This document shows positions 1 through 64,000 of a DNA stretch of 64,000 nt, in pieces (within the stretch, counting starts at the first letter, position 1; each line of letters begins with the position of its first letter). The stretch covers positions 204,901 through 268,900 of the forward strand of contig CAWJRR010000002.1 of assembly GCA_963845275.1 (NCBI GenBank), read 5' to 3'. The notes under the pieces were generated by a model. It was not told the origin of the DNA and did not search any database. It saw nothing but the letters and a program-made list of their open reading frames with translations. A program made the position numbers and the translations under genes. This stretch comes from Candidatus Bathyarchaeota archaeon. GTDB taxonomy: Archaea > Thermoproteota > Bathyarchaeia > 40CM-2-53-6.

Positions 1-131
1 GAATTGGCCCGCTTGTTGGAAATGAAGCAAAATCCTGCAAATTTTGCCGCGTGTTTGTCAATGATTTGCCGTATTCGGTCAAGATTCGTTAAATATCGTC
101 AGATACGGCTTAATCAACAATCTTCAGAGAT

Positions 132-3100
132 GTGCATAGATTGAATGCTTTACGCAGAATACGATACGCAGTCACATTACTCTTGATCATCATGGCGTTA
201 TTCGTCACAACGGAATCGGCCTTCCTAGCGTATGTTCATGCCGCTCCGTCAGTTACGCTGACTCCGACCCACGCAATTCCCGGAACTTTGATCACCGTCA
301 CCCTTGCAGCCTTTGATCCGGCGGACACAGCTTGCACGGTTTCAGGTGTACCCGTGGGCAGTGTCTCATCTTGCACCATAGGTGGCGGTGCAACCTTTAC
401 GGTTAAGCAGTATGCTCCTAAAGGAGCTTACACTATTACTGTAACAGGTAACGCGAAGGGTGATTCGGGGCAGGCCACTTTCACTGTTGACGGTTTCAAT
501 CTCGTACTGAGTGCGGTTTCCGGTGCACCTGGGTTAGAAGTAACGTTCACTTTGAGCAACGTTCCCACTTACGATACATCCTGTTCAGTTTCAGGTCAAC
601 CCCCGGGCGTAGTGACAATTCCAGGGTGTGCTGTCAGCAGTGGAGTGGGAAACGGAACTTTCATCGTCGGCAACGTTCCGCCTGGTGACTACGTCATTGA
701 GGTTACAGCTTGTACTGGCAACAATGGCTGCGCTCCCAGCGCGGGTGATTTCGCGCAACAAGTATTCACAGTCACTGGTACCCGTGGACCGTACATTCAG
801 CTTACGGGGATTACTGGTGGCTTTGCAAGTGTCGGTAAAGCAGCCAAGGGTCCGGTGGGAACCCACGTGAGTGTTGAAGGGGCCAATTTCGCGGCTACTG
901 ATACTACGTGCACGTTATCAAGTCCGTCTAATGGTGCAATCATTGTGAATGGAGCCTGTTCAACATTTACAACCAGTTCTGGCAGCCAGAACGTTACTGG
1001 TAGTTTTGTCGTTGGTAACGTTCAGGAGGGCCAATATGTGATTCAGGTTACTGGTAATACAGGCGATAGGGCTCAAGCTGTTTTCAACGTAACCGCTGGG
1101 GCCTTCATTCAGTTGGGAGTTAACGGTATCATTGCTCCTCTGGGACAAGTGGCTAGTGGTGTGACGGGTACGCATGTTACCATTGAAGGGTCAAGCTTCC
1201 TTCCTCAAGATGCTAATAGTGGAACCTGTTCGATTTCTAGTCCTAGTTCCGGAACCGTGATTGCGTCTGGTAGTGGAGCGTGTTCGTTCTTCAAGGCTTC
1301 TAATGGATTTGCTAACGTTACGGGTAGTTTTGTTGTGGGTAACGTTGCTGAGGGTCAGTATGTGATTCAGGTTAGTGGTAGTGCAGGCGATAGGGCTCAA
1401 GCTGTTTTCAACGTAACCGCTGGGGCCTTCATTCAGTTGGGAGTTAACGGTATCATTGCTCCTCTGGGACAAGTGGCTAGTGGTGTGACGGGTACGCATG
1501 TTACCATTGAAGGGTCAAGCTTCCTTCCTGGGGACGCTAACAGTGGAACTTGTACGATTTCAAGTCCTAGTAGTGGGACGGTGATTGCTTCTGGTAGCGC
1601 GGCTTGCACGTTCTTCAAGTCTACTACGGCACCTTTCAATGGTTTCGTGAACGTTACGGGTAGTTTCACTGTGGGTAACGTTGCTGAGGGTCAGTATGTG
1701 ATTCAGGTTAGTGGTAGTGCAGGCGATAGGGCTCAAGCTGTTTTCAACGTAACCGCTGGGGCCTTCATTCAGTTGGGAGTTAACGGTATCATTGCTCCTC
1801 TGGGACAAGTGGCTAGTGGTGTGACGGGTACGCATGTTACCATTGAAGGGTCAAGCTTCCTTCCTGGGGACGCTAACAGTGGAACTTGTACGATTTCAAG
1901 TCCTAGTAGTGGGACGGTGATTGCTTCTGGTAGCGCGGCTTGCACGTTCTTCAAGTCTACTACGGCACCTTTCAATGGTTTCGTGAACGTTACGGGTAGT
2001 TTTGTTGTGGGTAACGTTGCTGAGGGTCAGTATGTGATTCAGGTTAGTGGTAGTGCAGGCGATAGGGCTCAAGCTGTTTTCAACGTAACCGCTGGGGCCT
2101 TCATTCAGTTGGGAGTTAACGGTATCATTGCTCCTCTGGGACAAGTGGCTAGTGGTGTGACGGGTACGCATGTTACCATTGAAGGGTCAAGCTTCCTTCC
2201 TGGGGACGCTAACAGTGGAACTTGTACGATTTCAAGTCCTAGTAGTGGGACGGTGATTGCTTCTGGTAGCGCGGCTTGCACGTTCTTCAAGACTTCTAGT
2301 GGTTTCGTGAACGTTACGGGTAGTTTTGTTGTGGGTAACGTTGCTGAGGGTCAGTATGTGATTCAGGTTAGTGGTAGTGCAGGCGATAGGGCTCAAGCTG
2401 TTTTCAACGTAACCGCTGGGGCCTTCATTCAGTTGGGAGTTAACGGTATCATTGCTCCTCTGGGACAAGTGGCTAGTGGTGTGACGGGTACGCATGTTAC
2501 CATTGAAGGGTCAAGCTTCCTTCCTGGGGACGCTACTAGTGGAACTTGTACGATTTCAAGTCCTAGTAGTGGGACGGTGATTGCTTCTGGTAGCGCGGCT
2601 TGCACGTTCTTCAAGTCTACTACGGCACCTTTCAATGGTTTCGTGAACGTTACGGGTAGTTTCACTGTGGGTAACGTTGCTGAGGGTCAGTATGTGATTC
2701 AGGTTAGTGGTAGTGCAGGCGATAGGGCTCAAGCTGTTTTCAACGTAACCGCTGGGGCCTTCATTCAGTTGGGTGTCAACGGTATCTTTGCTCCTCTAGG
2801 GAAGGCGGCTAGTGCTACTACGGGTACGCATGTTAGTATTGAAGGGTCGAACTTCCTTCCTCGGGACGCTACTAGTGGAACTTGTACGATTTCTAGTCCC
2901 AGTGCCGGGACCGTGATTGCTTCTGGTAGCGCGGCTTGCACGTTCTTCAAGACTTCTAGTGGGTTCGTGAATGCTACGGGTAGTTTCACTGTGGGTAACG
3001 CTCTTGAAGGTCAGTATGTGATTCAGGTTAGTGGTAGTGCGGGTGACCGCGCGCAGGCAATTTTGAACGTGACACGTGGAGCCTTCGTTCAGCTTGGAGT

Positions 3101-5261
3101 TAACAGTATCTTTGCTCCGCTTGGTCAGGTTTCTAGTGGGGCTATAGGGGCGCATGTGGCTGTTGAAGGTTCATACTTCCAACCCGGTGATACTTCATGT
3201 ACAATATCAAGCCCCTCAGGTATAGTGATCGCGGCGGGTTGCTCCACTTTCAAGACTCCTGGTGGTTTCATGAACGTTACGGGTAGCTTCACTGTTGGTA
3301 ACGTTGTTCCAGGTCAGTACGTAATTCAAGTGTCGGGTAGCACAGGGGACTTCGCGCAATCAGTATTCAACGTCACGATGGGGGCGGTAATTTACCTGAA
3401 TCCAACGTCAGGTAAACCGGGAGCTGACATTAGTTTCTATGGAAAAGGATTCCTACCAACAGACACTTCATGCGTCGTTTCAAGTCCAGGTTCAAGTGCA
3501 GTTCTGACTGGAAGCGGAGCTTGTTCCATACGTGCAGGGCAGGGAAATGTGAGCGGTAGCTTCCTCGTCGGCAATGCCTTGCCAGGCCAGTACGTGATCC
3601 AAGTCACTGGCAACCAAGGAGATTTCGCGCAAGCAGTGTTGACCGTAGTGAATGGCCCTAGACTGTACTTGAGTCCAGGCACTGGTCGTCAGGGTGATGA
3701 TATACTCGTTAATGGTACTATGTTCCTGCCCACGGACACTTCATGCACCCTCATAAGCGGCTCAACTAACTCTTTCAACCCAATTCTGCCCGACTCGGGA
3801 GCCGTAGCGATAGAGGTGGGAACCGGATTAGTGAATGGCAGCTTCATAATTGGACCCGTGCCGCCAGGCCAGTATGTGATCCAAGTAACCTGTAACCAGG
3901 GAGATTCCGCGCAAGCAGTGTTGCGAGTCATAGGTGGAACGCCCTCCATACAGCTCTTCCCAAGCAACGCTCCAACTGGAGCAACAGTCACCGTCATAGC
4001 TTATGGGCTCTCACCATCTGACACAGGGTGCTATCTTGTAGCCTACGTTAGGTCAGATCCGTCGGCAACCCCACCGTTTCCGGGGGCGCCTAGCAACACT
4101 TTGATGACAGGGTCTTCGACATGTTCCATCACAATTCCGCAGACCGCACAGGGCAGCTTCGTTGTGGGCCCGTACGCTACTACAAACATTCCATATAACG
4201 TAACAGTGGTAGGTACTCCTACAAACGATATTGTTGGACAGTACAACCCATGCGGTAACGCTGGCTGTACCGGTTACGCGACTTTTGGAGTGTGGGCGCC
4301 GTTTACAGTAACTCCTAGCATATTTGTCACTCCGCCTACAGGGACTAGGGGTTCAGTATTCACGTACACTGGATCAGGATTCGAGTCCGACGCAACCAGT
4401 TGTACCGCTACCATAATCCCATCCATAAGCCCGACAGCACCAGGCTGCTACATCTCCGGCGGGATTGGGCAAGTTGCAGGATCCGTTACTGCTACTTCGA
4501 CCGCGGTTTCTGGAACTTACGGAATAGTGATAACTGATAACACTGGGGCAACCGCTACAGGCTTCTTCACCGTTGGCACTCCGTCTGCGTTGCTAGTGTT
4601 GAATCCAGCCACTGTACAGCAGAGTCAGCCAGTGGGATTTGCAGCAACAGGCCTGAACCCAGACGACACGAGTTGCACTATAACGGCGGGTGGTACACCG
4701 CCCTGGACAGTGGCGCCCGACTGTTCAATCGCGGGCGGATATGCTTCCGGCTCGTTCACGGTAAAAGATACTGCTCCTGGTGGATACTATTTGATTACGG
4801 TCACTGGTGATAAGGGTGATTTTGCTTCGAACTTCTTAGCCGTTGAGTTGCAGAGCACCGTAACCACGTACAGTACAACCTCAACCACGTCAACAACGAG
4901 CACTTCACTAACGACGACGACAACTTCTGTGGCAACCTCCTACTCTTACTCAAGCACGACGGTCCAGACGACGGGCATCTACTACAGCACCTTTACGCAT
5001 GCGACGTTGACAACTGTTTCCGGGCCAACTACAACGAGCCTAAGCATAAGCACAACAACTACGCAGACTCAGACGTCAGTCTTACAAACGATAACAACAT
5101 CGTTCACGACAGTGTCATGCGGTCCACTGCCATGCGGATTCGCAATAAAGCCTCAGGGTATGGATCAGGGTATAAATCTGGGGCCGTTCGCTGATAATGT
5201 TGGACTGTTGGCGGTGTTGCTGTTGATTGTGCCCATGCTCTTGAGGAGGTTATTCTCTTGA
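132..5261 (+). CDS. Giant secreted cell-surface (S-layer/adhesin-like) protein: at least 15 tandem Ig-like (IPT/TIG-like by pattern) domains, Thr/Ser-rich stalk, C-terminal membrane anchor
   Basis: 1709-aa GTG-start ORF. It has an N-terminal hydrophobic signal-like segment (AVTLLLIIMALFVTT...HAAPS). The ~100-112 aa modules each carry a Cys pair and end in GQYVIQV(S/T)G..GD.AQAVFNVT, with conserved N-x-T sequons (VNVTG, FNVT). A Thr/Ser-rich tract spans ~4855-5100. The C-terminus is LGPF + hydrophobic helix + RR. Confidence 0.8.
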   Translation: MHRLNALRRIRYAVTLLLIIMALFVTTESAFLAYVHAAPSVTLTPTHAIPGTLITVTLAAFDPADTACTVSGVPVGSVSSCTIGGGATFTVKQYAPKGAYTITVTGNAKGDSGQATFTVDGFNLVLSAVSGAPGLEVTFTLSNVPTYDTSCSVSGQPPGVVTIPGCAVSSGVGNGTFIVGNVPPGDYVIEVTACTGNNGCAPSAGDFAQQVFTVTGTRGPYIQLTGITGGFASVGKAAKGPVGTHVSVEGANFAATDTTCTLSSPSNGAIIVNGACSTFTTSSGSQNVTGSFVVGNVQEGQYVIQVTGNTGDRAQAVFNVTAGAFIQLGVNGIIAPLGQVASGVTGTHVTIEGSSFLPQDANSGTCSISSPSSGTVIASGSGACSFFKASNGFANVTGSFVVGNVAEGQYVIQVSGSAGDRAQAVFNVTAGAFIQLGVNGIIAPLGQVASGVTGTHVTIEGSSFLPGDANSGTCTISSPSSGTVIASGSAACTFFKSTTAPFNGFVNVTGSFTVGNVAEGQYVIQVSGSAGDRAQAVFNVTAGAFIQLGVNGIIAPLGQVASGVTGTHVTIEGSSFLPGDANSGTCTISSPSSGTVIASGSAACTFFKSTTAPFNGFVNVTGSFVVGNVAEGQYVIQVSGSAGDRAQAVFNVTAGAFIQLGVNGIIAPLGQVASGVTGTHVTIEGSSFLPGDANSGTCTISSPSSGTVIASGSAACTFFKTSSGFVNVTGSFVVGNVAEGQYVIQVSGSAGDRAQAVFNVTAGAFIQLGVNGIIAPLGQVASGVTGTHVTIEGSSFLPGDATSGTCTISSPSSGTVIASGSAACTFFKSTTAPFNGFVNVTGSFTVGNVAEGQYVIQVSGSAGDRAQAVFNVTAGAFIQLGVNGIFAPLGKAASATTGTHVSIEGSNFLPRDATSGTCTISSPSAGTVIASGSAACTFFKTSSGFVNATGSFTVGNALEGQYVIQVSGSAGDRAQAILNVTRGAFVQLGVNSIFAPLGQVSSGAIGAHVAVEGSYFQPGDTSCTISSPSGIVIAAGCSTFKTPGGFMNVTGSFTVGNVVPGQYVIQVSGSTGDFAQSVFNVTMGAVIYLNPTSGKPGADISFYGKGFLPTDTSCVVSSPGSSAVLTGSGACSIRAGQGNVSGSFLVGNALPGQYVIQVTGNQGDFAQAVLTVVNGPRLYLSPGTGRQGDDILVNGTMFLPTDTSCTLISGSTNSFNPILPDSGAVAIEVGTGLVNGSFIIGPVPPGQYVIQVTCNQGDSAQAVLRVIGGTPSIQLFPSNAPTGATVTVIAYGLSPSDTGCYLVAYVRSDPSATPPFPGAPSNTLMTGSSTCSITIPQTAQGSFVVGPYATTNIPYNVTVVGTPTNDIVGQYNPCGNAGCTGYATFGVWAPFTVTPSIFVTPPTGTRGSVFTYTGSGFESDATSCTATIIPSISPTAPGCYISGGIGQVAGSVTATSTAVSGTYGIVITDNTGATATGFFTVGTPSALLVLNPATVQQSQPVGFAATGLNPDDTSCTITAGGTPPWTVAPDCSIAGGYASGSFTVKDTAPGGYYLITVTGDKGDFASNFLAVELQSTVTTYSTTSTTSTTSTSLTTTTTSVATSYSYSSTTVQTTGIYYSTFTHATLTTVSGPTTTSLSISTTTTQTQTSVLQTITTSFTTVSCGPLPCGFAIKPQGMDQGINLGPFADNVGLLAVLLLIVPMLLRRLFS
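1095..3074. repeat. Six near-identical in-frame tandem DNA repeats (unit lengths 324, 336, 336, 324, 336, 324 bp) inside the surface-protein gene
   Basis: The unit start GCTGGGGCCTTCATTCAG recurs at 1095, 1419, 1755, 2091, 2415 and 2751, with a diverged copy at about 3075. The 12-bp length difference is the TTAPFN versus TSS indel. More diverged copies flank both sides (~780-3650). Confidence 0.9.
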
Positions 5262-6331
5262 AGTTGAAACTTCGCGAAGTTGCTCTGACGTTAGTACTGT
5301 TGCTTGCAATCTTAGGAGCTATCGTTGCCCTCAACACGCCTGCAAGCGCAACATTGGGTGTTGCCTCGTGTGGTGTCTCAGGTTGTGTTTCTACACCGCC
5401 GCTAAGCTCATCAACAAGCTACTCATACTCGGGCACTAGTGTAGTTAAGTTCACAACGACCAGTTCCACAATTTCCTCTTCCATCTCAAGTTCAACAACT
5501 ACTACAACCGTAACCACTACCTCCACTTCTTGGAGTTATACGAGCTCACAGTCAACTACCACTACATCAACATCTTATTCGACGTCGATCACGGGAACAC
5601 TAACAAGTTCTATTACGAACTGGATAACCGAGCCGAGCACTACTACGACGACATCGGTGTACACGACTATCGCCACGGTGAAAGGAACCGCGGTACCATA
5701 TTGCCCCGTATCATACGTAACCGGGGGTAGCCCGCTTGAGCCCTACGCGAATTTCCTCCGCAACTTCCGCAACAACGATATTCAGAATACTACGGCTGGG
5801 CGCGAGTTTATGCTCGCCTTCAACACTTGGTACTACAGTTGGGCGCCTTCACTATCATACTCCGCAGCAATCAATCCGTGGGTATACAGGGCAGTACAGC
5901 TTGGAGTCTATCCGCTCATCGGCGTCCTCTACGCATCTTACTACTCATACTCTGCCATAGCACCCATCAATGCCGAAGCAGGAGCCATATTCGCGGGAAT
6001 TGTTGCGGCGTCCCTTATGGGAGTAGTCTACTTGGCACCTATCGCATATCTCGCCACCAGGCTGATCAGACGGCATGGTAAATGGCTCATCTCAAAACAG
6101 GTCGCCTTCTCTTCAATCACATGGTTCGCGGCAAGCTTGGTTCTCTGTGTTACAGCATATGCGACAAGCTCGGGACAACTGTTGGCCGTGGGCACGTCAA
6201 GCATGGCGCTTTCAATGCTCGCCCTTGGAAGCCAACTTGGAACTAGAGCCCTCACCTTCGTACAGTTGCCATCCGCAAACCTAGCCAACTCCGTGCTCGC
6301 GTTCAGACGTCTCTCGAAGGCACACTTCTAA
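5258..6331 (+). CDS. Membrane protein: N-terminal signal/anchor, Ser/Thr-rich stalk, C-terminal polytopic domain; translationally coupled to the giant surface protein
   Basis: The TTG start overlaps the upstream TGA (TTGA). It has an N-terminal hydrophobic segment (LTLVLLLAILGAIVAL), a long S/T-rich low-complexity region, and several hydrophobic helices in the C-terminal ~200 aa. No family recognised. Confidence 0.6.
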   Translation: MKLKLREVALTLVLLLAILGAIVALNTPASATLGVASCGVSGCVSTPPLSSSTSYSYSGTSVVKFTTTSSTISSSISSSTTTTTVTTTSTSWSYTSSQSTTTTSTSYSTSITGTLTSSITNWITEPSTTTTTSVYTTIATVKGTAVPYCPVSYVTGGSPLEPYANFLRNFRNNDIQNTTAGREFMLAFNTWYYSWAPSLSYSAAINPWVYRAVQLGVYPLIGVLYASYYSYSAIAPINAEAGAIFAGIVAASLMGVVYLAPIAYLATRLIRRHGKWLISKQVAFSSITWFAASLVLCVTAYATSSGQLLAVGTSSMALSMLALGSQLGTRALTFVQLPSANLANSVLAFRRLSKAHF

Positions 6332-6434
6332 TCTCTCCCTTTTTCTAGGGATTACGAGTTCGTCGTTACCGAATGACACATGATTAATCGTTAACATTCA
6401 GTGTACACAATCATCGATTCTCTCAATCTCGTCG

Positions 6435-6524
6435 TCTCTAGCAGAATAGTGTTAAGATGCGAAAATCGCGCCCACTGATTGTACAATTAGTGTGCAATCT
6501 CCATCTCTAGCAGAATAGTGTTAA
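6435..6524 (+). promoter_or_regulatory. Duplicated 21-bp element TCTCTAGCAGAATAGTGTTAA (6435-6455 and 6504-6524); the second copy runs into a TATA-like TTAAAATAAG about 30 bp upstream of the 6558 start
   Basis: Exact 21-nt direct repeat read from the sequence, spaced 69 bp start to start. An A/T box at 6521-6530 sits at a typical archaeal promoter distance from the ATG at 6558. Confidence 0.45.
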
Positions 6525-6557
6525 AATAAGAATGGATGCATACCTGTCAAGATCAAC

Positions 6558-7220
6558 ATGAAAAGCCGAGTCAGCATCTATCTTGTGCTCGTAGCTGTTT
6601 TCATAATTGCTCAACCCATTATTGCACAGACGTTCGGTGCCACATTGGTATATTACGGTGACCAGAACATTGAACAGTGGTCAGGCACTATTGGCGGAGA
6701 CCTCGTTCAAGCTTACGTCACATTCACGGTAAATACGCCAACTATCCTACAATCAATCTCAATGTATGTACAGTATTCCGGTTCAGATGGTAGTCAATGT
6801 ATGTATTTCGGAGTCTACCAGGACAACGGTAGTGGGACCCCTGCGGGTCAACCGCTTGTTGCCGCTACAAGTCATGCCTACTGCCTCAGAGCTGCAGCAA
6901 CCTGGGGTCCAGGTTGGCTAACGTGGAAACTTTTCCCTTCTGACTATATGGCCATTTTAACTCCTGGAACTTACTGGCTCTGCACTCTAGCTCGTCAAAC
7001 GTACGGAACGATTTTCCACTATTCATATACTGGCGCATACGACTGGACTTACGGGTACTCGGATTACTTCTTCGTGGCGCCCTTTGCTAATGGCTTTCCA
7101 CAATACTTCAGCACTACCCCCGCGTCAGAAACAATTGGCCCATTCAGTTTCTACGCAGACTGGTACCTCATCCTAAGTCAAAGGGTGACTCAGTCCAGTC
7201 AGATGCATAGTTCAGCATAA
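6558..7220 (+). CDS. Secreted hypothetical protein
   Basis: 220-aa ORF with an N-terminal signal-like segment (SIYLVLVAVFIIAQPIIAQT). Aromatic-rich, no recognised motif. Confidence 0.55.
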   Translation: MKSRVSIYLVLVAVFIIAQPIIAQTFGATLVYYGDQNIEQWSGTIGGDLVQAYVTFTVNTPTILQSISMYVQYSGSDGSQCMYFGVYQDNGSGTPAGQPLVAATSHAYCLRAAATWGPGWLTWKLFPSDYMAILTPGTYWLCTLARQTYGTIFHYSYTGAYDWTYGYSDYFFVAPFANGFPQYFSTTPASETIGPFSFYADWYLILSQRVTQSSQMHSSA

Positions 7221-7238
7221 AACTAAGTAGACCGCCTA

Positions 7239-7829
7239 GTGCCGTTGAAGGGCATGCATCGTCGTTCATTACTGTTGACGCTGTTCCTAGTTCTTCTCTG
7301 CAGCAGCACGTCGGCGGTGTTTGCTCAAACCAATTCCCAGCTCCAGCTAACTATGATCGGAAACGGGGCGGGACCGTACTACGCCCCAGTGGGGCAAACC
7401 ACCCAGCTGAAGATCGAGATCCTGAATCTTGGTCCAAGCGATGTCTTCCTAGTTCGAGGTGAGGCATATCTTGATCCCGACTTGAATGGTAACTGGCTGC
7501 TTACCCATTCGGAGGACCTCGGCAACTTTCACCTCACTAAGTTAGAGTCCGCAATATGGACGTTCGAATTGCCGATGCCATCTCACGTTCGGGCTCAGAA
7601 CATCACCAGCGGTGTCCCACAAGTTGAATTGCTAGCGAAAATAATGTACTCAACTGCTGATGGGAAACAGCAAAGCGCAGACGGCCAGTTTCTTCTGAGT
7701 GTTCCTGGAGCAGCCCCGCGTACGGACTATTCGGTTTACCTAATAATTCTAGGATTGGTACTCGTGGCTGTTGTAGTAATCATCGTCAGAAATGTCAGGT
7801 CTCGATCGATAAGAAAGGCGCAGTCCTAA
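7239..7829 (+). CDS. Secreted hypothetical protein with C-terminal transmembrane anchor
   Basis: 196-aa ORF (GTG; alternative ATG at 7254). It has an N-terminal signal (LLLTLFLVLLCSSTSAVFAQ), a C-terminal helix (VYLIILGLVLVAVVVIIV) and a basic tail. The beta-rich middle resembles CARDB/NEW3-type domains only loosely. Confidence 0.55.
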   Translation: MPLKGMHRRSLLLTLFLVLLCSSTSAVFAQTNSQLQLTMIGNGAGPYYAPVGQTTQLKIEILNLGPSDVFLVRGEAYLDPDLNGNWLLTHSEDLGNFHLTKLESAIWTFELPMPSHVRAQNITSGVPQVELLAKIMYSTADGKQQSADGQFLLSVPGAAPRTDYSVYLIILGLVLVAVVVIIVRNVRSRSIRKAQS

Positions 7830-7908
7830 CCCGTACTTCTGCATCTCATGGCGTCAGTGTGCAGATACACCTTATATGAAAAGTGGCTCTCTAGGTATCG
7901 TGTAAGAT

Positions 7909-8472
7909 TTGCCAAGAAAGAGACACCGTAAAAAACGGAGCAGAAAGAAACTTGTCATAGGCTTAATCATACTGATTATGGTTGTGCCAGTTCTCTGGTT
8001 TCTCAGTTATGGTCTAACAAACAAGCCATTAGTTGAATTCACTTTTGGTGGCGCTTCAGACATTCGTGTAAGCTACAGTTTGAACGCGATGACTGAGGCT
8101 CAACCAGGCACCATTGATATTATCAACGTGCTCATTCGAAATAGAGGTCTCACGGATATTTCCGTAATTGTCACGGTCCATGCCGAAAACGCGTTACTTT
8201 CACCAAGCTACAGCGGTCCCTACAATAATATGGCAAGCGACGAAATAGTGGCTTTTGCCAACGGCGAATACCGCTACGTAACTTTCTACCTGACATTGCA
8301 AACCCAGGTCTCTTCTTTCACGATTTGGTGCGACGTAGCCAAAATAATTGATTTTTCGACTGTTTCATCCTCCATGGCAACGACTTTTGGAGAAATCAGC
8401 CCGATCGCTCCAATCCTCTTGGCGTACAAACAGAGTTCGTCGAACCCAGACACTTACCAGCTTGCGCAGTAG
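7909..8472 (+). CDS. N-terminally membrane-anchored hypothetical protein
   Basis: 187-aa TTG-start ORF with a very basic N-terminus (PRKRHRKKRSRKK) followed by a TM helix (LVIGLIILIMVVPVLWFL). Confidence 0.5.
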   Translation: MPRKRHRKKRSRKKLVIGLIILIMVVPVLWFLSYGLTNKPLVEFTFGGASDIRVSYSLNAMTEAQPGTIDIINVLIRNRGLTDISVIVTVHAENALLSPSYSGPYNNMASDEIVAFANGEYRYVTFYLTLQTQVSSFTIWCDVAKIIDFSTVSSSMATTFGEISPIAPILLAYKQSSSNPDTYQLAQ

Positions 8473-8627
8473 CAAAATCCTCGCAGAATATTGCATCGTT
8501 CTTGTATACTGCAACAATCGGAATCCGTAGTGGTTTATAGCTAGCTCCCCGAACTGCAATAGCGTTCAACATGTCTCAGCGTATACCATTCAATGCTGTC
8601 TGTGTTTACTCTTAGTGGCCGCTTTGG

Positions 8628-8918
8628 TTGATTCCGCAGAATGTGTTCTCTTCTACTCAATCTAGATTGATTTATGGATCTGTAATTAGCGCGATCAGCG
8701 GTCGACCAATTGCCGGAGCGGCAGTGACTGTGAATAATTGCGCTACCAGCCAGTCGACGGCAACTGGACCTGATGGGTCATGGCAGTTGAATTTTCTCGA
8801 AGCAACGTACGGCACGCTAAGTTTCTCCTCTTCAGGTTATAGGACTCAGACGTATGAGATTACGTATAACGCAAAGTTGGTTTACGCAGGCGGCATAGTT
8901 TCTCTAACGCCAGTTTGA
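8628..8918 (+). CDS. Small carboxypeptidase-regulatory-like (CarboxypepD_reg) beta-sandwich domain protein
   Basis: 96-aa TTG-start ORF. The pattern IYGSVISAISGRPIAGAAVTV...TATGPDGSWQL...YGTLSFSSSGY matches the classic domain signature. No signal peptide, so it may be a fragment. Confidence 0.4.
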   Translation: MIPQNVFSSTQSRLIYGSVISAISGRPIAGAAVTVNNCATSQSTATGPDGSWQLNFLEATYGTLSFSSSGYRTQTYEITYNAKLVYAGGIVSLTPV

Positions 8919-9031
8919 CATAGAAACGTCTCCTAGTGCCTTGAAGCTGAATCGAGAATATCCTCGAAGAAGAAACAATTCCAAACATTTTGCCATACCT
9001 GTAATATAGTTGATTTCTCTTCGAGGTTAGT

Positions 9032-9208
9032 ATGATGTCGTCGAATTCGGAAACTAGACTTCGCGCGGCTATTCAGAAACTAACAGAAGCCATATGGAAT
9101 CTCGACCAAATCGAATTCATGTCACCAGAAGTGAAAGAGGAATATGCATCCATTCAACGCACGCGCGAGAAATTGATGACGCTGGTTAAGTACAAGGGCG
9201 AAGTCTGA
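9032..9208 (+). CDS. Possible small helical protein (58 aa)
   Basis: ATG ORF below the track threshold (MMSSNSETRLRAAIQKLTEAIWNLDQIEF...KYKGEV). It fills an otherwise empty gap. No motif. Confidence 0.25.
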   Translation: MMSSNSETRLRAAIQKLTEAIWNLDQIEFMSPEVKEEYASIQRTREKLMTLVKYKGEV

Positions 9209-9212
9209 ATAA

Positions 9213-9818
9213 TCATTTTGCTATTGTTATCGAGTCAACTGGCACGTAAGTGTCAGTGTCGCGGACGCCTTGGAATTTCGCAATCTTAGTTTCAACGAGG
9301 TTTGCGATACGTTGTGGAGGAGGATTTACGAAGCTCTTCTCCACTTCGACTTCAGCCAACACGTCGGCCTTGCCGAACAGCAAGTGGACTCCCACGACTT
9401 CTGGAAGCGTCCACAATTTGCCCATGAGTTCTTTACCTTTGCCTGACTCGGATTGTATGAATACGAATCCTTTCACTATCGGCCTATTAGCAACAGCCGG
9501 CCGCATTTGTTGTTCTATTGGGATTATAGTACGAGTATCTACTATTCCTCCTAGTTTCCTCACTTTGTCAACTACCATCTCAACTACTTGATGGCGCGGA
9601 TCAAGGTCTACATCTTCAGATTCCAACGCAACCAGAAGATCAAACTTGCCAGTTATCAAATGCAACTCACGCACCTCTGACAACAGCTCAAATCTTCCTA
9701 GGGTCTCCCTCTCCATTCCTGGCTGAGTCTTGATCAGGAGAAAACTCCTCATGGTAATGCCCAATGAGAGGACGCTCTCTGCGTGATAATAATGTTGTGA
9801 GATCAAACTCGATTTCAC
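9213..9818 (-). CDS. Protein with two tandem Lrp/AsnC-type ligand-binding (RAM) domains
   Basis: Two repeats of the RAM pattern are present: FLLIKTQPG...VRELHLITGKFDLLVALES and FVFIQSESG...VVGVHLLFGKADVLAEVEV. The likely true start is the internal MRSF at 9752. Confidence 0.55.
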   Translation of the reverse strand: MKSSLISQHYYHAESVLSLGITMRSFLLIKTQPGMERETLGRFELLSEVRELHLITGKFDLLVALESEDVDLDPRHQVVEMVVDKVRKLGGIVDTRTIIPIEQQMRPAVANRPIVKGFVFIQSESGKGKELMGKLWTLPEVVGVHLLFGKADVLAEVEVEKSFVNPPPQRIANLVETKIAKFQGVRDTDTYVPVDSITIAK

Positions 9819-9837
9819 CGATGAGAAACAAGCTCAC

Positions 9838-10431
9838 ATGTTAAGACCAGTCAAAACCTCCTCTTACACGTCAGCACCCTTGAAAATAGTATTGGGGATA
9901 ACCGGGGCGTCCGGCGTAATATATGGAATAAGATTAGCCGAAGAGTTGCACAACAGCGGATCAGAACTGACCACGATCGTTTCTGACGCCGCGAGGACCG
10001 TGATCGCAACAGAGGTTCCAGAAGGATTAGACCGGCTTGCTAAGGCTGGCCCGATTTTGTCAGAACATGATCTGGGAGCAGAAATCTCATCCGGTTCTGT
10101 GAAATTCGATGCTTCCATCATTTGTCCTTGTTCGATGAAATCGCTATCAGCTATCGCTAACGGATTCGCGTACAATCTAATCTGCAGAAACGTAGACGTT
10201 GCCATCAAAGAACATCGCAAGGTCGTTCTCGTAATTCGGGAGACACCGCTCAGCGAGATACATTTGGATAACATGATCAAGCTTGCTCGACTAGGCGTCA
10301 CCATTATGCCAGCATGTCCGGGGTTCTATCATAAGCCTACGTCGATTGATGAGCTAGTGAATCAATTGGTGGGAAAAATCATGGATTCAATCGGCATCGA
10401 GACATCTCTTTACAAAAGATGGGGTGACTGA
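9838..10431 (+). CDS. ubiX: Flavin prenyltransferase UbiX/Pad1 family
   Basis: Motifs: KIVLGITGASGVIYG, ICPCSMKSLSAIANG, VLVIRETPLS, MPACPGFYHKP. Confidence 0.85.
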   Translation: MLRPVKTSSYTSAPLKIVLGITGASGVIYGIRLAEELHNSGSELTTIVSDAARTVIATEVPEGLDRLAKAGPILSEHDLGAEISSGSVKFDASIICPCSMKSLSAIANGFAYNLICRNVDVAIKEHRKVVLVIRETPLSEIHLDNMIKLARLGVTIMPACPGFYHKPTSIDELVNQLVGKIMDSIGIETSLYKRWGD

Positions 10432-10443
10432 GGAAATAGAAGT

Positions 10444-11540
10444 TTAGTCAGAAGAACCTGGTACCGCCGTGGTAACCGAGTATATTGGAGGCAGCCACTC
10501 AACTAACAGTTTCCAGCTTCTTCCTTCATCAGAGCTTGAAAACAGGTGTCCCGTTCGAGTTGCAACGTATAATCCGGCCGGATCAAGCGTGTCCGAAGCG
10601 GCGCCTTCCCGATAGCACCCTAAGTAGGCATTCCCTCGTGGTAGACCATTGTTTTCCAAGTTCTACCACTATTATTCGTACAGTACACTGCAAATTCCTT
10701 GTTAGCGGCAACTCGGAAAAAGTCGCCTTCTTCGGGAACCACATATATTTGACCTGACTTTCTTGGATGGGAAATCATTGTGAAACCGAATCCACTCGGA
10801 AGTCCCTTCGTTATCTCAATCCAGCTCTCTGCTGCGTCTTCAGACCTGTATACTCCGCAATGATTCTGTTGGTACAGGTTCCTTGTATTCTTGCAGTCCA
10901 TAACGAGTTTATGAACGCACTGCCCGAACTCAGGATATTTTGACGGTAGGAAGTCGGCTCGGACCTTACGATTTTTCGGAGACCATGTTTCTCCCTCGTC
11001 TTCTGACTTGAATACGCCCACTGCAGAGATGCCAACGAACATTCGCTTCTTATTGGATGGGTCGACTATTATGGAGTGCAAACATAGTCCTCCAGCACCG
11101 GGTTGCCATTTAGAACGTGTAGGATGATTGTTCAACCCCTGATTCAACTCCCAGTTCTCGCCTTCATCTGCACTCCTGAAGAGAGCTCCAGGCGCGACAC
11201 CAGCGTAAACTACACCATTATCATCCTTGTAACCAGGTTCCACATGCCAGATATTCTCAACTGTAAGTCCTGAACCTTCATCAAAACGGGGAGGGATCTT
11301 AGCGTGCTGCCATTTTCTCCCGAAGTTTTTGGTTCTGTAGATTGTCGGTCCGAAATGGTAACTATTTACGGCCGCGTAAATCGTTCTGCCATCTCTGCTA
11401 TCAAATGCCAAGTGAAATACAGGGCAGTTCTCGAAGAATGGACCTTTCAGTTTCCAATTTCGTCTCTTGGAATTTGAGCTAAGAATGAACGCGCCCTTTC
11501 TTGTCCCTAATAAGGCGTAGACGGAATTCTTAGGTGCCAA
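10444..11540 (-). pseudogene. BNR/sialidase-like beta-propeller protein interrupted by a 1-nt frameshift
   Basis: Two overlapping ORFs (11540-10620 and 10659-10444) in different frames together rebuild one protein with BNR-type S-x-D-x-G-x-x-W repeats (SADEGENW, SEDEGETW, NNSGRTW, SSDEGRSW). The frame breaks right after NNSGRTW at a T4/A4 run, about 10650-10660. Confidence 0.65.
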
Positions 11541-11544
11541 CTCC

Positions 11545-11898
11545 TTAACCCACAGCGACGGCGGGGATTATCCGCACGCGATCTCCATTTCTCAGCTTTG
11601 TCATTAATCCAACACCAGATCGAATGTCATCATCGTTAACAAAAATGTTCACAAATCTCCTCAAATTCATGTTTTCGTCCAGGATGAATGCTTTCAATCC
11701 AGGGAAGAGACTGTCCAACTTCAGGATTACTTCTTCAACAGTCAATGCATCGATATCTATCTTGGACTTGTCGCACGTGAATTGGCGAAGAGCCGCAGGA
11801 AAAGATACAACTACACTCAAAGAAACCCTTTCGTGCTTAAGTCGGAGAAACCCTTTGGAAATAAACCTCTCCCTAAACTGGCATAAATCATGATTCAA
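11545..11898 (-). CDS. MoaD/ThiS-like beta-grasp (ubiquitin-like) protein, atypical C-terminus
   Basis: The C-terminal half (VNIFVNDDDI...LRNGDRVRIIPAVAVG-stop) follows the MoaD/ThiS pattern but ends in VG instead of GG. The true start is probably internal. Confidence 0.45.
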   Translation of the reverse strand: MNHDLCQFRERFISKGFLRLKHERVSLSVVVSFPAALRQFTCDKSKIDIDALTVEEVILKLDSLFPGLKAFILDENMNLRRFVNIFVNDDDIRSGVGLMTKLRNGDRVRIIPAVAVG

Positions 11899-11971
11899 GA
11901 CACGTCTTCCTGAGAAGACCTGCGGATATCTGCCACGCTTAATACGCTCCTCGAAGACGATTATTATGAAC

Positions 11972-12117
11972 GCCGGGGTAGCCTAGCTAGGTAAGGCGAC
12001 AGAGCCCCTCAGCATTAAGATGAGGGACGTTGAACCTCGAGATCGATTTAGAAAACTGGGCCAAGAAAGCTGTTGGTCCTCTGGGCCTCGTGGGTTCAAA
12101 TCCCACCCCCGGCGCCA
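11972..12117 (+). tRNA. Intron-containing tRNA with encoded CCA; best model is type II tRNA-Ser(CGA) with two introns
   Basis: The acceptor GCCGGGG pairs with CCCCGGC, followed by discriminator G and CCA. D arm GCCT/AGGC; T arm GTGGG-TTCAAAT-CCCAC; long variable arm GGTCC-TCT-GGGCC. Removing 12004-12035 (32 nt) and about 12045-12070 (26 nt) gives the anticodon arm ACAGA-CTCGAGA-TCTGT and an 88-nt mature tRNA. Confidence 0.75.
12092..12117 (+). repeat. attL core: last 26 nt of the tRNA, repeated exactly at 40821-40846
   Basis: GGGTTCAAATCCCACCCCCGGCGCCA is read at both positions. The palindrome TTACTAGTAA lies at 12120-12129. Confidence 0.8.
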
Positions 12118-12169
12118 ATTTACTAGTAACCCTAATTAGGGGCACCAACCCCAGTTATGCTAGGTCCCT

Positions 12170-12697
12170 ATGGGAAAGAGCAGGGCCATCAACGAAAGGT
12201 ACGTGTACGCATACTTACCCTCCGTAGAGATGGTCCGGGACTGGAAAGTTAAGGCGAAGAAGAGCGGCGTCTCTATTTCACAATTCGTCTATGAACATGT
12301 GACAAACTCGTTGCGGCAGGAGGAGGGGGAGGAGAGCTACAAGCCTAGAGCCGAGCTGATCGAAGACCTCCGCAAGAAGGATGAGGCGATAGAGAAACTT
12401 AACCGGGAAAACGAGATCATCAAGCTGGCGTTGGAGAGGGTTGAGACAGAGCTTCGTAGGTATCGTTCTGAACCTTTCCTTCAAGAAAGATTTCAGGGTG
12501 TAAGAAAGTACGATCGACAGCTGATTGAACTTCTCAAGAAAGGGCAGGACGTGGATTCTGATCATCTCCTACGCCTCCTCAGAATCAGTCCGAAGGAGAC
12601 GGATCTGGTCAAAGCGGTCAGTAACCAGTTGGAGAACCTAGAAGCCTATGGTCTCGTGAAGAAAACTCGTCGGGGTTGGAGGTGGGTTGGTGAATGA
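12170..12697 (+). CDS. DNA-binding protein: ribbon-helix-helix N-terminus, coiled coil, winged-helix C-terminus (candidate excisionase/regulator)
   Basis: RHH-like YVYAYLPSVEMVRDWKVKAKKSGVSISQFVYEHV; a charged coiled-coil middle; a C-terminal LENLEAYGLVKKTRRGWRWV wing. The stop overlaps the integrase start (ATGA). Confidence 0.45.
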   Translation: MGKSRAINERYVYAYLPSVEMVRDWKVKAKKSGVSISQFVYEHVTNSLRQEEGEESYKPRAELIEDLRKKDEAIEKLNRENEIIKLALERVETELRRYRSEPFLQERFQGVRKYDRQLIELLKKGQDVDSDHLLRLLRISPKETDLVKAVSNQLENLEAYGLVKKTRRGWRWVGE

Positions 12698-13647
12698 GCC
12701 AGCAAACCCTAGTTGAATTACCTGCAGCTGGTAGGCTGGTGGATTTGTTTGTGCAGGATTGTCGGGACAGGGAGATGACGGAGGATTCGATTCAGCATTA
12801 CAGGTCAGTTGTGATGCATTTCTTCGAATTCCTCGATAAGCGAGACATCTTGCCTCGCCAGGTCGATAAGCAGGTTTTCATAGAGTACCTGCGGTATAGA
12901 AGATCGGAAGGCGTAGGCCAGAAAACTTTAGAGAACAACTTCACTGCACTTGCATCCTTCTACGACTACCTAGTCTTCCAAGAGTACATGGGGCAGAATC
13001 CTGTGACTGGAGTTCGGAAACGTTACCTACGTCGTTACAAAAGTGAAAACGACGTGGACGCTGAATCGCCTCGGAAACTCATCAGCATCGAAGAGATGAG
13101 CCTACTAGTCAATTCCGTACTGGACACGAGGGATAAGGGGATGCTTACCCTGTGGGCTAAAACGGGGGTTAGGCGTGGAGAGTTGATCGCCATGGACATA
13201 ACCGACATCGACTGGGTGGAACAGTCAATAACTCTGAAAAAGTTCAAGAAAAGAAGCGGCCGAATAGCATTCTTCGACGATGAAACCTCCAGAGTGCTTA
13301 AGCGCTGGGTAAACCAGCGTCAGATGTTAAACCCGTCCACCCCGGCTTTGTTTATCGGCGAGCACGGAGGGCGTCTGATGAGACACGGCGTCAACCACGC
13401 AGTTGCCAAGTACGCTGAGAGAGTTGGTCTCCATGATCCAAAATCTTCGCGCCTGGAAGATCACTTCTCACCACATTGTTTCCGTCACTGGTTCACGACA
13501 CACCTAAGGCGTGCCGGCATGGATCGGGAGTTCATCAAGGCACTTCGTGGAGACCGGAGGAGAGAAGCCATAGACATCTACGATCGAATCGATAAACAGG
13601 AGCTCCGTAGAGCCTACTTAGCATATATTCCACAATTGGGGCTCTGA
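12694..13647 (+). CDS. Tyrosine recombinase / phage-type integrase
   Basis: It has an N-terminal SAM-like core-binding region and catalytic motifs TGVRRGEL, HCFRHWFTTHLRRAG and AIDIYDRI (Tyr). It lies next to the tRNA. Confidence 0.85.
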   Translation: MSQQTLVELPAAGRLVDLFVQDCRDREMTEDSIQHYRSVVMHFFEFLDKRDILPRQVDKQVFIEYLRYRRSEGVGQKTLENNFTALASFYDYLVFQEYMGQNPVTGVRKRYLRRYKSENDVDAESPRKLISIEEMSLLVNSVLDTRDKGMLTLWAKTGVRRGELIAMDITDIDWVEQSITLKKFKKRSGRIAFFDDETSRVLKRWVNQRQMLNPSTPALFIGEHGGRLMRHGVNHAVAKYAERVGLHDPKSSRLEDHFSPHCFRHWFTTHLRRAGMDREFIKALRGDRRREAIDIYDRIDKQELRRAYLAYIPQLGL

Positions 13648-13670
13648 CGCATAATCACACACAAATCAGA

Positions 13671-13694
13671 GTTCAAATCTGGTTGCCCGCACCA
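13671..13694 (+). other. Orphan 3' end of a different tRNA (T loop + T stem 3' strand + acceptor 3' strand + ACCA)
   Basis: GTTCAAATCTGGTTGCCCGCACCA has exact 7+5+7+1+3 tRNA 3'-half spacing. The upstream sequence cannot form the 5' half. Confidence 0.55.
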
Positions 13695-13701
13695 CGATAA
13701 C
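13688..13701 (+). repeat. 14-bp direct repeat CGCACCACGATAAC, second copy at 22288-22301
   Basis: Read at both positions, exactly 8600 bp apart. The copies bracket the nuclease + type I R-M module. Confidence 0.5.
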
Positions 13702-13913
13702 TCAATCCACGGTGGATGAACTATAATCATCAGCATCACGATAAGAAGCATTAGGCGGTCAACAGCAACCATGACCGAAAGACCTGAACATCAAGCCTCA
13801 AGAAGAGAGTATTATCGGCGCACTGAAGGGGAGAATACAGGCTCAAACATAGATTGTAACATGTACCAACCACTGATTCGTTAATCAACGGCTTTACGTT
13901 AAGGCGAGACTGA

Positions 13914-14474
13914 GTGGCTGACAATAAACCAGAATGTAAGTCTGGACAAGATTCGACTGAGCAAGAAATCAATGACATTCTAATTGTCGGTTTTACTGGC
14001 GAAGTAGCATACCAATATGTGAGAATAAGGCAACGGAAGAAAGGCGATATCTACGTAGAGAATCGCTATAAACCAGAAGGTCCACATTTTTCCTACCATG
14101 CAAGTGGCGAAATGCATGAGGTTTACGTCGATCAGCGCGGAAAGACCGTTCATAGCTTAACCGGTACTGGTCCACCTATCGCTCAGTTTCGAGGTGAAAT
14201 TAGCTTAGGAGGATGGACAATCTACGCCCCAGGTTTGCCCATTTGGAAACAATTTATGCCCAGCAAGGAGCGAAAGGCCCAGTTGATCGTACGTTTTGAT
14301 ATGACTCGTTTAACTGGATGGTTGGCTCTCAGTTTTCGACTTATTGAGATAGGACGACAGGACATTCTAGAAACGTTTCTACGGAGTTTGCAAAAGATGG
14401 ATGTTGAGGTTCTCGGTCATGTGACCATCAAAGATACGAATCCGTGGATTGTTATTGTGGCTGCAGCTGTCTAA
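13914..14474 (+). CDS. Hypothetical protein
   Basis: 186-aa GTG-start ORF, no recognised motif. Confidence 0.4.
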   Translation: MADNKPECKSGQDSTEQEINDILIVGFTGEVAYQYVRIRQRKKGDIYVENRYKPEGPHFSYHASGEMHEVYVDQRGKTVHSLTGTGPPIAQFRGEISLGGWTIYAPGLPIWKQFMPSKERKAQLIVRFDMTRLTGWLALSFRLIEIGRQDILETFLRSLQKMDVEVLGHVTIKDTNPWIVIVAAAV

Positions 14475-14537
14475 CGAATAGGAGTAAAGTAACAAACAGG
14501 AAGACAAGAGGAAAAGATAACTTCAGGCCGCAATATT

Positions 14538-14864
14538 CTAGCTCCACTCACAACCCCGGATTGGGCAACGCCAATTCGAATTCACAGGAACTTGTGGGTG
14601 AATCTCATTATCGGAAGGTGTGTAGTGATGGTAAAGTTCGCATTCGTACTTGTAGGCATCCATAGGAGAGGTAGCGTAGTCAAACCAAAAATGTATGTAA
14701 CTGCCTTCCGCCGCAGAGCTCGCAATTCTTCGTTGCAAGTCGGAGTCGGACCGGCCAACATAGCTTGCTGTACGTCCATCTTTCGAAAGAACGTAAACAC
14801 CCATGCATCCCCTATCAACACGCATGGACACTTGGTCCAACGGAAAAGGCCCCTGAAGAGCCAA
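14538..14864 (-). CDS. GIY-YIG family nuclease domain protein
   Basis: GVYVLSKDGRTASYVGRSDSDLQRRI (GIY...YxG...R), followed by YKYECELYHHY (conserved Glu). Confidence 0.5.
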   Translation of the reverse strand: MALQGPFPLDQVSMRVDRGCMGVYVLSKDGRTASYVGRSDSDLQRRIASSAAEGSYIHFWFDYATSPMDAYKYECELYHHYTPSDNEIHPQVPVNSNWRCPIRGCEWS

Positions 14865-14874
14865 CTTTATTGAC

Positions 14875-15183
14875 TCAACTCCTTCTGACGTTCTTGTTAC
14901 CAGAAGAAGTAACTACACATTCTCCAGAAGCATTGTTGTCCCACTGAAGCGGCCTCAGATTAGAAATGTTATTGTTGTCAGGATTTCCGTCTACGTGATG
15001 TACTTCCCATCCATAATCGGAATCCCGACTTCCATATCTAGTTCTGTGAATCCAAGCCGTACACTCATCTTTTCGCCACGCATCTTCGTCGATACCCGTA
15101 ACAACCGCTCCTTTGTTCCAAACTGCTTGAATCTCTTCAGGTGACCAAGTCTTCCTAGCCTCAGCCAAATCTCTGGCCCTCAC
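14875..15183 (-). CDS. Small HNH endonuclease
   Basis: GWEVHHVDGNPDNNNISNLRPLQWDNN (H-N-N/H motif). It lies 10 nt upstream of the GIY-YIG gene on the same strand. Confidence 0.65.
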   Translation of the reverse strand: MRARDLAEARKTWSPEEIQAVWNKGAVVTGIDEDAWRKDECTAWIHRTRYGSRDSDYGWEVHHVDGNPDNNNISNLRPLQWDNNASGECVVTSSGNKNVRRS

Positions 15184-15418
15184 TCTGAGGTCACCCTACT
15201 ATCTATTTGAAGAGATATGTCGTTAGGGATAAGTTTCGCATTACATTCAGTTTTGATAAGATTACTTTTACAGGACTCCACTATTCACATATAATCAACA
15301 GATTTATTGCATCCATTCTTTCAGCCAGGTGGGAGATAGCAAATTGGAGATTTGTTACACCCTATCCACAGCCTTTTCTAGCGTAGCCACTTAGTGTTCG
15401 TCCACGCATAAGGTCAGT

Positions 15419-16993
15419 GTGCCTTTGCGGGGTAGCGAAGATACGTCAGAGAATGAGAAAATGGTTCAGCATGTAATGTTACCTAGAAAAGTAACACGAG
15501 AAGAATTGAATTCACTTGTAGACAAAGCTGCAGATTTGATCAGAACTGCTGTGGATTACAAGTTCATTCTTGTTTTGTTGTTCTTGAAGAGAATCAATGA
15601 CCTTTGGAAAGCTGAGAAACGGCAGTACAAGCAGAGACTGGTGAAAGAGGCAGATTTGTCCGAGAAGGAAGCCGAAGAACAGAGCGAGAAACTTGAGTAC
15701 ACTTTCAAGATTCCGAAACAGTTCCTTTGGGACGAGATAACCAAAGACGTCAAGACTCTGCCAGAAAAACTTGCAACAGCAATAGGTGAAATTGCAAAAC
15801 TGAACACAGAACTTCAGGGTGTCATCAATAGGGTCGACTTCCTAGAATTTGCTAGGAATCAAGAGAACCGGGACCTCTTGCGACAATTGGTTGAGCTTTT
15901 CAATAGATACGATTTGGCTGGCGAGGAAGTTTCCCCAGACGTGCTCGGAGATGCATACGAGCACATACTCATGAAATTTGCACCCGACCGAGCAAAGGAG
16001 GGCGAGATTTACACCCCCAGAGAAGTCATCAAACTGATGGTCGAGATTCTTGATCCCAAACCTGGCGAGAAAGTGTATGACCCATGTTGTGGTTCCGGCG
16101 GTATGCTGATAATTTCGTACTTGCACGTGCACGACAAGCTCGGAGAAAAAGAAGCCAGGAAACTGTTCCTGTACGGGCAGGAGAGAAATCCAGAAATTTA
16201 CGCTGTCGGCGAAATGAACCTACTGCTTCATGACATCAAGAACGCTAATCTGGCGAACGGTGACACACTGGAGAGTCCGAGATTCAGGGACAATGGCAAG
16301 CTAGAGCAGTTCGAGGTAGTTATCGCAAATATCCCTTGGAATCAAGATGGTTACAACGAGGGAAGGCTCAAAGAAGCTAATTTCCGTGAGAGGTTCACTC
16401 TTGGTTTTCCTCCTCAAAATAGCGCCGATTGGGCCTGGATTCAACACATGCTTGCCTCGGCAAAAGAGAAAGGCAGGATTGCAGTCGTAGTTGACAACGG
16501 CTGCCTTTTCAGAGGAGGACAGGAGAAGAGTGTCAGAAGCAAGATTGTAGGAAAAGACTGGATTGAATGCGTTATCGTTTTGCCAGAAAAGCTCTTTTAC
16601 AATACGGGTGCCCCAGGAGCCATTATCGTCTTCAATAAGAACAAGCCCAAAGAGAGAGATAACAAGATACTCTTCATCAACGCTTCGAACGAGTATGTTA
16701 CACATCCATCAGTTAGAAGATTGAACGCTCTATCATCAGACAACATAGGAAAGATCGTAAGCGTCTATCAGAAGTTCTCTGCGGATCCTGGTTTCTCCAT
16801 AGCAGTGGAAATGAAAGAGATTAGCAAGAATGACTGCAATCTGAATGTGTCACTGTACGTAATGCCAATTGAAGAGGCAGAGAGGATTAGCATTTTCCAA
16901 GTCTATTCAGAGTTGAAGAAGCTGGAAGCCGACAGAGAGAAGATCAACGCACAGCTAGAAGAGGTGTTGGTTCAAATAAAAGAGATTGAGTGA
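15419..16993 (+). CDS. hsdM: Type I restriction-modification system, DNA methyltransferase subunit M
   Basis: HsdM N-terminal helical domain, AdoMet motif DPCCGSGGML, catalytic motif IV variant ANIPW. The likely true start is the ATG at 15461. Confidence 0.9.
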   Translation: MPLRGSEDTSENEKMVQHVMLPRKVTREELNSLVDKAADLIRTAVDYKFILVLLFLKRINDLWKAEKRQYKQRLVKEADLSEKEAEEQSEKLEYTFKIPKQFLWDEITKDVKTLPEKLATAIGEIAKLNTELQGVINRVDFLEFARNQENRDLLRQLVELFNRYDLAGEEVSPDVLGDAYEHILMKFAPDRAKEGEIYTPREVIKLMVEILDPKPGEKVYDPCCGSGGMLIISYLHVHDKLGEKEARKLFLYGQERNPEIYAVGEMNLLLHDIKNANLANGDTLESPRFRDNGKLEQFEVVIANIPWNQDGYNEGRLKEANFRERFTLGFPPQNSADWAWIQHMLASAKEKGRIAVVVDNGCLFRGGQEKSVRSKIVGKDWIECVIVLPEKLFYNTGAPGAIIVFNKNKPKERDNKILFINASNEYVTHPSVRRLNALSSDNIGKIVSVYQKFSADPGFSIAVEMKEISKNDCNLNVSLYVMPIEEAERISIFQVYSELKKLEADREKINAQLEEVLVQIKEIE

Positions 16994-17576
16994 CATGGTG
17001 CAGACTGTTTTTCTTGATACCGGCGTGATCTTAGACTATCTTGAAAATAGACACCAAGAAGTCAGAGATATAATTGCTCAACTCATGCTTCTTCACAAGA
17101 AAGCCAGAATCGTAGTAGCAACCTCAGTCTTCAACATCGCTGAGGTGATTGACAAGGAGTTCGAGATTCATTTCGTTGGTTGGTGTTTGAATGAGAGAAT
17201 GTCGTACGACGAGACGGTAAACAGACTGAGGAGTGACCCTAAGCTGGTCAAAGAAGTCTCGGAGAAGAATCAGAAGGCAGTGGAAAAGAGAATAAATGAT
17301 TTCGTTTTCAAGAATCAGATAACTGTGCTGTCGCTTTCTGCTGAATCAGAGCAGTACGAGGAGCAGTATGAGGAACTCTATACACTAATCTACGAACGCC
17401 AACTGAGATCGCAAGACGCATTAATTATCGCAACAGCGCTAACCAACAAGGTAACCTACTTTGTGTCTAATGACTCGGACCTCATCAGGAAAATCGGAGA
17501 AATGCTCGACAGTTACAACCTGAGGGACGAGGGTCTGCGCAAGTCGTTCCGTAACAACGTGCTAGAGGCGGTCTGA
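16986..17576 (+). CDS. PIN-domain (predicted RNase) protein embedded in the R-M operon
   Basis: Acidic PIN residues are in order: FLDTGVILDY, NIAEVIDKE, QDALIIATAL, FVSNDSDL. It overlaps the hsdM stop by 8 nt and ends 2 nt before hsdS. Confidence 0.6.
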   Translation: MSDMVQTVFLDTGVILDYLENRHQEVRDIIAQLMLLHKKARIVVATSVFNIAEVIDKEFEIHFVGWCLNERMSYDETVNRLRSDPKLVKEVSEKNQKAVEKRINDFVFKNQITVLSLSAESEQYEEQYEELYTLIYERQLRSQDALIIATALTNKVTYFVSNDSDLIRKIGEMLDSYNLRDEGLRKSFRNNVLEAV

Positions 17577-17578
17577 AG

Positions 17579-18859
17579 ATGGAAGAAAACATGGTCTACA
17601 GGGAGAAGGAGTTCAGCGATAGTGAGATTGGGAAAATCCCTAGGGACTGGGACTCTGCCAGACTGCAGACAATGGGAGGATTCCAATATGGAATTACTGC
17701 TTCAGCCATTGAAGAAGATACGGGCACTAAACTCCTAAGAATTACCGACATAAAGAACGGTGGAATCAACTGGGAAGAAATGCCAAATTGCAAGATTAGA
17801 CCAGCAGAGCTCAGGAGATATGAAATCTCCGTTGGAGACGTACTGTTCGCACGAATAGGCGCGACTACAGGGAAAACCTGCTACATAGACAAATCAGTGA
17901 AGGCGGTCTTCGGTTCTTATCTCATAAGATTTCTGCCGAAAACTGACGTTGACACCAAGTTCCTGTACTTCTTCGCCCAGTCAAAGCTATACTGGGACCA
18001 GGTTAATCGCAAGAAAGAGGGGCAACTGAAAAAAGGGCTGAACATCGCAACTTTGGGTAGCATGATTCTTCCGAGACCTCCTTTCCAAGAACAGCACAAA
18101 ATCGCAGCGATCCTCATGATTATTGATGGAGCTATTCAGAAGACCAACGAAATCATAGCGAAAACTCGACTCCTCAAGAAAGGCCTGATGCAGCAGCTCC
18201 TAACCAAAGGAATAGGGCACAAGGATTTCAAGTATAGTGAAGAGGTTGGCGCTGATATCCCGAAAGAGTGGAAGGTAGTTAGCCTTGGAGACGTGACGAT
18301 CATCCGGTATGGATTAGGACGGCCCCCAGAATCCGATGAGAATGGAGTTCCAATGATACGGGCAACGAACATAAAGCGAGGTGCCATCGTTGAAACGGGT
18401 CTTTTCAGGGTGAAACGTTCGGCTATTCCGAAGTCTCGCAATCCCTTCCTTCGAACAGGGGATGTTATCGTGGTCAGGAGTGGAGCTTACACAGGGGACA
18501 TAGCTCGTGTTACAGAGAAATGGGAGGGTGCAATTGCTGGGTATGATCTGATTCTTTCGCCTACAAAGAGGACGATCAACTCGGTCTATCTGGCGAACTA
18601 TCTCCTTGGCTCAAGAGTTCAAACGTACTTCTCGCGGCTCAGAGTTCGTGCAGCTCAGCCACACTTAAACTCAGATCAGGTTTCCCGTGTCCTCATTCCG
18701 CTTCCTTCACTTACTGAACAGGAACAGATTGCCAGGACTCTCTCCGTAGTTGACAAGAAACTCGAAATTGAAAGGAATGAAAAGGCAAACTTACAAGAAA
18801 TCAAACAGGCACTTATGGATTTGCTGCTTACGGGAAAAATCAGGATTAAGGTAGATTGA
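17579..18859 (+). CDS. hsdS: Type I R-M specificity subunit S
   Basis: Two target-recognition halves, each followed by a conserved helical spacer (PPFQEQHKIAAIL... and LPSLTEQEQIARTL...). Confidence 0.9.
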   Translation: MEENMVYREKEFSDSEIGKIPRDWDSARLQTMGGFQYGITASAIEEDTGTKLLRITDIKNGGINWEEMPNCKIRPAELRRYEISVGDVLFARIGATTGKTCYIDKSVKAVFGSYLIRFLPKTDVDTKFLYFFAQSKLYWDQVNRKKEGQLKKGLNIATLGSMILPRPPFQEQHKIAAILMIIDGAIQKTNEIIAKTRLLKKGLMQQLLTKGIGHKDFKYSEEVGADIPKEWKVVSLGDVTIIRYGLGRPPESDENGVPMIRATNIKRGAIVETGLFRVKRSAIPKSRNPFLRTGDVIVVRSGAYTGDIARVTEKWEGAIAGYDLILSPTKRTINSVYLANYLLGSRVQTYFSRLRVRAAQPHLNSDQVSRVLIPLPSLTEQEQIARTLSVVDKKLEIERNEKANLQEIKQALMDLLLTGKIRIKVD

Positions 18860-21800
18860 ATGACCTATAGTGAGAAGGGCACAGTCGAAGATTTCATCAT
18901 TCAAGAACTCAAGAAGCTGGGATGGAAGTACTTAACTCAAAAGGAAATAGAGGCAAAACGAAAGGATAGGCTTGAGGAACCGCTTGTTCTGGAGAACCTC
19001 AGAGAGTCAGTTAGAAAGCTCAATCCCGACATAAAGTTCACCGATGCTGATCTTGATTTTGTAGCTGTCTCGCTGAGAACGATACCATCGAATCTCGAAG
19101 GAATCAGAAGGGTTCTTGACATTTTCAGAAATGGCTTGGTTGTCCCTATACAGAAGGAGAACAAGGAGAAAGTCATCAGACTATTCGACCCTGAAAACGT
19201 CGATAAGAACGAATTCGTTGTAACGAATCAATTCAAACTCGAAGGCCCGAACAGGAACATCAGAGCGGACATTATTCTTCTTGTCAATGGTATCCCCCTA
19301 GTCTGCATCGAATGCAAGAGTCCGACCGGAGAGAGTGTCGATTGGACGACAGCCTATATACAGATAAAGAGATATGAGCGAGAGGCTCCTGAGCTTTTCA
19401 AGTATGTTCAATATTCGATAGCAACCGACGGAATGAAAACGAAGTACTTCCCCAATGGCTTCAACGAGGAGAACAAGGATTTTCTTAGCGAATGGAAAGA
19501 TCCGTATCCATTCAAAGTCGAGGAATTCAAAGAAGACATTCTGAAAATCACGATATACGGTCTCTTGTCAAAGTCGAATCTCCTCGACTTGATTGAGAAT
19601 TTCACGTTCATCAGGAAAGAGATAGACAAGTCTACGAAGATAATGACTCGGTACATGCAGTTCAGAGCATCGGAGAAGATCTATCGAAGAGTAATCAACA
19701 CTCTAGGGAAGAACGAAAACAGCAAGTTCGGCTTGATATGGCACTGGCAAGGCTCCGGCAAAACCTACACGATGGCATTCTCTGCGTGGAAGCTCTACAA
19801 CTCGCCTAAAGCCGAACGGCCTAGCATTTTCGTGCTTGTTGACAGAAAAAACCTTGAAGAACAGATTGAGAAGGATTTTGGCTTCATTGAAGTTCCGATA
19901 GAGAAGATTGAGCACGTAGATGGCTTGATCGAGGTTTTGAAATGGGGCAAGGAAGGAAAAAGAGGGATCTTTCTAGTAACCATTGAAAAGTTCAGACCGA
20001 AGGAATTTGCGAAGCTGAAAAAAGAAAGCGGCAAGATAGAAATCAAAAGGGAGAACGTGATTGTTCTCGCCGACGAGGTGCATAGAACCCAATACGGAAA
20101 ATTCAGAACGGTGATGAAAAGTGTTTTCAAGAAAGCCTTCATCTTCGGTTTTACGGGCACACCGCTCTCTAAACCAGAAAGGAACACGTTCCAGAAGTTC
20201 TGTCCGAGAGGAGAACTCTACCTCGATAGGTATTCGATGCTCGACGTGTTGAAGGATGGATTCACTGTCGAGCTCTCTTATGAGCCGAAACTCCCGGATT
20301 ATCACCTTAACGAGAAAGAGTATCGACAGTTCGTGAAATTCGAGGAGGAAGAGCTGAAGACACGATCGAAAGCAGAACAGAAGGAAATCAGGAAAAAGGT
20401 CAAGGTAATCGTCGCCTTTGTCAAGAAAAAGGAGCGGATAGAGGCGATCACCGAAGACATAGCTCATCACTTCAAGGACATAGTGGAGCCCACCGGCCTT
20501 AAGGCAATGGTTGTAACCATAGACAGAGATGCATGCATCCGATACAAGAATGCATTGGACCAAATTCTGCCGCCGAATTGTTCAGAGATTGTGATGACGT
20601 TCAATGCGAACGATAAGGAACCAATTAGAACCTACTTTGACAAGCTATCTAAGAAGTACGATTCTAAAGATCAAAAAGAAATTCATGACAAGATCATTGA
20701 ACGCTTCAAGGAAGCCAAAGAACTCAAGATTTTGATTGTAACTGACATGCTGATCACGGGATTTGACGCTCCTGTCCTTTGGACGATGTACCTCGACAAA
20801 CCATTGAAAGAGCACAGAGTTCTTCAGGCCATAGCACGAACGAACAGGCCGTATCTGAACAAGAAGTTTGGTTTGATTATCGATTATATTGGCATCCTTG
20901 CAGAGATGCAGAAGGCGTTCCAGAAATTCGAAGCAAGCGAAGCAAAAGACATCCGTGTCGTTATAAGACAGCTCGACAAGGAGAAAGACGAATTCAGAGA
21001 GCTGCTCCAGAAGGCTCTGAGAATTTTCCAGTCTGTGAAGAAGGAGGATACACGAGAAAGTCTAGAGGCTGCGATGAATGTTCTTGTGAATCCCGACATA
21101 GGCAAGCAATTTGAAATTACCATGAGAGCGCTCATGAAGTCGTACGAAATGCTCAGTGGAGACGAGTTTCTTGGGCCGTATCTTTCTGACTACACATGGC
21201 TCGCCAAAGTGCTTGTTGCCTATAACAAGCGGTTCAAGAAGAAAGATGTAGACGAGCTGAAAATAATAGAACTCTCAAAGAAGACATTCCAACTCATACA
21301 ACAAACAATCGACGTCAAAGAGATCGAGGATACATATCCGACTTTGAGTATTGATGCAAAATACGTTGAAGCCCTCAAGAAGTCTAAGCCTAATACAATC
21401 GGCGCTGCGATAGATATCATTACTAACATTCAGCACGAATCGAGAACGCATTCTAGCTCACCGTTCTTCCTCAACCTGAGTAGAGAAGTCGAAAGAACCT
21501 ATGAAGAACTGAGAACAAGAAAGATCGACACCCAAGAAGCGGTACGCAAGGCACTGGATTTCTCCGAAAAAATCGCGGAGTGGAAGAGGGAAGAGGAGGA
21601 AATAGGAAAAGAGAAGTATCCTCTATATGAAGCGCTGAAGACCGTCCTTCCCGACATCGAAAAGCAAAAGGCAGTGAAATTCATCACGCGTCTTATTGAC
21701 CATCTGAAAAAGTTGGATTTGCTCTTTGAAGGATGGCAACTGCAGAGGGATGTCCGCCGAAAGACATTGACTGAAACAAGACTGTTAATCTTGTCAGAGT

Positions 21801-21868
21801 TCAAAGGGCATCGTGACAAGATCGACGAACTTACAGAGCAAGTGTTCGGGGCCTTGGAGGGAGAATAA
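18860..21868 (+). CDS. hsdR: Type I R-M restriction subunit R (nuclease + SF2 translocase)
   Basis: PD-(D/E)xK motif ADIILLVNGIPLVCIECK, Walker A WQGSGKTYT, DEAH-like LADEVHRTQ, helicase C motifs (QAIARTNR). The start abuts the hsdS stop. Confidence 0.92.
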   Translation: MTYSEKGTVEDFIIQELKKLGWKYLTQKEIEAKRKDRLEEPLVLENLRESVRKLNPDIKFTDADLDFVAVSLRTIPSNLEGIRRVLDIFRNGLVVPIQKENKEKVIRLFDPENVDKNEFVVTNQFKLEGPNRNIRADIILLVNGIPLVCIECKSPTGESVDWTTAYIQIKRYEREAPELFKYVQYSIATDGMKTKYFPNGFNEENKDFLSEWKDPYPFKVEEFKEDILKITIYGLLSKSNLLDLIENFTFIRKEIDKSTKIMTRYMQFRASEKIYRRVINTLGKNENSKFGLIWHWQGSGKTYTMAFSAWKLYNSPKAERPSIFVLVDRKNLEEQIEKDFGFIEVPIEKIEHVDGLIEVLKWGKEGKRGIFLVTIEKFRPKEFAKLKKESGKIEIKRENVIVLADEVHRTQYGKFRTVMKSVFKKAFIFGFTGTPLSKPERNTFQKFCPRGELYLDRYSMLDVLKDGFTVELSYEPKLPDYHLNEKEYRQFVKFEEEELKTRSKAEQKEIRKKVKVIVAFVKKKERIEAITEDIAHHFKDIVEPTGLKAMVVTIDRDACIRYKNALDQILPPNCSEIVMTFNANDKEPIRTYFDKLSKKYDSKDQKEIHDKIIERFKEAKELKILIVTDMLITGFDAPVLWTMYLDKPLKEHRVLQAIARTNRPYLNKKFGLIIDYIGILAEMQKAFQKFEASEAKDIRVVIRQLDKEKDEFRELLQKALRIFQSVKKEDTRESLEAAMNVLVNPDIGKQFEITMRALMKSYEMLSGDEFLGPYLSDYTWLAKVLVAYNKRFKKKDVDELKIIELSKKTFQLIQQTIDVKEIEDTYPTLSIDAKYVEALKKSKPNTIGAAIDIITNIQHESRTHSSSPFFLNLSREVERTYEELRTRKIDTQEAVRKALDFSEKIAEWKREEEEIGKEKYPLYEALKTVLPDIEKQKAVKFITRLIDHLKKLDLLFEGWQLQRDVRRKTLTETRLLILSEFKGHRDKIDELTEQVFGALEGE

Positions 21869-22251
21869 TGAGCAGAGCAATTGTGCAAACTGGATTGTGT
21901 GATGAGCGTCAGGTTGAGGCGTTCTACTTGACACTCTCTGATATCTACGAACAAATAAGAACGGAAAGAAGAATTGATGTCTTCGGTAACTTGGATTTCG
22001 AGGTTGTTAGAAGCATAGATGGTAAGAAAAATAGGATTGCAAAACTTAAAGGGAGCAAGATACTCGTACATGTGAACGCTAGGCTATTGCCGAAGAGTGC
22101 CCTAAGATATGTCATAGCCCATGAGATTGCTCACACGCTTACGAAGAGGCATACGAGGCGATTCTGGAAAGTTGTAAAAGCCATAGACCCCAAGTTCGAG
22201 ATAGGCCAGAGTCTTCTCATGAGGCACGGCAAAAGATTTCAAGCTGATTAG
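21868..22251 (+). CDS. YgjP/DUF45-like zinc metallopeptidase (HExxH), R-M associated
   Basis: YVIAHEIAHTLTKRHTRRFWKVV follows the DUF45 pattern. The start overlaps the hsdR stop (TAATG). Confidence 0.6.
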   Translation: MSRAIVQTGLCDERQVEAFYLTLSDIYEQIRTERRIDVFGNLDFEVVRSIDGKKNRIAKLKGSKILVHVNARLLPKSALRYVIAHEIAHTLTKRHTRRFWKVVKAIDPKFEIGQSLLMRHGKRFQAD

Positions 22252-22287
22252 TATCAGCGCACTTCATTAGAGCGGCGGCGGGGGCGG

Positions 22288-22301
22288 CGCACCACGATAA
22301 C
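22288..22301 (+). repeat. Second copy of CGCACCACGATAAC; local context also resembles the island attR junction
   Basis: CGGCGCACCACGATAACC (22.3 kb) versus CGGCGCCAGAACGATAACC (40.84 kb). Confidence 0.45.
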
Positions 22302-22382
22302 CACACACATGAAAACAACTGACGGTGTGAGCCGGTGGTCCTGAATTTGTTCTTACAATGGCGCCATGCAGTGTGGGTTTGA

Positions 22383-22565
22383 TCACTTCACTTTCTTGAT
22401 GTCGCCAGGTTTCCAGCTCTTGTTGATCACCGTCTCGGTGGGGCCGTAGAGCCTTAGGATCGCGAAGTACCCTCTGCCTGGCACGGTGGCGAGCCAGTTG
22501 CTTTCTTTGCCCTTGGGCGCTTTCAGTCCGAGGTGGAGGTCTGTGCTGCCGTCGGTGTTCTGCGC
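22383..22565 (-). pseudogene. C-terminal fragment of a DUF1214-like protein (GC-rich, probably foreign)
   Basis: The minus frame reads ...NTDGSTDLHLGLKAPKGKESNWLATVPGRGYFAILRLYGPTETVINKSWKPGDIKKVK-stop with no start codon and no upstream body. The local sequence is visibly more GC-rich than its flanks. Confidence 0.5.
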
Positions 22566-22592
22566 TGGCTTGTCGCGCTAACGAAACCTAGA

Positions 22593-22829
22593 TCACTTCT
22601 TCAGTCGTTTCTCTAGTTCACGTCTGCGAGCGGCGAATTCCGCTGCTAGATCCCTGTCTCCACCTAGACTCAATTCAATATTGGAGCCTTTGCGGCCTAA
22701 GTACCCATGGCGCGGATACTTCTTACTACTCCTTCGCGTCGTCAGTATTCCATCGAGTGGGTGACATTTCGGGCACTTCGTTCGACCCGCTGGAATGTAC
22801 GAGCTACATTTGGAGCAGAACCCCGGCAA
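22593..22829 (-). CDS. Small zinc-ribbon protein
   Basis: CSKCSSYIPAGRTKCPKCH (CxxC...CxxC), basic C-terminal helix, TTG start. Confidence 0.4.
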   Translation of the reverse strand: MPGFCSKCSSYIPAGRTKCPKCHPLDGILTTRRSSKKYPRHGYLGRKGSNIELSLGGDRDLAAEFAARRRELEKRLKK

Positions 22830-22948
22830 AACGTATCCTCGTATGTTGAATTCGGATTATCTAAAAACATTTGTCTTCCTACCCGGACGTCCTGGCTTAC
22901 AGAAAAATTGCTTTACAGAATTCTAACCGTGCGGTGGCTCGCGTAGTC

Positions 22949-23881
22949 CTAGAATTCTTTTGAGTGCATTGCAGGCACGCGAGGATCGTGGATTGCTCTA
23001 AAACGTTTTAGGGAATGCTTGTACTCTTCGTTTGCTTCGTCGAAGGCCTCGATTAGAATTCGTCTCCCTTGGTGGGTACGGAGTGTTTCGTAAAGCGCGT
23101 TAAGATCAAGAAGCATAAGGATTCCTGTGTATGTAGTCTTGCGTGGTGTTGTCTTGACATCTAGATGCTTCCAGATTTCATTAAGTATCCGGAGATAATC
23201 TTTCTCAGGAATCTTTCGTAATCTTGCGGGCTTTATGAGATAAGATGGATCAAGAATCCATTTCGATCGCTGTTGGTAGCCATCGATTTTCCCCTCTTCT
23301 AGGTTGTCGTTTCCTTCAATAAAGTTGAAGAAAATTCCTCTCAGTAAATGTTTAAGGACTATGAGTCTTAAGTCGAAATCCAATCGCCCGTTGGAGTCCC
23401 ATCCGCGGGTGTGATTAATCTCGTAGCTTCTCACTAGTTGATCGAAGCGTACGTCCAATCTATCAATATTCAAATCGTAGAGCAATTCCTCGAAGCTAGA
23501 CGCTCGGAGCTTGCGAAGAGCAGTTAATTTTGCACTGTGAATTGATCTCGGAACCGTGATCTCGTAGGATCGCTTTTTCGATACTAGAATTCCTTCTCTA
23601 AGGAAACCGACTCGGGTTTTCCGGAAGCCCTCTGACTCACCACCTTTCCCTCTACCCGTAATGTGATCATACAAGTCTTGCCGCGAGATTCTCCAACCAA
23701 ATGAAGTCAAACATCGTAGTAATTCGGCGACGGAGAATGTTGTAGGCATGAAGATCAGGATAAAGGCTTGCAAGAAGTGATGAGTATCCGTCCAAGACGA
23801 CTTAATCCATCTGTTTCGACCTTTATATAATCGTACAGTAGGCTCCATAAAACTCCATGTACGTTTCTTGGAATTGTACAC
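22949..23881 (-). CDS. Hypothetical protein, possible N-terminal winged-helix
   Basis: 310-aa ORF. FSVAELLRCLTSFGWRISRQDLYDHI...GILVSKKRSYEITV looks like an HTH plus wing. No family recognised. Confidence 0.4.
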   Translation of the reverse strand: MYNSKKRTWSFMEPTVRLYKGRNRWIKSSWTDTHHFLQAFILIFMPTTFSVAELLRCLTSFGWRISRQDLYDHITGRGKGGESEGFRKTRVGFLREGILVSKKRSYEITVPRSIHSAKLTALRKLRASSFEELLYDLNIDRLDVRFDQLVRSYEINHTRGWDSNGRLDFDLRLIVLKHLLRGIFFNFIEGNDNLEEGKIDGYQQRSKWILDPSYLIKPARLRKIPEKDYLRILNEIWKHLDVKTTPRKTTYTGILMLLDLNALYETLRTHQGRRILIEAFDEANEEYKHSLKRFRAIHDPRVPAMHSKEF

Positions 23882-23905
23882 CGCTATAGTTACCTCGTTA
23901 AGACC

Positions 23906-24244
23906 TTGTCAACGAGAAAATACCGTGATCCACTGCTAAACGTGTCGGATACTTCACGCGGAACAACTCAAAATGACTTGCCCTGCAGCCCGGAGATGTA
24001 TCTCGAAAAATTCGAAGAAGCCGTAGGGCCCTTGCGAAAGATCCGGATTGATCACACTCGACTTCATGTCAAATTAGCGTCAATTGACCTCTGCCTCGAT
24101 TTCGATTCAAAGAAGCAGGCCGAACTGACATTCGAGGAATTGCATAACATGCACGGGAAGACGGTGGGGATACTCAGACAATCAACTAACTGCGTTCGTG
24201 TTCGCACCGTCCCCTACTTCACTGAGCGAGATGAACAAGTTTGA
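23906..24244 (+). CDS. Hypothetical protein, translationally coupled to the downstream transposase-like gene
   Basis: 112-aa TTG-start ORF with a 4-nt overlap with the 24241 ORF. Confidence 0.35.
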   Translation: MSTRKYRDPLLNVSDTSRGTTQNDLPCSPEMYLEKFEEAVGPLRKIRIDHTRLHVKLASIDLCLDFDSKKQAELTFEELHNMHGKTVGILRQSTNCVRVRTVPYFTERDEQV

Positions 24245-25857
24245 CGGACGACAGAGACATCTCCCTGTATCGGTTTCTGCCTGACAAAGACGGTGACATT
24301 CCGACTTCAGATTCCGGAAAATGCAAAGTGGTTGGTGCTATCGACTCGACGACTCTCAACCGCAAACCAGGGTGGAGGATAGGAGCGAAGCACGCGATGA
24401 GAACGCTGCGTGACCGAAAACGTGAGACGCAATGCCAGCGCATAAGTTGCCTAGATAGGTATTGTGTGAACCTTCAACCCGAAGTCAGCATAGTGAACTC
24501 ACCCCCCAATGTTCCAATGATCTATTCCCGTTTGAACTACGACCAAACTCTTCCTTCCATTACCCCTCTGTGTCCTCCCACCATGATCCGATCTCTGGAT
24601 CATCCCATTAATCTGACATACTCGACTCCCGAGGAAATGCTACGAAAGTCAGTGCTAGAATCTCCCCCTCTCACTTGCACTCACTGTGGTTCCACTAATG
24701 TGACGTTGAACCCGTGGGTCCACAACGTGGAGTCCTACGTCTGCTCGGCTTGCAAACGGAAATTCGTTCCTCCCAAGTGCATAAGCCAGATTGTTGGGTG
24801 GAATATAGTGAAGGAAGTTGTTGACGACATATACGGGTCAGGCAATACGATTCGTGACGAAGTAGCATCTCTCGCAAGGAAACAAATACCTGTAAATCCC
24901 ATGTTCATCAGTCGAATGCTCAACACAATCGGAGCTGCAATTGACGCCCCAATGACGATAGCGCGGAAGTACCGACTGAAATTTTCCCCCTACTTGTGCA
25001 TCGACCTGACGTATATCCCCATCCGCAGGCATCGCACGCCAAACAGTGAACTTACTGAGTTTCCTGTCCTCTTCGCAGGAGATCCAATGACCACATATGC
25101 GTTCCAGGGTCGAATGGTCCATGTCGACCTACCAAAGTCGCGAGAAGACAAAGTGTTAGTTGACGCGTACATCAGAGAGATCGATGAAATAATGAAAGCC
25201 CTTGGGCGCGAGTATGAGAATAGCCTAAGAGTGGTAATTGTTGACCCGGAACGAGCACTAATTTCAGCCATCAAAACACGACTTCCTACGAAACGAATAC
25301 AGGTTGATACAGTTCACGTGATCAGAAAAGTCGAGAAGATACTGCCTACAATCCGAAAATCCAAGTTACCAGAGGATGAGCTTGAGGCTAGACGAAAATT
25401 GAAAGACACCATAAGAAGCATCATGGCCTCAACTTCTAGGATACAGTTTGACGTCCGACTTTCTGATCTGCTGACCCACTACGACGGATTTGACGAAAAA
25501 AAGAAAAAAGCTCTGCGAGTTGTGCAAAGATACAAAGACATGTTGAAAACACACTTTGCATTTGAAGACGCGCCTAAAACGAGCAACTTCGCGGAACGTC
25601 TAATTCAGGAAGTTGAAGAGCCTCTGGATAAGAGGAGAGGTTTCAATTCCTATGATTCAGCGGATCGCAATCTAAGCCTTTATCTGAATTGCTTTAACTT
25701 CAGAAAGATTCGAAGTAGCAAAACGGGATTGGAAGGATACACCGCTTTTCAGCTTGCGGGTGGGTTGATAGATACTCATTGGTTGGATGTAGTGTACAAA
25801 GGAGAACAGAGAACATGGCGAGCTCGCGTTCGGAAGGAATCGAAGAATATTCGCTAA
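24241..25857 (+). CDS. Transposase-like protein (zinc ribbon + IS256/Mutator-like DDE pattern)
   Basis: Zinc ribbon CTHCGS...CSACKRKF. Candidate DDE residues lie in CIDLTYIPI, VVIVDPERALISAIKTRLP..IQVDTVHVIRKV and TSNFAERLIQEVE. The order and spacing resemble IS256/MULE transposases. Confidence 0.4.
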   Translation: MTDDRDISLYRFLPDKDGDIPTSDSGKCKVVGAIDSTTLNRKPGWRIGAKHAMRTLRDRKRETQCQRISCLDRYCVNLQPEVSIVNSPPNVPMIYSRLNYDQTLPSITPLCPPTMIRSLDHPINLTYSTPEEMLRKSVLESPPLTCTHCGSTNVTLNPWVHNVESYVCSACKRKFVPPKCISQIVGWNIVKEVVDDIYGSGNTIRDEVASLARKQIPVNPMFISRMLNTIGAAIDAPMTIARKYRLKFSPYLCIDLTYIPIRRHRTPNSELTEFPVLFAGDPMTTYAFQGRMVHVDLPKSREDKVLVDAYIREIDEIMKALGREYENSLRVVIVDPERALISAIKTRLPTKRIQVDTVHVIRKVEKILPTIRKSKLPEDELEARRKLKDTIRSIMASTSRIQFDVRLSDLLTHYDGFDEKKKKALRVVQRYKDMLKTHFAFEDAPKTSNFAERLIQEVEEPLDKRRGFNSYDSADRNLSLYLNCFNFRKIRSSKTGLEGYTAFQLAGGLIDTHWLDVVYKGEQRTWRARVRKESKNIR

Positions 25858-25887
25858 CCCAAAATTGTATTGCGAAAGGAAACAATT

Positions 25888-26009
25888 CTGTAACGAAACC
25901 CCGATTCGTTACAGATACTGAGCAAGTGTAAGACCCACCGTAACGTTACGCCACCCTTATTGGTGCTGTAACATTACAGTCGGTTTCGCCTGAATCTGCA
26001 CTCTGTAAC
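25888..26009. repeat. Cluster of four TGTAAC/GTTACA-based palindromes
   Basis: The cluster has a 10-bp-stem hairpin CTGTAACGAA-N7-TTCGTTACAG (25888-25914) and the palindrome CGTAACGTTACG (25939-25950). It also has CTGTAA-CA-TTACAG (25966-25979) and CTGTAAC (26003-26009). Confidence 0.6.
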
Positions 26010-26105
26010 AATCGAGGGGTATGGATAAGGTACCATCAAGTGCGAGTAACAAGGATGTTGAAGATGAGAGGTTATAGCGGACTGCAGAAATCGGAATTTC
26101 AGGAG

Positions 26106-27212
26106 CTACATTCTTTTCGTTGCGTTTCGAGTTAGCTCCAGCCATTTGTTTCTCATCTTGAGCGTTAGACCTGCACGCTCGCTAGGAGATGCCCCTCCTA
26201 AGTGTGCGTGAGGTCGGACGAAGTTGTAGTATATCATTGATCCTTGAGCGAAAGTATTTCCCGTGTCCAGGCTCTCTAAACCCTTCGTTAGGTCGTAACG
26301 TGGTCTGAGAGTACCGTGTAATCGCTCCACTACGTTATTGTTGCTCGGATCAGTAAATTTGGGGCTTGAAATGTGTCTTCGAATCTGCAGCTGCTTGGTT
26401 GCTTTCGGATATGACTTTAACCCGTCCGAGACGACGCAGTCCGATTTCTTGCCTGAATACTCTATCGCTTTCTCCAACACATGGCAGGCCTCTTCTGTGC
26501 TCCTGCCGGTAGTGATTTCTGACACGAGCAAGAATCTTGTTTTCCTGTCCAGCACATTCCATAGGTAGCTTTTCTTCCCGTTGACTTTCACGACCATTTC
26601 ATCCACATGCCACTCTCCACCCACCTGCGGAGTCATCTTAGCAGTAAACTTCGAAACTAGTTTCACATACTTCGTTATCCAGCGATAAACGCTCATGTGT
26701 GACACTTCACAGCCGTAAACCGTTGACAAATGATGCTGAATGTCACGGATGCTGACGTTCTTGAAGTAGAGATCCAATGCAGCAATGATCATGAGTGGGT
26801 CGTTACGCATCTTCGAGAAACCGAACCTGTCACTAAACTTGTATCCGCAACGTTTGCATTGATAACGTGCTGTAGACCCGGATTTGGTGCGTCTTTTTCC
26901 AATGCTCACTGTATCCTCGGGACTTGAATTACATCTTGGACAGGTCAACAACTCATAGTTCTGATTCGTCATGAGAATTTGCGGGAGCCTGTTCAGGAAC
27001 CCAATGGCATAGATATGTTTGCATGATGTCCCCGACTTTTCATTGTCAGGACAGTCGCAGACCCACTTTCCATTCAGCCATTCGACCGAGTACCAATTGT
27101 TTGATTTCTGAGAATGAACCTGATAGTTGTGCTGCGCTAATCTTCTTATTTGGCCACCACGTGAAACAATTTCCATTCCTCGAAGCTGTCGCATCCGTGA
27201 ACCGGCCATCAA
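26106..27212 (-). CDS. SWIM zinc finger + zinc ribbon + IS6/IS240-family DDE transposase
   Basis: SWIM motif CDCPDNEKSGTSCKH; zinc ribbon CPRCNS...CKRCGYKF; DDE core WHVDEMVVKV...YLWNVLD, VVSDGLKSYPKA, NNVVERLHGTLRPR, YYNFVRPH. Confidence 0.75.
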   Translation of the reverse strand: MMAGSRMRQLRGMEIVSRGGQIRRLAQHNYQVHSQKSNNWYSVEWLNGKWVCDCPDNEKSGTSCKHIYAIGFLNRLPQILMTNQNYELLTCPRCNSSPEDTVSIGKRRTKSGSTARYQCKRCGYKFSDRFGFSKMRNDPLMIIAALDLYFKNVSIRDIQHHLSTVYGCEVSHMSVYRWITKYVKLVSKFTAKMTPQVGGEWHVDEMVVKVNGKKSYLWNVLDRKTRFLLVSEITTGRSTEEACHVLEKAIEYSGKKSDCVVSDGLKSYPKATKQLQIRRHISSPKFTDPSNNNVVERLHGTLRPRYDLTKGLESLDTGNTFAQGSMIYYNFVRPHAHLGGASPSERAGLTLKMRNKWLELTRNATKRM

Positions 27213-27242
27213 GCGCTCCCTCTTTTCCAGTTTCCAACTTCC

Positions 27243-27830
27243 TTATTCCGAAAAATCACCGAACGGGAAAACGGGTAGAGGCATGTCCACAGATTGGGTT
27301 TCTTTGTTCATGCCGTTGAACGGGCAACTTTCATTTGCGCAGGTATAGCAAACGTCCTCGTGTGGCTTGTAATTTACGGCTGCCTTCTTTGGGTCTTTGG
27401 CCAGCAGCTCCCTGGTTAAGCGGGCTCTCTCCCGAGCTTCCCAGATGAATTGATCGTCAAGGACGATGTCTTCATGCCGGTTGGAGAGAACTAATTCATT
27501 TTGATCGTTAGGGTACAGAGCTGCTTGAAGTTTGTGGACCTCTCTGAGCTTATTAGCTGACTTTACTTCCACGAGCCTGGTTTTATCGGTGGGGTCGACG
27601 AAGATAAGATCAATTCGAAACCCGGTTCCGCGCTTTTCGATGGCGTCTAACTTGTAACCTAACTTTAGATGCCTCGCAATCACCCTTAGAGCTGCCGTCG
27701 CGTGCAAACCATGAAACTTGGACGCATTCTCCATGCTGAAAGGTGCTGAAACGTATGCTGGGCAGAGTATCTTTCTAGCTAAAAGGGAAGGAGGCGGCCA
27801 GATTCTTGAGACCGCCTTCATGGATGCCAT
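27243..27830 (-). CDS. Solo Cas4-like PD-(D/E)xK nuclease with Fe-S cysteine set
   Basis: N-terminal Cys (ILCPAY), RIDLIFVD...LVEVKS (D...ExK), HKLQAALY (QxxxY), C-terminal CYTCANESC. No CRISPR array or other cas gene is present in the window. Confidence 0.6.
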   Translation of the reverse strand: MASMKAVSRIWPPPSLLARKILCPAYVSAPFSMENASKFHGLHATAALRVIARHLKLGYKLDAIEKRGTGFRIDLIFVDPTDKTRLVEVKSANKLREVHKLQAALYPNDQNELVLSNRHEDIVLDDQFIWEARERARLTRELLAKDPKKAAVNYKPHEDVCYTCANESCPFNGMNKETQSVDMPLPVFPFGDFSE

Positions 27831-28005
27831 CCCCTCCGCAGTAACGCTAGCTGAACCTTTCGAAGCTCAGCTCGCTTTCCATTACGCGAAGCGGAACGGA
27901 TCGCGTCATCCAAGAGCAATAAAAATCTCTCTTGGCGTTCCGAGCCATCCAACATGGGATGGAAGACCAGAGTTTGGTTGCGGTTGCTCAACTTCGATAC
28001 ACAAT

Positions 28006-28050
28006 CGCTATATTATATATAGCGCAATATAAATATAGCGATTCGCTATA
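28006..28050. promoter_or_regulatory. Operator-like array of four CGCTATA half-sites in two palindromes within an A/T-rich divergent promoter region
   Basis: CGCTATA-N5-TATAGCG (28006-28024) and TATAGCG-ATT-CGCTATA (28034-28050). The array lies between the Cas4-like gene (minus) and the AbrB-like gene (plus, start 28071). Confidence 0.6.
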
Positions 28051-28070
28051 TTATCCATCGGTGGTAATGA

Positions 28071-28229
28071 TTGCCCATAACCCTCAAGCGAACTCTCGTC
28101 AAAATAGGCGGGAGTCTACGACTGACTGTTCCGCGAGAAGTAGCGGATATTCTGAAGGTTAAGGAAGGAGACGAGATTGAATTTTCCACCACGAATGGGG
28201 ATGTCGTGATACGGAAAGCAAGAAATTGA
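28071..28229 (+). CDS. AbrB/SpoVT-type (swapped-hairpin) DNA-binding protein, 52 aa
   Basis: TTG ORF not in the track: (M)PITLKRTLVKIGGSLRLTVPREVADILKVKEGDEIEFSTTNGDVVIRKARN. This is the classic SpoVT-AbrB pattern. It competes with the motif-less track ORF 27932-28162. Confidence 0.6.
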   Translation: MPITLKRTLVKIGGSLRLTVPREVADILKVKEGDEIEFSTTNGDVVIRKARN

Positions 28230-28306
28230 ACCGAAAGAGATTCAGGTCCATGAATGATGGTCGTTGCAGGTGAATCATCTTCACATGCCTTACCGTCTCA
28301 TGTTCC

Positions 28307-28489
28307 ATGAAATGCCCTATCAGAGTCATGAATTGTCCGAGATGCCACAGTCCAGCTCAAACAATGAATAAGTCTCTAGGGTGGGATTGGGGAAACGGAG
28401 AAGCCGACGTAATCATCGAATACTATTGTACTGGTTGCGGACGTAGATGGGAACATTGGGAAGGAACCTGTAAGATCGAAGAGAAGTGA
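28307..28489 (+). CDS. Small zinc-ribbon protein
   Basis: 60 aa, CPRCH...CTGCGRRW. Confidence 0.45.
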   Translation: MKCPIRVMNCPRCHSPAQTMNKSLGWDWGNGEADVIIEYYCTGCGRRWEHWEGTCKIEEK

Positions 28490-28576
28490 CATGAAGGCGC
28501 CCACTGCACCAGTCTAGTAGTCTCTTCCCGCGAAGCGTTATTACCGCTTAACATTACCCTCTCGGGTGAGTACAAC

Positions 28577-29728
28577 TTGTCTGTCCCTTCAAAGCTACAT
28601 GAACATTATACAGATTTTGTAGACCTGTTCTTCATTGTTGGAATTTCTCTTGGTGTTGAGCATTCGATCAGTATCTTTGCAACTCCTCTATCACTACCAT
28701 TTGCCTTTCTAGTCACTGCGTTTATCATAATTGGTCTGAGCTGGGTCTTCTATCACGACTCGACTGACAAGTTGCCGTACGTTAGCATTGAAAAAAGTGG
28801 GCTCCGTTTCTTCTTTGACTCTGCAATAGCCTTCTCCTACATTTTTCTGATTCTAAATGTTGACAGCTATACAAATTTCACCATCGTAGTCTTCATAATC
28901 TATTTTCTGTACGGTGTGCATGGATTTTCAACTGTGTGGGAATGCGGGTGGTTCCGAGGCTGGCCGCTGAAACCAACTTCGACTCCAAGTCTCTGGTTTG
29001 TCTTTTCTCTCATTTTCGTGTTAATTGCATATGCTTCATCATACGTTGGCGGGTGTTTGACTCTCGTTCTCGTCTTGGTCGGGATCGGACTTTCAAGGTT
29101 CCTCAGGCATAGCAAAAAGGCGCGACCTCAAACATTGCGTTTTGCTCAATGGGCCCATCTGCAGCCACGCCCAGTGGTCGCGTTGGACGTTGACGGTGTT
29201 CTGGCAGAACAGGTTCCCCCCGTCCTTGCTAGGGCCGAAAAAGAGATGGGAGTAAGAATGAGAAAAGAGGAGATTACAGCATGGGATACCCCAGTAGGCG
29301 GTGTACCGTTCGATAAACTCATTCTGAAGTATCTTCTTGATCCAGAATTCGTAATGTCTATGCCCATCGTGGAAGAAGCTCAGTCGGCCGTGAAAATGAT
29401 TAGAGCCAATTGCAAAGTAGTTGTGGCAAGCAGTAGACCCAAAGAGACTGAAGCATATACGATCAAGTGGCTGGTCGATAACTTCGAATTAACGTCTGGC
29501 ATGTTTCGAAATACGACCGGTACTAAAAAATCAGCTATATCTGCACACGTTCTAATCGACGATTACATTCCTAACCTCAAGAGTTTCACAGACAGGGGCC
29601 ACGGTCGTAAGGGAATTCTATTTTCTCAACCGTGGAACAATCAACAAGATGAAATTGCGGAACTTAAAGAGAAGAACATAATCACGGTCAAGAACAGTTG
29701 GAAAGAAATCGAGAAAATTCTCTCGTGA
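28577..29728 (+). CDS. Polytopic membrane domain fused to a 5'(3')-deoxyribonucleotidase (NT5C/HAD) domain
   Basis: The N-terminal ~190 aa carry 5-6 hydrophobic helices. The C-terminal domain has HAD motif I (VVALDVDGVLAE), ITAWD, VVVASSRPKE, KWL and LIDDYIPNL...ILFSQPWN, in the order typical of NT5C-type deoxynucleotidases. Confidence 0.65.
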   Translation: MSVPSKLHEHYTDFVDLFFIVGISLGVEHSISIFATPLSLPFAFLVTAFIIIGLSWVFYHDSTDKLPYVSIEKSGLRFFFDSAIAFSYIFLILNVDSYTNFTIVVFIIYFLYGVHGFSTVWECGWFRGWPLKPTSTPSLWFVFSLIFVLIAYASSYVGGCLTLVLVLVGIGLSRFLRHSKKARPQTLRFAQWAHLQPRPVVALDVDGVLAEQVPPVLARAEKEMGVRMRKEEITAWDTPVGGVPFDKLILKYLLDPEFVMSMPIVEEAQSAVKMIRANCKVVVASSRPKETEAYTIKWLVDNFELTSGMFRNTTGTKKSAISAHVLIDDYIPNLKSFTDRGHGRKGILFSQPWNNQQDEIAELKEKNIITVKNSWKEIEKILS

Positions 29729-29738
29729 GGCTAGACAA

Positions 29739-30416
29739 GTGGCTAACAACAATCCGGAACGCAAAGATGCAGAGAAAGGATTCCTAAGATCATACCCAAC
29801 GACCGGCTATTTCCTTTGCGCAGCCTCTATTGCGGCTGTCGCCTACCTGATGATACTTATCCTCCAGTTGAAACTGTATGAGTTCGATACGACTGTTCTT
29901 ACAACGATCATGAATGTTACCGTGGAACTCTTGGTAGCGGGAAGTGTCTTCTTAGTTGCTCTTGAAATGATTCAGAACATCTATACTCCCCTTGTCGAAA
30001 TCCGTAACCAACTAGCTGATATAGTAAGGAACTTACCGAAATTACCAGTTCAGGAATCAGTCGATCAAACAATCAAGGCTGGCCAGCAACTAGAGCCGCT
30101 TCAGGATTTTGTTCGCAGGCTTCAAAATAGATATTTGCTGATCAGACGCATGTTCATTTTCGGATTCTTAGTCGTTCTGGTGGCTGATCTCATGCTCGAA
30201 TTAGTCCACAGTCTATTCTTCTCTGCACTATCATCATTGCGTGGTATCTTGTTCGCGGTTGAGATTGCCATGCTTGTGGAGGCATTGAGCGTTTTTCTCC
30301 AAGCAATGCACATTGCGGTCGGATACACCGACAAGAATATTCCGTCTTTGTCAAAATCTTCGCCTATCTCTCGCACTCGCCTGTGTAAGTATATGGACAG
30401 TATATGGAAAGGCTAG
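29739..30416 (+). CDS. Integral membrane protein (about 4 TM), unknown function
   Basis: 225-aa GTG-start ORF 10 nt after the nucleotidase gene. Two hydrophobic helix pairs are separated by a charged helical linker. Confidence 0.5.
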   Translation: MANNNPERKDAEKGFLRSYPTTGYFLCAASIAAVAYLMILILQLKLYEFDTTVLTTIMNVTVELLVAGSVFLVALEMIQNIYTPLVEIRNQLADIVRNLPKLPVQESVDQTIKAGQQLEPLQDFVRRLQNRYLLIRRMFIFGFLVVLVADLMLELVHSLFFSALSSLRGILFAVEIAMLVEALSVFLQAMHIAVGYTDKNIPSLSKSSPISRTRLCKYMDSIWKG

Positions 30417-30424
30417 GGTTGATT

Positions 30425-30556
30425 ATGCCCATAGAATTCGAGGTTAAGATAAATCGTGTTCATGGCTCGTTGCGAATGACTGTACCTAAGGAAGTGGCAA
30501 CTATAGTTCTAGTTGGATTAACTGACAGCACGATGAGCGTTCGAAAAAAAGTTTGA
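30425..30556 (+). CDS. Second AbrB/SpoVT-like small protein, 43 aa
   Basis: ATG ORF not in the track: MPIEFEVKINRVHGSLRMTVPKEVATIVLVGLTDSTMSVRKKV. It starts 8 nt after the membrane protein gene. Confidence 0.45.
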   Translation: MPIEFEVKINRVHGSLRMTVPKEVATIVLVGLTDSTMSVRKKV

Positions 30557-30832
30557 GTCAATCCTGACCACAGCCTTCACGCTTTAGCAGATCGTTCGTT
30601 GGGGTAACAATATCTGAAGCAAATTCACAGTATGCTAAAGTATTCGATATAGCACCGATTGATTTTGGCTGCGATCAGAGTGGTTGACATCGGGAATATG
30701 AACGGACTGACTGGGGTTACTCAAATCGGCTTGTAGATATGGTCTGAGCGATGTCTAATTATCTTTGATCGATTTTGAAGAGGTATTCGGTTGTTGGCAT
30801 CTATAAGCATCCGTAACCGGAGCAACTTTTGG

Positions 30833-31636
30833 TTAGCCAATTTCTTCGACGTCCCGGTACCATTTCTTTGATGTTCCAGTTTTCGCTCGTTTTTCCCAGG
30901 TCGATGTTTTTGGTTCTTCGTTAATGGCCTGTAGTAGCCTATCGATTTTAGCTTCGACAGTAGCCTGCTCCTTAGGTGTAACGTCAAGTTTGCCCAAATA
31001 GTTTCTAAGTTTCTTGAGATTTGTTGTGACGGTATACCAGAATCCCCAATCGTTTGCCAGACTCCTAGCAATGTGAGGGGCATTAATGAGTTCGTCGTCT
31101 CCCGATCCTATCTCGTGACCTACAAGGAGTGCAGTGCAATCCTTAAGATCCTTCTCGTTTATCTGTACTATCTGCATCTTCTCTAGCAACAAGTCAGCGA
31201 GCGGAATTGTTGGGGAGTCTTTCTCAAGTCTGCCAGCGAAATTGACGGTGTGACACATTTCAAGTTTGTCAAAGAAGACGTCTGCGTGGTACTGTCTTTC
31301 AGGTGTTACATAGACGGCACGTCCCGCCCAAAGTCCAAGAAGTTGCGCTGCGCGGTCCGGCGTGTAGCCGAGTCTCTCTAGAAGCTTTTCCACATTGCTC
31401 CTCGTCTTTCCATACGTGATATAGTCCAAGTCGCTAAACTCCTCGCCTGAAGCTGACTTCCTAGCTAGTCTTGCATGAAGGCCGGTTAGGTCACCTGTGT
31501 GAATTCTGACGGCCACGGCTCCGATAACTCTGATGATGAGACCTTCTTCCGCGGCGCTCTGGACCGTTGTGACGCACAGATCACTTAAGAAATTTGAAAC
31601 GGATTTAGCAGTTGCAGCCAATGTTCTTCTTGGCAC
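30833..31636 (-). CDS. Nucleotidyltransferase-fold protein (NTP_transf_5 / AbiEii-like pattern)
   Basis: GLIIRVIGAVAVRIH...EEFSDLDYITYG...VEKLLERLGY fits the minimal NTase hG[GS]...D-x-D motif followed by a helical domain. Confidence 0.4.
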   Translation of the reverse strand: MPRRTLAATAKSVSNFLSDLCVTTVQSAAEEGLIIRVIGAVAVRIHTGDLTGLHARLARKSASGEEFSDLDYITYGKTRSNVEKLLERLGYTPDRAAQLLGLWAGRAVYVTPERQYHADVFFDKLEMCHTVNFAGRLEKDSPTIPLADLLLEKMQIVQINEKDLKDCTALLVGHEIGSGDDELINAPHIARSLANDWGFWYTVTTNLKKLRNYLGKLDVTPKEQATVEAKIDRLLQAINEEPKTSTWEKRAKTGTSKKWYRDVEEIG

Positions 31637-31777
31637 GCCGTTTCCGCATTTGGCGTTCTTAATACTTTCTCGCCAGTTTCATGCCAGACTATGAGAGGCG
31701 GCTAGTCTTTCTGTACTCATTAAGTGATCTAAAGACTCAAAAGACGCGTTTTCGCCAAGCGTATGAGACAGTGAGTA

Positions 31778-32293
31778 GTGATGCAGTTATTGGAAGATCG
31801 TTTTGAAAAACTGTGTATCTACAATTTTTCAATAGACTATCCTTCGATTTGCGATAGAATAGAATTTAACCCAAAATCCAAACGCGATGGTGGAGATCTA
31901 GTCTTCCACCTTCCTGACAAGGAAAAAATCTTCCTAACTTGGGGAAAGTTGGACAACGCTAGAAAGAAGTTTCAAACATTGGAGGAATACGCTGAATATA
32001 GCATCAATGAGGTAAGAAGAGGCGCTAAAGGCGGATTATTTGAAAGAACTCCGCCGCGCTCACTTAGAGTAAATTCGCATAACGCAGTTTATAATCAAAC
32101 TAGTCTTTCTGAACCCTCTTTAGGATTTTTGAAGGCTCACCGAAAATCAACTAAGCGCGGAACATACTCGATACATCTTTATTGTGACCAGTCCTGCAGA
32201 TTCTTCGTGGTCTATGAGTTGCTCTCCCGCGAAACAGAGATGAGCTCTGAAGAGACTTTCATGAAAATGGTGAACTCATTCAAATGTCACTAA
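31778..32293 (+). CDS. Hypothetical protein
   Basis: 171-aa ORF, no recognised motif. Confidence 0.35.
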   Translation: MMQLLEDRFEKLCIYNFSIDYPSICDRIEFNPKSKRDGGDLVFHLPDKEKIFLTWGKLDNARKKFQTLEEYAEYSINEVRRGAKGGLFERTPPRSLRVNSHNAVYNQTSLSEPSLGFLKAHRKSTKRGTYSIHLYCDQSCRFFVVYELLSRETEMSSEETFMKMVNSFKCH

Positions 32294-32353
32294 ACCATGA
32301 ACCCTTCTGATCTTTCTCGGCTAATCTAAACGTCGGGGGAGCCGCGTTCCAAG

Positions 32354-33283
32354 TCAGCCTGATGTCAGAATATAACCCTTGACTCTTCTAGATTCGAGAC
32401 TGATAACCGCTCCTCGCAGAATACCCTCACCATATTCGCTTCCGGGGTTTACACACAACGTATTGCCGATCATGATGGTCCCTCGGGATTCGTGAATGTG
32501 TCCGAAAAGCCCCACAAGCGGTTGATATTTCTCAATGGCATTTCGGACTGCCTTGCTGCCTACAGAGACGAATTCAGCCTTCGCGATCAGTTCTTTCGTC
32601 ATTTTGGGTGCTTCGTCAAGCCTTGATTCGTACGGAGGAGCGTGAAAATTAAAGATGGCATTCTTCATGTCTTTAACCCGTGAAGCCAAGTCGCTGATGA
32701 TCTCCGTCAGGTGCTCCTCGGAAGTGTCCCGGGGTAGATGCCAAGGGGTCATATTGGCATAACCCGTACAAATCATTTCATGGCCGTCAACATCGACGAG
32801 TTGGTTATGGCAGTAGACTAATGATTCTGACGTTTTAAGTACGTCATCAATTTCGTACGGATCGTCATTTCCTGCAGTGACGAAGACCTTTTTTTGGGGA
32901 AGTTTTTCCTTGGTGAGCGCAGCCCAATCCCTTAGTCGGTTCGAGGCCAGCTTAATGAACAGTTCCTGAGTCTTAGCTTTGTCAGATGTGATCTTCGCCC
33001 ATTCATCGGGAGATGTTGCGAAATCATAATAGCCTAGATCTCTTATGAGTTTCAAGAGTTTCGTAATTTCCGTTGGTGATTTTGCTGAGTAGTCTCTGCT
33101 CAAGAAGTTAGTAGTGAGACTACCGTCACCCATCTTCATCAAAGGGATTACCGCTTTTCCGGTAATGTCCCCACCAAGAATCATTTTATCTGCTTTGTAG
33201 AAGCTTGCCGCCCCGATAAATTTCAGAAATGTAATCTCAGAACCGTGCATATCTGTTGAAAAGAATATTCTGGTCACTCCCAA
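32354..33283 (-). CDS. Calcineurin-like metallophosphoesterase
   Basis: Motifs in order: FFSTDMHGS, LGGDITGK, TAGNDDP, NFHAPP, GHIHE. Confidence 0.75.
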   Translation of the reverse strand: MGVTRIFFSTDMHGSEITFLKFIGAASFYKADKMILGGDITGKAVIPLMKMGDGSLTTNFLSRDYSAKSPTEITKLLKLIRDLGYYDFATSPDEWAKITSDKAKTQELFIKLASNRLRDWAALTKEKLPQKKVFVTAGNDDPYEIDDVLKTSESLVYCHNQLVDVDGHEMICTGYANMTPWHLPRDTSEEHLTEIISDLASRVKDMKNAIFNFHAPPYESRLDEAPKMTKELIAKAEFVSVGSKAVRNAIEKYQPLVGLFGHIHESRGTIMIGNTLCVNPGSEYGEGILRGAVISLESRRVKGYILTSG

Positions 33284-33375
33284 CCCTCATACCCAGCTCA
33301 ATAAAGAAGCTGTGGTTGATAAGATTTGTTAAGCAAGGCTGAGGTTGACCGTGTAGTTTTTATCCCCGGGACTCG

Positions 33376-33404
33376 TGTCAAGCTGGAAGCTTTACGTGTC
33401 AAGG
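33376..33404. promoter_or_regulatory. Left arm of a perfect 29-bp inverted repeat (partner at 34194-34222) containing ACGTGTCAAG operator-like half-sites
   Basis: TGTCAAGCTGGAAGCTTTACGTGTCAAGG is the exact reverse complement of 34194-34222. About 32 further inward bases are about 78% similar. Confidence 0.7.
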
Positions 33405-33506
33405 CCAAATCTTGACATCTAAAGATATAACACTTCTATTGAGAGTCGCGGAAAGGAATGGCTGCGCGACTGCTTTAAGAAGCCTTTGATCTGCCCCTCA
33501 AGTGGG

Positions 33507-34022
33507 CTATCGAGATTGTCCGATCTGCAAAAAGTTTGTGCCGAGACCTTTGGGATCCAACAGTTTGGAAAAGACTAGCGCAGAGAGTTTCGAAGGATCT
33601 AGGTCCCTCTCTGCAGCCGTGAGTGAGATCCCGAACTTGGTCGCATTTTCCAAGAGCGTCGATTTGCATTGTTTCTTGTCTGGACAAATTTTGCATTTGC
33701 CCAAGTTATGCCGATACCAAATACGGAGACCAGATCGCGGATTTGCCATGATCACTGCCTCAGTTTGCAGCTCTTTACTCCATCCTACGAGCACTCCTCT
33801 GGCGGCATCAATTAGGCGAGGTTCAACTTGGTTAAGTTTGGATGCATCGTGCAACGCGGCCATCACCTTCTCGGGAATGGGTTGAGCTAGTTGGTTGACC
33901 GCTTGGCGGGTTATTTTCATTTTTCTTGCTATCTCGCTCTGTGAGAGACCATCCCGCATCATCATCCAAATCTTTAGCTGACGGCCAGTCAGATAGGCGC
34001 TATGTAGGCTCAAGCAATTCAC
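33507..34022 (-). CDS. HTH DNA-binding regulator (sigma-70 region 4 / Tfx-like N-terminus)
   Basis: LTGRQLKIWMMMRDGLSQSEIARKMKITRQAVNQL is a typical HTH. GTG start. Confidence 0.55.
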   Translation of the reverse strand: MNCLSLHSAYLTGRQLKIWMMMRDGLSQSEIARKMKITRQAVNQLAQPIPEKVMAALHDASKLNQVEPRLIDAARGVLVGWSKELQTEAVIMANPRSGLRIWYRHNLGKCKICPDKKQCKSTLLENATKFGISLTAAERDLDPSKLSALVFSKLLDPKGLGTNFLQIGQSR

Positions 34023-34177
34023 CCATAGTGCGCGAGTGCTCTCTCATGTAACTCACTTTCCTTATGGTTACCACCGATTATAAGTGTTTAGCGTAACCCA
34101 TGTATGGATTTTCTCCAAACCTAAAGAAACATTTGCGGCAGGCAAATATTGTGGATATACCAAAGTGTTATATCCTT

Positions 34178-34222
34178 ACGTGTCAAGCTTTAACCTTGAC
34201 ACGTAAAGCTTCCAGCTTGACA
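34178..34222. promoter_or_regulatory. Right arm of the inverted repeat, including the perfect palindrome ACGTGTCAAG-N7-CTTGACACGT (34178-34204)
   Basis: Read directly. It lies 54 bp upstream of the permease ORF start. Confidence 0.7.
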
Positions 34223-34275
34223 TGGCGTCGGAGGGAAAAGGCTCTAAGTAACGTGATGCATATGATGAATCCAAG

Positions 34276-35919
34276 TTGCACAAGCGGGGAATGCCCGTGT
34301 CGGAGTTTTGTATTTTGAAACCAGATGATATTTTCGTTAGGAAAGCAAGCGGTATGGTTAGAGGATACAACCTACTCGACATGTTCGTTTTTAATATGAA
34401 CGGACTCGCCCCATCAGCTATGATGTCTGGCATGGTGGCCATAACTGCAGCATATTATCCGGCAGCTAATGTTTTATGGACGCTGTTATTGGCCTCGCCC
34501 TTCGTATTCTGCTTCGCCTATTGCTACGCAGCTCTGTCGGCCGCGATGCCTCGTAGTGGTGGAGACTACGTGTTTGCCAGTCGCATAATCAATCCCGTCG
34601 TTGGATTGGCGGGCGGAGTAGTCTACAATCTGCCTGTTCATATGCTTGCTGATGCTGGTTTTGCAATCTATTTCTTCACGTACGTCATCCCTATGACGCT
34701 GGTTCTCTCATTCCCAGGCAACCCAACCGTCCAAGGAATGGTCAATATGATGTCGAATAATTGGGTGATCTTCGGTCTTGGAACTGTGGTCACTATTTTG
34801 GCTGTTGGTACTGCAATACTTGGGGCAAAAGTCTGGAAAGCCGTCATGTGGATTATTTTCATCTTTGGGATGATCTCAGTCGTTCTTATAATAGGCATTC
34901 TTGCGAGCACTAACACTACTGGTTTCATCCAAGCGTTCAACGCATTTGCAGCCAAGTATGGGACATCATATGATGGAATTATTCAGACGGCAACAGCGAA
35001 AGGATGGCAACCGACTCCTGATAGTATCTTCATCAGTATAGCGCCGATGGTTATTCTGTACACGTACGTTTTCACAGCATGGCCAGTCTGGATGTCGAGC
35101 GAAGTCAAGTCAGCAGAGAAATCTGTCCCGTTCGCAACATTCGCTTCAATTATTCTAGCTCAGATTATAGGAATTGTAATTGCTGCACTCTACGAAAACG
35201 TGATTCCAAAGGACTTCATGAGTGCCGCTAGTTATCTTGCGTACAACGCGCCCAGCGGGTCTTATCCCCTTCCCTGGAATCCCGAGATCATAACAATAAT
35301 CAGCTCAATCGCGCACACCCCAATCGTAACGCTCCTCATCGGTATGGGAATAACCATGTTCAATCTATCATTCATTTTCGGTGATATCGTTATAACGTCC
35401 AGGACATTGTTCTACTGGTCGTTCGACAGACTCATCCCGAAGAAGTTTGCTTCTCTTACGACCAGATGGAGGACGCCCGCTTTTGCGCTGATTTTCTATG
35501 GCATCATCGTTGAAATAGCGTTGGCTATCGCACTCTCATTTAATGTTCTATACGTGCTGTCAAACTGCCAAGTGCTCATCGTAATCAGCTTCACTCCTGC
35601 CCAATTCGCCGCTCTCTTCCTAGCATATAGGGGACGGAGCATCTGGGAGAAGGCACCAGGCTGGGTTCAGAAGAAGATCGCTGGCATTCCCTTACTCGCG
35701 GTTATTGGCGGTGTGTCTTCAGCATTCCAAGTCGTGATGATCGTATTGGCGACGTTAGTCTTTCCACTCTTCGGGGGACCCATAACCCTAGCTGGAGTTG
35801 CATTCATGTTGTTCTGGATACTCGTAGCGATTCCCTGGTACTACTTTGCGAGGTATTACCACCTGAAGAAGGAGGGAATGGATATTGCGTGGGCGTTTAA
35901 GTCCGTTCCGCCCGCGTAA
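34276..35919 (+). CDS. APC-superfamily amino acid/polyamine permease
   Basis: 547 aa with about 12-13 hydrophobic helices and an SGGDYVF motif in the first helices. The start codon is uncertain. Confidence 0.75.
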   Translation: MHKRGMPVSEFCILKPDDIFVRKASGMVRGYNLLDMFVFNMNGLAPSAMMSGMVAITAAYYPAANVLWTLLLASPFVFCFAYCYAALSAAMPRSGGDYVFASRIINPVVGLAGGVVYNLPVHMLADAGFAIYFFTYVIPMTLVLSFPGNPTVQGMVNMMSNNWVIFGLGTVVTILAVGTAILGAKVWKAVMWIIFIFGMISVVLIIGILASTNTTGFIQAFNAFAAKYGTSYDGIIQTATAKGWQPTPDSIFISIAPMVILYTYVFTAWPVWMSSEVKSAEKSVPFATFASIILAQIIGIVIAALYENVIPKDFMSAASYLAYNAPSGSYPLPWNPEIITIISSIAHTPIVTLLIGMGITMFNLSFIFGDIVITSRTLFYWSFDRLIPKKFASLTTRWRTPAFALIFYGIIVEIALAIALSFNVLYVLSNCQVLIVISFTPAQFAALFLAYRGRSIWEKAPGWVQKKIAGIPLLAVIGGVSSAFQVVMIVLATLVFPLFGGPITLAGVAFMLFWILVAIPWYYFARYYHLKKEGMDIAWAFKSVPPA

Positions 35920-35958
35920 CCCCTCACATTTTGACTGCATTTTTGTTGTTCAATAAAG

Positions 35959-37665
35959 GTGAGCTGTGTGGTCGAAGCGTCGGGTGCGCGTATAGTGGCG
36001 GAAGCGCTGAGAGCAGAAGGAGTTAAGTATGTTTTTGGTGTTCCAGGAGGGCAGAGCTGCGATGTTCTGTATGACGGGCTCTACGATGTTCCTGATGTTA
36101 AACCCATCCTTGTAAGGCATGAAGAAGCTGGAGTTTTCATGGCTTATGCATACGCCAGGCTGACGGGTGAGCCAGGAGTGTGTACTGGGACGGTCGGACC
36201 TGGGGCTCAGCATCTCGTCAGTGGAATAGCGGAGGCTTGGTCCGGTTGTATGCCAATAGTTGCACTTGCTTCCCAAGTTTCAACCGAGATCGAATGGATG
36301 GGAGCCCTACAGGATTTCCCTCAACAGACAGCAATATTTGCTCCTTTCACGAAGTGGAGTGTGCGCATTCCAAGAACTGATCGTATTGCATGGTATATGC
36401 GGCGAGCTTTTCAAACAGCGACCACGGGCAAGCCGGGCCCAGTTTTTATGGAAATTCCAGATGACGTTGGTCTCCGTAAGATCGAAATGCCTGCGTATGT
36501 GCGTTCAATTCGCCCACTTCGAGTGAGACCTTCAAGAGAGCAGGTGAAGGAAGTTGGAGAACTCATAATTAAGGCGGAGAGACCTGTCATTGTCGCTGGT
36601 GGAGGCGTCTACTTATCCAGAGCTTTTAAAGAGTTAAGGAATTTCGCTGAGATGCTTGCAATACCTGTGCTGACCAGTGCGGGCGGGAAGGGTTCGATCC
36701 AAGAGGATCACCCTCTATGGGCTGGTTGCTTGGGCCTGTATCGAACGGATATAGGAAAGAAAGTGTGGGAAGAAGCCGACTTGGTCATAGGCGTCGGAAC
36801 TAGGTTTGAGGAAATGGAATCTGCGGCATGGAAGTGGTTCCCCAAGAGCGCGAAATTGATACAGATCGATATCGATCCAACTGAAATAGCAAGAAACTGG
36901 ATACCAACCGCGTCAATGGTCGGTGATGCGAAGTTGGCATTGGAAGACTTGATTGAATACATTTCCGAGAGAATCAAAAAGGTCAGCTATCAAGAAGCTC
37001 CTAGAGTTAAGGAACTCATCACGGCCAAGAACGAATTTGAAGACGGCCTCAGAGAAGAATTGAAGAAAGGGAAAGTAACAAAGGTCCTTCAGATAATGAA
37101 GGAGGCTAGGAAGATCTTTGACAAAGACGCTATTCTTGTTCACGAAAATGGCTCCTTGGATATATGGTCATATTCCTATTTTCCCGTTCTTAGTACTGGG
37201 ATGGATGTGATGCCGGCAGGTCAGACATGTATGGGTTTCGGGGTGGCAGCAGTAATAGGTGCGAAGCTGGCCATGCCAGAGAGACAGGCTGTATGCGTAA
37301 CTGGAGATGGCGCTTTCCAGATGATGATGGACAATCTTTCAGTGGCAACGCAATACAAAGCGCCCGCTACGTGGATCATACTCGATAACTCCTGCTTAGG
37401 ATGGATACGATGGTTGCAACACTTGATCTATAGAGACAGATACATATGCGCGGACTTTGAGGTGCAACCAGATTTTGCAAAGATAGCTGAAGCCCACGGC
37501 TGTTTCGGAGAGAAGATTGAGAAACCCCAAGATATCAAGATAGCGTTGGAAAATGCGGTAAAAGCAAACGAAGAAAACGTGCCAGCGGTACTGGACTTTG
37601 TGGTGGAACCGTTTGATCATTATCGCAGCTTCGTAGACTTTCACAAGTTCCAATTAGGGGGTTAA
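35959..37665 (+). CDS. Thiamine-diphosphate-dependent enzyme, acetolactate synthase large-subunit-like family
   Basis: N-terminal PYR domain (GVKYVFGVPGG...HEEAGVFMA...G), central domain, and the ThDP-binding motif GDGAFQMMMDNLSVA...ILDN. Confidence 0.8.
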   Translation: MSCVVEASGARIVAEALRAEGVKYVFGVPGGQSCDVLYDGLYDVPDVKPILVRHEEAGVFMAYAYARLTGEPGVCTGTVGPGAQHLVSGIAEAWSGCMPIVALASQVSTEIEWMGALQDFPQQTAIFAPFTKWSVRIPRTDRIAWYMRRAFQTATTGKPGPVFMEIPDDVGLRKIEMPAYVRSIRPLRVRPSREQVKEVGELIIKAERPVIVAGGGVYLSRAFKELRNFAEMLAIPVLTSAGGKGSIQEDHPLWAGCLGLYRTDIGKKVWEEADLVIGVGTRFEEMESAAWKWFPKSAKLIQIDIDPTEIARNWIPTASMVGDAKLALEDLIEYISERIKKVSYQEAPRVKELITAKNEFEDGLREELKKGKVTKVLQIMKEARKIFDKDAILVHENGSLDIWSYSYFPVLSTGMDVMPAGQTCMGFGVAAVIGAKLAMPERQAVCVTGDGAFQMMMDNLSVATQYKAPATWIILDNSCLGWIRWLQHLIYRDRYICADFEVQPDFAKIAEAHGCFGEKIEKPQDIKIALENAVKANEENVPAVLDFVVEPFDHYRSFVDFHKFQLGG

Positions 37666-37774
37666 TGGTTTGTCTTCTCGCATTTGCATTCAATCATCGG
37701 CCTCAGGGAAAGACAGACGACGCCATAGTCGTTAGGCTTAGTTATGGAAGTGTTGACGTAAAACGAGTTGACGA

Positions 37775-38809
37775 GTGGCATTTTCGTGTATCGGCAGTCT
37801 ATTGGAGTTTTCTTCCATGAAGAAATTCGTTAATGATGTCGCTCATGTAGTTGAAGAAGAACTACAAGGAATGGTGCTTCTGTATCCCAATGTTCTGCGT
37901 CGTCTAGTCGGGACCAATGTTATCGTAAGGCGTGATTCCCCCATAATTGGGAAAGTGGCCCTAGTAAGTGGCGGGGGTAGTGGTCACGAACCCCTTCATT
38001 GCGGATATGTAGGTAGAGGTATGCTTGACGGAGCAATTGCTGGCGAAATATTCACGTCACCCCCACCAAATCAAATCTATGATGCCATAAGAGAAGTGCA
38101 CGGAGGGAAGGGAGTTTTGCTTATCGTTAAGAATTATGCGGGGGATATCATGAACTTCAAATTGGCCGAGGAATTGGCAACAGACAACAGCATTGAGATA
38201 AAGCACGTCATTATTCACGATGATATCGCATTAACACCGGTCGAGAGAAGACGAGGAGTCGCCGGAACGATACTATGTCACAAAATTGCTGGCGCCAAAG
38301 CGGAAGAGGGCGCGGATCTTGTTGATGTCGAGAGACTGGCTCAAAGGGTCGTTTCGAACGTAAGGTCTATGGGAGTCGCATTGACATCTTGTACGCTTCT
38401 GCACGTCGGCAAGCCAATGTTTGCCCTTCAAGATGATGAAATGGAACTCGGGATTGGCATCCATGGTGAGCGCGGAGTTCAAAGGACCAAGATGGTCACA
38501 GCTGATCAAATTGCTGAAGTTTTGGTGAGCAGCGTTTCTGATGATTTGGATTTGAAAAAAGGAGACGAGGTTGTAACAATGATTAATGGAATGGGGGGTA
38601 CTTCCCTAATGGAATTATTGATCATATCACGTAAAGCTCTGCAGCTTCTCGGAGCTCGTGAAATCAAGAACTTCAAGTCATTAATAGGAAACTTTGTTAC
38701 TTCTCTTGACATGGCCGGCGCTTCGCTCACGCTACTCCGAGTGGATGATGAAATGAAAGCGATGCTTCTAGCGCCTCAATTCACTCCAAACTTTCCGATG
38801 TTAATCTAA
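37775..38809 (+). CDS. dhaK: Dihydroxyacetone kinase, DhaK subunit
   Basis: KKFVND..., VALVSGGGSGHEPLHCGYVGRGMLDGA, GVLLIVKNYAGD. The likely true start is the ATG at 37817. Confidence 0.88.
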   Translation: MAFSCIGSLLEFSSMKKFVNDVAHVVEEELQGMVLLYPNVLRRLVGTNVIVRRDSPIIGKVALVSGGGSGHEPLHCGYVGRGMLDGAIAGEIFTSPPPNQIYDAIREVHGGKGVLLIVKNYAGDIMNFKLAEELATDNSIEIKHVIIHDDIALTPVERRRGVAGTILCHKIAGAKAEEGADLVDVERLAQRVVSNVRSMGVALTSCTLLHVGKPMFALQDDEMELGIGIHGERGVQRTKMVTADQIAEVLVSSVSDDLDLKKGDEVVTMINGMGGTSLMELLIISRKALQLLGAREIKNFKSLIGNFVTSLDMAGASLTLLRVDDEMKAMLLAPQFTPNFPMLI

Positions 38810-38828
38810 CTTAATCTTTGCCTACGAG

Positions 38829-39503
38829 TTGGTAAGCATGATTCGAATCATCAGCGCTACTGATGTATGTCTGATAGCCCGTGACATTTCTGCCAATATT
38901 CACGAAAAGGTTGGCTACCTGACTGAGTTGGATTCTCAACTTGGCGACGGAGATCATGGGCTGAATCTGGAGCGCGGCTTCCGCCAGGTTGTTGAACGCT
39001 TAGCTCCAATACAGGAGAGTGACGTAGGGAGTATTCTAGAGATGATTGGCTCGACTCTGCTCAGCTCTGTCGGTGGCGCAACCGGACCTTTGTATGGCAC
39101 CGCGTTCAAGAGAGCGGGACGATCATGCAGAGGCAAGACTGAGATAGGTATCTCAGAAATCACTCAAATATTCGAAGCCGCGGAAGAGGGTATAATGAGT
39201 ATCGGAGGAGCGAAGCCGGGTGACAAAACCATTCTGGATGCGCTTCATCCTGCATCTGAAGCGGCGCGAATAGCAGCCAGGCGCGGTGAGCGCGACCTGG
39301 TTCGCGCTTTCGACGAGATGGTGAGTGCTGCGGAATTGGGACTGGAAGGAACAAAGAGTCTTGTTGCAGTCAAAGGACGAGCAAGCTATATGAAGGAGAG
39401 AGGAATAGGGCACTACGATGTCGGCGCAGCTTCTTTCTGCATAATGCTTAGATCAACCTTGGAGACTTTGAGGCGCATAAATAAGCAAGTCCAGAACTCG
39501 TAG
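38829..39503 (+). CDS. dhaL: Dihydroxyacetone kinase, DhaL (nucleotide-binding) subunit
   Basis: LDSQLGDGDHGLNLERGF, GGATGPLYGTAF, GAKPGDKTILDAL. Confidence 0.85.
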   Translation: MVSMIRIISATDVCLIARDISANIHEKVGYLTELDSQLGDGDHGLNLERGFRQVVERLAPIQESDVGSILEMIGSTLLSSVGGATGPLYGTAFKRAGRSCRGKTEIGISEITQIFEAAEEGIMSIGGAKPGDKTILDALHPASEAARIAARRGERDLVRAFDEMVSAAELGLEGTKSLVAVKGRASYMKERGIGHYDVGAASFCIMLRSTLETLRRINKQVQNS

Positions 39504-39504
39504 G

Positions 39505-39900
39505 GTATTGTATGATGGAGAACGTCTTTCGTCCAAACCGATGAGCCAAGTCCGTACACGACCTTGTTACTCTTCTCAATTACGTCGTCGTAACTGTTGA
39601 ATTTCAGCACTGTGAAGACGGGGCCGAATATTTCTTGCATCACTATAGACGAGTCGTGGTTCTCTGTTTGAATAACCGTTGGTTGAATGTAGTACCCGTC
39701 CTCGTGATCAGGAATTTCGGGGCGTTCAGCTGCCTATGTAGCTCTCAACATTGTTCCTGTGTGCGGCTGAGATCATTGGTCTTAGGTCAGTCATATTGTC
39801 TTGGGTGTCACCAATCACGACCTTGCTGAGCTCTTCGTTAAGTCTCCTCGTGAACTTGTCTACGACAGATTCGTGGACATAATACCTCGTCGAGTTAGCG
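39505..39900 (-). pseudogene. Aldehyde dehydrogenase remnant (middle to C-terminal part only, frameshifted)
   Basis: Minus-strand pieces in two frames: RYYVHESVVDKFTRRLNEELSKVVIGDTQDNMTDLRPMISAAHRNNVESYI and GYYIQPTVIQTENHDSSIVMQEIFGPVFTVLKFNSYDDVIEKSNKVVYGLGSSVWTKD. No N-terminal half is present. Confidence 0.7.
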
Positions 39901-40681
39901 CAGTCTTGGGAGAAAGCACATGGCCACCATCCTCTTCGATCGCATCAATTACCTCACGAATGGGGGAGGTGTGAAAAAGACCGTTCATCCTAGCCCCTAT
40001 GCCTTGAACTAGGTTCGGTTCTTGTGTGATTACAGTGCCTGCACCATCGCAGACGGTAACAGCCGCATCCACACCTTTCCTCTCTAATGCGTACATCATC
40101 ATTTCTGAAGCCCCAAAATGAATGACTACATCACATCGTTGAAGCTCTCTTCTAGTTGTAAAATGGCCGAAACGGTTAATCTTCGATCCTACACCCGCCG
40201 CTATCATTTGCCTCTTCGATTCAAGGCTGCAGGTCTCAAATCCCTTCATGCAATCATACACAGAACTCGATAAAGGACAGTAATCCATCCGGGTATCCGC
40301 AACCTTAATGACCTCCCTGTTCGAAACTGCCACCAGACCACCACACATTCTTGTCACATGAAGGTCTTCTGGCAAGCCGCATCTCTCATCCCTAATTGCG
40401 TTCAGAAACACTTTCACTTCGACGCCACCCTTCATCTCAGACATCCATACCGAAGCCGCAGAAGGGTTATTCGACAAACTATTCAAACATACGTTCGGTA
40501 GCGTTGCAAATGAAGTCGAAGAGCAAAGGCTCGGATCGGTGACATGAGGCAGTCGTTCAACATCTCTAAATGCGGCACAAATATTGAAGAAAACTTGAGA
40601 ATGAAGCACTCCTTCAACTCTGCCGCGCATCTCACAGCATTTTCGAGGATATTTCGAATCACGCGTAACTTGCAAATTCAA
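39860..40681 (-). CDS. DUF2099 (methanogenesis-marker-8-like) family protein, probably truncated at the 3' end
   Basis: YCPL..., VCDGAGTVITQEPNLVQGIGARMNGLFHTSPIREVIDAIEE matches my recollection of DUF2099. The C-terminus runs into the ALDH remnant in another frame. Confidence 0.45.
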   Translation of the reverse strand: MNLQVTRDSKYPRKCCEMRGRVEGVLHSQVFFNICAAFRDVERLPHVTDPSLCSSTSFATLPNVCLNSLSNNPSAASVWMSEMKGGVEVKVFLNAIRDERCGLPEDLHVTRMCGGLVAVSNREVIKVADTRMDYCPLSSSVYDCMKGFETCSLESKRQMIAAGVGSKINRFGHFTTRRELQRCDVVIHFGASEMMMYALERKGVDAAVTVCDGAGTVITQEPNLVQGIGARMNGLFHTSPIREVIDAIEEDGGHVLSPKTALTRRGIMSTNLS

Positions 40682-40820
40682 TCAAAGTCCGTATATCAGG
40701 TCCTTCACATTCTAAAGACGAAAACTCAAAAAGGAGTCACTACACCCTCGTAATCGCCCTAGTGCTCACCGATACCTTCCTTGGATCTCTGCAATCATGG
40801 TGGGAGTTACTAGTAAACTG

Positions 40821-40846
40821 GGGTTCAAATCCCACCCCCGGCGCCA
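40821..40846 (+). repeat. attR core: orphan copy of the tRNA 3' end
   Basis: It is identical to 12092-12117 over 26 nt. The upstream sequence cannot form the 5' tRNA half. TTACTAGTAA lies at 40807-40816. Confidence 0.8.
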
Positions 40847-40951
40847 GAACGATAACCCATAGGGTTCTCGATTCAACGTTCTCAGTCAGTTACATGAACA
40901 CGCGTTTGGCCGAACGTTCTCAACGGATTGTGTAATTTCATGGCAATAATG

Positions 40952-41365
40952 TTAGAGAAACCAACTCACGATTTTGACTGGTTCCAGCCTTACCATCACA
41001 GTAGAATCATTAAGCTTGAACTTCTCTCGGTACTGAACATATTTCTCCCTTAGCAGCGACAAGCTTCTCCACTGTTCCTCCTGGCCTGGTTGAAGAAATA
41101 TCGCTTTGCCGTAGACAAGAATCCCCTTGTTACCGGACCAATCATCTACGTAAGAATCAAGCTCAACCGAGACGACATTGTTCTTCTTGAGATTTCGCCA
41201 TCGTTTCGCGCTTTTATTTGCACAGTGAACGTAGAAGTTGCGTCCATCGAAGGCGAAGCAAAGTGGCACGCTATGGAGCTGGCCGTCAGGCGTCAAGGAA
41301 TTGAATCTCAAAACACCTTGGCTGGCAATGAAGACCTTTTCCTCTTCAGAGAATTCACTTACCAT
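40952..41365 (-). CDS. Pyridoxamine 5'-phosphate oxidase-like (FMN/F420 split-barrel) family protein
   Basis: 137 aa. The FIASQGVLRFNSLTPDGQLHSVPLCFAFDGRNFYVH pattern is typical of PPOX-class proteins. Confidence 0.55.
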   Translation of the reverse strand: MVSEFSEEEKVFIASQGVLRFNSLTPDGQLHSVPLCFAFDGRNFYVHCANKSAKRWRNLKKNNVVSVELDSYVDDWSGNKGILVYGKAIFLQPGQEEQWRSLSLLREKYVQYREKFKLNDSTVMVRLEPVKIVSWFL

Positions 41366-41375
41366 GCTCGTCGCC

Positions 41376-41948
41376 TCACGACAGCGCCTTCAGGATTTCT
41401 GCTGTCATTCTTACCCGTCCAATCCTCTTCAAGACGAATTCGATTGAGCTGTTGTGGGCTTCTGTGGAACGGTCTGACATTGCGTCTTCAGCGAAGATTT
41501 GCTGGTAGCCATATTCATACGCGAACCTAGCAGTACTCTCAACTCCGTAAGTCGTTGCGATGCCTGCAAGCACAATTGTATCGAGCCTCCCGCGTCTGAG
41601 CCGGAGGTCTAGGTCAGTTCCGTAGAATGCACCCCACTGTCTTTTCGTTATCACGACATCGGATGGTGCAGGTCCCAGCTCTGGCACTATATCCGCCCAA
41701 TCTGCCGGTACCTCTCCCCTCGATGGCATCACGGAGTCAGCGACTGGTTGGAGGGCTGTCTGTTTAGAGAAGGCAACATGCACAAGAAAGACTGACATTT
41801 TGTTCGCTCTGAAAGCCTCAGCCAACTTGGCAGCGTTCGATATAACCGTCTTCGTGTCATATGGCTCAGTCGGCATTGACGTGATCCCCTTCTGAAGGTC
41901 TATCACCACAAGACACGTCTTTCGCTTGTCAATAGTAAGATCCGTCAA
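41376..41948 (-). CDS. Isochorismatase-family cysteine hydrolase
   Basis: CLVVIDLQKG, ITKRQWGAFYGTDLD..LR, TIVLAGIATTYGVESTAR (catalytic D-K-C arrangement). Confidence 0.8.
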   Translation of the reverse strand: MTDLTIDKRKTCLVVIDLQKGITSMPTEPYDTKTVISNAAKLAEAFRANKMSVFLVHVAFSKQTALQPVADSVMPSRGEVPADWADIVPELGPAPSDVVITKRQWGAFYGTDLDLRLRRGRLDTIVLAGIATTYGVESTARFAYEYGYQQIFAEDAMSDRSTEAHNSSIEFVLKRIGRVRMTAEILKALS

Positions 41949-41984
41949 TTATCCTCACACACTTCCACGATGAACTCTCAGGTT

Positions 41985-43070
41985 TCATGGTTCACGGTGT
42001 TCGGCCATGCGCGAGTAAAGGCCTCCCAACAGTCGGTCCTTACCGATGGGGCTGGCTAGGAAGTTGTGTGGGAATCCTAAGTCAATCCTGCTCGCTTCAT
42101 CTAGTTGGCGAAGGTGTTCTTCTGAGAGTGTAACGTCAAGGCTATTCAAGTTGTCACGTATTTGACTCAGTCGACGGGCTCCGAGTATTGGAACAATCGA
42201 ACCGGGGCGCGTGCGGAGCCATGCGAGCGCAACTTGGGACGGGGTGCACCCAATCTCTTTGGCAACATCTACAACTAATCGTGCGATCGTGATGTTCCGC
42301 TCGTTCGCTTTCTGGCTATTGCCTGCATCGAGCCGCCGCTCAACTCCAGTAGGTCCGTTAGTCTTCGTGGCAGATGGCGGTGCGTCGTTATACTTTCCGG
42401 TTAGGACACCTGACCCGAGTACACCCCATGGAGTCACTGTCATTCCTAGGCTGCGAGCCATAGGCAGAAGATCGTGTTCAGGCGTACGTTCGATGAGACT
42501 GTACTCGATTTGAAGCGCTATGAAAGGCGACAATCCACGTAACTCAGCTAACGTGTTAGCTTGACTCACAATCCACGCGGGCGTGTCAGAAACTCCAACG
42601 TAGAGTACCTTCCCTGACCGCACGAGATCATCGAGGGCCCGCATAACCTCCTCAACGGGGGTAGAGAAATCCCAAGCATGCAACCAGAAGAGGTCAACGT
42701 AATCCGTCCCAAGCCGTTTCAGGCTTCCCTCCAGCGAACGAAACATGCTTTTGCGATGGTTGCCGCCACTGTTAGGGTCACCCCTAACTGTGGGAAAAGA
42801 GTACTTCGTGGCAAGAACAAATCTGTCACGATCAGAGCTAATCAGCTCCCCAACGATTCGCTCGCTAGTTCCATTCGTGTAGCCGTTAGCCGTGTCAATG
42901 AAGTTGCCGCCACGTTCAACGAAACAATCAAAAATCGCTCGGCATTCCTCCTTCGAAGCACCCCAACCCCAATCTTCTCCAAACGTCATGGTACCCAGAC
43001 ATAATTCGGAAACTCGAAGTCCGCTTGGACCAAGATAACGAAACTTCACGGCATCGGTCACATTATTCAC
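41985..43070 (-). CDS. Aldo/keto reductase
   Basis: RYLGPSGLRVSELCLGTMTFG, NFIDTANGY, DLFWLHAWD, IALQIEYSL. Confidence 0.85.
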   Translation of the reverse strand: MNNVTDAVKFRYLGPSGLRVSELCLGTMTFGEDWGWGASKEECRAIFDCFVERGGNFIDTANGYTNGTSERIVGELISSDRDRFVLATKYSFPTVRGDPNSGGNHRKSMFRSLEGSLKRLGTDYVDLFWLHAWDFSTPVEEVMRALDDLVRSGKVLYVGVSDTPAWIVSQANTLAELRGLSPFIALQIEYSLIERTPEHDLLPMARSLGMTVTPWGVLGSGVLTGKYNDAPPSATKTNGPTGVERRLDAGNSQKANERNITIARLVVDVAKEIGCTPSQVALAWLRTRPGSIVPILGARRLSQIRDNLNSLDVTLSEEHLRQLDEASRIDLGFPHNFLASPIGKDRLLGGLYSRMAEHREP

Positions 43071-43186
43071 CTATGACTCTAGAAGCGAAAGACAATTTCG
43101 CTATAAGAAGCTGCTGAGCCAGCGAGTTCGCTTACACAGATCTTGTGCGCCCTGCTAGAACGTTAGCCATATCTTCATTGATACTA

Positions 43187-44644
43187 TCAGTGACGAGCCC
43201 ACATCTTATGCTCGAGCATACTTACTTTTGGTTTATACTTTGAACTACCCCTAAGCACGGAAGGGGGAATCGCAGCGACATTGACGATTGCAAGCCAGAA
43301 ATATGCTGTGCTGAGTCCTTTCATGAAGAGAAGTTTGTCCGAAGATGATATCGTAATGGGATTCACTGCTGATATTACCTGCGTTATCGTTTGGTAGGGA
43401 ATGACGGCGGTCATCATCAGCACGGCGGCATTCAGGCTGATCACGTAACCAACTTGGAAGAAGGTCGCTCTTAATGCGGACGCGATTCCCCTGCGTCTTT
43501 CAGGCACGGAACTCATCACTGAACTAATGTTCGGAGAAACAAACAGCCCCATGCCTGCTCCAACAAGAAGCATGTGGAGAATAACAATTGATATTTGCGT
43601 TGATATCGTCACCGTAGAGAAAAGATACAACCCAATGCTCGTGAGAGCAAGTCCGGACGTCGTGAATGGTAGATGTCCAAACTTATCAGATAACCTGCCG
43701 CTTAACGGCCCGACAATAAGAAACGCTATGTCGAAAGGTATTATTGCTATTCCAGCCGCGAGAGGACTCATGTCGAGAACGAGCTGAAAGTAAAGGCTGA
43801 GTAGGAGAAGAAAAGCACCCCAAGCTATCGCATTCAGCAACTGAGCAATCACTCCTCCAGTAAATTCCCGAATTCTCAGTAGACTCATGTCAAGCAACGG
43901 ATGTTTTTGCCTCTTCTCGTATACTATGAAAATTGAAAGAGTCACAGCGCTGACGATCAGGAGCGCGTAAACAACAATCTCTTCAGAAAAACCATACGCA
44001 TCGTAAGTGAGCGCGAGGAGAAGACTCGTGATCGAAATCGAGAAGGATGCGAACCCTAGCCAATCCAATGGACTCTTCTTCTCTACTTTGGCTATTTCCT
44101 TCAGCCGGTGATGCGCCCAGAACGTGCCGAAGATTCCTATTGGGATGTTTATGTAGAAAAGTGCTCTCCAATCGAAAAAGGATAATATCAAACCACTGAG
44201 TGTTAATCCAGCCATTGCGCCAAACCTGAAGGCGATCTGATTAATGCCGAGGGACAGTCCAAGGTCCTTTTTTGGAGTTGCGTCAACAATCATCGCTACG
44301 CTGTTTATGAAGAGCATCGCAACTCCAAGCCCTTGTAATCCTCTCCACAAAATGAACTGGTTCGGATCTTGGGAAAGACTCGTTAGAGCTGAACCGATCG
44401 TGAAGATTGTGAAGCCGGTTGTGTAGATTCTTACCCTTCCCATTATGTCGGTAACTCTGCCGATAAGAAGCAAAGCGATGGTACCGGCGAGTACGTAGGA
44501 TTGCGTGAACCAAATGGCCTGCTCTGCGTCCGCATGTAATGCCGCGGCAACTTGTGGGAGACCAATGATAACTATTCGTGAGTCGATACCATCCATCAGC
44601 ACTCCGACGGTGGTTACCGTGAGAACGACCCACTTGTATTTCAT
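43187..44644 (-). CDS. MFS transporter, 14-TMS DHA2/EmrB-like
   Basis: 485 aa with about 14 hydrophobic helices and the MFS loop motif GRVTDIMGRVR. Confidence 0.8.
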   Translation of the reverse strand: MKYKWVVLTVTTVGVLMDGIDSRIVIIGLPQVAAALHADAEQAIWFTQSYVLAGTIALLLIGRVTDIMGRVRIYTTGFTIFTIGSALTSLSQDPNQFILWRGLQGLGVAMLFINSVAMIVDATPKKDLGLSLGINQIAFRFGAMAGLTLSGLILSFFDWRALFYINIPIGIFGTFWAHHRLKEIAKVEKKSPLDWLGFASFSISITSLLLALTYDAYGFSEEIVVYALLIVSAVTLSIFIVYEKRQKHPLLDMSLLRIREFTGGVIAQLLNAIAWGAFLLLLSLYFQLVLDMSPLAAGIAIIPFDIAFLIVGPLSGRLSDKFGHLPFTTSGLALTSIGLYLFSTVTISTQISIVILHMLLVGAGMGLFVSPNISSVMSSVPERRRGIASALRATFFQVGYVISLNAAVLMMTAVIPYQTITQVISAVNPITISSSDKLLFMKGLSTAYFWLAIVNVAAIPPSVLRGSSKYKPKVSMLEHKMWARH

Positions 44645-44994
44645 CCGTCTTCACTGTCTTGTGCACTATGAATTCAGAAGCCGATTTTTCTGGGAATTTT
44701 CTCTGTCTAGGCCTGCAATCTTATTTAATCTGCCTTAGAATTTCCAAAGAGTGTACGATCCCCATCGCCAGGTTGGAGGAATCTAAATTCTTGATCTTTG
44801 CGACTATCAGAAATTGTAATGGTGTTTATACCACTGTAAGATTTGAGCTGTCATGAATCTTACAGATGTCTACAATCAGCTACGTAGCGATCGTTGAGAA
44901 TAGCAACACTCCATTGAATGCAACGGACAGGTATATACTCAAACGGGTATTAGGATCACGCGCGTCGAACCTCGGCATCAGCGTGTAGTGTGAC

Positions 44995-45612
44995 ATGATC
45001 TCCTTCACTGACGTTTCTATTGCAATATGCGTATTTCTCTTCATCACTATCAATCTCGATAATCTTTTGCGTTATCATGCGGGTTTTTCAGGCGAGCAGG
45101 AAAGAATCGAGGTAGCGAAGCCCCTTGCCATTCCGTTGCTGCTAGCAGGAATAGGCACGGGGGCATTCTTCCTTGAATCCTGCCTCCACGTGCTGCTTGA
45201 TTTTTGGAATGATCTGAGTCCGTTCCACGCTTATCTTGGCCTTGGAACGGTACAGTTGGAATTCTTCGGTTTGCTCATCATGATTCTTGGATATGCAATT
45301 TTCATCTGGAGTGTCCTTGCTAGAGGCCGATATGCAACGTCTTGGCAGATGCCGGCGGATCATAAGCTTGTGAACTGGGGGCCTTACCGCTGGGTCAGGC
45401 ATCCGTCATACTTGGGGTACTATCTAATGTTCATAGGTTTCGCTCTACTATGGCATAGTGCTCTCGCCCTTTTTCCCTTAATTGCTATTCCAGGATATGT
45501 TCTCATTGCACGCCGGGAGGAAGAAATGCTAGTGGCAAGGTTCGGAGAGGCGTATGTACATTACCAGAAACGAGTCGGGCGCTTCCTACCAAGAATCACG
45601 CTGAAGTTCTGA
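44995..45612 (+). CDS. ICMT/PEMT-family membrane methyltransferase
   Basis: LVNWGPYRWVRHPSYLG...REEEMLVARFGEAYVHYQKRVGRFLP. Confidence 0.75.
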   Translation: MISFTDVSIAICVFLFITINLDNLLRYHAGFSGEQERIEVAKPLAIPLLLAGIGTGAFFLESCLHVLLDFWNDLSPFHAYLGLGTVQLEFFGLLIMILGYAIFIWSVLARGRYATSWQMPADHKLVNWGPYRWVRHPSYLGYYLMFIGFALLWHSALALFPLIAIPGYVLIARREEEMLVARFGEAYVHYQKRVGRFLPRITLKF

Positions 45613-45799
45613 AGTTACGACGATTAGTGAATCAGTCTTCTTCAGCTTTGGTTCACTTGCCCTCGTCGGCCCTGAATAGCTAATCTTGCCTCAATCAGTT
45701 TGGAGTGTTCAAGCTCTGCCACAGTAGGAAAGCGTTAACTTCACCGTCGCTTTCTGACTTGGTCAAATACGGCGACTTGCCATCATTGAGTGTGAATCA

Positions 45800-46762
45800 T
45801 TGTCTAACGTAATGAGAGGAGCTCTAAGACTTCTGACGGTCTGTGCGGGTGCTACACGTAACGACAGGGTACTGGTGGTTCTGGATACGGCACATGGTTA
45901 CGAGCTGAGCAGAATCATGATGAACGCAGCCAATCAGCTTCATTTGAATCTTGCCGTTGTCATAATGAAACCTAGAGCGTATCCTGGTGAGGAGCCGCCT
46001 TCGTCTATCTTGGAAGCAATGAAGGCGAGCAATGTCGTGATATGTGCAACCAGCATGACCATGTTCTACACCAAAGCCCGCCTAAGTGCTTGTAATGCAG
46101 GAGCCAAATTCCTCTCCATGGCAGGCGCGACACCATCTACGCTGGCATCAGATGCTATGCTTGCAGATTTCAGGAAGCAAGAGAAACTGGTGGAAAGGGT
46201 TGCAAAACGGCTGACGAAAGCATCGCTCGTTCGGATTTCCTCGGATAATGGTACAGATGTTGAATTGAGTGTTGCCGGCAGACATGGTCACGCGATCACT
46301 GGATTGTGTAGGAAGCCGGGCGATGCACAAGGAGTTCCAGATATCGAGGCCTACGTAGCGCCCATCGAGAATTCGCCGCATGGTAGACTCGTTGTGGACG
46401 CAAGCACGTCAGTCACCGGTCTCCTCAAGACACCAATCACAATAGATATCCATCACGGCGAAGCACTCCGATTCCGTGGAGGAAGTCAGGCAAAACGCCT
46501 TGTCGCACTGCTAAAACGCACGAAGAGCAGAAACTCTTTTCGGATAGGTGAGTTCGGCTTCGGATTGAATCCACTGGCCAGATTTAGTGGGTCAATAATA
46601 GAAGATGAGGCCGTTATGGGTACCGCACATATAGCATTAGGCGAGAATCGACAACTCGGCGGACGGAACAAGGCACCGATACATGTTGATCTTGTTCTCA
46701 GGCGACCTCAAGTCGAGCTAGACGGCAAGCTCGTATTGAAAGCAAATCATCTGCTAATGTAA
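45800..46762 (+). CDS. M29-like (aminopeptidase T/AmpS-type) family protein
   Basis: C-terminal GEFGFGLNP...EDEAVMGTAHIALGEN...PIHVDLV pattern. The start is uncertain (TTG at 45800 or ATG at 45812). Confidence 0.55.
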   Translation: MSNVMRGALRLLTVCAGATRNDRVLVVLDTAHGYELSRIMMNAANQLHLNLAVVIMKPRAYPGEEPPSSILEAMKASNVVICATSMTMFYTKARLSACNAGAKFLSMAGATPSTLASDAMLADFRKQEKLVERVAKRLTKASLVRISSDNGTDVELSVAGRHGHAITGLCRKPGDAQGVPDIEAYVAPIENSPHGRLVVDASTSVTGLLKTPITIDIHHGEALRFRGGSQAKRLVALLKRTKSRNSFRIGEFGFGLNPLARFSGSIIEDEAVMGTAHIALGENRQLGGRNKAPIHVDLVLRRPQVELDGKLVLKANHLLM

Positions 46763-46848
46763 CTATTCACTTCACTGAATCGTGATCAAAATTCATCGAA
46801 GTAATCTGTAAATATCCACTGGAGTGAACCCGAACCATCTGATGAAAT

Positions 46849-47058
46849 TTGGATAAACTTATGGTTTCAAGCGGCGCCCTACTTGTATTGGCGGGTTTGA
46901 CGGGTTTGGTTTATGGTGCAGGAATTAATCTGCAAGGAATGATGGCGCGAGGAGCCACGGACTACTCTTTCATAACTGCATACATTACGGAGTGGACACT
47001 GGTCCTGCTTGCGGGCTTAGTGTTTGTAGTGACTGGAGTGCGAAGGAAGCAGCCTTAG
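46849..47058 (+). CDS. Small two-helix membrane protein
   Basis: 69-aa TTG-start ORF with two hydrophobic helices. Confidence 0.3.
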   Translation: MDKLMVSSGALLVLAGLTGLVYGAGINLQGMMARGATDYSFITAYITEWTLVLLAGLVFVVTGVRRKQP

Positions 47059-47215
47059 AGAGTGCGGGCGAGAAATATGGGAACTCGATCGCTATTCTCC
47101 CCACTCTAATTCATGATTAAGTCCTGATGTGAAATTACATAATCACAGAGGCAGATATGCAGGCCGAAGGGGTAAATACGAACGGTGTTAATGGGTCCGC
47201 GGATTGTGAAATTTC

Positions 47216-47668
47216 GTGGACTTAGAAACATACTTGAAGAACGCGGGTGTCTGGTATCGCTTCTTGGAGAAACCTGAAACCGTCCACACTGCAGACGCTT
47301 CGCGTGCTACAGGCATAGAACTGAGTAAGATTACTAAGAATCTGGTTTGCAGGACGTCTGATGGCCGGTTTGCTTTGCTTGTAGTGGCAGGTGATCGGAA
47401 GGTCAATTTACAAAACGCGGCTGAGGTCCTCGGGGCCCGTAACATACAATTGCTGGGATTCGATGAGGCCGAGTCGATTAGTGGTTATCCGCCGGGCGGA
47501 ACTGCCTCGGTCTATCATAAGACGCCATTACAAGTTGTGATTGACAAGGAGCTCTTGACTGGCGAAACGATTTTTTGCGGCGGAGGAGCGAGGAACAGAC
47601 TTCTGGAGCTAAGAATTGCGGACATTCTCAAACTTACTAATGCTCTGACTGGATCAATTTCTCAGTAA
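47216..47668 (+). CDS. YbaK/ProX-type aminoacyl-tRNA trans-editing deacylase domain protein
   Basis: KNLVCRTSDGRFALLVVAGDRKVNL..., GYPPGGTASV, IFCGGGARNRLLEL. Confidence 0.7.
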   Translation: MDLETYLKNAGVWYRFLEKPETVHTADASRATGIELSKITKNLVCRTSDGRFALLVVAGDRKVNLQNAAEVLGARNIQLLGFDEAESISGYPPGGTASVYHKTPLQVVIDKELLTGETIFCGGGARNRLLELRIADILKLTNALTGSISQ

Positions 47669-48511
47669 TCTTAGGTTAGGCGTGGTCGGTTTGTGACGCA
47701 CTTTGAAGAGTAACCGAGTTGAGACTACCAGGCCTATAGCACTGCCGAGAGAGCCAGGCCATAGGGCTGCAGTGTTTGTAGCGTTACTGAGTATCTGTGA
47801 CTCTCCGAAAGCTACTAGGGATGAGAAAGAGATCAGTGTACCTCGCTACAGAGTTAATTGCTCCTGCTAAGGTGCCTTCCATGAAAATGCCCCGTAAGCC
47901 GAAGATGTCCGTCATCGATAATTAGTTCCGACAGACCGAACTAATACCGCCTTATGAGTTCGACGTTCATCCACTAAACTGGCATTACGTCATTGATTTC
48001 TTCATGTAAGGATCGAGGGAACAGCATGCCCCGACAATGATTCCTCCGAATACACGATCTCCGCGCCGATTATAATCCTCATTTCGCGTGATTAGATTCG
48101 ACTAAGAGGTAAACTCATTGACTTCACTTGATGAGGTTCCACTAAAGCAGATATGCAAACGTTGCTCGTTCGAAACAAACAGTGAGGAAATCTTTACCGC
48201 ACATAAGAGAAACTGCCCGAGAATTTAGACTCAAGCATCATGCATGGGCCTCAGAGTAACACTCGTAGATGGTGTAGCAATGAGAAGTAGTCGCCTGTTA
48301 CGACGTAGAGGACTGCGACTGCAAACGGAATGAGCCGCTGGGTATTCTGACGTTTCATAGATAGCACAGTAATGTACCACAGTATAGTTCCACGTTTCCA
48401 CACATATAAGCGTACTCTAGAATCTCAACATATGTCAACGCGCTGCATGCAATCCGAGGACGGTATTTGCCTCGAGGTCGGATGCAAATATGTGTCTGCG
48501 CGTCAATCCTG

Positions 48512-49780
48512 TTAGACTGATGACTTGTCCTGAAGCGCACCACAATTAGGACAGAATCTTGAACCAATAGGTACGTGACCTCCACATTGCACGCACTTCA
48601 TAGTCTGATCTCTGGGGAGTCCAACGTGTGGAGCTGTGCGGGTAGCTGTACTAGTTTGGCGGGTAGCGCCTAGCTCTTGTCTGGTTTGAATAGTTCTCAT
48701 AAGATCGCCTCTTGTTACTATTCCAACTAGCACGCCTTCTTCGACCACTAAGAGCCTCCCCACCCTATCTCTCGCCATCCTGTGCATGGCATCAAGCGCG
48801 CTGAGAGCCGATTTAACGCAAATCATTGCTTCTCCATGAATTAACGCCTGCTCGACCTTTGTTGACGATCTCATGTCTTTAGGAATCGCTCTCACCGACT
48901 GAAGTGTTACAACCCCCAAGATCTTCCCATCTCGAACAACAGGGTAACCCCCGTGTCTATTCACAAGAAAATAATCTGAAATAAGTTGGTCAATTGTAAT
49001 GTCAGGAGATATTGTGTAAACGTTTCTTGTCATGATATCGCCCACTGTGACCCCGCTTAACGTTTCACCAACGAGTGTTTGACGAAGACTTGTCTCAGCG
49101 CCTGATTTGATGAACCAGCCCAAGACTACTATCCATATCCCATCTACGAAATCGCTAACAATAATTAGAATAAACCCACCGAACATCATCAATAGTGAAA
49201 TTATTTCACTGATCCTCGTGGCTGTCTTCGTGGCTCCGATCAAGTTTCCTGATCTTCTCCAAAGGCTTCCTCGAAAAACTCGTCCCCCGTCTAATGGAAA
49301 AGCTGGGACCAAGTTGAATGCTCCTAATACCGCGTTGATTAGCGCGCTATAACCAAGGATCGCTGTGATTGGAACGGATGCCCTTGTCACCAGGGACACA
49401 TACCACGCTCCACCCAGGATTCCTGCTATCAGAAAACTCATAAGCGGGCCAGCTGCCGCCATCTTGACCTCTAACCCAGGATCCTGAGGTTCTTCGGTCA
49501 TCTCAGAAACTCCCCCAAAGAAGAACAACGTGATCCTTGCGATAGGGAGCCCGTGCTTCTTCGCCACGTAAGAGTGAGATAGTTCGTGAATCAAAACCGA
49601 TGCAAAGAGAATAATCGCAGATGCGATTCCAATCCCCCAATACGTTAACGTACTCAACCCCGGATACTGGTGCGGCATGTAACCATACGCGAGCGACCAA
49701 GCAATTAGAATGAAAACTAACCATAGAGTGTAGTGGATTCTAACCGGTATGCCCATAATCTTTCCGAGTTTCACCGACAA
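48512..49780 (-). CDS. Site-2 protease (M50) with CBS pair and C-terminal zinc ribbon
   Basis: HELSHSYVAKKHG (HExxH), NLVPAFPLDGGR, two CBS-like repeats, CVQCGG...CPNCG. Confidence 0.85.
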   Translation of the reverse strand: MSVKLGKIMGIPVRIHYTLWLVFILIAWSLAYGYMPHQYPGLSTLTYWGIGIASAIILFASVLIHELSHSYVAKKHGLPIARITLFFFGGVSEMTEEPQDPGLEVKMAAAGPLMSFLIAGILGGAWYVSLVTRASVPITAILGYSALINAVLGAFNLVPAFPLDGGRVFRGSLWRRSGNLIGATKTATRISEIISLLMMFGGFILIIVSDFVDGIWIVVLGWFIKSGAETSLRQTLVGETLSGVTVGDIMTRNVYTISPDITIDQLISDYFLVNRHGGYPVVRDGKILGVVTLQSVRAIPKDMRSSTKVEQALIHGEAMICVKSALSALDAMHRMARDRVGRLLVVEEGVLVGIVTRGDLMRTIQTRQELGATRQTSTATRTAPHVGLPRDQTMKCVQCGGHVPIGSRFCPNCGALQDKSSV

Positions 49781-49910
49781 TTTCCAAGAGGCCTATTGGA
49801 AGAACACTCGCAACATCTACTTCAAAAGCATGCCCCTCAGCGACGATCCTGTTTCATTCGTAGCGAAAGCTATTCTTCTCATGATGTAGACGGACACGAC
49901 CTGTTTATCT

Positions 49911-51014
49911 GTGGGATTATCCTCGTTAATGGTCGATGTCAAAATGAAGCTCTTCACCGTGGGTCCAGTTGCTTGTTATCCTGAAGTGCTTGAGGCAATG
50001 GGTCATCAAATGTATAGTCACCGAAGCAAGGAATACTTCGCATTGCATTACGAAACAGTCCGAATGTTACAGGATTTCATTTCGACAAGGAACGAGGTCT
50101 TTCTCTTCTCTAGTACGGGAACGGGATTCATGGAGGCCTCGGTGAGGAACTGCGTCAGAAAAAAGATTCTCTGCTGTATAAACGGAAGTTTCGGAGAACG
50201 ATTCGCTGAAGTTGCTGAGGCTAACGGCCTAAGCGTTGTGAAGTTGGCGCCTCCTCTTGGTGAGCCGATATCAGCGTTAGATCTAGATGAGATGTTATCT
50301 GCGAATCCAGATGTCGAGGCGGTGGCGTTAACGCATAATGAAACGAGCGTGGGGCTCATCAATCCATTAAAAGAGCTCGTTGCATCCGTCAAGAAGCACG
50401 ATAAACTCGTCTTTGTAGACGCCGTCAGCTCAATGGGTGGTACGGAGATCAAAGTGGACGAGTTAGGTATCGATGTTTGTTTCTCGAGTTCACAAAAGTG
50501 TTTCGGAGTTCCTCCTGGATTAGGAATCGGTAGCGTAAGTGAGGAAGCCATGAACTTGTCTGCGACGGCCTCGAACAAGGGATGGTATTTTGATTTCAAG
50601 GTGTGGGAGGAAGATCAGAAGAAGGGTCGAGGTACGCCGGTTACGCCCGCGATTCCGCAAATCGCTGGGCTAAACACGGCCCTTAAAATGATTGAGAGGA
50701 ACGGAGGCAGGAAATGGTACTTCGACTTATACAAGGAACGAAACCAGAAGATAAGACGTGGCATAGAGAAACATGGGCTATCAACATTCCCTAGAAAAGG
50801 TAGCGAAAGTCCCACCGTGAATTGCATCAACTCTCCTGAGGGTGTTGAAGGCGGTGCTATTTACGAGAAGATGCGTGAGAGAGAGTTCGAATTAGCTGAA
50901 GGTTACGGGCCGCTGAAGAAGAAGACTTTCAGAATCGGGAACATGGGATACATTGAGATGGGGGATATTGATCTCATGCTGGATACGCTCGGAAAAGTCA
51001 CCTCATCTTTGTGA
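49911..51014 (+). CDS. Class V aminotransferase (serine-pyruvate / alanine-glyoxylate type)
   Basis: FTVGPV...MGHQMYSHRSKEY, THNETSVG, FVDAVSSMGG, SSQKCFG (PLP Lys). The likely true start is the ATG at 49944. Confidence 0.8.
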   Translation: MGLSSLMVDVKMKLFTVGPVACYPEVLEAMGHQMYSHRSKEYFALHYETVRMLQDFISTRNEVFLFSSTGTGFMEASVRNCVRKKILCCINGSFGERFAEVAEANGLSVVKLAPPLGEPISALDLDEMLSANPDVEAVALTHNETSVGLINPLKELVASVKKHDKLVFVDAVSSMGGTEIKVDELGIDVCFSSSQKCFGVPPGLGIGSVSEEAMNLSATASNKGWYFDFKVWEEDQKKGRGTPVTPAIPQIAGLNTALKMIERNGGRKWYFDLYKERNQKIRRGIEKHGLSTFPRKGSESPTVNCINSPEGVEGGAIYEKMREREFELAEGYGPLKKKTFRIGNMGYIEMGDIDLMLDTLGKVTSSL

Positions 51015-51111
51015 GGTAGACTACAGATCGTTAGAATTCCGATCCTCCTGAAAGATTAATGTAGATCGAGCAGGACTAAGCTTCGCCTTCCAAAAGATAA
51101 GGTGCCATAGC

Positions 51112-51888
51112 TTGGCGATAAAGAACGGCGATTTCGTCCTCATTGACTACACGCTGAAAGTGAAAGAGACTGGTGAGATTGTTGGCACGACCTACGAGAA
51201 GGTTGCCAAGGAGAGTAAACTGTATCGAGGAGAAGAACATTACGAACCCTACTTCGTGATTATAGGAGAGGGTTGGGTTCCCAAAGGCTTGGATGAAGCC
51301 CTAACAACTTTGGATACAGGAAAGTCAAGTACCATTGAACTTCCTCCCGAAAAGGCGTACGGAGCCCGAGACCCCAAAAAGGTCCGACTTGTCCCTCTTA
51401 GAAAATTCACAGCCGATGGAGTTTCGCCAACACCCGGACTCCAACTTAACATAGATGGGAAACCTGCACAGATTCGAGCTGTCGGAGCAGGTCGAGTTCA
51501 AGTCGATTACAATCACCCATTCGCTGGCAGGACACTAATCTACGACGTAACGGTCCAGAAGATTATTGATGTCGATGAAGAGAAGATTAGAAGCTTGCTC
51601 CACAAGAGACTTTCAACAGTAAGTCCAGACAAGTTCCGAGTGTCGATTGATAACGGCAAACTGGGAGTTGAGATTCCGGAAGAGGCATTTTTCTTGGAAG
51701 GATTACAAGTGGAAAAGAGAACATTAACAGCCGATATAGCAAAGTATCTGCCGAAGCTCGAAACGATTTCCTTCATTGAAATCTTCAAGAAACCAGCAAC
51801 CATAGCTCCTGCTGAAGCTAAACGAGAGGCTGAGGCTGAAGTGCAGCCGCCTGCAGCAGCGGCAACACCTGCGGCGCCGTCTCCTTAG
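51112..51888 (+). CDS. Long-type archaeal FKBP peptidyl-prolyl isomerase
   Basis: GDFVLIDYTLKVKETGEIVGTT, GLDEAL, VDYNHPFAGRTLIYDVTV, plus a C-terminal extension and an Ala/Pro-rich tail. TTG start. Confidence 0.8.
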   Translation: MAIKNGDFVLIDYTLKVKETGEIVGTTYEKVAKESKLYRGEEHYEPYFVIIGEGWVPKGLDEALTTLDTGKSSTIELPPEKAYGARDPKKVRLVPLRKFTADGVSPTPGLQLNIDGKPAQIRAVGAGRVQVDYNHPFAGRTLIYDVTVQKIIDVDEEKIRSLLHKRLSTVSPDKFRVSIDNGKLGVEIPEEAFFLEGLQVEKRTLTADIAKYLPKLETISFIEIFKKPATIAPAEAKREAEAEVQPPAAAATPAAPSP

Positions 51889-51976
51889 CGGATAAGGCTA
51901 AACAGCATACAGAACAGACGGATCTGACGGCTGGTGGTGCCGGTCATCGTCGCTTCTCAGCCGCCTGGTCAACTTG

Positions 51977-52168
51977 TTACCTGATCCGCCGAAATCTATT
52001 CATCGTGTGAGTCTGCCAAGCGTAGCTTCGTAACTTCTTAGTGGCACCGAAACCGCAAGCTGAGCATCGCTTCCACCTTATGTGGTAGGAATGCCGACCG
52101 CACCTTCGACATCGGATGTGTGTCTTAGAACGCCCTCGCCGACCAAATGAGGCAGTGCCTTTCGTCAC
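51977..52168 (-). CDS. rpl37e: 50S ribosomal protein L37e
   Basis: MTKGTASFGRRGRSKTHIRCRRCGRHSYH...CSACGFG. Confidence 0.92.
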   Translation of the reverse strand: MTKGTASFGRRGRSKTHIRCRRCGRHSYHIRWKRCSACGFGATKKLRSYAWQTHTMNRFRRIR

Positions 52169-52190
52169 ATGCCATCAACCCAGTTTCAGT

Positions 52191-52421
52191 TTACCTCTTG
52201 GGAGGAGGCGACACAAGGACGACGTTATCGCCTCTGACAATTATGGTACCAATATTCTTCGCGTTCTCTGGGTTCGATACGTCTTCCGCGTCTTCAAGTA
52301 CCAAGTTCATGTGCTGATCATAGCTGTACAGCTTTCCTCTAATCGTACGACTACCCTTCAGTTCCACGAGAACTGTTTTGCTTAGGCTCTCTTGGAAGAT
52401 CTTGTCAGCAACTGCAGACAT
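52191..52421 (-). CDS. Sm-like (LSm/SmAP) RNA-binding protein
   Basis: Sm1/Sm2 motifs VLVELKGSRTIRGKLYSYDQHMNLVLEDAE...IIVRGDNVVLVS. The conserved LSm-L37e gene pair is present. Confidence 0.9.
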   Translation of the reverse strand: MSAVADKIFQESLSKTVLVELKGSRTIRGKLYSYDQHMNLVLEDAEDVSNPENAKNIGTIIVRGDNVVLVSPPPKR

Positions 52422-52551
52422 TGTTCTTTCTGACCTAACTGCGAAATTGTGACGGTTAATGGAACGCTCTAAATTAAAGCTTAGGATAGCGTTGTCATCG
52501 TCTTAAGAATGACGTTATCAGTCAGATAGCAAATGACTGTAGCGTTACGGT

Positions 52552-53046
52552 ATGCGGCACCTTAAGGATCGAGAATCAAAACAAGTAATCAAGGAATTCC
52601 TGAATCAGTTTCCATCATCAACGGAAAGCCTTGATTCTGTGAAACATCTTGAGGAAGAGATGGTCGAAGATAGTTTAGTCTTCTTTGCTGATGGTAAGCC
52701 TTGGATAGTTCGTGTTCAGGGCCGATTGCTTCCATCACTCAAATATGATGCGGTACTAGTCACGCTGCCTAAGATAGTGGTTGATATGGGAGCCGTCCCC
52801 CACGTCGCAAACGGTGCTCATATTATGCGTCCGGGAATTCGCCATATAGAAGGACAATTCGACAAAGACGATTTGGTCGTTATATATGACGAAAAGTATG
52901 GAAAAATCATCGCATTAGGCATAGCAGAACAGGACGCTAAATCCATGCGTTCCATGACCAAAGGTCGCGTTATAGCCAACATACACTACGTCGGCGACCC
53001 CCTTTGGAAATCGTTCACTGCCTCTAACAGGCTCAAAATGGAGTAA
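52552..53046 (+). CDS. PUA-domain RNA-binding protein (pre-PUA + PUA)
   Basis: VVDMGAVPHVANGAHIMRPGI...DLVVIYDEKYGKIIALGIA. Confidence 0.65.
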   Translation: MRHLKDRESKQVIKEFLNQFPSSTESLDSVKHLEEEMVEDSLVFFADGKPWIVRVQGRLLPSLKYDAVLVTLPKIVVDMGAVPHVANGAHIMRPGIRHIEGQFDKDDLVVIYDEKYGKIIALGIAEQDAKSMRSMTKGRVIANIHYVGDPLWKSFTASNRLKME

Positions 53047-53179
53047 TCTTAACGCGTAGGTGACAAACTGCACAAAGTTCCAGTCGAAATACCTGCTGAG
53101 TCTTTACACAACCATGTCACGAACCTATCGTTCCCTCGCAAACGTTTAAACTCCCAAAACCTGAGGCTCTTCAGTTAGA

Positions 53180-53554
53180 GTGACAAGGATGATAAGTTCG
53201 CACGATGCAGATTCAGAGAGATTTCCGCTGGTCAATCCATCCATTCAACATCCGATCTATGTGAAAGCGTATCCTCTGCGTGATCCAACTGATGTCCCTA
53301 GAATAAAGGCCGAGATTATCGAAGGTAACATACTCATCGTCAAAATCACTCCGATTGCAAAACGAAGTGTTGAAGAGACCAAATCTGCGATTAGCGAACT
53401 TGTCGAGTTCGTAAAATCAATACAAGGCGATATCGCTCGCCTTGGAGAGGAAAGGATAGTTATGACTCCGCCAACAGTTAAAGTCTGGCGCAGTAGGGGT
53501 TCGAGGCTTACTGTAACTGCTGGCGGTGCAGGGGCGGACGAGGAGACAGAATAA
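53180..53554 (+). CDS. sepF: SepF-like (DUF552) cell-division protein
   Basis: IYVKAYPLRDPTDVPRIKAEIIEGNILIVKITPIAKRS...QGDIARLGEERIVMTP. Confidence 0.55.
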   Translation: MTRMISSHDADSERFPLVNPSIQHPIYVKAYPLRDPTDVPRIKAEIIEGNILIVKITPIAKRSVEETKSAISELVEFVKSIQGDIARLGEERIVMTPPTVKVWRSRGSRLTVTAGGAGADEETE

Positions 53555-53559
53555 GAGCG

Positions 53560-55479
53560 TTAGCGTAATCGAAGCTTCTCAAGAATATCAGGCGCGATGG
53601 TCCTCAGTTTCAGGATCCTAGAAACCTCGTGTGCAAATGCGTCAGTTTTTCTTGATTCTCCGTGACCCATAATCACCCTTGAAGGCCGCGGAGAGACCCT
53701 TCGAAGGAACCCGAACAGCTGATTTCTATCCGAATGTCCGGAGAAGCCCTCAACGCTTTCAACCCGTAAATTCACCTTGTAGGCTTCAAGTTTTCCATCT
53801 CTTCCCATCAAAGAAACTTCGCGTATACCATTCTTGAGTCGATTGCCTAGTGTTCCTTCAACCTGATAGCTCACAAACACAAGCGAATTTCTCTCATCCG
53901 ATGCGAGATATCGGAAATAGTCGATTGCGGGACCTCCCTCCATCATACCGGAGGTCGCGAGAATGACGGCGGGTTCTCCTTGCGCAATCTTCTCGCGTTC
54001 AGACGGGTGATCAACGTTCGTAAAGTAGTCAGATTGAAATGGATTTACGTCCTTATACAAGATCTGCTCGCGCAGGTCTCGCGACAAGTATTCAGGATAC
54101 GCGGTATGAATCGCCGTAGCTTCCGAAATCATTCCCTCAATGAAAATTGGAAGTTCCTTTATGATTTTGTTCTTCATGTATGCGTTAAGAACAAGCATTA
54201 TTTCCTGAGCTCGCCCCACCGCCAAGGTGGGTATCAGGATCTTGCCCCCCTTCTCCGCTGTCTCGTTAACTATTCTCGCCAGTTTTCCCTCTACCGTCTC
54301 CCTATCTGACATGATATCGTCCCGCCCGCCGTACGTGCTCTCCATAATCAAAGTCTCGGCCCGGGGGAATGAGCATGTGGCTGGCTCAAGAAGCATGGTG
54401 CGTCCGAATTTGAAATCGCCCGTGTAGACGATGTTGTGTAGGCCTTCTCCAATGTGCAGGTGAACAATTGAACTTCCTACTATGTGACCCGCGTTATGCA
54501 GTGTAAGTTTGATATCTGGTGCGACGTCGGTGACCACACCGTACTTTACAGGGATTGTGTGCATCACCACTTCTCGCACGTCCTTCTGGTCATAGGGCGC
54601 GTAGCCTCCTTCTTTATTGAAAATATCAAGATAATCGAGTTGAAGAAGCGTCATCAGAACGGATGTTGGCTCAGAGCAGTACACTGGGCCATCATATCCA
54701 TACTTGTAAAGGAAGGGCACGAATCCACAATGGTCAAGGTGGGCATGCGATATTATCACCGCATCCAGTTTTTGAATTGAGAAATCATCTGCATCAACCC
54801 GCGGGAAAGCGTAGTACGGGCGATCTGCCCCAGCACTAATGCCGCAGTCGAGCAAGACACAACTTTCATCAGTTTCCACAATCATTGAAGATCTTCCGAC
54901 TTCATGAAAGCCACCAAGCGGCGTTAAGAAAACACTCGAAGTTCTCGATAATCTCGTACGGAAGATGCGCTCACCGACATCTCGAAAAATCCTGCTGCGC
55001 TCTTCACTTTCTGAATGAAGTATGTGTCTGGTGCTGGCGATAATCTTCGATGGAAGGGGTGGGGCTCTAAGAACTCGAGGGCGCCAGCTCGTAGTTTTAA
55101 TGATCTCTTGTAGGGTAGCACCATCCTTGCCGATTGCAAGGCCGGGCTTCTTCGCCTCAATTATAACTTCGCCAAGAGTTGGATCGAAATTTATTTCAGT
55201 GATCTCTGCTTCGGCAGGCACTATGCCCTTAATGAGCCGTTCAGATTCAGGTTCCTTCAATCTGATGGTCGGATCGGATCTAATTACGACCCTCTTGTGG
55301 AGAAGGTTTACAATCTCAGTGACAATGTAGCTTTGTTCAAGTAAGAGTCCGACATTCTTCACGTAAATTGCGAGCCTTGGTCCTTCGAATTCGATTCGAG
55401 TGATCTCTGCTTCTTTAGGCATATGGGTGACTATGGTTTCGCGGATTCTTGCCTGCGAATCGTCTACTAGTCTTGCCAC
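53560..55479 (-). CDS. fttA: aCPSF1/FttA: two KH domains + metallo-beta-lactamase + beta-CASP ribonuclease
   Basis: 639 aa. N-terminal KH repeats (GLAIGKDGATL), ISHAHLDHCG (HxHxDH), and beta-CASP and C-terminal motifs. Confidence 0.9.
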   Translation of the reverse strand: MARLVDDSQARIRETIVTHMPKEAEITRIEFEGPRLAIYVKNVGLLLEQSYIVTEIVNLLHKRVVIRSDPTIRLKEPESERLIKGIVPAEAEITEINFDPTLGEVIIEAKKPGLAIGKDGATLQEIIKTTSWRPRVLRAPPLPSKIIASTRHILHSESEERSRIFRDVGERIFRTRLSRTSSVFLTPLGGFHEVGRSSMIVETDESCVLLDCGISAGADRPYYAFPRVDADDFSIQKLDAVIISHAHLDHCGFVPFLYKYGYDGPVYCSEPTSVLMTLLQLDYLDIFNKEGGYAPYDQKDVREVVMHTIPVKYGVVTDVAPDIKLTLHNAGHIVGSSIVHLHIGEGLHNIVYTGDFKFGRTMLLEPATCSFPRAETLIMESTYGGRDDIMSDRETVEGKLARIVNETAEKGGKILIPTLAVGRAQEIMLVLNAYMKNKIIKELPIFIEGMISEATAIHTAYPEYLSRDLREQILYKDVNPFQSDYFTNVDHPSEREKIAQGEPAVILATSGMMEGGPAIDYFRYLASDERNSLVFVSYQVEGTLGNRLKNGIREVSLMGRDGKLEAYKVNLRVESVEGFSGHSDRNQLFGFLRRVSPRPSRVIMGHGESRKTDAFAHEVSRILKLRTIAPDILEKLRLR

Positions 55480-55534
55480 TACCGTTCTCCTCGTAAGTGT
55501 ATTAAGAAAATTCTCATGACCGAGGTTGTTTATT

Positions 55535-56176
55535 CTAAGCGTGGATTGCTTTCTTTTCCTCCTCGCTCAGTTCTCTATAACCATCTTTCGAGATGACAGC
55601 GATATCGAAGCTGTCTCCGCTCGCTGAATCTCTCTTCATTGCAGAAGTCACCGCCGTAACGACGAGTGGTATAGCTTCCGTTACTGACATACCCTCTTTG
55701 TATCCTGGTTCAAGTACACCATAGGCGACGGGCGATCCAGAACCAGTCGACACACACTTCTCTTCTGTCACGCTTCCAAGCGGATCAAGCGCGAAGATGT
55801 GAGGACCCTGATCGTCCATCCCTCCTATAATCGACTGCACAATGAATGGGTAGAATCTGGATTGGAACAGAATGTTCGCTGCAAGCCGAGCAACGGCTGC
55901 TATTGGGATCGGAAGGCCCTTCTCGAACTTGTAGAGCCTCGAATTCGCTCGGAGTACTTCTACGACTGACTGCGCGTCAGCAACTCCACCAGCGATAGTC
56001 ATAGCGACGTGGTCATCTATCGGGTAAACTTTCTTTGCATGCTTGTGTGCCACAAATGTTCCTAATGTTGCGCGAGTATCGGTTCCTAGAACGATACCGT
56101 CACGACAGACTAAACCCATCGTAGTCGTGCCAGTTAACACATACTTCGGTGTTTCATTCCTGTTCTGCTGATACAT
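55535..56176 (-). CDS. psmB: Proteasome beta subunit
   Basis: Propeptide, then TTTMGLVCRDGIVLGTDTRAT (catalytic Thr), and GSGS near the C-terminus. Confidence 0.92.
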   Translation of the reverse strand: MYQQNRNETPKYVLTGTTTMGLVCRDGIVLGTDTRATLGTFVAHKHAKKVYPIDDHVAMTIAGGVADAQSVVEVLRANSRLYKFEKGLPIPIAAVARLAANILFQSRFYPFIVQSIIGGMDDQGPHIFALDPLGSVTEEKCVSTGSGSPVAYGVLEPGYKEGMSVTEAIPLVVTAVTSAMKRDSASGDSFDIAVISKDGYRELSEEEKKAIHA

Positions 56177-56343
56177 GATTTCAGTTGCCTCCGAGAATAT
56201 GTCCGGAGCATAACGAACGAGCGCTCGAGAAGGTTCCAGCGCTGTAAGAATAGGACCATTTAGTGAACACTTAAAAACGTTTCTTGAAGGTTTCGCCTAC
56301 ACCTGGTCAATAAATAAGTCGTGGAGTTCGACAAGTAACACAA

Positions 56344-56784
56344 ATGGCCGCGGCTAGGATATCTATGGAAAATGCCTACAGTTACGAAAACAATCTAATG
56401 GATGAGGCATTTGCTGAACTGAAGTCGCGGCATGTCTTCTCTGATGAGCTTAAAGATAGGTTGCTCAAGGCATTTGGAGAACGTTTCACTAACGGGTTGG
56501 AGCTCGCAAGTTCACATAAAGTCAAAAGGTACGAGTTCAAACCGAGTAAACGAGTCGTTTGGGTGGTGGAAGGTCGTACCAATGAGTACCAAGTGATCCC
56601 TGACCTTCCTTTCTGCTATTGTGATGATTACTACTTTCGTGTTATGGACCGGAAGAGAGGATTGTGTTATCATATTATAGCGCAGCGTGTTGCTGAAGCA
56701 TTAGACCAGTTCCAAACAATCCATGGAAATGACTCGCAATACTCCCACATCACGGACCGTTGGAGAGCTAAAATATCACAATGA
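56344..56784 (+). CDS. SWIM zinc-finger protein
   Basis: FCYCDDYYFRVMDRKRGLCYH (CxC...CxH). Confidence 0.55.
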   Translation: MAAARISMENAYSYENNLMDEAFAELKSRHVFSDELKDRLLKAFGERFTNGLELASSHKVKRYEFKPSKRVVWVVEGRTNEYQVIPDLPFCYCDDYYFRVMDRKRGLCYHIIAQRVAEALDQFQTIHGNDSQYSHITDRWRAKISQ

Positions 56785-57000
56785 GATGAGTAGTGTTTAA
56801 ATTAGGTCGTTTTCTAGGGTGTAACGAGCGTTTAGCCGTTGACAACTGATGAGCTCTGGGCTCTCATTCAAATAGGGATCACATTTTTGGCGTTCGTAGC
56901 TGTGGTCCTAATCTTCGTTTATTTGGCATACGAGAAACCGTCGTCGTAGATCGCCTGCAGACACGCTCCATTCATTCGGTCTTCGGGTGGGAATTCTAAA

Positions 57001-59853
57001 TTGATCGAGAACACGTTCACTCGGTTACATAGGGCTATCCGGGAACACTTAGAAAAGATAGGCTTGGAGGAACCAAGCGGGATTCAACGTGTTGCGATTG
57101 AGCCAATCCTTGAAGGGAAAAACGTTCTTGTGATCGCCCCCACGGGCACAGGGAAAACCTTGGCATCGATTCTGCCAATCTTCAACTGTTTTCTAGATCG
57201 TCGTTCCGCTGGAGAGACCAGAGGAATCTCAATACTATACATAACCCCTCTTCGAGCATTGAATCGCGACATAGTAAGAAGACTCTCGGATATCGGTAGA
57301 GAGTTGGATATTCGAGTCCAGGTTAGACACGGTGATACTCCTCCTAGCGCTAGAGCAATGCAGGCGAAGTCACCACCCGATATGCTTGTGACAACCCCAG
57401 AAACCCTCCAGGCCATCATACCTGGACGACGGATGCGTGAACATCTGAAAGGTGTCAAATGGGTAGTGGTAGATGAAGTTCATGAACTCGCAACTGATGA
57501 GCGTGGAGTCCAGTTGTCTGTGGCACTTGAGAGACTAGAGCATCTAACAGGGACGAGTTTCCAGCGAATCGGTCTCTCTGCAACCGTCGGCGAAGAAGGT
57601 AAAGTTGCGCAGTTTTTGGTTGGAACCGACCGTCAAGTTATAATAGCGAAGTCGGAGGAACTTCGACGATTCGAGGTTCAAGTGCAGTATGTAACCCCAG
57701 GAAAACAGGATGCAGTCGATTCCGAAAGGCTTGGATTACCTCAATCAACAATAGCAAGGACAATGAGAATCGCCGAGATCGTATCACAGAAACAGTCCAC
57801 ATTGGTTTTTACGAATACTCGAGAACAGGCTGAAGCGATTGGTTCTCAGCTCCATGCTTTGACGCCCACTCTTCCTGTGCGTGTTCATCACGGTTCGCTT
57901 TCTAGAGAACTAAGAGAAGAAGTCGAAAAAGGATTCCAAGAAGGATCTGTCAAAGCAGTCATATGCACTTCCAGTCTCGAACTGGGAATGGATATTGGTA
58001 GGGTAGACTTCATCGTTCAAAACATGTCTCCAAGAACGTCTACTAGGCTCATCCAGAGAATAGGAAGAAGCGGCCACACCCTTCACGGGTCCGCCAGAGG
58101 CGTCATAATTGGGGCATTAGCTGATGATCTTTTAGAAGCCGCTGTGTTGACAGTTCAATCGCGAGAAGGACGAATCGAGAATACGCTAATACATGACAAT
58201 TCTCTCGATGTTCTGGCTCATCAAATTGCAGGCATAACTCTTGATCTTAAGAGAGTGAATTTATCCGAAATATACGAGCTTGTACGTCGAGCATACCCGT
58301 TCAGAGCCTTGTCTGCCGAACAGCTACACGAACTAGTAGCATTCTTGGACTCCATTAGGGCGATTAGGCTTGTCGAGGATATTGTGTCTGCAAGATATCC
58401 AAGAACCTTTCACTATTATTACGAAAATTTGTCAGTCATACCAGATGTGAAACGCTTCGACGTGTTTGATTTCTTCAGGAAGCGACGAATCGGAACTTTA
58501 GATCAGGGTTTTGTTGTTAGAAGGTGTAAGAGCGGAACAGTTTTCATAATGCATGGTCAAACTTGGAAGATCATATCCATAAATGAGGAAAAACTGTCAG
58601 TAGAAGTCGAACCAACGGCTCCTACACTCGATGCAATTCCTAGCTGGGAAGGCGAGATAATCCCAGTATCTTTCGAGACTGCACAGGAAGTTGGCAGATT
58701 ACGGTCCGAAATCGCATCAGGCTTGGATGATTCTGATATAGTAAGGAAAATCCAAGAGCGGTACTACCTTACTGACCAAGCACTGGCCAAAATCATTGAG
58801 ACGATAAGAAGTCACCTGAGCCATTTTCCGCTCCCTACCAATTCAAGAATCGTAATTGAAAAGTTCGAGAACTGCGTGGTCATACATTCCAGTTTCGGCA
58901 CAACAGTGAATGACACCCTCGCGATGGTAATTGCATCACTTCTAAGCAGTAAATTCGGCGTCAACATTTCAACGCAGACAGACCCTTATCGGATAGCGAT
59001 TATTTCATCATTCAAAATTGAACCTGAAATAGTCGCTAATGAACTTACGAAACTAACACCTGAGGACGTCGAGATTGTTTTGGTCGAATCGCTTCAGACA
59101 TCAGAACTTTTTGCATGGCGACATTGGCATGTCGCTCGAAAATTCGGTATCGTAGAGAGGAAGGCAGATTATCGATCATATCGAGCACGCACCATAGTTC
59201 GAGCACTGAAGGGAACTCCCGTGAACATTGAGACTAAGAGAGAAATGTTAGTTGAAAAATTCGATCTAGAGACCACCCAAGAAGTGGTACGTAATATCCA
59301 GAGAGGGAAGATCGTCGTAGATGTAGCTCAGAGTCGGTCAGATTCATGTTCACCTTTTGCTACACCGATAATTGACAAGATTATCCCTCATGATCTTCTC
59401 AGGCCAGCAATACCATCGAAATCCGTAACTGACATTGTCAAAGAGCGGTTACTGACCGATACGGTCCGGCTCGTGTGTATGTTCAACGGCGACTGGGATG
59501 CAATCCGTATCGTTGGTGATGTATCCGAAAGAATTCGCTGTCCAAAATGCGGGTCGACATTGATCGCTGCCACTTATCGATCCAATGATCTGCTTGCACC
59601 TATAGTGAAGAAGAAGAAAAGAGGGTTGAAGCTCTCGCATGATGAGGATCACATCTGGCGACAGGCTACACTAAGTGCAAGCCTGGTGCAGAACATGGGA
59701 AAACAAGCGGTCATCGTAATGAGTGGCCGCGGCGTTGGTCCCACGACCGCCACGAGAATATTGCGAAAACTCCACCACAAGGAGGCTGATCTCTACGTTG
59801 ACATACTCAAAGCTGAACGGGAATACGCGAGAACAAGGCTCTTCTGGGATTGA
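57001..59853 (+). CDS. lhr: Lhr-type large DEAD/DEAH-box helicase
   Basis: APTGTGKT, VVDEVHE, SAT, helicase C motifs (HHGSLS, RIGRSGH), a long winged-helix/Lhr C-terminal region, and a zinc ribbon CPKCGS. Confidence 0.85.
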   Translation: MIENTFTRLHRAIREHLEKIGLEEPSGIQRVAIEPILEGKNVLVIAPTGTGKTLASILPIFNCFLDRRSAGETRGISILYITPLRALNRDIVRRLSDIGRELDIRVQVRHGDTPPSARAMQAKSPPDMLVTTPETLQAIIPGRRMREHLKGVKWVVVDEVHELATDERGVQLSVALERLEHLTGTSFQRIGLSATVGEEGKVAQFLVGTDRQVIIAKSEELRRFEVQVQYVTPGKQDAVDSERLGLPQSTIARTMRIAEIVSQKQSTLVFTNTREQAEAIGSQLHALTPTLPVRVHHGSLSRELREEVEKGFQEGSVKAVICTSSLELGMDIGRVDFIVQNMSPRTSTRLIQRIGRSGHTLHGSARGVIIGALADDLLEAAVLTVQSREGRIENTLIHDNSLDVLAHQIAGITLDLKRVNLSEIYELVRRAYPFRALSAEQLHELVAFLDSIRAIRLVEDIVSARYPRTFHYYYENLSVIPDVKRFDVFDFFRKRRIGTLDQGFVVRRCKSGTVFIMHGQTWKIISINEEKLSVEVEPTAPTLDAIPSWEGEIIPVSFETAQEVGRLRSEIASGLDDSDIVRKIQERYYLTDQALAKIIETIRSHLSHFPLPTNSRIVIEKFENCVVIHSSFGTTVNDTLAMVIASLLSSKFGVNISTQTDPYRIAIISSFKIEPEIVANELTKLTPEDVEIVLVESLQTSELFAWRHWHVARKFGIVERKADYRSYRARTIVRALKGTPVNIETKREMLVEKFDLETTQEVVRNIQRGKIVVDVAQSRSDSCSPFATPIIDKIIPHDLLRPAIPSKSVTDIVKERLLTDTVRLVCMFNGDWDAIRIVGDVSERIRCPKCGSTLIAATYRSNDLLAPIVKKKKRGLKLSHDEDHIWRQATLSASLVQNMGKQAVIVMSGRGVGPTTATRILRKLHHKEADLYVDILKAEREYARTRLFWD

Positions 59854-59856
59854 GAT

Positions 59857-60171
59857 TCACATTTGGGTTTGAAGCTTTAGAGTAATCGTAAGATGGTCGG
59901 GATACCTCGGCCTCCCGAGTTCCTGGTACTCCTCTTCAGTCAGAGTCACTATGACCCTCGGCGTGCCCAATTGCTGACCGAAACCTGGAAGTTGACTCAG
60001 GGTTCTTTGAACTGCAATAGTAACCCCTGCCATCTCTTTGTCCATCTCAAGCGGAAAAGTTACCGGCCCCTTAAACGGATCGCCTAGTGTAATCTGAACC
60101 ATCGGCCGATTCTGCCCCGACTGAATTGGAGTAACGACCAAGACTGTACCTTCAATCGTAACGTCCGCCAT
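59857..60171 (-). CDS. Hypothetical protein
   Basis: 104-aa ORF, no motif. Confidence 0.35.
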   Translation of the reverse strand: MADVTIEGTVLVVTPIQSGQNRPMVQITLGDPFKGPVTFPLEMDKEMAGVTIAVQRTLSQLPGFGQQLGTPRVIVTLTEEEYQELGRPRYPDHLTITLKLQTQM

Positions 60172-60236
60172 CTTACAGCGCTCTCGTTGCGTTACGCATG
60201 AAGCGCTATTCTAAGCTTCCGGGAATAGTCGACTGA

Positions 60237-60614
60237 TCATGGAGCTCGCACCTTGTATACGATATCGTTCTCTCGAACACGGCCAGAGACTTTAAGTCCG
60301 ATTGATTGTCCAGCACCGGCTGTAGTAATCTGTTTATGTTCAATCTCCATTGACTCAATTGTCTGTTCAACATTCGTCGTGCTACCGCGAATTATGATCT
60401 TGTCTCCATTGATCAAGGTGGCACTCAGCTCTAAAACCGCAACTCCCGCCTTCGGGAAGAAATGGGTGATTCGACCGACTTTTTCATAATCAGGTTCCAA
60501 TTCGATCATCAGTACATTCGTCATAATGGTCTGAAGTAGTTTTCGCCCAATGCTCTCTCGCGAGGATAATCGAGTTTCTATCCTAACGTATTTATTGTCT
60601 TTTAAGGGCAACAT
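60237..60614 (-). CDS. EF-Tu domain-2-like beta-barrel protein
   Basis: GVAVLELSATLINGDKIIIRG...IEHKQITTAGAGQSIGLKV...ENDIVYK follows the translation-factor domain II pattern. Confidence 0.4.
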   Translation of the reverse strand: MLPLKDNKYVRIETRLSSRESIGRKLLQTIMTNVLMIELEPDYEKVGRITHFFPKAGVAVLELSATLINGDKIIIRGSTTNVEQTIESMEIEHKQITTAGAGQSIGLKVSGRVRENDIVYKVRAP

Positions 60615-60682
60615 CTAATTTCTACAATAATACTTACGTTCCTGCGTGTAGAATTTAACGAGGAGAGTGCTCTGTCAGGGTC

Positions 60683-62449
60683 TTGACGATCATAGACGAG
60701 ATTCTTTCCAAGAGACCGGATCTCTCTGCTGACCAAGTTCGCGCTCTTGTTGAGGAAAAGAAGAGAGAGCTTCCGAATTTTCTTTCGGACGAAGGAGCTG
60801 CCCGCCTTGTGGCTGAAGAATTGCTTATCAAGACAAACGGCACTCGGCTAGGACGAATGCAAATCAAAGACCTAGTTAACGGGTTGAATGATGTAGCCGT
60901 TTCCGGTCGGATTCTCGCAGCTTGGGCACCTCAAACCTTCCAACGCAGAGATGGGAGCCTTGGAAAGGTCATGCGCCTCATAATAGTAGATAGAAGTGGC
61001 AGAGCCCGCTGTGCACTGTGGGACAAGCACGTCGAGATAGTATCCAAAGGTAACCTGCAAGGAGGAATTATCAGAATAGGTCATGCGTACACTCGTCAAG
61101 GGCTTGCTGGAGACGTGGAGGTACATGCGGGTGATAGAAGCAGCGTCGAAGTTAATCCGCAGGAAATGCCCACAACTGATTTTCCTGAATTCAGAGAGAT
61201 GTTCCTCTCAATAAACGAAGTTCCAAATGAATCAAGTCAAGTAAACGTGGTAGGAGTAGTTCAAGTTGAACCGCGGCATCATTCCTTCACGAAGAATGAT
61301 CGAGTGGGCACTGTTCTTAACACGATCGTAGCCGATCAATCTGGTCGTATTCCGCTCGTCGCATGGAATGAAAGAGCCGAGGATTTGCGTGATCTCAAAA
61401 GAGGAGATATTCTGCAGATCGTAAATGCGCGGACAAGGTTGAACCAGAACGCAAAGCCGGAGTTGCATGTTGAAGCTAGGAGTCTAGTTTCCGTGCTTCA
61501 TCAGCCACCCGATAATTTCAAGATGCCCACAGAACAACTAGCCTCTAAGATCGCAGATCTGACAATACAGAGCTCTCTCGCAGACTTGATCGTGACAGTA
61601 ATCTCGAAAGGAGAGATTAGAGAAATCAAGAGACCTACAGGAGAGACTCTGAGAGTTTCGTCAATTCTTGTGGGAGATGATACAGGAATGATTACGTTAA
61701 CGTTATGGGACGATAAGACCGACTCGGTAAGGAATCTGATTGAGGGGGATTCACTACGTTTGCACGGAGCTTCTGTTCGTGAGAGACTCGGGGAACTCCA
61801 ATTGAATCTTGGCAGGTCAGGTGAGCTAGAAAAAGTCCATCTCATTCAGAAGTTGATTCCACCAACAAGAGTAGACGCACTTGCGATGGTTAAAGGTCTA
61901 GTCACGGTCGAGGGTACAGTAGTTGATCAACCAATGATTCGACAGGTAGCAACCGAGAAGGGTGAGACCATAAACGTCTCTTCCTTCACCCTCAAGGAAG
62001 AAACCGGATCAATTCGAATTACTCTATGGCGAGATCATGCCAACTTGGCGAACAAGCTTATGCCCAATCACAGATTGCGAGTGTCCGGGATGAGAATACG
62101 CCCAGGATTGAATGGCCAAATTGAATTAAGCTCGATTCCCCTCACCAAGATTAGCATATTGCCTGGCCCGGTTGAGAAACCTGCATGGGAAGACATACGC
62201 AAAATAATCAGCCTCGAAGCCGGGTTGGCAGCATGGATAAAAGGTCAAGTTGTCAAAGCTGAAGGCAATAAAATCGAGATTGACGATGGCACGGGCGTAG
62301 TCGATGTGCTATGGGACGGGGGCCCTTCTGATCAAATCACGAATGATCTGGATGTCGGCAGAGAGTTAGAAATATATGGTATTGTCGAGAAGATTGACGA
62401 AAACAAGCTCATACTCAAGGCAATGAAAATTCTTAGCTCGACTAAATGA
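60683..62449 (+). CDS. rpa: Replication protein A (multi-OB-fold ssDNA-binding protein)
   Basis: 588 aa with four OB-like modules of similar pattern (V.V.GRIL...R..G...V..L.I.D.SG.IR..LW). TTG start. Confidence 0.75.
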   Translation: MTIIDEILSKRPDLSADQVRALVEEKKRELPNFLSDEGAARLVAEELLIKTNGTRLGRMQIKDLVNGLNDVAVSGRILAAWAPQTFQRRDGSLGKVMRLIIVDRSGRARCALWDKHVEIVSKGNLQGGIIRIGHAYTRQGLAGDVEVHAGDRSSVEVNPQEMPTTDFPEFREMFLSINEVPNESSQVNVVGVVQVEPRHHSFTKNDRVGTVLNTIVADQSGRIPLVAWNERAEDLRDLKRGDILQIVNARTRLNQNAKPELHVEARSLVSVLHQPPDNFKMPTEQLASKIADLTIQSSLADLIVTVISKGEIREIKRPTGETLRVSSILVGDDTGMITLTLWDDKTDSVRNLIEGDSLRLHGASVRERLGELQLNLGRSGELEKVHLIQKLIPPTRVDALAMVKGLVTVEGTVVDQPMIRQVATEKGETINVSSFTLKEETGSIRITLWRDHANLANKLMPNHRLRVSGMRIRPGLNGQIELSSIPLTKISILPGPVEKPAWEDIRKIISLEAGLAAWIKGQVVKAEGNKIEIDDGTGVVDVLWDGGPSDQITNDLDVGRELEIYGIVEKIDENKLILKAMKILSSTK

Positions 62450-62678
62450 CACTTTTTTCTAGAGATGGAAACTGAATCAAAACTACACGCATAGAAGGGG
62501 GCCATCTCGCGTATTCAATCTCGAAGAGGCATACGTGAATTTTGTTAAATCTACTAATCGAAACTCTAATATTCGTTTCACGACGCAAATATGGCACTAG
62601 ATTTCAGGGAGCACATGTAGCCCACATGACGCTGCCAATTTTCGTTTTCTGAACGAATGATGTACGTAGGTAGATATT

Positions 62679-63125
62679 TTGTCACTACTAAGAAATGTGA
62701 TTGGTCCACATCCAAATTTGTGGGATTATGTTAATGCTATTAAGAATCCGACCGTGAAACAAACAATCAAGAAGAGAGTGCAGGAATATCAGCCGAAACC
62801 AGATGTAATCGACAACTTCTCGGCTGTAACCGACCGATACTTCCTCGTGGTGTTCGCAACAGAATGGAACGCAGAATGTAGAGCTCAATTGCCTAACTTA
62901 ATGAGAGTCTTTGCGGCCGCTAACAATGCTGCAATCAACATCAAGGTCATCGACTTTGATGAAAATCGTGACATAGCAGACGAAATGAGGGTTCTACGGA
63001 TTCCCACGATTATTGTCCACGATAGGGTGTGGAGGGAAATAGGCAGATTCATCGAGAAGCCGCAAATGGGTGGCACGCTCGAAGAAGAACTATGGGGAAT
63101 AATCAGCAAGAATCAACAGAAGTAG
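62679..63125 (+). CDS. Thioredoxin-fold protein lacking a canonical CxxC
   Basis: YFLVVFATEWNAECRAQLPNL...RIPTIIV has thioredoxin topology, with WNAEC in place of WCxxC. TTG start. Confidence 0.5.
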   Translation: MSLLRNVIGPHPNLWDYVNAIKNPTVKQTIKKRVQEYQPKPDVIDNFSAVTDRYFLVVFATEWNAECRAQLPNLMRVFAAANNAAINIKVIDFDENRDIADEMRVLRIPTIIVHDRVWREIGRFIEKPQMGGTLEEELWGIISKNQQK

Positions 63126-63154
63126 CCTTTCAGTTTTGTGAAAGAATTACTGAG

Positions 63155-63727
63155 TTAATACGTAGAGATTTTGACAACGCCCGGGATCTTCAGCAATCTT
63201 TGAAGGGTTGTTCCACTCGGTTGTTTCTCGACGACCAAAGTCAGCTTTGGATCGGGTGTCAGATCTGGGTCATCAGCAACCGCTTGTCTAATGGCAATAT
63301 TCTCTTGGGAGACCAGCGAAGCTGCTTGGGCTATAATTCCAACCGTGTGCGGATCCGCATAAATCTCAATCACACTATAGCCAAGAAACCTTGCAATATC
63401 TCCGAGGAAGGGACCAGCCGGGCGGGTTTTCTCAAACACCAACTTGAGAACTGGGTCAGAACAAATCAGTTCGGCTGTCTCGCGAACCGTCCTACGATCT
63501 ACTCCTAGATACCGTGCGATTTTCACATCCGATAATTCTATCCCGCCACAGCATATCGCAGTGTCTTCCTTGATGCTAAGGCCAAGTTCGACTAGCGCCC
63601 TGGCAACTTTCTGTCTGCCTGGATAGTCTCTGAGTTTATCGGAAATTTGCCGCCACATAATCTTATTCTGACGTACAAAAATGTGCAACAAAGTCTTAAA
63701 TGCTCCGTTAACGTTCGCAGCCGCCAC
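63155..63727 (-). CDS. ACT-domain regulator of amino-acid metabolism (COG2150-like) with HTH
   Basis: GRQKVARALVELGL..., IARYLGVDRRTVRETAELI, IAIRQAVADDPDL. It is divergent from a trpB2-like gene. Confidence 0.45.
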   Translation of the reverse strand: MAAANVNGAFKTLLHIFVRQNKIMWRQISDKLRDYPGRQKVARALVELGLSIKEDTAICCGGIELSDVKIARYLGVDRRTVRETAELICSDPVLKLVFEKTRPAGPFLGDIARFLGYSVIEIYADPHTVGIIAQAASLVSQENIAIRQAVADDPDLTPDPKLTLVVEKQPSGTTLQRLLKIPGVVKISTY

Positions 63728-63736
63728 TACGAGTGG

Positions 63737-64000
63737 ATGAGTATGGTAAAATCAGCCCTAGTAGACAAAAAGCACGCCATCTACCTTCCACAAGACGAAA
63801 TGCCCACTCACTGGTACAACATCCTCGCCGATCTTCCTGAACCGGTGCCTCCCGCTCTCGATCCCAAGACGCTCAAACCGATCTCACCCGAACCTTTGAT
63901 GAGAATATTCGCAAAAGAGCTCATTATGCAAGAAGTCTCCACCGAACGCTTCCTCAAGATACCGGATGAGGTGTATGACGCATATCTTAGCCTGCCGCGT
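63737..64000 (+). CDS. trpB2: Tryptophan synthase beta-like protein, TrpB2 type (5' partial, runs off the window)
   Basis: The open frame to the window end reads MSMVKSALVDKKHAIYLPQDEMPTHWYNILADLPEPVPPALDP...ELIMQEVSTERFLKIPDEVYDAYLSLPR. This is the typical TrpB2 N-terminal extension. Confidence 0.65.
   Translation, partial: MSMVKSALVDKKHAIYLPQDEMPTHWYNILADLPEPVPPALDPKTLKPISPEPLMRIFAKELIMQEVSTERFLKIPDEVYDAYLSLPR

Follow-up and report, generated by a model that had tools for sequence, protein, structure and literature searches.

A 28.7-kb cryptic integrated element in an archaeal tRNA-Pro gene, with terminal palindromes that mark a widespread archaeal integration module

A 64,000-nucleotide stretch of the genome of a Bathyarchaeia-like archaeon (referred to here as the window) contains the 3' end of one tRNA gene twice, which raises the question of whether the 28.7 kb between the two copies is an integrated element and, if so, how its ends were recognized during insertion. 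The gene is a tRNA-Pro(TGG) with a 67-nt intron (11972–12117, plus strand); it was identified by intron-aware ARAGORN as the only tRNA gene in the whole window, and default ARAGORN and Rfam did not detect it. The 26-bp sequence GGGTTCAAATCCCACCCCCGGCGCCA occurs exactly at 12092–12117, where it spans T-stem to CCA end, and again at 40821–40846, both on the plus strand. A scan of the window at up to three mismatches found no third copy, and 100 shuffles gave none, so that the exact repeats described in the first-pass annotation lie far beyond chance. Since the window holds a single tRNA gene, no 5' tRNA half precedes position 40821, and the right copy lies outside any tRNA, as had been claimed. 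The preferred reading, with a probability of about 75%, is that positions 12118–40820 constitute one element of the cryptic integrated element (CIE) type, inserted site-specifically by a tyrosine recombinase into the 3' part of tRNA-Pro(UGG), its terminal motifs being bound by an accessory protein. The tRNA-Pro gene now takes its 3' end from the element (attL), and the copy at 40821–40846 is the original chromosomal one (attR).

The most direct evidence of insertion comes from the genome of a relative, L166, which is about 86% identical and has the same gene order on both flanks. The reverse complement of L166 2912–11667 aligns to window positions 3282–12117 at 86% identity, and the orthologous tRNA-Pro carries a 66-nt intron. 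Its intact end joins the sequence corresponding to window 40821–40868 directly, with 22 nt in common beyond the attR core, and synteny resumes from 43203. This insertion-free relative, a comparison proposed in the first-pass annotation, lacks exactly 12118–40820 and therefore represents the empty attB; both checks named there as able to refute the island, this one and the search for a tRNA at the right copy, came out in its favor. Composition hardly separates island from host: GC content is 46.4% versus 48.0%, and the tetranucleotide distance is slightly higher (p = 0.03), so the compositional check suggested earlier yields a slight contrast. This weak contrast is the one point in favor of regarding the repeat as a product of chance or assembly and the region as ordinary chromosome deleted in L166. 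That explanation is effectively refuted already and has a negligible probability, given that the number of repeat matches expected by chance is zero, that the breakpoints in L166 coincide with the repeat to the base, and that family-specific end motifs stand at both borders.

The cargo includes a small HNH endonuclease-domain ORF (14875–15183, minus strand; Pfam) and a plus-strand type I restriction-modification block (15419–22251), recognized by Pfam and by PADLOC as MTase_I, Specificity_I and REase_I. It consists of hsdM (15419–16993), a PIN-domain gene (16986–17576), hsdS (17579–18859), hsdR (18860–21868) and a short YgjP-like fragment (21868–22251), and the restriction-modification system is complete. 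These genes are followed by an ISL3/IS256-like DDE transposase that scores below the family cutoffs (24241–25857, plus strand), an IS6-family transposase (26106–27212, minus strand; NCBIfam IS6 139.5 bits, cutoff 125) and its 195-aa neighbor (27243–27830, minus strand), a pair also found in the related element L168 at 77% and 53% amino acid identity, respectively. The segment 28577–33283 carries miscellaneous genes for an NT5C-domain protein (28577–29728), a metallophosphoesterase (32354–33283, minus strand), a membrane protein and unknown ORFs without PHROG matches. An amino-acid permease, a TPP-dependent enzyme and the dihydroxyacetone kinase genes Dak1 and Dak2 (34276–39503, plus strand) match nearly the whole of their Pfam profiles and are apparently intact, and a DUF2099-like ORF (39860–40681, minus strand), which aligns only to positions 1–147 of a 257-position profile, is probably truncated. 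The earlier description of the cargo as defense and mobility genes plus decaying metabolic genes overstates the decay: the permease, TPP enzyme, Dak1 and Dak2 match their Pfam domains almost from end to end, and just three genes, those of the DUF2099, YgjP-like and PIN types, appear incomplete.

No capsid, terminase, portal or VirB4/VirD4-like gene was found among the island ORFs with Pfam, NCBIfam, PHROGs and PADLOC, searches that remote homologues may escape. The absence of detectable viral or conjugative genes places the island among cryptic integrated elements: it has an integrase and att sites, and no viral, conjugative, casposon or IS-only signature. Thaumarchaeal CIEs range from 2.6 to 98 kb, with a median att length of 17 bp (Krupovic et al. 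2019, PMC6563490). Like the present element, they integrate into tRNA genes, including intron-containing ones, encode integrases of the XerC/XerD family, lack viral and conjugative signature genes, and count CopG/RHH proteins and type I restriction-modification subunits among their commonest cargo (PMC6563490); loci from Nitrososphaera even belong to the same family as the window element. The differences are the Bathyarchaeia-like host and the 26-bp att, which exceeds the thaumarchaeal median. A provirus was rejected because no virion morphogenesis or packaging genes were found in the island and a set of 50,697 phage records yielded no close relative of the integrase or the accessory protein. 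In that collection, the accessory protein gave no tblastn match, and the integrase matches were all at most 28% identical, with no haloarchaeal virus among the matches listed.

The XerA-like tyrosine integrase (12694–13647, plus strand) is an intact protein of 317 aa with a Pfam PF00589 match (7e-27) and SAM-like N-terminal domains, which agrees with the earlier assignment of a tyrosine integrase close to the tRNA. It is a two-domain Xer-type protein with more than 2000 homologues, is full length with all family-invariant residues, and is conserved to the same degree as the end motif; neither Pfam nor structure comparison revealed an extra arm-binding domain. Its nearest solved structure is XerA (5hxy), and both this structure and the NCBIfam model, like the two-domain architecture, link it to the XerA/dif system. 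A role as the XerA chromosome-dimer resolvase was rejected, however, on a score of 159.3 bits against the XerA_Arch cutoff of 220. In contrast to XerA, the gene lies in a strain-variable island adjoining a tRNA, and the His preceding the Tyr nucleophile is replaced by an invariant Asp (LRGD versus LGH). The att core is situated 577 nt upstream of the integrase start, and since the gene is intact in the integrated state, attP lies outside it, as in classical, non-suicidal integrases. In this respect the element resembles the archaeal pNOB8 type, as distinguished from the suicidal SSV type (Badel et al. 2021, PMC8371274), although its 26-bp att is shorter than the 40–50 bp of Sulfolobales pNOB8 integrases. 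An SSV-type element was rejected, the integrase gene being unsplit and no fragment of it lying at the right border.

The integrase gene is overlapped by 4 nt by an upstream gene for a 175-aa accessory protein (12170–12697, plus strand), predicted to combine an RHH-like N-terminus, a long coiled coil and a C-terminal winged helix. Its AF2 model has a pLDDT of 73, and Foldseek matches cover about 60 residues of MarR, ArsR and Csa3 winged helices. Pfam matches to CcdA and HTH_5 are weak, that to CcdA being sub-threshold and present in 11 of 27 members. Helices are predicted at residues 19–32 and 36–50, after a conserved RxVYxYLPS segment; the RHH-like assignment, drawn from secondary structure and sub-threshold matches, is tentative. 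The protein has 596 representatives at 50% clustering, with predicted DNA-binding and dimerization features and highly conserved putative DNA-binding segments. A precedent is offered by the haloarchaeal pleolipovirus SNJ2, whose classical, non-suicidal integrase targets a tRNA gene with a 14-bp core and shares a transcript with two overlapping genes upstream, encoding the coiled-coil Orf2 and the MarR-like winged-helix Orf3, which stimulate integration and have been proposed to bind core-flanking arms (Wang et al. 2018, PMC5861418). The accessory gene of the present element is likewise upstream, co-oriented and overlapping, and its product has predicted coiled-coil and winged-helix parts. Unlike in SNJ2, the RHH-like, coiled-coil and winged-helix parts are joined in one polypeptide; the likeness drawn here is one of architecture.

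The ends of the island carry a second kind of repeat. The palindrome TTACTAGTAA has exactly two copies in the window, at 12120–12129 and 40807–40816, besides two 1-mismatch matches elsewhere. As sequence inspection confirmed, the left copy lies 2 nt (AT) inside the island from the CCA end and the right copy 4 nt (ACTG) inside from the repeat, as previously described; the left one starts 16 nt past the T-loop AATCC, and the right one ends 11 nt ahead of the AATCC of the repeat. Neither copy is present at the empty site of L166 when the junction is compared with the window. Directly beyond the left motif is an AT-centered palindrome, CCCTAATTAGGG (12130–12141), in the position that a TATA-like box (ATATAAATAG) occupies in relatives; it is presumed to be the promoter of the accessory-gene/integrase operon.

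This arrangement recurs in a family of elements. The accessory gene and the integrase gene co-occur in all family loci and are the only genes common to at least 18 related loci, whose cargo otherwise differs and which come from Bathyarchaeia, Nitrososphaera, Methanosarcinales, ANME-1, Methanothrix and Thermoplasmatota MAGs. Across the 18 distinct relatives, which span several archaeal phyla and at least six tRNA isotypes, the sole conserved module is the tRNA 3' end, 2 to 5 nt, TTACYRGTAN, a TATA-like box, the 175-aa gene and the XerA-like integrase gene, in that order. In all 18 elements the motif begins exactly 16 nt past the T-loop AATCY, with positions 1–4, 7 and 9 invariant; the spacer from the tRNA end is 2, 4 or 5 nt, and the register is held even where CCA is not encoded. 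At the right end, where this is visible (n = 5: the window element, L006, L015, L008 and L168), a mirror motif precedes AATCC by a constant 11 nt. In L008 and L168 the right variant, GTACCGGTAA, is non-palindromic and is the exact reverse complement of the left one, TTACCGGTAC. The DNA to the right of the overlap in these two elements is not a tRNA 3' remainder, and they are therefore not simple attR products. Three elements, that of the window, L006 and L015, have a canonical tRNA-derived attR, with att lengths of 18–26 bp; their reconstructed attP has the form motif-N32-motif, in which the N32 imitates the tRNA between T-loop and CCA end. The earlier proposal that matching palindromes flank the core in attP is thus supported, the motif keeping one register at the left end of 18 elements and at the right end of five; service as a recombinase binding site would be one candidate role. 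In PMC6563490 we came across neither the end motif, nor a fixed T-loop register, nor the 175-aa protein treated as a conserved unit, and the terms inverted repeat and palindrome do not occur in PMC5861418. Comparable bacterial systems are integrases that target T-loops, for instance that of mycobacteriophage Ms6 (PMC1762012), and lambda-type attP with sites for accessory proteins; the present system is archaeal and, in place of long multi-site arms, has two symmetric 10-bp motifs adjoining the core.

In the proposed mechanism, strand exchange would take place within a 6–8 bp overlap at the T-loop/T-stem junction, the center of the N32, where attL and attR share the identity AAATCCCnn, and two integrase protomers would occupy arms of about 12 bp, one on each side. 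Measured between centers, the 10-bp motifs stand 42 bp, or four helical turns, apart and therefore face the same side of the duplex. Both may be bound by dimers of the accessory protein, which would help the attP complex assemble, in the manner of the coiled-coil and winged-helix factors of SNJ2. We infer that the accessory protein is the motif-binding protein; a comparison of motif variants with its residues across the family showed no covariation. Once the element is integrated, the left motif alone would remain upstream of the operon's TATA box, probably as an operator.

Could the motifs be transcriptional operators only, bound by an RHH/winged-helix autoregulator of the accessory-gene/integrase operon and without any part in recombination? 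The left motif abuts the TATA-like box 31–65 nt upstream of the accessory-gene start in 18 of 18 elements. RHH proteins are typically autorepressors that act on short palindromes, a habit that fits this idea. It is nevertheless unlikely, as it leaves unexplained the mirror copy at the far end, which in five elements keeps a distance of exactly 11 nt to the T-loop AATCC and covaries with the left copy; moreover, operator and recombination roles are not mutually exclusive.

Somewhat less improbable, though still doubtful, is that the integrase itself binds the motifs, which would then extend symmetric core-type sites outward or receive extra protomers, while the accessory protein would do its work elsewhere, perhaps as regulator or directionality factor. 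The rebuilt attP is indeed an extended imperfect palindrome, and in L006, 11 of 13 bases flanking each motif also form inverted repeats (ATTGGTGCG.../...CGCACCAAT); the equal conservation of integrase and motif points the same way. Xer-type monomers, however, cover about 11–13 bp beside a 6–8 bp overlap, dif having an 11-6-11 layout (PMC8371274), and this footprint fills the N32 and leaves the motifs outside. The integrase has no arm-binding domain, and a perfect 10-bp palindrome better suits a small dimeric DNA-binding protein. The position of the motif, just outside the expected Xer-type footprint, thus suggests the RHH/winged-helix partner as binder at least as much as the integrase.

Searches for the excised circle or a free attP of the family found neither: a pattern scan of IMG/VR gave chance or iteron matches only, and in a scan of JGI metagenomes the integrase was present in 0 of 120 loci among the matches listed. 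Three loci (L052, L089 and L139) have palindrome/tRNA-fragment/palindrome sites with no adjoining integrase, which likewise counts against the preferred reading. In its favor, a tailed archaeal virus contig (L184) carries a distant relative of the module, in which a perfect inverted repeat with 13-bp arms and a 24-nt spacer lies directly upstream of a TATA box and the accessory and integrase genes, with viral genes on both sides. The failure to detect a circle bears on whether the island is a fixed relic that integrated once and is now immobile, its intact ends reflecting a recent insertion. The two transposase genes, the truncated YgjP-like and DUF2099 genes, the host-like composition and a cargo of 28.7 kb, compared with 5.5–10 kb in relatives with both ends visible, all fit this idea. 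Set against it are att cores identical over 26 bp, two perfect motifs, integrase and accessory genes of full length with every family-invariant residue, and the exact absence of the island from the strain-level relative L166. A relic is thus a possibility to be kept in mind, if less probable than the preferred reading.

The preferred reading invites a tentative and rather doubtful generalization, namely that the 175-aa protein works with the XerA-like integrase as a modular system of pan-archaeal range, in which two dimers of the accessory protein, standing four helical turns from each other, clamp a 32-bp cassette mimicking a tRNA 3' end. The crossover would fall in the T-loop sequence, which is nearly universal, and the motifs do not depend on the target; exchanging the cassette could therefore retarget the system to any tRNA, which would explain how integrases 50–85% identical use many tRNA isotypes. 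If this is true, archaea that at present have no genetics would gain a programmable tool for integration. The island itself is of an ordinary kind; its terminal 10-base palindromes mark a widespread, uncharacterized archaeal integration module.

The 26-bp repeat GGGTTCAAATCCCACCCCCGGCGCCA occurs as two exact copies in the window (12092-12117 and 40821-40846), and no third copy was found there at up to three mismatches, nor in 100 shuffles. The 10-bp palindrome TTACTAGTAA has exact matches only at 12120-12129 and 40807-40816, 2 nt past the left repeat and 4 nt ahead of the right one. This exact search bears out the repeat pair and flanking palindromes from which the first-pass annotation had proposed an integrated island. 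The default ARAGORN run and an Rfam scan at gathering thresholds, both covering the whole window, missed the target gene and reported no tRNA. A single gene appears under intron-aware ARAGORN: tRNA-Pro(TGG), which spans 11972-12117 and has a 67-nt intron. The left repeat thus comprises its T-stem, T-loop, acceptor 3' strand, discriminator and CCA, as had been claimed, and the right repeat has no 5' tRNA half. The program places the intron at a non-canonical position (34/35), and in several cases (loci L005, L007 and L008) tRNAs beside related elements are missed even by intron-aware ARAGORN.

A relative with an empty site defines the element to the base. L166, a 57-kb ENA contig found by way of its homologue of the BNR-repeat gene in the left flank, matches window 3282-12117 collinearly (86% identity), up to an orthologous tRNA-Pro with a 66-nt intron. 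The 3' end of this tRNA runs straight into the equivalent of window 40821-40868, which comprises the core and the first 22 nt beyond it; 215 unrelated nt follow, and synteny resumes at window 43203-48791. Since the tRNA is joined directly to the right flank, L166 lacks exactly 12118-40820, and comparison with a genome free of the insertion, suggested earlier as a check, thus supports the island. The tRNA of L166 is followed by GAACGATAACCC and the palindrome is absent, which rules out the motif as part of the host tRNA locus, for example a terminator; the predicted attB contains CTCGTGGGTTCAAATCCCACCCCCGGCGCCAGAACGATAAC. Compositional profiling, another suggested check, does not delimit the island: GC content is 46.4% inside vs 48.0% outside, with a tetranucleotide distance only slightly higher, chiefly across the restriction-modification genes.

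The flanks of the tRNA show further variation. A second variable segment adjoins the same gene, at window 40869-43202 vs 11690-11906 of the reverse complement of L166. In the window it carries three genes absent from L166 (PNPOx-like, isochorismatase and aldo/keto reductase), and exact-protein look-ups for two right-flank genes returned no record. The 215-nt counterpart in L166 encodes a 69-aa peptide (…YAFWMRKQGYRPSTIRSCVATLKAV…) with weak likeness to the integrase N-terminal SAM-like domain (Pfam E = 0.22), and may be what is left of an earlier integration at the same tRNA hotspot. Left of the tRNA, the BNR/sialidase-like gene (10620-11540, minus strand) is a 305-aa ORF, 207 aa in the database call; its homologues, dozens of them at about 365 aa, are longer, and the window copy may be truncated or frameshifted. 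Farther left, a giant 1709-aa ORF (132-5261) contains at least eight repeats in tandem, each about 324-336 bp long, roughly at 990-3750, which appear as staggered self-similar matches in the L166 comparison; the tetranucleotide composition of this region is the most deviant of the whole window.

Two overlapping genes adjoin the tRNA inside the island: a 175-aa ORF (12170-12697) and, sharing 4 nt with it, a 317-aa tyrosine recombinase (12694-13647). Database homologues of this integrase number more than 2000. It most resembles archaeal XerA, with XerA 5hxy as the nearest solved structure, and has the two domains of Xer proteins but no additional domain for arm binding. It is not the host XerA, because its score (159 bits) lies below the equivalog cutoff of 220 and its presence varies between strains. 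An Asp invariant in the family, D287, within LRGDRRREAIDIY, replaces the His before the Tyr nucleophile, where XerA and XerD carry LGH; the remaining catalytic positions (R, K, HxxR, Y) align normally. The 175-aa protein belongs to no Pfam family and has 303 word-indexed homologues, or 596 representatives at 50% clustering, nearly all full length. Its AlphaFold model (pLDDT 73) places two RHH-like helices past a conserved RxVYxYLPS segment, followed by a 38-residue coiled-coil helix and a C-terminal winged helix. Foldseek matches the last ~60 residues to MarR, ArsR, Csa3 and BirA winged helices at modest E-values, and lenient Pfam scans of 27 family members return CcdA, an RHH fold, in 11 and an ArsR HTH in five. 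The earlier label of RHH/wHTH is reasonable, with moderate support for the winged helix and weak support for the RHH part. Phage and plasmid collections yielded no close relatives of either protein.

This two-gene module defines a family of elements. A scan of species-representative genomes returned 18 loci with homologues, in Bathyarchaeia, Nitrososphaera, Methanosarcinales, Methanophagales (ANME-1), Methanothrix and Thermoplasmatota MAGs, and exact-protein look-ups supplied additional contigs. The only island genes common to all related loci are the 175-aa gene (37-80% identity) and the integrase, while cargo varies. Small contigs with integrase homologues were examined for circular forms; each is either an integrated copy or a contig broken at the tRNA. 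Public assemblies very often end in or at the tRNA/att core just upstream of the module (contigs L001, L009, L010, L013, L169, L173, L176, L181, L182 and L183); such breaks fit strain heterogeneity, with the island present or absent, or a repeat-induced origin. A contig of ERR10755942 with an identical integrase starts within the att core.

The ends of these elements keep a fixed register to the tRNA. Wherever a related locus includes sufficient upstream DNA, a tRNA (Pro, Ser, Val, Leu, Glu or Arg, several with at least one intron) has its end upstream of the module, and the motif comes next. The left motif of 18 distinct elements starts exactly 16 nt past the T-loop AATCY, with the consensus T-T-A-C-Y-R-G-T-A-N, of which T1, T2, A3, C4, G7 and A9 are invariant. 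Where CCA is not encoded, the spacer between tRNA and motif is 4 or 5 nt instead of 2 nt, and the register is kept. An AT-rich TATA-like box lies 1-3 nt past the left motif, and the accessory gene starts 31-65 nt further on. Right ends are present in the fetched DNA of five elements, namely the window island, L006 (5.5 kb), L015 (10.1 kb), L008 (8.8 kb) and L168 (8.8 kb), and in all five the right motif ends exactly 11 nt ahead of AATCC (AATCT in L168). Three of them (the window island, L006 and L015) have the tRNA 3' end as their right-end repeat, and for these the rebuilt attP takes the form motif-N32-motif, N32 being the 32 nt that imitate the tRNA from T-loop to CCA end. The identity between attL and attR varies (26, 21 and 18 nt, respectively) and N32 is constant; the predicted attP of the window contains GGGAGTTACTAGTAAACTGGGGTTCAAATCCCACCCCCGGCGCCAATTTACTAGTAACCC and spans 52 bp with both motifs. 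In L008 and L168 the identity between the two ends of the element is short, about 9 nt around AAATC. Their motif is an imperfect palindrome, with TTACCGGTAC on the left and its exact reverse complement, GTACCGGTAA, on the right; the ends therefore behave as covarying inverted repeats.

Irregular sites accompany the regular ones. L008 has two right-end motifs 500 bp apart (10682 and 11188), and another tRNA's 3' end (AAATCCCACCCCCGGCGC) comes after the second. To the right of the overlap, L008 and L168 (motif at 13397) alike carry DNA other than the rest of the left-end tRNA's 3' part, so that neither right end is a canonical attR. Such ends suggest that elements at different tRNAs have recombined or that deletions occurred later. 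Three metagenomic loci, L052 (409-459), L089 (115, minus strand) and L139 (3813-3863), enclose a tRNA-3'-like core between two motifs with the exact 11/16 geometry and have no integrase or partner gene near the sites; candidate explanations are junctions of tandem arrays, relics or sites used by satellites that lack an integrase. An IMG/VR scan for TTACTAGTAA-N20-50-TTACTAGTAA gave 26 matches with scattered spacings, and the sole N32 match, L028, is ruled out as a free attP, being a 42-bp iteron array in an unrelated contig. A metagenome scan with a degenerate two-gap pattern gave mostly chance matches, with no integrase in any locus among the matches listed.

The geometry of N32 points to a mode of recombination. 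Identity common to the attL/attR pairs covers N32 positions 11-19, AAATCCCAC (window 12098-12106), with one mismatch in L168, and the dyad of N32 falls between positions 16 and 17, at the T-loop/T-stem junction. Strand exchange would use a 6-8 bp overlap at this junction flanked by two arms of about 12 bp, with cleavage predicted around AAATCC|CAC (12098-12106). Such an overlap and arms match the 11-6-11 layout of Xer/dif sites (PMC8371274), and the arms of L006 form an 11/13 inverted repeat (ATTGGTGCG.../...CGCACCAAT). Since an Xer-type layout fills N32, the 10-bp motifs lie just outside the expected integrase footprint; the integrase itself may nevertheless bind them. Their centres are 42 bp apart, or four turns, and therefore on the same face of the DNA. 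The number of motifs is two in attP, one each in attL and attR and none in attB. With the left motif beside the TATA-like box, the motifs may also be purely regulatory. The preferred reading is that dimers of the accessory protein bind the motifs and would help to assemble the attP complex, and that the single left motif beside the TATA box would act as an operator in the integrated state. A parallel is offered by SNJ2: there a coiled-coil and a MarR-like winged-helix protein, transcribed together with the integrase, make integration more efficient and are proposed as arm binders (PMC5861418). All protein-DNA assignments for the motifs are ones that we infer; no covariation is detectable between motif variants and the DNA-binding segments of the 175-aa protein.

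A distant version of the module, with an integrase of 44% identity, is found in L184, a tailed archaeal virus contig from IMG/VR encoding Baseplate_J, ERF, a DNA methylase and a FilR1-type regulator. It lies between the ERF/methylase and baseplate genes, and directly upstream of its TATA box and accessory/int genes is a perfect 13-bp inverted repeat, GTCCGTAAATCAT-N24-ATGATTTACGGAC (9214-9263). No tRNA-like core is evident in this site, which looks like an unrecombined attP of the same design.

The remaining island genes are heterogeneous. They include a small HNH ORF, a complete type I restriction-modification system (hsdM, hsdS, hsdR) with a short YgjP-like fragment and an inserted PIN-domain gene between hsdM and hsdS (16986-17576, overlapping hsdM by 8 nt), ISL3/IS256-like and IS6-family transposases, an NT5C-domain protein, a metallophosphoesterase and an HTH protein. 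The right-hand block carries an amino-acid permease, a TPP enzyme, Dak1 and Dak2, and the right part also holds a DUF2099 ORF whose profile match is limited to the first 57%. The Pfam matches of the metabolic genes span nearly entire profiles, so the earlier description of decaying metabolic cargo fits a few genes only. The IS6-family transposase and a 195-aa neighbour (26106-27830) recur in L168, the closest related element (8548-10297), at 77% and 53% amino-acid identity, respectively; no convincing terminal inverted repeats were found around the two island transposase genes. A 60-bp inverted repeat of 90% identity (33376-33435 and 34163-34222) brackets a 727-bp segment encoding a 171-aa HTH protein (33507-34022, minus strand); the segment could be a small mobile or invertible unit.

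The island is a classical, non-suicidal tyrosine-integrase element in a tRNA gene, a known kind. It is not of the SSV type, because int is intact, and is recognisable neither as a provirus nor as an ICE. No PHROG family matched its unannotated ORFs and no virion or conjugation genes were seen among its ORFs, so it fits the class of cryptic integrated elements, and those of Thaumarchaeota fit it most closely. The latter also use intron-containing tRNAs as targets, and their most frequent genes include those for XerC/D-type integrases, CopG/RHH proteins and type I restriction-modification subunits (PMC6563490). The literature searched contained neither an end motif with fixed T-loop register, nor a motif-N32-motif attP, nor a fused RHH-like/coiled-coil/winged-helix partner as a conserved cross-phylum archaeal module; the literal motif string was present there only within cloning primers.

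Taken alone, the island represents routine gene flux at a tRNA gene, bringing type I restriction-modification, transposases and metabolic cargo. At the level of the family, its value lies in a compact and sharply defined attP architecture and a two-gene module that recur in Bathyarchaeia, Nitrososphaera, methanogen/ANME lineages and Thermoplasmatota. The signature offers a simple means of delimiting such elements in fragmented MAGs, many of which are broken exactly there, and could serve to rejoin their contigs. The family also provides a concrete, testable idea of what guides an archaeal Xer-like integrase to attP, and a candidate cassette for site-specific integration in lineages that lack genetic tools.

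Follow-up and report, generated by a model that had tools for sequence, protein, structure and literature searches.

Solo Cas4-like nucleases are common on mobile elements, and their function is mostly obscure. Cas4 proteins (PF01930/COG1468) combine a D...ExK core and a QxxxY motif with one N-terminal and three C-terminal cysteines, and the usual spacing in the C-terminal cysteine cluster is x5. In Tn7, the head of the operon is occupied by TnsA, a PD-(D/E)XK protein encoded beside a DDE transposase. IS6-family transposases normally make cointegrates, and their elements are bracketed by terminal inverted repeats of 15 to 20 bp, with 8-bp target duplications or several copies. Integrative elements and phages are also able to swap their integration modules, with tyrosine, serine, or DDE integrases on a common backbone. 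Solo Cas4 proteins borne by mobile elements, which include SIRV2 gp19 and homologues in Bathyarchaeia viruses, are well documented in a Cas4 phylogenomics survey, and a search by terms in the survey's main text did not find a recombinase-operon context (PMC5704561). The Bathyarchaeia virus homologues were proposed to be adaptation inhibitors or replication aids (PMC10541130). The review of the IS6/IS26 family, which describes the zinc-finger clades h and i, lists one member with a passenger gene and mentions neither a SWIM domain nor a nuclease partner (PMC7986276).

The window analyzed in this study is a stretch of 64,000 nt from Candidatus Bathyarchaeota archaeon (GCA_963845275.1, contig CAWJRR010000002.1, positions 204,901 to 268,900 of the forward strand), the features of which are listed in Table 1. 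In this window, a gene for a Cas4/RecB-like nuclease (NUC) directly precedes a gene for an IS6-type transposase. Both ORFs are real, and their coordinates, minus-strand orientation, and 30-nt spacing (27213-27242) were confirmed; since homologues begin with MAGSRMRQ, the transposase may in fact start at the ATG at 27209. The original prediction regarded the two genes as possibly one unit whose further copies should be sought, and the co-oriented, tightly spaced pair is indeed conserved and recurs in approximately 35 independent metagenomic loci. The reported lack of a CRISPR array and of cas genes was likewise borne out in the vicinity of the pair: the window contains no CRISPR-like array, and no Cas family scored above its cut-off among the proteins scanned (approximately 12 to 43 kb of the window). 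The Rfam search gave no match. The sole tandem repeat in the window has a 336-nt unit (989-3139).

Table 1. Features of the nuclease module and of the island that carries it (positions in the window).
Feature	Position	Strand	Basis
tRNA gene with an intron; the attL core is formed by the final 26 nt (12092-12117)	11973-12117	+	Sequence reading
175-aa protein (C15) and 317-aa tyrosine integrase (C7), beside the tRNA gene	12170-13647	+	Pfam Phage_integrase, 94.7 bits
Type I restriction-modification module (hsdM, PIN, hsdS, hsdR, YgjP), nested, 8.6 kb	13688-22301	+	Pfam
C8 protein, 112 aa; 4-nt overlap with the start of the RecB-position gene	23906-24244	+	Homologues
Zinc-ribbon and ISL3/IS256-like DDE protein, 538 aa; RecB position, convergent with the pair	24241-25857	+	Pfam DDE_Tnp_ISL3, 35.7 bits (cut-off, 23)
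Non-coding block with four GTTAC-centred sites, two and two inverted	25895-26023		Conserved alignment
SWIM, zinc-ribbon, and IS6-family DDE transposase, 368 aa; RecA position of the module	26106-27212	-	ORF list
Nuclease (NUC), 195 aa; four-Cys PD-(D/E)XK, Cas4/RecB-like	27243-27830	-	ORF list
Conserved small ORF, 57 aa (cluster C4), ending in ...LLRRGWHP; overlaps the NUC start	27818-27991	-	ORF list
AbrB/MazE-type DNA-binding protein, 52 aa, divergent	28071-28229	+	Pfam MazE_antitoxin, 41.6 bits (cut-off, 24.7)
attR core, the 26 nt of the tRNA 3' end repeated exactly in direct orientation	40821-40846	+	Repeat comparison

The Cas4-type motif set claimed for the 195-aa protein is present in NUC as C23, D74, E88-V-K90, Q102xxxY106, and C161xxC164xxxxC169. 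The D...ExK and QxxxY motifs and the arrangement of one N-terminal and three C-terminal cysteines are shared with Cas4, with a C-terminal spacing of CxxCx4C in NUC. Across 28 homologues (42-69% identity), no variation is seen at C23, H43, E65, D74, E88, K90, Q102, Y106, C161, C164, and C169, and C23, D74, Q102, and the three C-terminal cysteines are invariant in the NUC family down to 20% identity. In some of the more distant members, the lysine of ExK (K90) is replaced, and distant members adjoin a uracil-DNA glycosylase or a TPR protein and not a recombinase. The C-terminal tail beyond the cysteine cluster is hypervariable in the alignment of homologues. As far as the sequence indicates, the four cysteines probably hold an Fe-S cluster.

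The AF2 model of NUC has a pLDDT of 86, with values of approximately 90 in the four-Cys region. The top matches of the model in the BFVD fold search include viral proteins named Cas4, RecB-family exonuclease, and DUF83, and these matches are weak (E = 2e-3 to 3e-2, probability = 0.89-0.99, TM = 0.36-0.39), with the best Cas4/RecB-family matches at E = 2e-3 to 1e-2. In the PDB, no match was found at E <= 1e-3; the weak matches were NucS, the nuclease domain of AdnAB, lambda Exo, and RecE, and solved Cas4 structures were absent from them. The original prediction had staked the Cas4 assignment on a profile match, and this match failed: NUC is under every Pfam cut-off (Cas_Cas4, 14.1 bits vs 22.7), including that of the Cas4 family (PF01930/COG1468), and under that of PADLOC Cas4b (14.7 bits), and the lowest E value for Cas_Cas4 among 17 members of the NUC family is 0.0014. 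An hhalign comparison of NUC with five local Cas4/PDDEXK_1 proteins placed the D..ExK..QxxxY core in register at a probability of 0.3%, which is not significant, and when the family alignment was used as a profile against PDB sequences, the matches were spurious repeat proteins only. The invariant motifs, the confident AF2 model, and the fold matches to Cas4/RecB-family proteins and AdnAB suggest that the NUC family is competent as a nuclease.

The NUC family is narrow, with 55 representatives among 1.84 billion. NUC occurs in 5 of the 401 genomes of the class, as a single copy in each, and in 110 metagenome contigs; no member of the family was found in the IMG/VR, plasmid, and phage collections, and a scan of genome contigs with the family alignment found no relatives. 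It is a small family that resides on the integrated mobile elements of archaea, which are probably Bathyarchaeia. NUC resembles the solo Cas4 proteins in size (approximately 190-200 aa), in being located on a mobile element, and in having no cas1, cas2, or CRISPR array nearby, whereas it differs from them in sharing an operon with recombinases; in contrast to CRISPR-linked Cas4, its neighbours are recombinases in 83 loci. A solo Cas4 of this kind could hinder spacer acquisition by the host CRISPR system or serve the replication or recombination of the element's DNA, in which case the adjacency to recombinase genes would reflect module order only. Such roles have been proposed for the Bathyarchaeia virus homologues, and likewise for rudivirus Cas4 homologues; the element-borne Cas4 proteins are documented, and the best fold matches of NUC are viral Cas4/RecB-family proteins. 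We nevertheless consider this explanation unlikely, as the family was not found in the IMG/VR, phage, and plasmid collections and fails the Cas4 profiles, and as the near-universal overlap or coupling with the start codon of recombinases of four classes would be left unexplained.

The identities of the partner genes were assigned by Pfam, and the census covers the 57 loci in which both the nuclease ORF and the next ORF were called. The next gene is a co-oriented mobility gene in 50 of these loci (28 IS6 transposases, 14 serine recombinases, 7 tyrosine recombinases, and 1 TniQ), and its start mostly falls -59 to +30 nt relative to the nuclease stop, an overlap of -4 being common; further loci on the gene map are arranged alike. 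Across the family, the partners are SWIM-IS6 DDE transposases, tyrosine recombinases, serine recombinases, and a Tn7-like TniQ/TnsB/TniB set. NUC is not confined to the IS6 transposase as a partner: its close relatives precede tyrosine or serine recombinases or Tn7-like genes. The nuclease tree (48 tips) requires at least 10 changes of partner class, and the class of the partner differs within well-supported pairs of sister tips: L006 (IS6) and L008 (Tyr), L035 (Ser) and L039 (Tyr), and L030 (IS6) and L033 (Ser). The DNA of locus L067 (Ser) is 88% identical to that of L074 (Tyr) until approximately 15 nt before the nuclease stop, and the similarity resumes (85%) at the far-side integrase gene. 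In general, the similarity between loci with different recombinases ends at the nuclease stop or up to approximately 75 nt before it (0 to approximately 25 codons). The recombinase class has been swapped repeatedly beside a conserved nuclease operon. Since closely related nucleases are followed by some mobility enzyme of varied class, NUC is a backbone gene of the mobile island and not a part of an insertion sequence.

Breakpoints of this kind would also arise if NUC were unrelated to the recombinases and its 3' end were a recurrent target of small elements that bring their own recombinase. The end of the similarity at or near the nuclease stop and the hypervariable C-terminal tail are what such a hotspot would leave, as is locus L012, in which the nuclease gene diverges after residue 170 and host-like genes stand directly behind it. 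On the other hand, a search for direct repeats of the nuclease 3' end, which covered the downstream sequence of 24 loci and 27 kb of the window, found none of more than 13 nt and nothing above chance, and in every class, the start of the recombinase abuts or overlaps the stop of the nuclease. In addition, the genes at the RecA and RecB positions abut or overlap each other, which leaves no space for element ends, and the far-side C8 gene is conserved and keeps the same frame. We consider a hotspot very improbable. Three further candidates for boundaries were discarded: the apparent left boundary of L075/L076 is not an element end, as the similarity decays gradually; the breakpoint of L062/L070 falls within the IS6 gene and is uninformative on ends; and the inverted repeats in the tyrosine recombinase pairs are shared coding motifs of paralogues and not flanking sites.

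The predicted IS6/IS240 DDE identity of the transposase was verified by NCBIfam transpos_IS6 (139.5 bits; cut-off, 125) and Pfam DDE_Tnp_IS240 (76 bits). The catalytic set of D204, D263, E296, and R303 is intact, and the protein shares with the IS6/IS26 family the equivalog match, the DDE triad with an arginine at E+7, and an N-terminal zinc-binding extension. The SWIM assignment stands as far as the CxCxnCxH signature is concerned (C52xC54x9C64xH66), but the Pfam score for SWIM (PF04434) of 19.3 bits is below the cut-off of 19.6; the homologue in the insertion sequence of the congener G010 is above it (25.8 bits). Two CxxC pairs (C91 and C119) are also present. The G010 element is an active SWIM-IS6 element of 2,748 bp that is present as two identical copies; its inverted repeats are GG-tipped and its target duplications are 8 bp long, as in the IS6 family, and it carries a passenger and no nuclease gene.

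The original prediction also envisaged a transposon with Cas4 as passenger or partner, which the locus does not support. In contrast to IS6-family elements, no inverted repeats bracketing the transposase, or NUC together with the transposase, were found in the window and 17 IS6-type loci. No target-site duplication was identified for the pair, NUC and the transposase are each single-copy in the 2.26-Mb assembly (78% complete), and the related element that transposes in the congener speaks against the nuclease being a part of the SWIM-IS6 transposon. The pair is not an autonomous insertion sequence. The non-coding block listed in Table 1 consists of two arms of approximately 57 nt that resemble IS6-type ends, lie approximately 15 nt apart, and are located 80 to 210 nt downstream of the transposase gene, i.e., both on the same side and abutted, which differs from the bracketing ends of the IS6 family. 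The block is conserved in the alignment of the window with L006, L014, and L017, and the density of GTAAC/GTTAC is approximately 8 times the window mean. In a gapped alignment, the two arms match each other and the IRL and IRR of the active G010 element, whereas the repeat tool reported inverted repeats of only 10 to 14 nt in them. A genome-wide scan with the subterminal motif ATACCCCN6GTTACAG gave chance matches only, none of which is near an IS6 or nuclease gene. With these arms downstream, the IS6 gene keeps candidate cognate sites, and a direct partnership between nuclease and transposase is thus possible in the IS6 variant of the module.

The NUC family also heads a Tn7-like TniQ/TnsB/TniB operon in locus L011. 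An orthologous operon in G016 (TnsB, 55%; TniB, 67%; TniQ, 42% identity) is headed by a PDDEXK_1/Cas4 protein that passes the Pfam cut-off, and the NUC family thus appears, from sequence, equivalent to a recognised Cas4/PDDEXK_1 nuclease in these operons. The N-terminus of the Tn7-like TnsB, which we take to resemble the TnsA motif set, was discarded as a TnsA-like region because Pfam finds nothing there. Like TnsA, NUC in L011 is a PD-(D/E)XK protein encoded by the first gene beside a DDE transposase. If NUC were a TnsA-like partner, which comes near to what the original prediction proposed, it would cut the non-transferred 5' strands and the IS6 transposase would move DNA by cut-and-paste, or it would open the abutted-end junction of a circular element; the catalytically intact IS6 transposase next to it in approximately 35 loci, its position at the head of the Tn7-like operon, and the paired conserved arms downstream of the transposase gene are consistent with such an activity. 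However, NUC has no sequence similarity to TnsA and matches no TnsA profile, and it is not exclusive to DDE enzymes: near-identical nucleases are linked no less closely to recombinases of the tyrosine and serine classes, for which a second nuclease is unnecessary. Furthermore, the SWIM-IS6 element in G010 transposes with 8-bp duplications and has no nuclease gene. A TnsA-like function is quite improbable on this evidence.

The operon order is 57-aa protein, nuclease, and recombinase, and an operon of C8 and the gene at the RecB position is usually convergent on it. In L007, L011, L015, L044, and other loci, homologues of the 57-aa protein (42-60% identity) are encoded upstream of the nuclease; the protein has no Pfam or PHROG match. 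A homologue of the 538-aa DDE protein occupies the same position in L006, and in the tyrosine and serine variants of the module, the RecB position is held by a second recombinase of the same class as the first. C8, which has no family match, has homologues before the RecB-position gene in tyrosine-type loci (L018 and L074) and serine-type loci (L042 and L067). As in the swapping of integration modules, a backbone (small ORF, nuclease, C8, and C7 integrase) is combined with a variable recombinase slot. In this family, however, the slot is a convergent recombinase pair with the nuclease gene abutting or overlapping the start of the first recombinase, and a separate, conserved tyrosine integrase that targets a tRNA gene exists besides the swapped slot.

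The overlap of the small ORF with the start of NUC fits the layout of a type II toxin-antitoxin system equally as well as it fits our main reading. Toxin-antitoxin pairs beside resolvase genes in Tn3-family transposons are a precedent for stabilisation, in which the 57-aa protein would neutralise NUC and cells that lose or rearrange the element would be penalised. The cassette is portable across unrelated recombinases, and a divergent gene for an AbrB/MazE-fold regulator adjoins it; in L018 and L038 and, by sequence reading, in L013, L020, L032, and L070, an AbrB-like gene is also oriented divergently to the nuclease operon. Comparison with known toxin and antitoxin families and with PADLOC models gave no match for either the nuclease or the small protein, and an additional 109-aa ORF separates the small protein from the nuclease in some loci (L006 and L014). 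We know of no four-Cys Cas4-type nuclease that acts as a toxin, which also counts against stabilisation, and we regard this possibility as distinctly unlikely.

The module is part of a 28.7-kb island that is delimited by the two att repeats. The tRNA gene, which was not called by ARAGORN or Rfam, has the acceptor stem GCCGGGG/CCCCGGC and the T-arm GTGGGTTCAAATCCCAC and is conserved across the genus. In the empty site of the congener G002, the tRNA gene is followed within approximately 170 nt by a homologue of the window sequence at 43.2 kb. The island is integrated at the tRNA gene by its own tyrosine integrase. In the related element L014, C7 and C15 (84% and 72% identity to those of the window, respectively) adjoin the same tRNA end, 3.7 kb from the nuclease-IS6 pair. 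The restriction-modification module is bracketed by a 14-nt direct repeat, CGCACCACGATAAC, at 13688 and 22288, and is absent from L014 at the same tRNA.

Our main reading, to which we give about an even chance, is that NUC serves as an accessory nuclease, and that the recombination module to which it belongs is a swappable part of a family of integrated mobile elements. We infer that its biochemical role is to process DNA ends or flaps without sequence specificity: NUC would be co-produced with whichever recombinase the element uses, would trim the ends, flaps, or linear by-products made as the element moves, and would take no part in the chemistry of strand transfer. The apparent equivalence of NUC to the recognised nuclease in the Tn7-like operons counts for this reading. 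Tyrosine and serine recombinases need no nuclease, and hence their chemistry does not demand one for the processing of recombination products. The failure of the Cas4 profiles and, in the distant family members, the replaced lysine of ExK and the non-recombinase neighbours are counted against it. A bolder proposal, of which we are strongly doubtful, is that the small ORF and the nuclease form a portable, recombinase-independent cofactor that serves DDE, tyrosine, serine, and Tn7-like recombinases alike and steers DNA ends or junctions, and that in the IS6 variant, the abutted arms turn the whole island, once excised as a circle, into a giant transposon circle of the IS6 type, which the nuclease would open or trim. 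If true, this would be an undescribed IS6 pathway and a second route of integration besides the tRNA integrase.

Gene order and start/stop overlap link one narrow nuclease family to four classes of mobility enzyme whose mechanisms are unrelated. Since the partner has been exchanged many times among near-identical nuclease genes, a role bound to one recombination chemistry is excluded, and the swapping pattern points to a generic task at each movement of the element or to a task in its stabilisation. The analysis also documents islands that integrate at tRNA genes and form a family in a little-studied class of archaea (probably Bathyarchaeia), a branch of SWIM-domain IS6 transposases in which one member is active and carries a passenger, and Tn7-like operons of archaea in which a gene for a Cas4-type nuclease comes first. 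The module provides a defined and testable setting for the function of solo Cas4-like nucleases.

The original prediction placed a Cas4-like nuclease directly upstream of a SWIM-IS6 transposase in the same orientation, and both ORFs are indeed on the minus strand with 30 nt between them. As read from the two sequences, the catalytic motifs of both proteins are intact. The transposase matches the curated IS6 equivalog model (139.5 bits, cut-off 125) and Pfam DDE_Tnp_IS240 (76 bits), and scores 19.3 bits against the SWIM profile (cut-off 19.6). Direct reading of the sequence gives a SWIM signature, C52xC54x9C64xH66, two CxxC pairs, and the catalytic set D204, D263, E296, and R303, the last being the basic residue seven positions after the glutamate.

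Coordinates of the features discussed (window positions unless a locus is named)
Feature	Position	Strand	Remark
Nuclease ORF	27243-27830	minus	195 aa
Transposase ORF	26106-27212	minus	368 aa
AbrB/MazE-fold protein	28071-28229	divergent	52 aa; 41.6 bits
Intron-containing tRNA gene	11973-12117		sequence reading; missed by ARAGORN and Rfam
175-aa protein and tyrosine integrase	12170-13647		adjoin tRNA
SWIM-IS6 element copies of G010 (congener)	L110:324-3071 and L112:324-3071 (G010:C2)
Archaeal Tn7-like operons	L124:4101-11507 (G016:C1) and L011:6010-12573

Against Pfam, the nuclease gives only sub-threshold matches to several PD-(D/E)XK families (Cas_Cas4, PDDEXK_3, SfsA, and NOV_C); the expected Cas4 profile match reaches 14.1 bits, and the protein is not filed under PF01930. 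It has 49 relatives among 5.8 billion clustered proteins, one of which, the weakest partial match (P0049), has a Pfam domain on record (PF09509), and 'Candidatus Bathyarchaeia archaeon' is their sole informative source name; a profile search of 1.84 billion representatives gave only 55 matches. Residues C23, H43, E65, D74, E88, K90, Q102, Y106, C161, C164, and C169 are invariant in 28 homologues, and down to 20% identity this still holds for C23, D74, Q102, and the three cysteines at the C-terminus. AlphaFold models the protein confidently (pLDDT 86, pTM 0.80), the cysteine-rich C-terminus included. Foldseek found no match in the PDB at E <= 1e-3, and the weak matches are other PD-(D/E)XK nucleases (NucS/EndoMS, the AdnAB nuclease domain, lambda Exo, and RecE). 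Among predicted viral structures, the top matches include proteins named Cas4, RecB-family exonuclease, and DUF83 (E of 2e-3 to 3e-2, probability 0.89-0.99), and profile-profile comparison with five local Cas4/PDDEXK_1 proteins puts the catalytic core in register at a probability of 0.3%. Because of these profile, motif, and fold results, the protein is called a putative Cas4/RecB-like four-Cys PD-(D/E)XK nuclease, not a member of PF01930. Of 401 genomes from the class, 5 carry it. Distant homologues (~28% identity) in L004 (G003:C45) and L005 (G010:C2) have no adjoining recombinase. One of them faces the gene of a uracil-DNA glycosylase and the other that of a TPR protein, and the mobile-element nuclease may have its chromosomal relatives in these two proteins.

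A metagenome scan gave 110 confirmed nuclease loci, 80 of which were retrieved for gene-context comparison. The two-gene unit recurs, with the nuclease first and the SWIM-IS6 gene on the same strand, in ~35 of the 80; the one related genome locus, G029, has it too, with a nuclease 51% identical and an overlap of stop and start. Other loci carry different recombinases. In the tyrosine variant, the nuclease is followed by a tyrosine recombinase and a second, convergent one; in the serine variant, by a serine recombinase, a TFIIB homologue, and a convergent large serine recombinase; and in the Tn7-like variant, by TniQ, a Mu/TnsB-like transposase, TniB, and a second TniQ. Clustering all genes of 83 loci gave a common layout in which an AbrB-like gene diverges from a co-oriented small ORF (C4), the nuclease, and the adjacent recombinase (RecA position), on which a second recombinase (RecB) and its neighbor C8 converge; beyond C8, often after one or two further genes, come a conserved tyrosine integrase (C7) and its partner, C15. 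Recombinase genes start -49 to +24 nt from the nuclease stop in the tyrosine variant, -41 to +24 nt in the serine variant, and mostly -59 to +72 nt in the IS6 variant, the larger IS6 distances being found where a separate SWIM-only ORF lies in between. This ORF (~100-140 aa; L013, L049, L063, L066, and others) lies before a full-length SWIM-IS6 gene and matches residues 1-83 of the window transposase. In the window, a 57-aa ORF (27818-27991) that matches no known family overlaps the start of the nuclease gene, and its core, ..HP..DG....F..LL......G..R..L...Q..LL.RGWHP, is kept in many loci. The operon of small ORF, nuclease, and recombinase is conserved, and an alternative reading of it is that the nuclease and the 57-aa protein would form a toxin-antitoxin-like stabilization pair. 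RecB proteins of different catalytic classes (L029 and L047, tyrosine; L049, DDE) share an N-terminal winged-helix-like segment of ~80 aa (BLASTP E about 1e-6), which suggests that a targeting domain has been shuffled between recombinase classes. A further Cas4-type/SWIM pairing in the genus of the window (L125:277-3632, G009:C361) consists, in this order, of a 243-aa Pfam-passing PDDEXK_1/Cas4 protein, a 221-aa SWIM-like and zinc-ribbon protein lacking a DDE domain, and a ParB-N protein.

The recombinase class beside the nuclease is frequently exchanged. A maximum-likelihood tree of 48 nucleases cannot be explained with fewer than 10 partner-class changes; the lowest possible number is 3. Its starred sister pairs of differing class are L006 (IS6) and L008 (Tyr), L035 (Ser) and L039 (Tyr), and L030 (IS6) and L033 (Ser), and the clade of four holding the window nuclease has IS6, tyrosine, and Tn7-like partners. 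In L067 (Ser) and L074 (Tyr), DNA identity is 88% over a stretch that begins 460 nt upstream of the nuclease and finishes ~15 nt short of its stop codon; the two loci diverge from there and are similar again, at 85% identity, at the C7 integrase. Separate small elements inserting repeatedly at a hotspot at the nuclease 3' end could also vary the partner; however, no direct repeat of this end was found downstream, and the RecA and RecB genes abut or overlap, which makes such insertion unlikely. A better fit is that related backbones exchange a recombinase cassette.

The Tn7-like operons of L011 and G016:C1 are orthologous (TniQ 42%, TnsB-like 55%, TniB 67%, and second TniQ 29% identity), in the order Cas4-type nuclease, TniQ, 871-893-aa Mu/TnsB-like transposase, TniB, and second TniQ. 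In L011 the first gene belongs to this nuclease family; its counterpart in G016 encodes a protein of 199 aa with above-threshold Pfam matches to PDDEXK_1 (42.9 bits) and Cas_Cas4 (30.6 bits). This in-place replacement links the family functionally to recognized Cas4-type enzymes and suggests that the two nucleases do the same job. The N-terminus of the TnsB-like protein may contain a TnsA-like motif set, but a Pfam search of it found nothing. A TnsA-like role of the nuclease is an alternative for the DDE variants only.

The pair had also been proposed to be a transposon; no inverted repeats bracket either the transposase gene or both genes, each of which is single-copy in this assembly (2.26 Mb, 78% complete), and the pair has no IS structure around it. 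G010 carries a genuine SWIM-IS6 element, which is active: its two copies are 100% identical over 2,748 bp, with GG-tipped inverted repeats starting GGTAACGT, subterminal CTGT(G)TAACAA sites, and 8-bp target duplications (ATCCCGAG and TTACGTAA). Its transposase is ~33% identical to the homologue in L003. Since the element has no nuclease gene, a related SWIM-IS6 transposase has moved without a nuclease inside its element. Its four passenger ORFs (a retropepsin-like aspartyl protease, a DUF5678 protein, and two small ORFs) contrast with the single passenger-bearing member in a review of the IS6 family, which lists zinc-finger N-terminal extensions and mentions neither a SWIM domain nor a nuclease partner (PMC7986276). 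Just past the window transposase stop, a non-coding block (about 25895-26023) conserved in the window, L006, L014, and L017 contains four GTTAC-centered sites, two plus two inverted. Gapped alignment gives two ~57-nt arms, ~15 nt apart, which resemble each other and the G010 IRL/IRR; the reading as IS-end-like arms is provisional, because an ungapped search gives inverted repeats of only 10-14 nt. If the arms are real, the cognate ends of the transposase would be abutted, as in a circle junction, and would not bracket the pair.

The nuclease module is instead carried on a family of tRNA-integrating islands. The window tRNA gene, which has a long intron and is conserved across the genus, serves as the attachment site, and its last 26 nt are repeated exactly at 40821-40846. 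The site is empty in the congener G002, where the homologue of window 43.2 kb lies within ~170 nt after the tRNA, and other congeners likewise lack the intervening DNA. The integrase and its 175-aa partner are 84% and 72% identical to C7 and C15 of L014, which adjoin the same tRNA end; only 3.7 kb away lies a nuclease-IS6 pair, and its transposase shares 77% identity with that of the window. In addition, the window element has an 8.6-kb type I restriction-modification module with a 14-nt direct repeat at both edges. The metabolic cargo of the element comprises a permease, a TPP enzyme, Dak1/Dak2, and DUF2099; hallmark genes of viruses or plasmids were not seen. The ~2.4 kb between the right att repeat and the first G002-shared DNA (40847-43202) is also missing from G002 and may be left over from a second insertion at this tRNA. 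Elsewhere, a 336-nt tandem repeat (989-3139; 6.5 copies, 91% identity) probably reflects a repeated protein domain.

Because tyrosine and serine recombinases work without a nuclease, and because partners are exchanged between near-identical nuclease genes, a part for the nuclease in strand transfer seems unlikely. More likely, it would serve a generic function each time the recombinase of the element is expressed, for example by processing ends, flaps, or linear by-products.

The main text of a Cas4 phylogenomics survey includes casposons, viruses, and helicase-linked loci among Cas4 contexts, and a term search of that main text did not find transposase, integrase, TniQ, or Tn7 (PMC5704561). 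A survey of Tn7 target selectors mentions Cas4 solely within CRISPR adaptation modules (PMC10293859). Bathyarchaeia viruses encode recognizable Cas4 homologues with a proposed counter-defense function (PMC10541130). A counter-defense or replication Cas4 is accordingly an alternative identity for the nuclease, whose family was not found in the viral, phage, or plasmid collections searched. Cas4-like nucleases borne by mobile elements are rated as already known, and this nuclease as a variant of that kind; its interest rests on its recombinase-agnostic coupling.

Follow-up and report, generated by a model that had tools for sequence, protein, structure and literature searches.

A gene for a predicted membrane-bound NT5C-family phosphatase in a defence-rich island of a Candidatus Bathyarchaeota archaeon

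Genes and features of the locus

The window, that is, the whole 64,000-nt stretch of DNA that was analysed, contains a run of five forward-strand open reading frames (ORFs) that a preliminary description had proposed as one system. All five are present. The features considered below are the following:

27243 to 27830, minus strand: Cas4/RecB-like PD-(D/E)xK candidate gene, 195 aa, divergent from ORF1
28003 to 28054, no strand: operator-like region, two palindromes round an A/T-rich, TATA-like stretch
28071 to 28229, plus strand: AbrB/MazE-type gene (ORF1), 52 aa
28307 to 28489, plus strand: zinc-ribbon gene (ORF2), 60 aa
28533 to 28545, plus strand: promoter-like motif AAGCGTTATTACC, 32 to 44 nt upstream of the TM-NT5C TTG start
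28577 to 29728, plus strand: TM-NT5C gene (ORF3), 383 aa, TTG start
28577 to 29110, plus strand: N-terminal six-helix transmembrane (6TM) domain of the 383-aa protein, placed by alignments and AlphaFold
29168 to 29653, plus strand: NT5C/HAD 5'(3')-deoxyribonucleotidase-like domain (aa 198 to 359, PF06941)
29739 to 30416, plus strand: gene for a 225-aa membrane protein (ORF4), GTG start
30404 to 30556, plus strand: degenerate AbrB paralogue (ORF5), 50 aa, or 43 aa from an alternative ATG at 30425

The ORFs are separated by 77, 87 and 10 nt, and the last two overlap by 13 nt (or leave an 8-nt gap if the start at 30425 is used); the statement that the last three genes lie within 10 nt of one another therefore holds. 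The surroundings had been called a defence- and mobility-rich island, and the window does contain, at 15419 to 21868, a type I restriction-modification (R-M) operon that includes PIN and YgjP-like genes, followed by a pair of transposases (24241 to 27212). When the five proteins were compared with PADLOC-DB v2, none matched any component model at E ≤ 1, as expected of the unclassified locus that had been announced. No CRISPR array was found in the window or around the Cas1 genes of the homologous loci described below.

The product of ORF1 scores above the cut-off for PF04014 (MazE/AbrB; E = 1.2e-10, 41.6 bits, cut-off 24.7) and for the NCBIfam AbrB domain TIGR01439 (28.4 bits, cut-off 28.3), in agreement with its first assignment. 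ORF5, which had been called a second AbrB-like gene, stays below threshold with PF04014 (13 bits, E = 0.1, profile positions 3 to 18 only). It is a paralogue of ORF1, with 44% identity over 34 N-terminal residues (E about 1e-4), and to that extent the call was right; it is not an intact gene, and since the C-terminal half of the AbrB fold is missing, it can be termed AbrB-like solely as a degenerate, truncated copy.

Upstream of ORF1, the divergent intergenic stretch between this gene and the Cas4-like gene on the opposite strand holds the operator-like region. Its first palindrome reads CGCTATAT-TAT-ATATAGCG (28006 to 28024) and its second ATATAGCG-ATT-CGCTATAT (28033 to 28051). Four ATATAGCG octamers occur in the 64-kb window, compared to 0.94 expected, and all four are located in this region; the half-site copies of the window all cluster upstream of ORF1, with none inside the five-gene cassette. 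Judged by its sequence, the region may act as an operator or promoter, and ORF1 is probably a local autoregulator, whose product would control the divergent promoter region common to ORF1 and the Cas4-like gene. The MazE/AbrB fold, and a palindrome upstream of the kind usual in autoregulated genes, are reminiscent of type II toxin-antitoxin systems with AbrB/MazE antitoxins. The differences are that ORF1, at 52 aa, is a bare DNA-binding domain and that ORF5 is truncated; moreover, Pfam and PADLOC searches of the neighbours revealed no gene adjoining ORF1 that could be recognised as a toxin, whether of the PIN, MazF, Doc or another family. As to the 195-aa Cas4-like candidate, residues D74, E88-V-K90, Q102xxxY106 and C161xxC164xxxxC169 were picked out by eye, and its match to the PADLOC Cas4b model is weak (E = 0.006); Pfam, NCBIfam and PDB sequences gave no match.

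The predicted membrane-bound phosphatase and its family

The 383-aa protein, named TM-NT5C here, had been described as a multi-pass membrane domain fused to an NT5C/HAD deoxynucleotidase domain, and both parts of this description were confirmed. Residues 198 to 359 match PF06941 with E = 1.4e-14 (54.8 bits, gathering cut-off 24.8). A profile search against the PDB retrieved 3bwv (E = 4.9e-13), and Foldseek matched 3bwv (E = 2.8e-8, TM 0.85) as well as human mdN and cdN (E about 1e-5, TM 0.62 to 0.69). In the AlphaFold model (pLDDT 90.8), six transmembrane helices spanning residues 6 to 178 precede a HAD fold with an NT5C-type cap.

The catalytic motifs are D204-x-D206, S285/R287, K318 and D328-D329, to which an invariant QPWN at 351 to 354 can be added. 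In an alignment of 18 family members, all HAD motifs are invariant except S285, which is invariant in the nine closest sequences and elsewhere is a T (A once, N once). Conservation in the family also extends to the DxDGVLA and QPWN/IDD motifs and to W236, the cap tryptophan. Judging from these residues, the domain appears to be catalytically intact, and the K/R-rich segment after the sixth helix predicts a cytoplasmic location for it. It shares the HAD core, the small cap and the four catalytic motifs with soluble NT5C enzymes (mdN, cdN, the S. epidermidis protein 3bwv and the SPbeta YorS type), of which those with solved structures are only about 20% identical to TM-NT5C. All characterised NT5C members are soluble, whereas in the present family a 6TM domain forms part of the same protein or is encoded by an adjacent gene.

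The six helices of that domain correspond to residues 6-29, 40-65, 71-93, 98-123, 137-154 and 159-178, and its invariant polar residues are S55, W56, Y68, R77, D81, Y88, Y112, G116, R174 and R177. AlphaFold models of the domain reach pLDDT 87.6 to 90.8. It belongs to no Pfam family, and when its fold was searched for by itself in PDB and BFVD, even the best hit had an E above 1; a likeness to TMEM175/DUF1211, LtrA and PnuC seen by eye was dropped, as these fold searches remained unmatched. Among 1.84 billion proteins, 807 representatives of the 6TM domain were collected at E ≤ 1e-3. Among the best 146 of these, about 60 carry an NT5C domain, a single one is fused to a P-loop kinase, and over half, about 80, are short, stand-alone TM-domain proteins. 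At three loci (L060, L067 and L098), the 6TM and NT5C parts are split into adjacent genes. The stand-alone TM-domain protein P0029 is encoded by a gene located at a contig end.

The full fusion is rare and patchy, with 18 word-indexed matches in 5.8 billion clusters. No full-length TM-NT5C was found in viral contigs, phage genomes or plasmids, where only soluble NT5C was encountered. A metagenome scan with the single TM-NT5C protein returned nothing, and a scan with the clade alignment yielded soluble NT5C almost exclusively and no extra contexts. TM-NT5C is an uncharacterised, sparsely and patchily spread family that combines a conserved 6TM domain with an NT5C phosphatase.

Comparison of the homologous loci

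In all, 18 independent contexts of the TM-NT5C gene were found, spread over archaea and at least nine bacterial lineages. Searches by tblastn, six-frame all-against-all BLASTP and phmmer detected none of the four partner genes in the 22 homologue loci, and none of the 17 independent contexts other than the window carries any of them. By blastn, homology to L001, L009 and L004 is limited to 28574 to 29728; DNA homology to the nearest loci ends at the ends of single ORFs, and the flanks differ in every locus. A motif matching AAGCGTTATTACC, which is unique in the window, occurs at an equal offset upstream of the L009 and L001 homologues, in flanks that are otherwise unrelated, and three loci keep the promoter-like motif AAGCGTTATWRCC ahead of the gene. 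From its sequence, AAGCGTTATTACC could be the TM-NT5C gene's own promoter.

Two of the partners recur by themselves. The zinc-ribbon protein contains two CxxC pairs, and its Pfam zinc-ribbon matches are sub-threshold. Three homologues with 74 to 85% identity were found in two unrelated contexts (L208; L209/L210) from which the other four cassette genes are absent, and DNA homology is confined to 28280 to 28487. ORF2 is a genuine conserved gene, but an independent module. The 225-aa protein had been credited with two helix pairs and a long linker, and its hydropathy profile indeed displays two plus two hydrophobic segments with a 48-residue polar linker between the pairs. It matches DUF2721 (PF11026) with 22.1 bits (E = 1.5e-4), below the 28.3-bit cut-off, and its homologue P0020 (58% identity) scores 21.5 bits over the equivalent region. 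These two proteins are the only entries of the kind in 5.8 billion clusters. The P0020 gene adjoins an IS240 transposase and a HEPN_AbiV gene, and NT5C is absent there; with L095, blastn homology is limited to 29733 to 30325. This gene, too, is an independent module, and in the present genome its 10-nt distance from the TM-NT5C gene is compatible with translational coupling. A 230-aa TM protein encoded beside the L006 homologue was considered as a possible counterpart and rejected (BLASTP E = 7, DUF2721 unmatched).

The proposal of a single five-gene system is not supported, because TM-NT5C homologues lie without the partner genes and the cassette does not recur. A lineage-specific operon could nevertheless be imagined, in which the AbrB proteins regulate or neutralise the membrane nucleotidase and the membrane partner cooperates with it in defence. 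Its appeal lies in the single strand and tight spacing, in the AbrB gene with operator-like palindromes at the 5' end, and in the position inside a defence island. Given that the partners are missing from all 17 other contexts and recur elsewhere on their own, that the TM-NT5C gene has a conserved promoter-like motif of its own, that the second AbrB gene is truncated and that no operator copy lies inside the cassette, we regard such an operon as very unlikely. A tight same-strand cluster in a defence island does not make a system here; comparison between genomes resolves it into single-gene modules.

The neighbours of the TM-NT5C genes were also catalogued. At least 12 of the 18 contexts, a small set that includes short contigs and is counted without a matched background, adjoin R-M or methyltransferase (MTase) genes, McrBC, Cas1, DUF4365 or a STAND-like NTPase:

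L009: McrBC and a Cas1 fragment
L001: Cas1 remnant and a KAP/NACHT-like NTPase
L004: Cas1
L006: Cas1, a Cas1 fragment and DUF4365
L010: type IIG R-M
L018 (Syntrophales): Dam MTase
L024 (Desulfobacteraceae): MTase and MvaI/BcnI restriction endonuclease (REase)
L025: MTase and an HsdR-like protein
L039 and L051: MTases
L019: DUF4365
The window: type I R-M

In the six others (L012, L013, L016, L060, L067 and L094), no recognisable defence gene was found. Within the close archaeal clade, five of six contexts lie beside R-M, McrBC or Cas1 genes; outside it, MTases or REases are direct neighbours in 5 of 12. By its own account, the preliminary description would have been refuted by homologues in housekeeping contexts devoid of partners. 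Partners are indeed lacking, but the contexts are for the most part not housekeeping ones, and for this reason the idea of a conflict-related membrane nucleotidase survives as a proposition about a single gene, though not about a five-gene cassette.

Cas1 is a recurrent neighbour in the close archaeal clade: Cas1 genes or C-terminal fragments lie within 0 to 3 kb in four of six contexts, and in three a Cas1 of the same orientation directly precedes the TM-NT5C gene. These are bona fide Cas1 genes (TIGR00287, 166 to 184 bits), and neither a CRISPR array nor Cas2 nor PolB (Pfam) was found in the loci that bear them. In L006 and L009, a palindromic repeat is located just 3' of the TM-NT5C gene. 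Such Cas1 adjacency without an array recalls casposons and solo Cas1. This may suggest that, in the Bathyarchaeia-type clade, TM-NT5C is carried by a module that a solo Cas1 moves or shuffles and that it serves this element and not the host, Cas1 having been lost from the window. In contrast to casposons, however, neither a family-B polymerase nor terminal repeats were seen in the homologous loci; neither terminal inverted repeats nor target duplications nor bracketing repeats were identified at these loci. Tblastn detected no Cas1 remnant in the window, bacterial TM-NT5C loci have no Cas1, and the family is absent from the viral, phage and plasmid collections. We consider an origin as Cas1 cargo quite unlikely.

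Possible roles of TM-NT5C

The locus is best read as a patchwork of independently inherited single-gene modules within a variable island of defence genes and mobile elements, with TM-NT5C most likely a stand-alone conflict effector, a reading to which we give about an even chance. The archaeon's marker gene has its nearest named relative in a Bathyarchaeia MAG from peat. A conflict role is the likeliest one because about two thirds of the contexts adjoin R-M, McrBC, Cas1 or DUF4365 genes. ORF2, ORF4 and ORF5 are most likely unrelated passengers. We infer the substrate, topology and defence role of TM-NT5C; the last is plausible, and the gene is a candidate immunity gene. The protein is predicted to be a Mg2+-dependent phosphatase that would produce nucleosides from (deoxy)nucleoside monophosphates on the inner side of the membrane, and might in this way deplete the precursor pool of dNMPs, either canonical or modified by a virus. 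The 6TM domain might gate this activity or let the nucleoside product exit, both of which are guesses, since the domain has no known relative. A more specific version is tentative and, taken as a whole, somewhat unlikely: a single-gene immune effector travelling with R-M (in Bathyarchaeia, with solo Cas1) would stop viral replication by dephosphorylating dNMPs, possibly the modified ones with which viruses evade restriction, and its 6TM domain would sense infection or vent nucleosides.

Single enzymes that starve viral DNA synthesis, namely dCTP deaminase, dGTPase and SAMHD1-like proteins, reside in defence islands; they are soluble and act on dNTPs. The logic proposed for TM-NT5C, precursor starvation by one enzyme, is the same, but the folds are unrelated, without homology, the presumed substrates are dNMPs rather than dNTPs, and the PADLOC models are unmatched. 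The use of a PF06941 enzyme in virus-host conflict has a precedent in the dTMP phosphatase Dtm of phage PBS1 (PMC12697855). Dtm is also an NT5C-family enzyme that takes one dNMP out of the precursor pool. It differs from TM-NT5C in being virus-encoded and soluble and in aiding the virus by enabling dU-DNA (PMC12697855), whereas TM-NT5C is a membrane-bound protein encoded on the chromosome, without a representative in the viral and phage collections searched. In the literature searched, no account of a membrane NT5C with a part in defence was found.

TM-NT5C might instead be a housekeeping or salvage protein, that is, a nucleotidase joined to a nucleoside-conducting domain for export, import or house-cleaning, with its island location incidental. 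The six contexts without defence genes would then be explained, and the single fusion of the 6TM domain to a P-loop kinase fits nucleoside transport coupled to phosphorylation or dephosphorylation; the abundance of short, stand-alone TM-domain proteins among the best 146 representatives and the conservation of a soluble NT5C in Methanothrix point the same way. The rarity and patchiness of the family, the changing flanks and the frequency of R-M, McrBC or Cas1 genes next to the gene in the close archaeal clade, and of MTases or REases outside it, argue against it, and we judge a housekeeping role to be unlikely. Another possibility is that the HAD domain has as its substrate not a free nucleotide but a molecule close to the membrane, for instance a lipid phosphate, a polyprenyl phosphate or the phosphorylated end of a DNA or RNA, which the TM domain presents. 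HAD phosphatases are chemically versatile, and in TM-NT5C a conserved TM domain with invariant charged residues holds the catalytic domain in place permanently. The best sequence and structure matches are, however, 5'(3')-deoxyribonucleotidases and not lipid phosphatases, and the NT5C motifs and W236 have been retained, which makes a substrate of this kind highly improbable.

If TM-NT5C is a defence gene, nucleotide-depletion immunity would gain a monophosphate-level step at the membrane, and with it a 6TM domain family, as yet uncharacterised, that numbers about 800 representative clusters. The repeated adjacency of TM-NT5C to MTases and REases, in at least five bacterial lineages and in archaea, would then suggest a cooperation between restriction and control of the precursor pool. 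In a second assembly that is 99.9% identical, the TM-NT5C gene is split by a 2-nt deletion, and the gene could accordingly be dispensable.

The five genes and their surroundings

The preliminary description placed five same-strand genes in a defence- and mobility-rich island and took them for a candidate undescribed system. The five ORFs were found at exactly the positions claimed, and the island stood as well, with a type I R-M operon and two transposases nearby.

Features of the island and of the five genes
15419-21868, type I R-M operon; HsdR matches PADLOC REase_I, E 2e-118
16986-17576 (+), PIN-domain gene inserted between hsdM and hsdS of this operon
21868-22251, YgjP-like metallopeptidase gene, after hsdR
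24241-27212, two transposases
27243-27830 (-), Cas4-like candidate, 195 aa; RecB/Cas4-like motifs by eye (D...EVK...QxxxY and CxxCxxxxC)
28071-28229 (+), ORF1, 52 aa; MazE/AbrB fold, PF04014 E 1.2e-10, above the cut-off
28307-28489 (+), ORF2, 60 aa; two CxxC pairs
28577-29728 (+), ORF3, 383 aa; NT5C PF06941, E 1.4e-14, residues 198-359
29739-30416 (+), ORF4, 225 aa; 2+2 hydrophobic segments, 48-residue polar linker between the pairs
30404-30556 (+), ORF5; PF04014 at E 0.1 only

The profile matches bear out the NT5C/HAD domain of the 383-aa protein and the first AbrB-type gene, for which the NCBIfam AbrB domain also scored at threshold; the helix pairs and long linker described for the 225-aa protein were recovered too. 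The 'second AbrB' was right in part: ORF5 is a paralogue of ORF1 across its first 34 or so residues, but the second half of the fold is missing, and ORF5 is thus a degenerate AbrB copy. ORF2 has the cysteine pairs of its Zn-ribbon label, but all its zinc-ribbon matches were sub-threshold, as was the DUF2721 match of ORF4. PADLOC recognised none of the five proteins, in agreement with their supposed unclassified status.

The R-M operon lies 6.7 kb upstream of ORF3, with IS elements in between. Past the transposases come several unclassifiable ORFs, with housekeeping genes from about 34 kb. The window also encodes a DUF2099 protein, which, like the TBP of the homologous locus L010, indicates an archaeon. 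The Cas4-like ORF, with only a weak PADLOC match (Cas4b, E 0.006), is divergent from ORF1, and the two have a palindromic operator-like region in common. This element, the only one of its kind, is a palindrome pair with four ATATAGCG half-sites. Since all four ATATAGCG copies of the 64-kb window sit there, at 28006-28051, the best explanation of ORF1 would be local autoregulation rather than control of a cassette.

Elsewhere in the window, a 336-nt tandem repeat (989-3139; 6.5 copies, 91% matches) lies within a 1709-aa ORF (132-5261), probably a repetitive surface protein, and a calcineurin-like metallophosphoesterase (32354-33283, -) hits PDC-S10, one of PADLOC's candidate families (E 3.6e-10).

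Conservation of the five genes

Relatives of ORF3 were gathered by a word-indexed search of 5.8 billion clusters, which returned only 18, and by a scan of 185,579 species genomes. In the scan, full-length TM-NT5C proteins (a six-helix membrane domain, 6TM, joined to an NT5C domain) were found in Chloroflexia, Planctomycetota (Aeoliella), Syntrophales, Acidimicrobiales, Desulfobacteraceae, Verrucomicrobiota, Nitrospiraceae, Actinobacteria and Aminicenantales. The nearest named genome with a relative is a peat Bathyarchaeia MAG (43% identity). Including the window, 18 independent genomic contexts were available.

Homologues of ORF1, ORF2, ORF4 and ORF5 were found in none of the 17 other contexts by tblastn, six-frame all-against-all BLASTP or phmmer. 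For ORF4 the whole database gave one relative, 58% identical, which adjoins a transposase of IS240 type and a HEPN_AbiV gene, with NT5C absent; ORF2 has three close relatives (74 to 85%), spread over two other neighbourhoods from which the other four genes are absent. DNA homology ended at single ORFs: that with the three closest TM-NT5C loci (74 to 79% identical) spans 28574-29728, start to stop codon of ORF3, while that with the ORF4 relative is confined to 29733-30325 and that with the ORF2 relatives to 28280-28487. The five genes very probably do not form a conserved system, and the finding does not hold up as a 'five-gene system'; a lineage-specific operon of the five, as proposed in the preliminary description, is improbable. 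The window and two close archaeal loci (L009 and L001) have a 13-nt motif, AAGCGTTATWRCC, at an equal distance upstream of ORF3 or its homologue, amid unrelated flanks; it may be the BRE/TATA-like promoter of the gene itself.

A 267-aa ORF of the window (30833-31636, -), with no family match and a by-eye resemblance to nucleotidyltransferases (GxxAxxxH...SDLD), is the only flanking gene common to two TM-NT5C loci; its homologue in L004 (2501-3221, -), apparently split, and TM-NT5C are some 3 kb apart.

The membrane nucleotidase

An AlphaFold model of the 383-aa protein, built on the 18-sequence alignment, was confident (pLDDT 90.8, pTM 0.83). It bears out the membrane helices, six in number (residues 6-178), followed by an amphipathic helix and the HAD fold. 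The structure of the catalytic domain matches those of 3bwv, a deoxyribonucleotidase-like protein from S. epidermidis (E 2.8e-8, TM 0.85) that the family profile also found by sequence (E 4.9e-13), and of the human 5'(3')-deoxyribonucleotidases of mitochondria and cytosol. It is an NT5C family member by every test applied, of sequence and of structure, with a predicted activity; a non-nucleotide substrate for the HAD domain is very improbable. Throughout the 18 sequences, which range from archaea to Planctomycetota, D204, D206, K318 and D328-D329 are invariant, as are R287, W236 and QPWN 351-354; in HAD motif II the close clade has S285, and the other sequences mostly have T. Because the catalytic residues are conserved, an active phosphatase is expected, and ORF3 is probably an active nucleotide phosphatase. 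The K/R-rich segment after TM6 suggests that the enzyme domain is cytoplasmic.

No Pfam model matches the 6TM domain, and a fold search against PDB and BFVD gave no structural neighbour (best E above 1). It does more than anchor the protein by hydrophobic helices: its polar residues S55, W56, Y68, R77, D81, Y88, Y112, G116, R174 and R177 are invariant. Its profile found 807 representatives at E<=1e-3 among 1.84 billion proteins. Among the top 146, about 60 carry NT5C and 83 are shorter than 270 aa, 81 of these with neither NT5C motif. One, the metagenomic P0117 (388 aa), carries instead a P-loop kinase (AAA_33/Zeta_toxin/KTI12-like, Walker A GLPGVGKT). Adjacent, separate TM and NT5C genes occur in Halobacteriales and Anaerolineaceae genomes and on a metagenome contig (L098). 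The occurrence of both fusion and fission argues that the two domains work together.

In a second assembly of the locus (Logan ERR10755942, L096; 99.9% identical), a 2-nt deletion in an A5 run (window 29114-29118), in the linker that joins the TM and NT5C domains, breaks the gene into ORFs of 218 and 184 aa. The deletion may be a variant in the population or else a mistake of assembly.

Genomic contexts and possible role

TM-NT5C appears as a lone gene in each of the 18 contexts, and outside the window it has no partners of the ORF1, ORF2, ORF4 or ORF5 type.

TM-NT5C contexts (identity to ORF3 for the close archaeal clade)
L009, 78%: McrBC; Cas1 C-terminal fragment 42 nt upstream (4440-4919)
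L001, 74%: Cas1 remnant upstream (5609-5815); KAP/NACHT-like NTPase downstream
L004, 66%: Cas1 3 kb away (9948-11153)
L010, 53%: 1209-aa type IIG R-M enzyme; TBP also encoded
L006/L015 (Bathyarchaeia), 43%: RHH, Cas1 (L006 4055-5287), 230-aa TM protein, TM-NT5C, Cas1 fragment (7475-8113), DUF4365
L018, other lineages: Dam-type MTase directly upstream
L024, other lineages: N6_N4 MTase and MvaI/BcnI endonuclease directly upstream
L025, other lineages: MTase directly downstream, HsdR-like helicase
L039 and L051, other lineages: MTases upstream
L019, other lineages: DUF4365 directly downstream (4476-5675)

Neighbourhoods of defence type were found in at least 12 of the 18 contexts (R-M or McrBC genes in eight), a share far above what we would expect of a random gene, judged with no matched background and with several short contigs. 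The locus points to an unstudied family of membrane nucleotidases with a defence-island signature. The architecture combines a novel, conserved 6TM domain with NT5C in a chromosomal, defence-island-associated gene; no counterpart of it is described in Pfam, PADLOC v2 and PDB, or in the literature that could be searched.

TM-NT5C would hydrolyse (deoxy)nucleoside monophosphates at the cytoplasmic membrane face and, in a conflict setting, drain DNA precursors. Enzymes that deplete dNTPs serve in defence; the likeness proposed is one of working, not of kinship. The dTMP phosphatase of phage PBS1 is a PF06941 enzyme that reshapes dNMP pools in virus-host conflict (PMC12697855). Infection could be the signal by which the 6TM domain gates the activity; alternatively, the domain could let nucleosides out and make depletion irreversible. 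Speculatively, the single kinase fusion is compatible with a nucleoside-conducting domain. Another idea, suggested by the MTases and restriction enzymes that repeatedly adjoin the gene, is that the enzyme would remove modified dNMPs by which viruses evade restriction.

We favour a defensive role for ORF3 only tentatively, at somewhat less than even odds. Nothing defence-like was found in six contexts (L012, L013, L016, L060, L067 and L094). That the enzyme serves in salvage or house-cleaning, and lies in an island only by chance, is rather unlikely. Full-length TM-NT5C was absent from IMG/VR viral contigs, GenBank phages and PLSDB plasmids, where only soluble NT5C occurred. Close homologues are adjoined by solo Cas1, roughly 400 aa long and extended at the C-terminus, or by C-terminal Cas1 fragments. 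The Cas1 is bona fide (TIGR00287, 166 to 184 bits), and in three loci it directly precedes the TM-NT5C gene, with which it shares the strand. The loci with Cas1 gave no CRISPR array and neither Cas2 nor PolB, and the window gave no Cas1 trace. That TM-NT5C is cargo of a Cas1-linked element is unlikely, though slightly less so than the operon of five.

DUF4365 lies directly downstream of TM-NT5C in both Acidimicrobiales (L019) and Bathyarchaeia (L006 8110-9924), an adjacency recurring across domains of life. A palindromic repeat, GTGTGTGTGCGCACCACTATACCCACACACAC, not found in IMG/VR, closely follows the stop codon of TM-NT5C in two loci that are only distantly related (L006 7290-7325; L009 6143-6175), with its orientation reversed between them, and occurs at other gene ends of the Bathyarchaeia island (L015 1941, 10570, 16504 and 18579). 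In the window, a degenerate relative (22281-22330) directly follows the final gene of the type I R-M operon. Possible identities of the repeat are a REP/MITE-like element, a terminator and a site of recombination.
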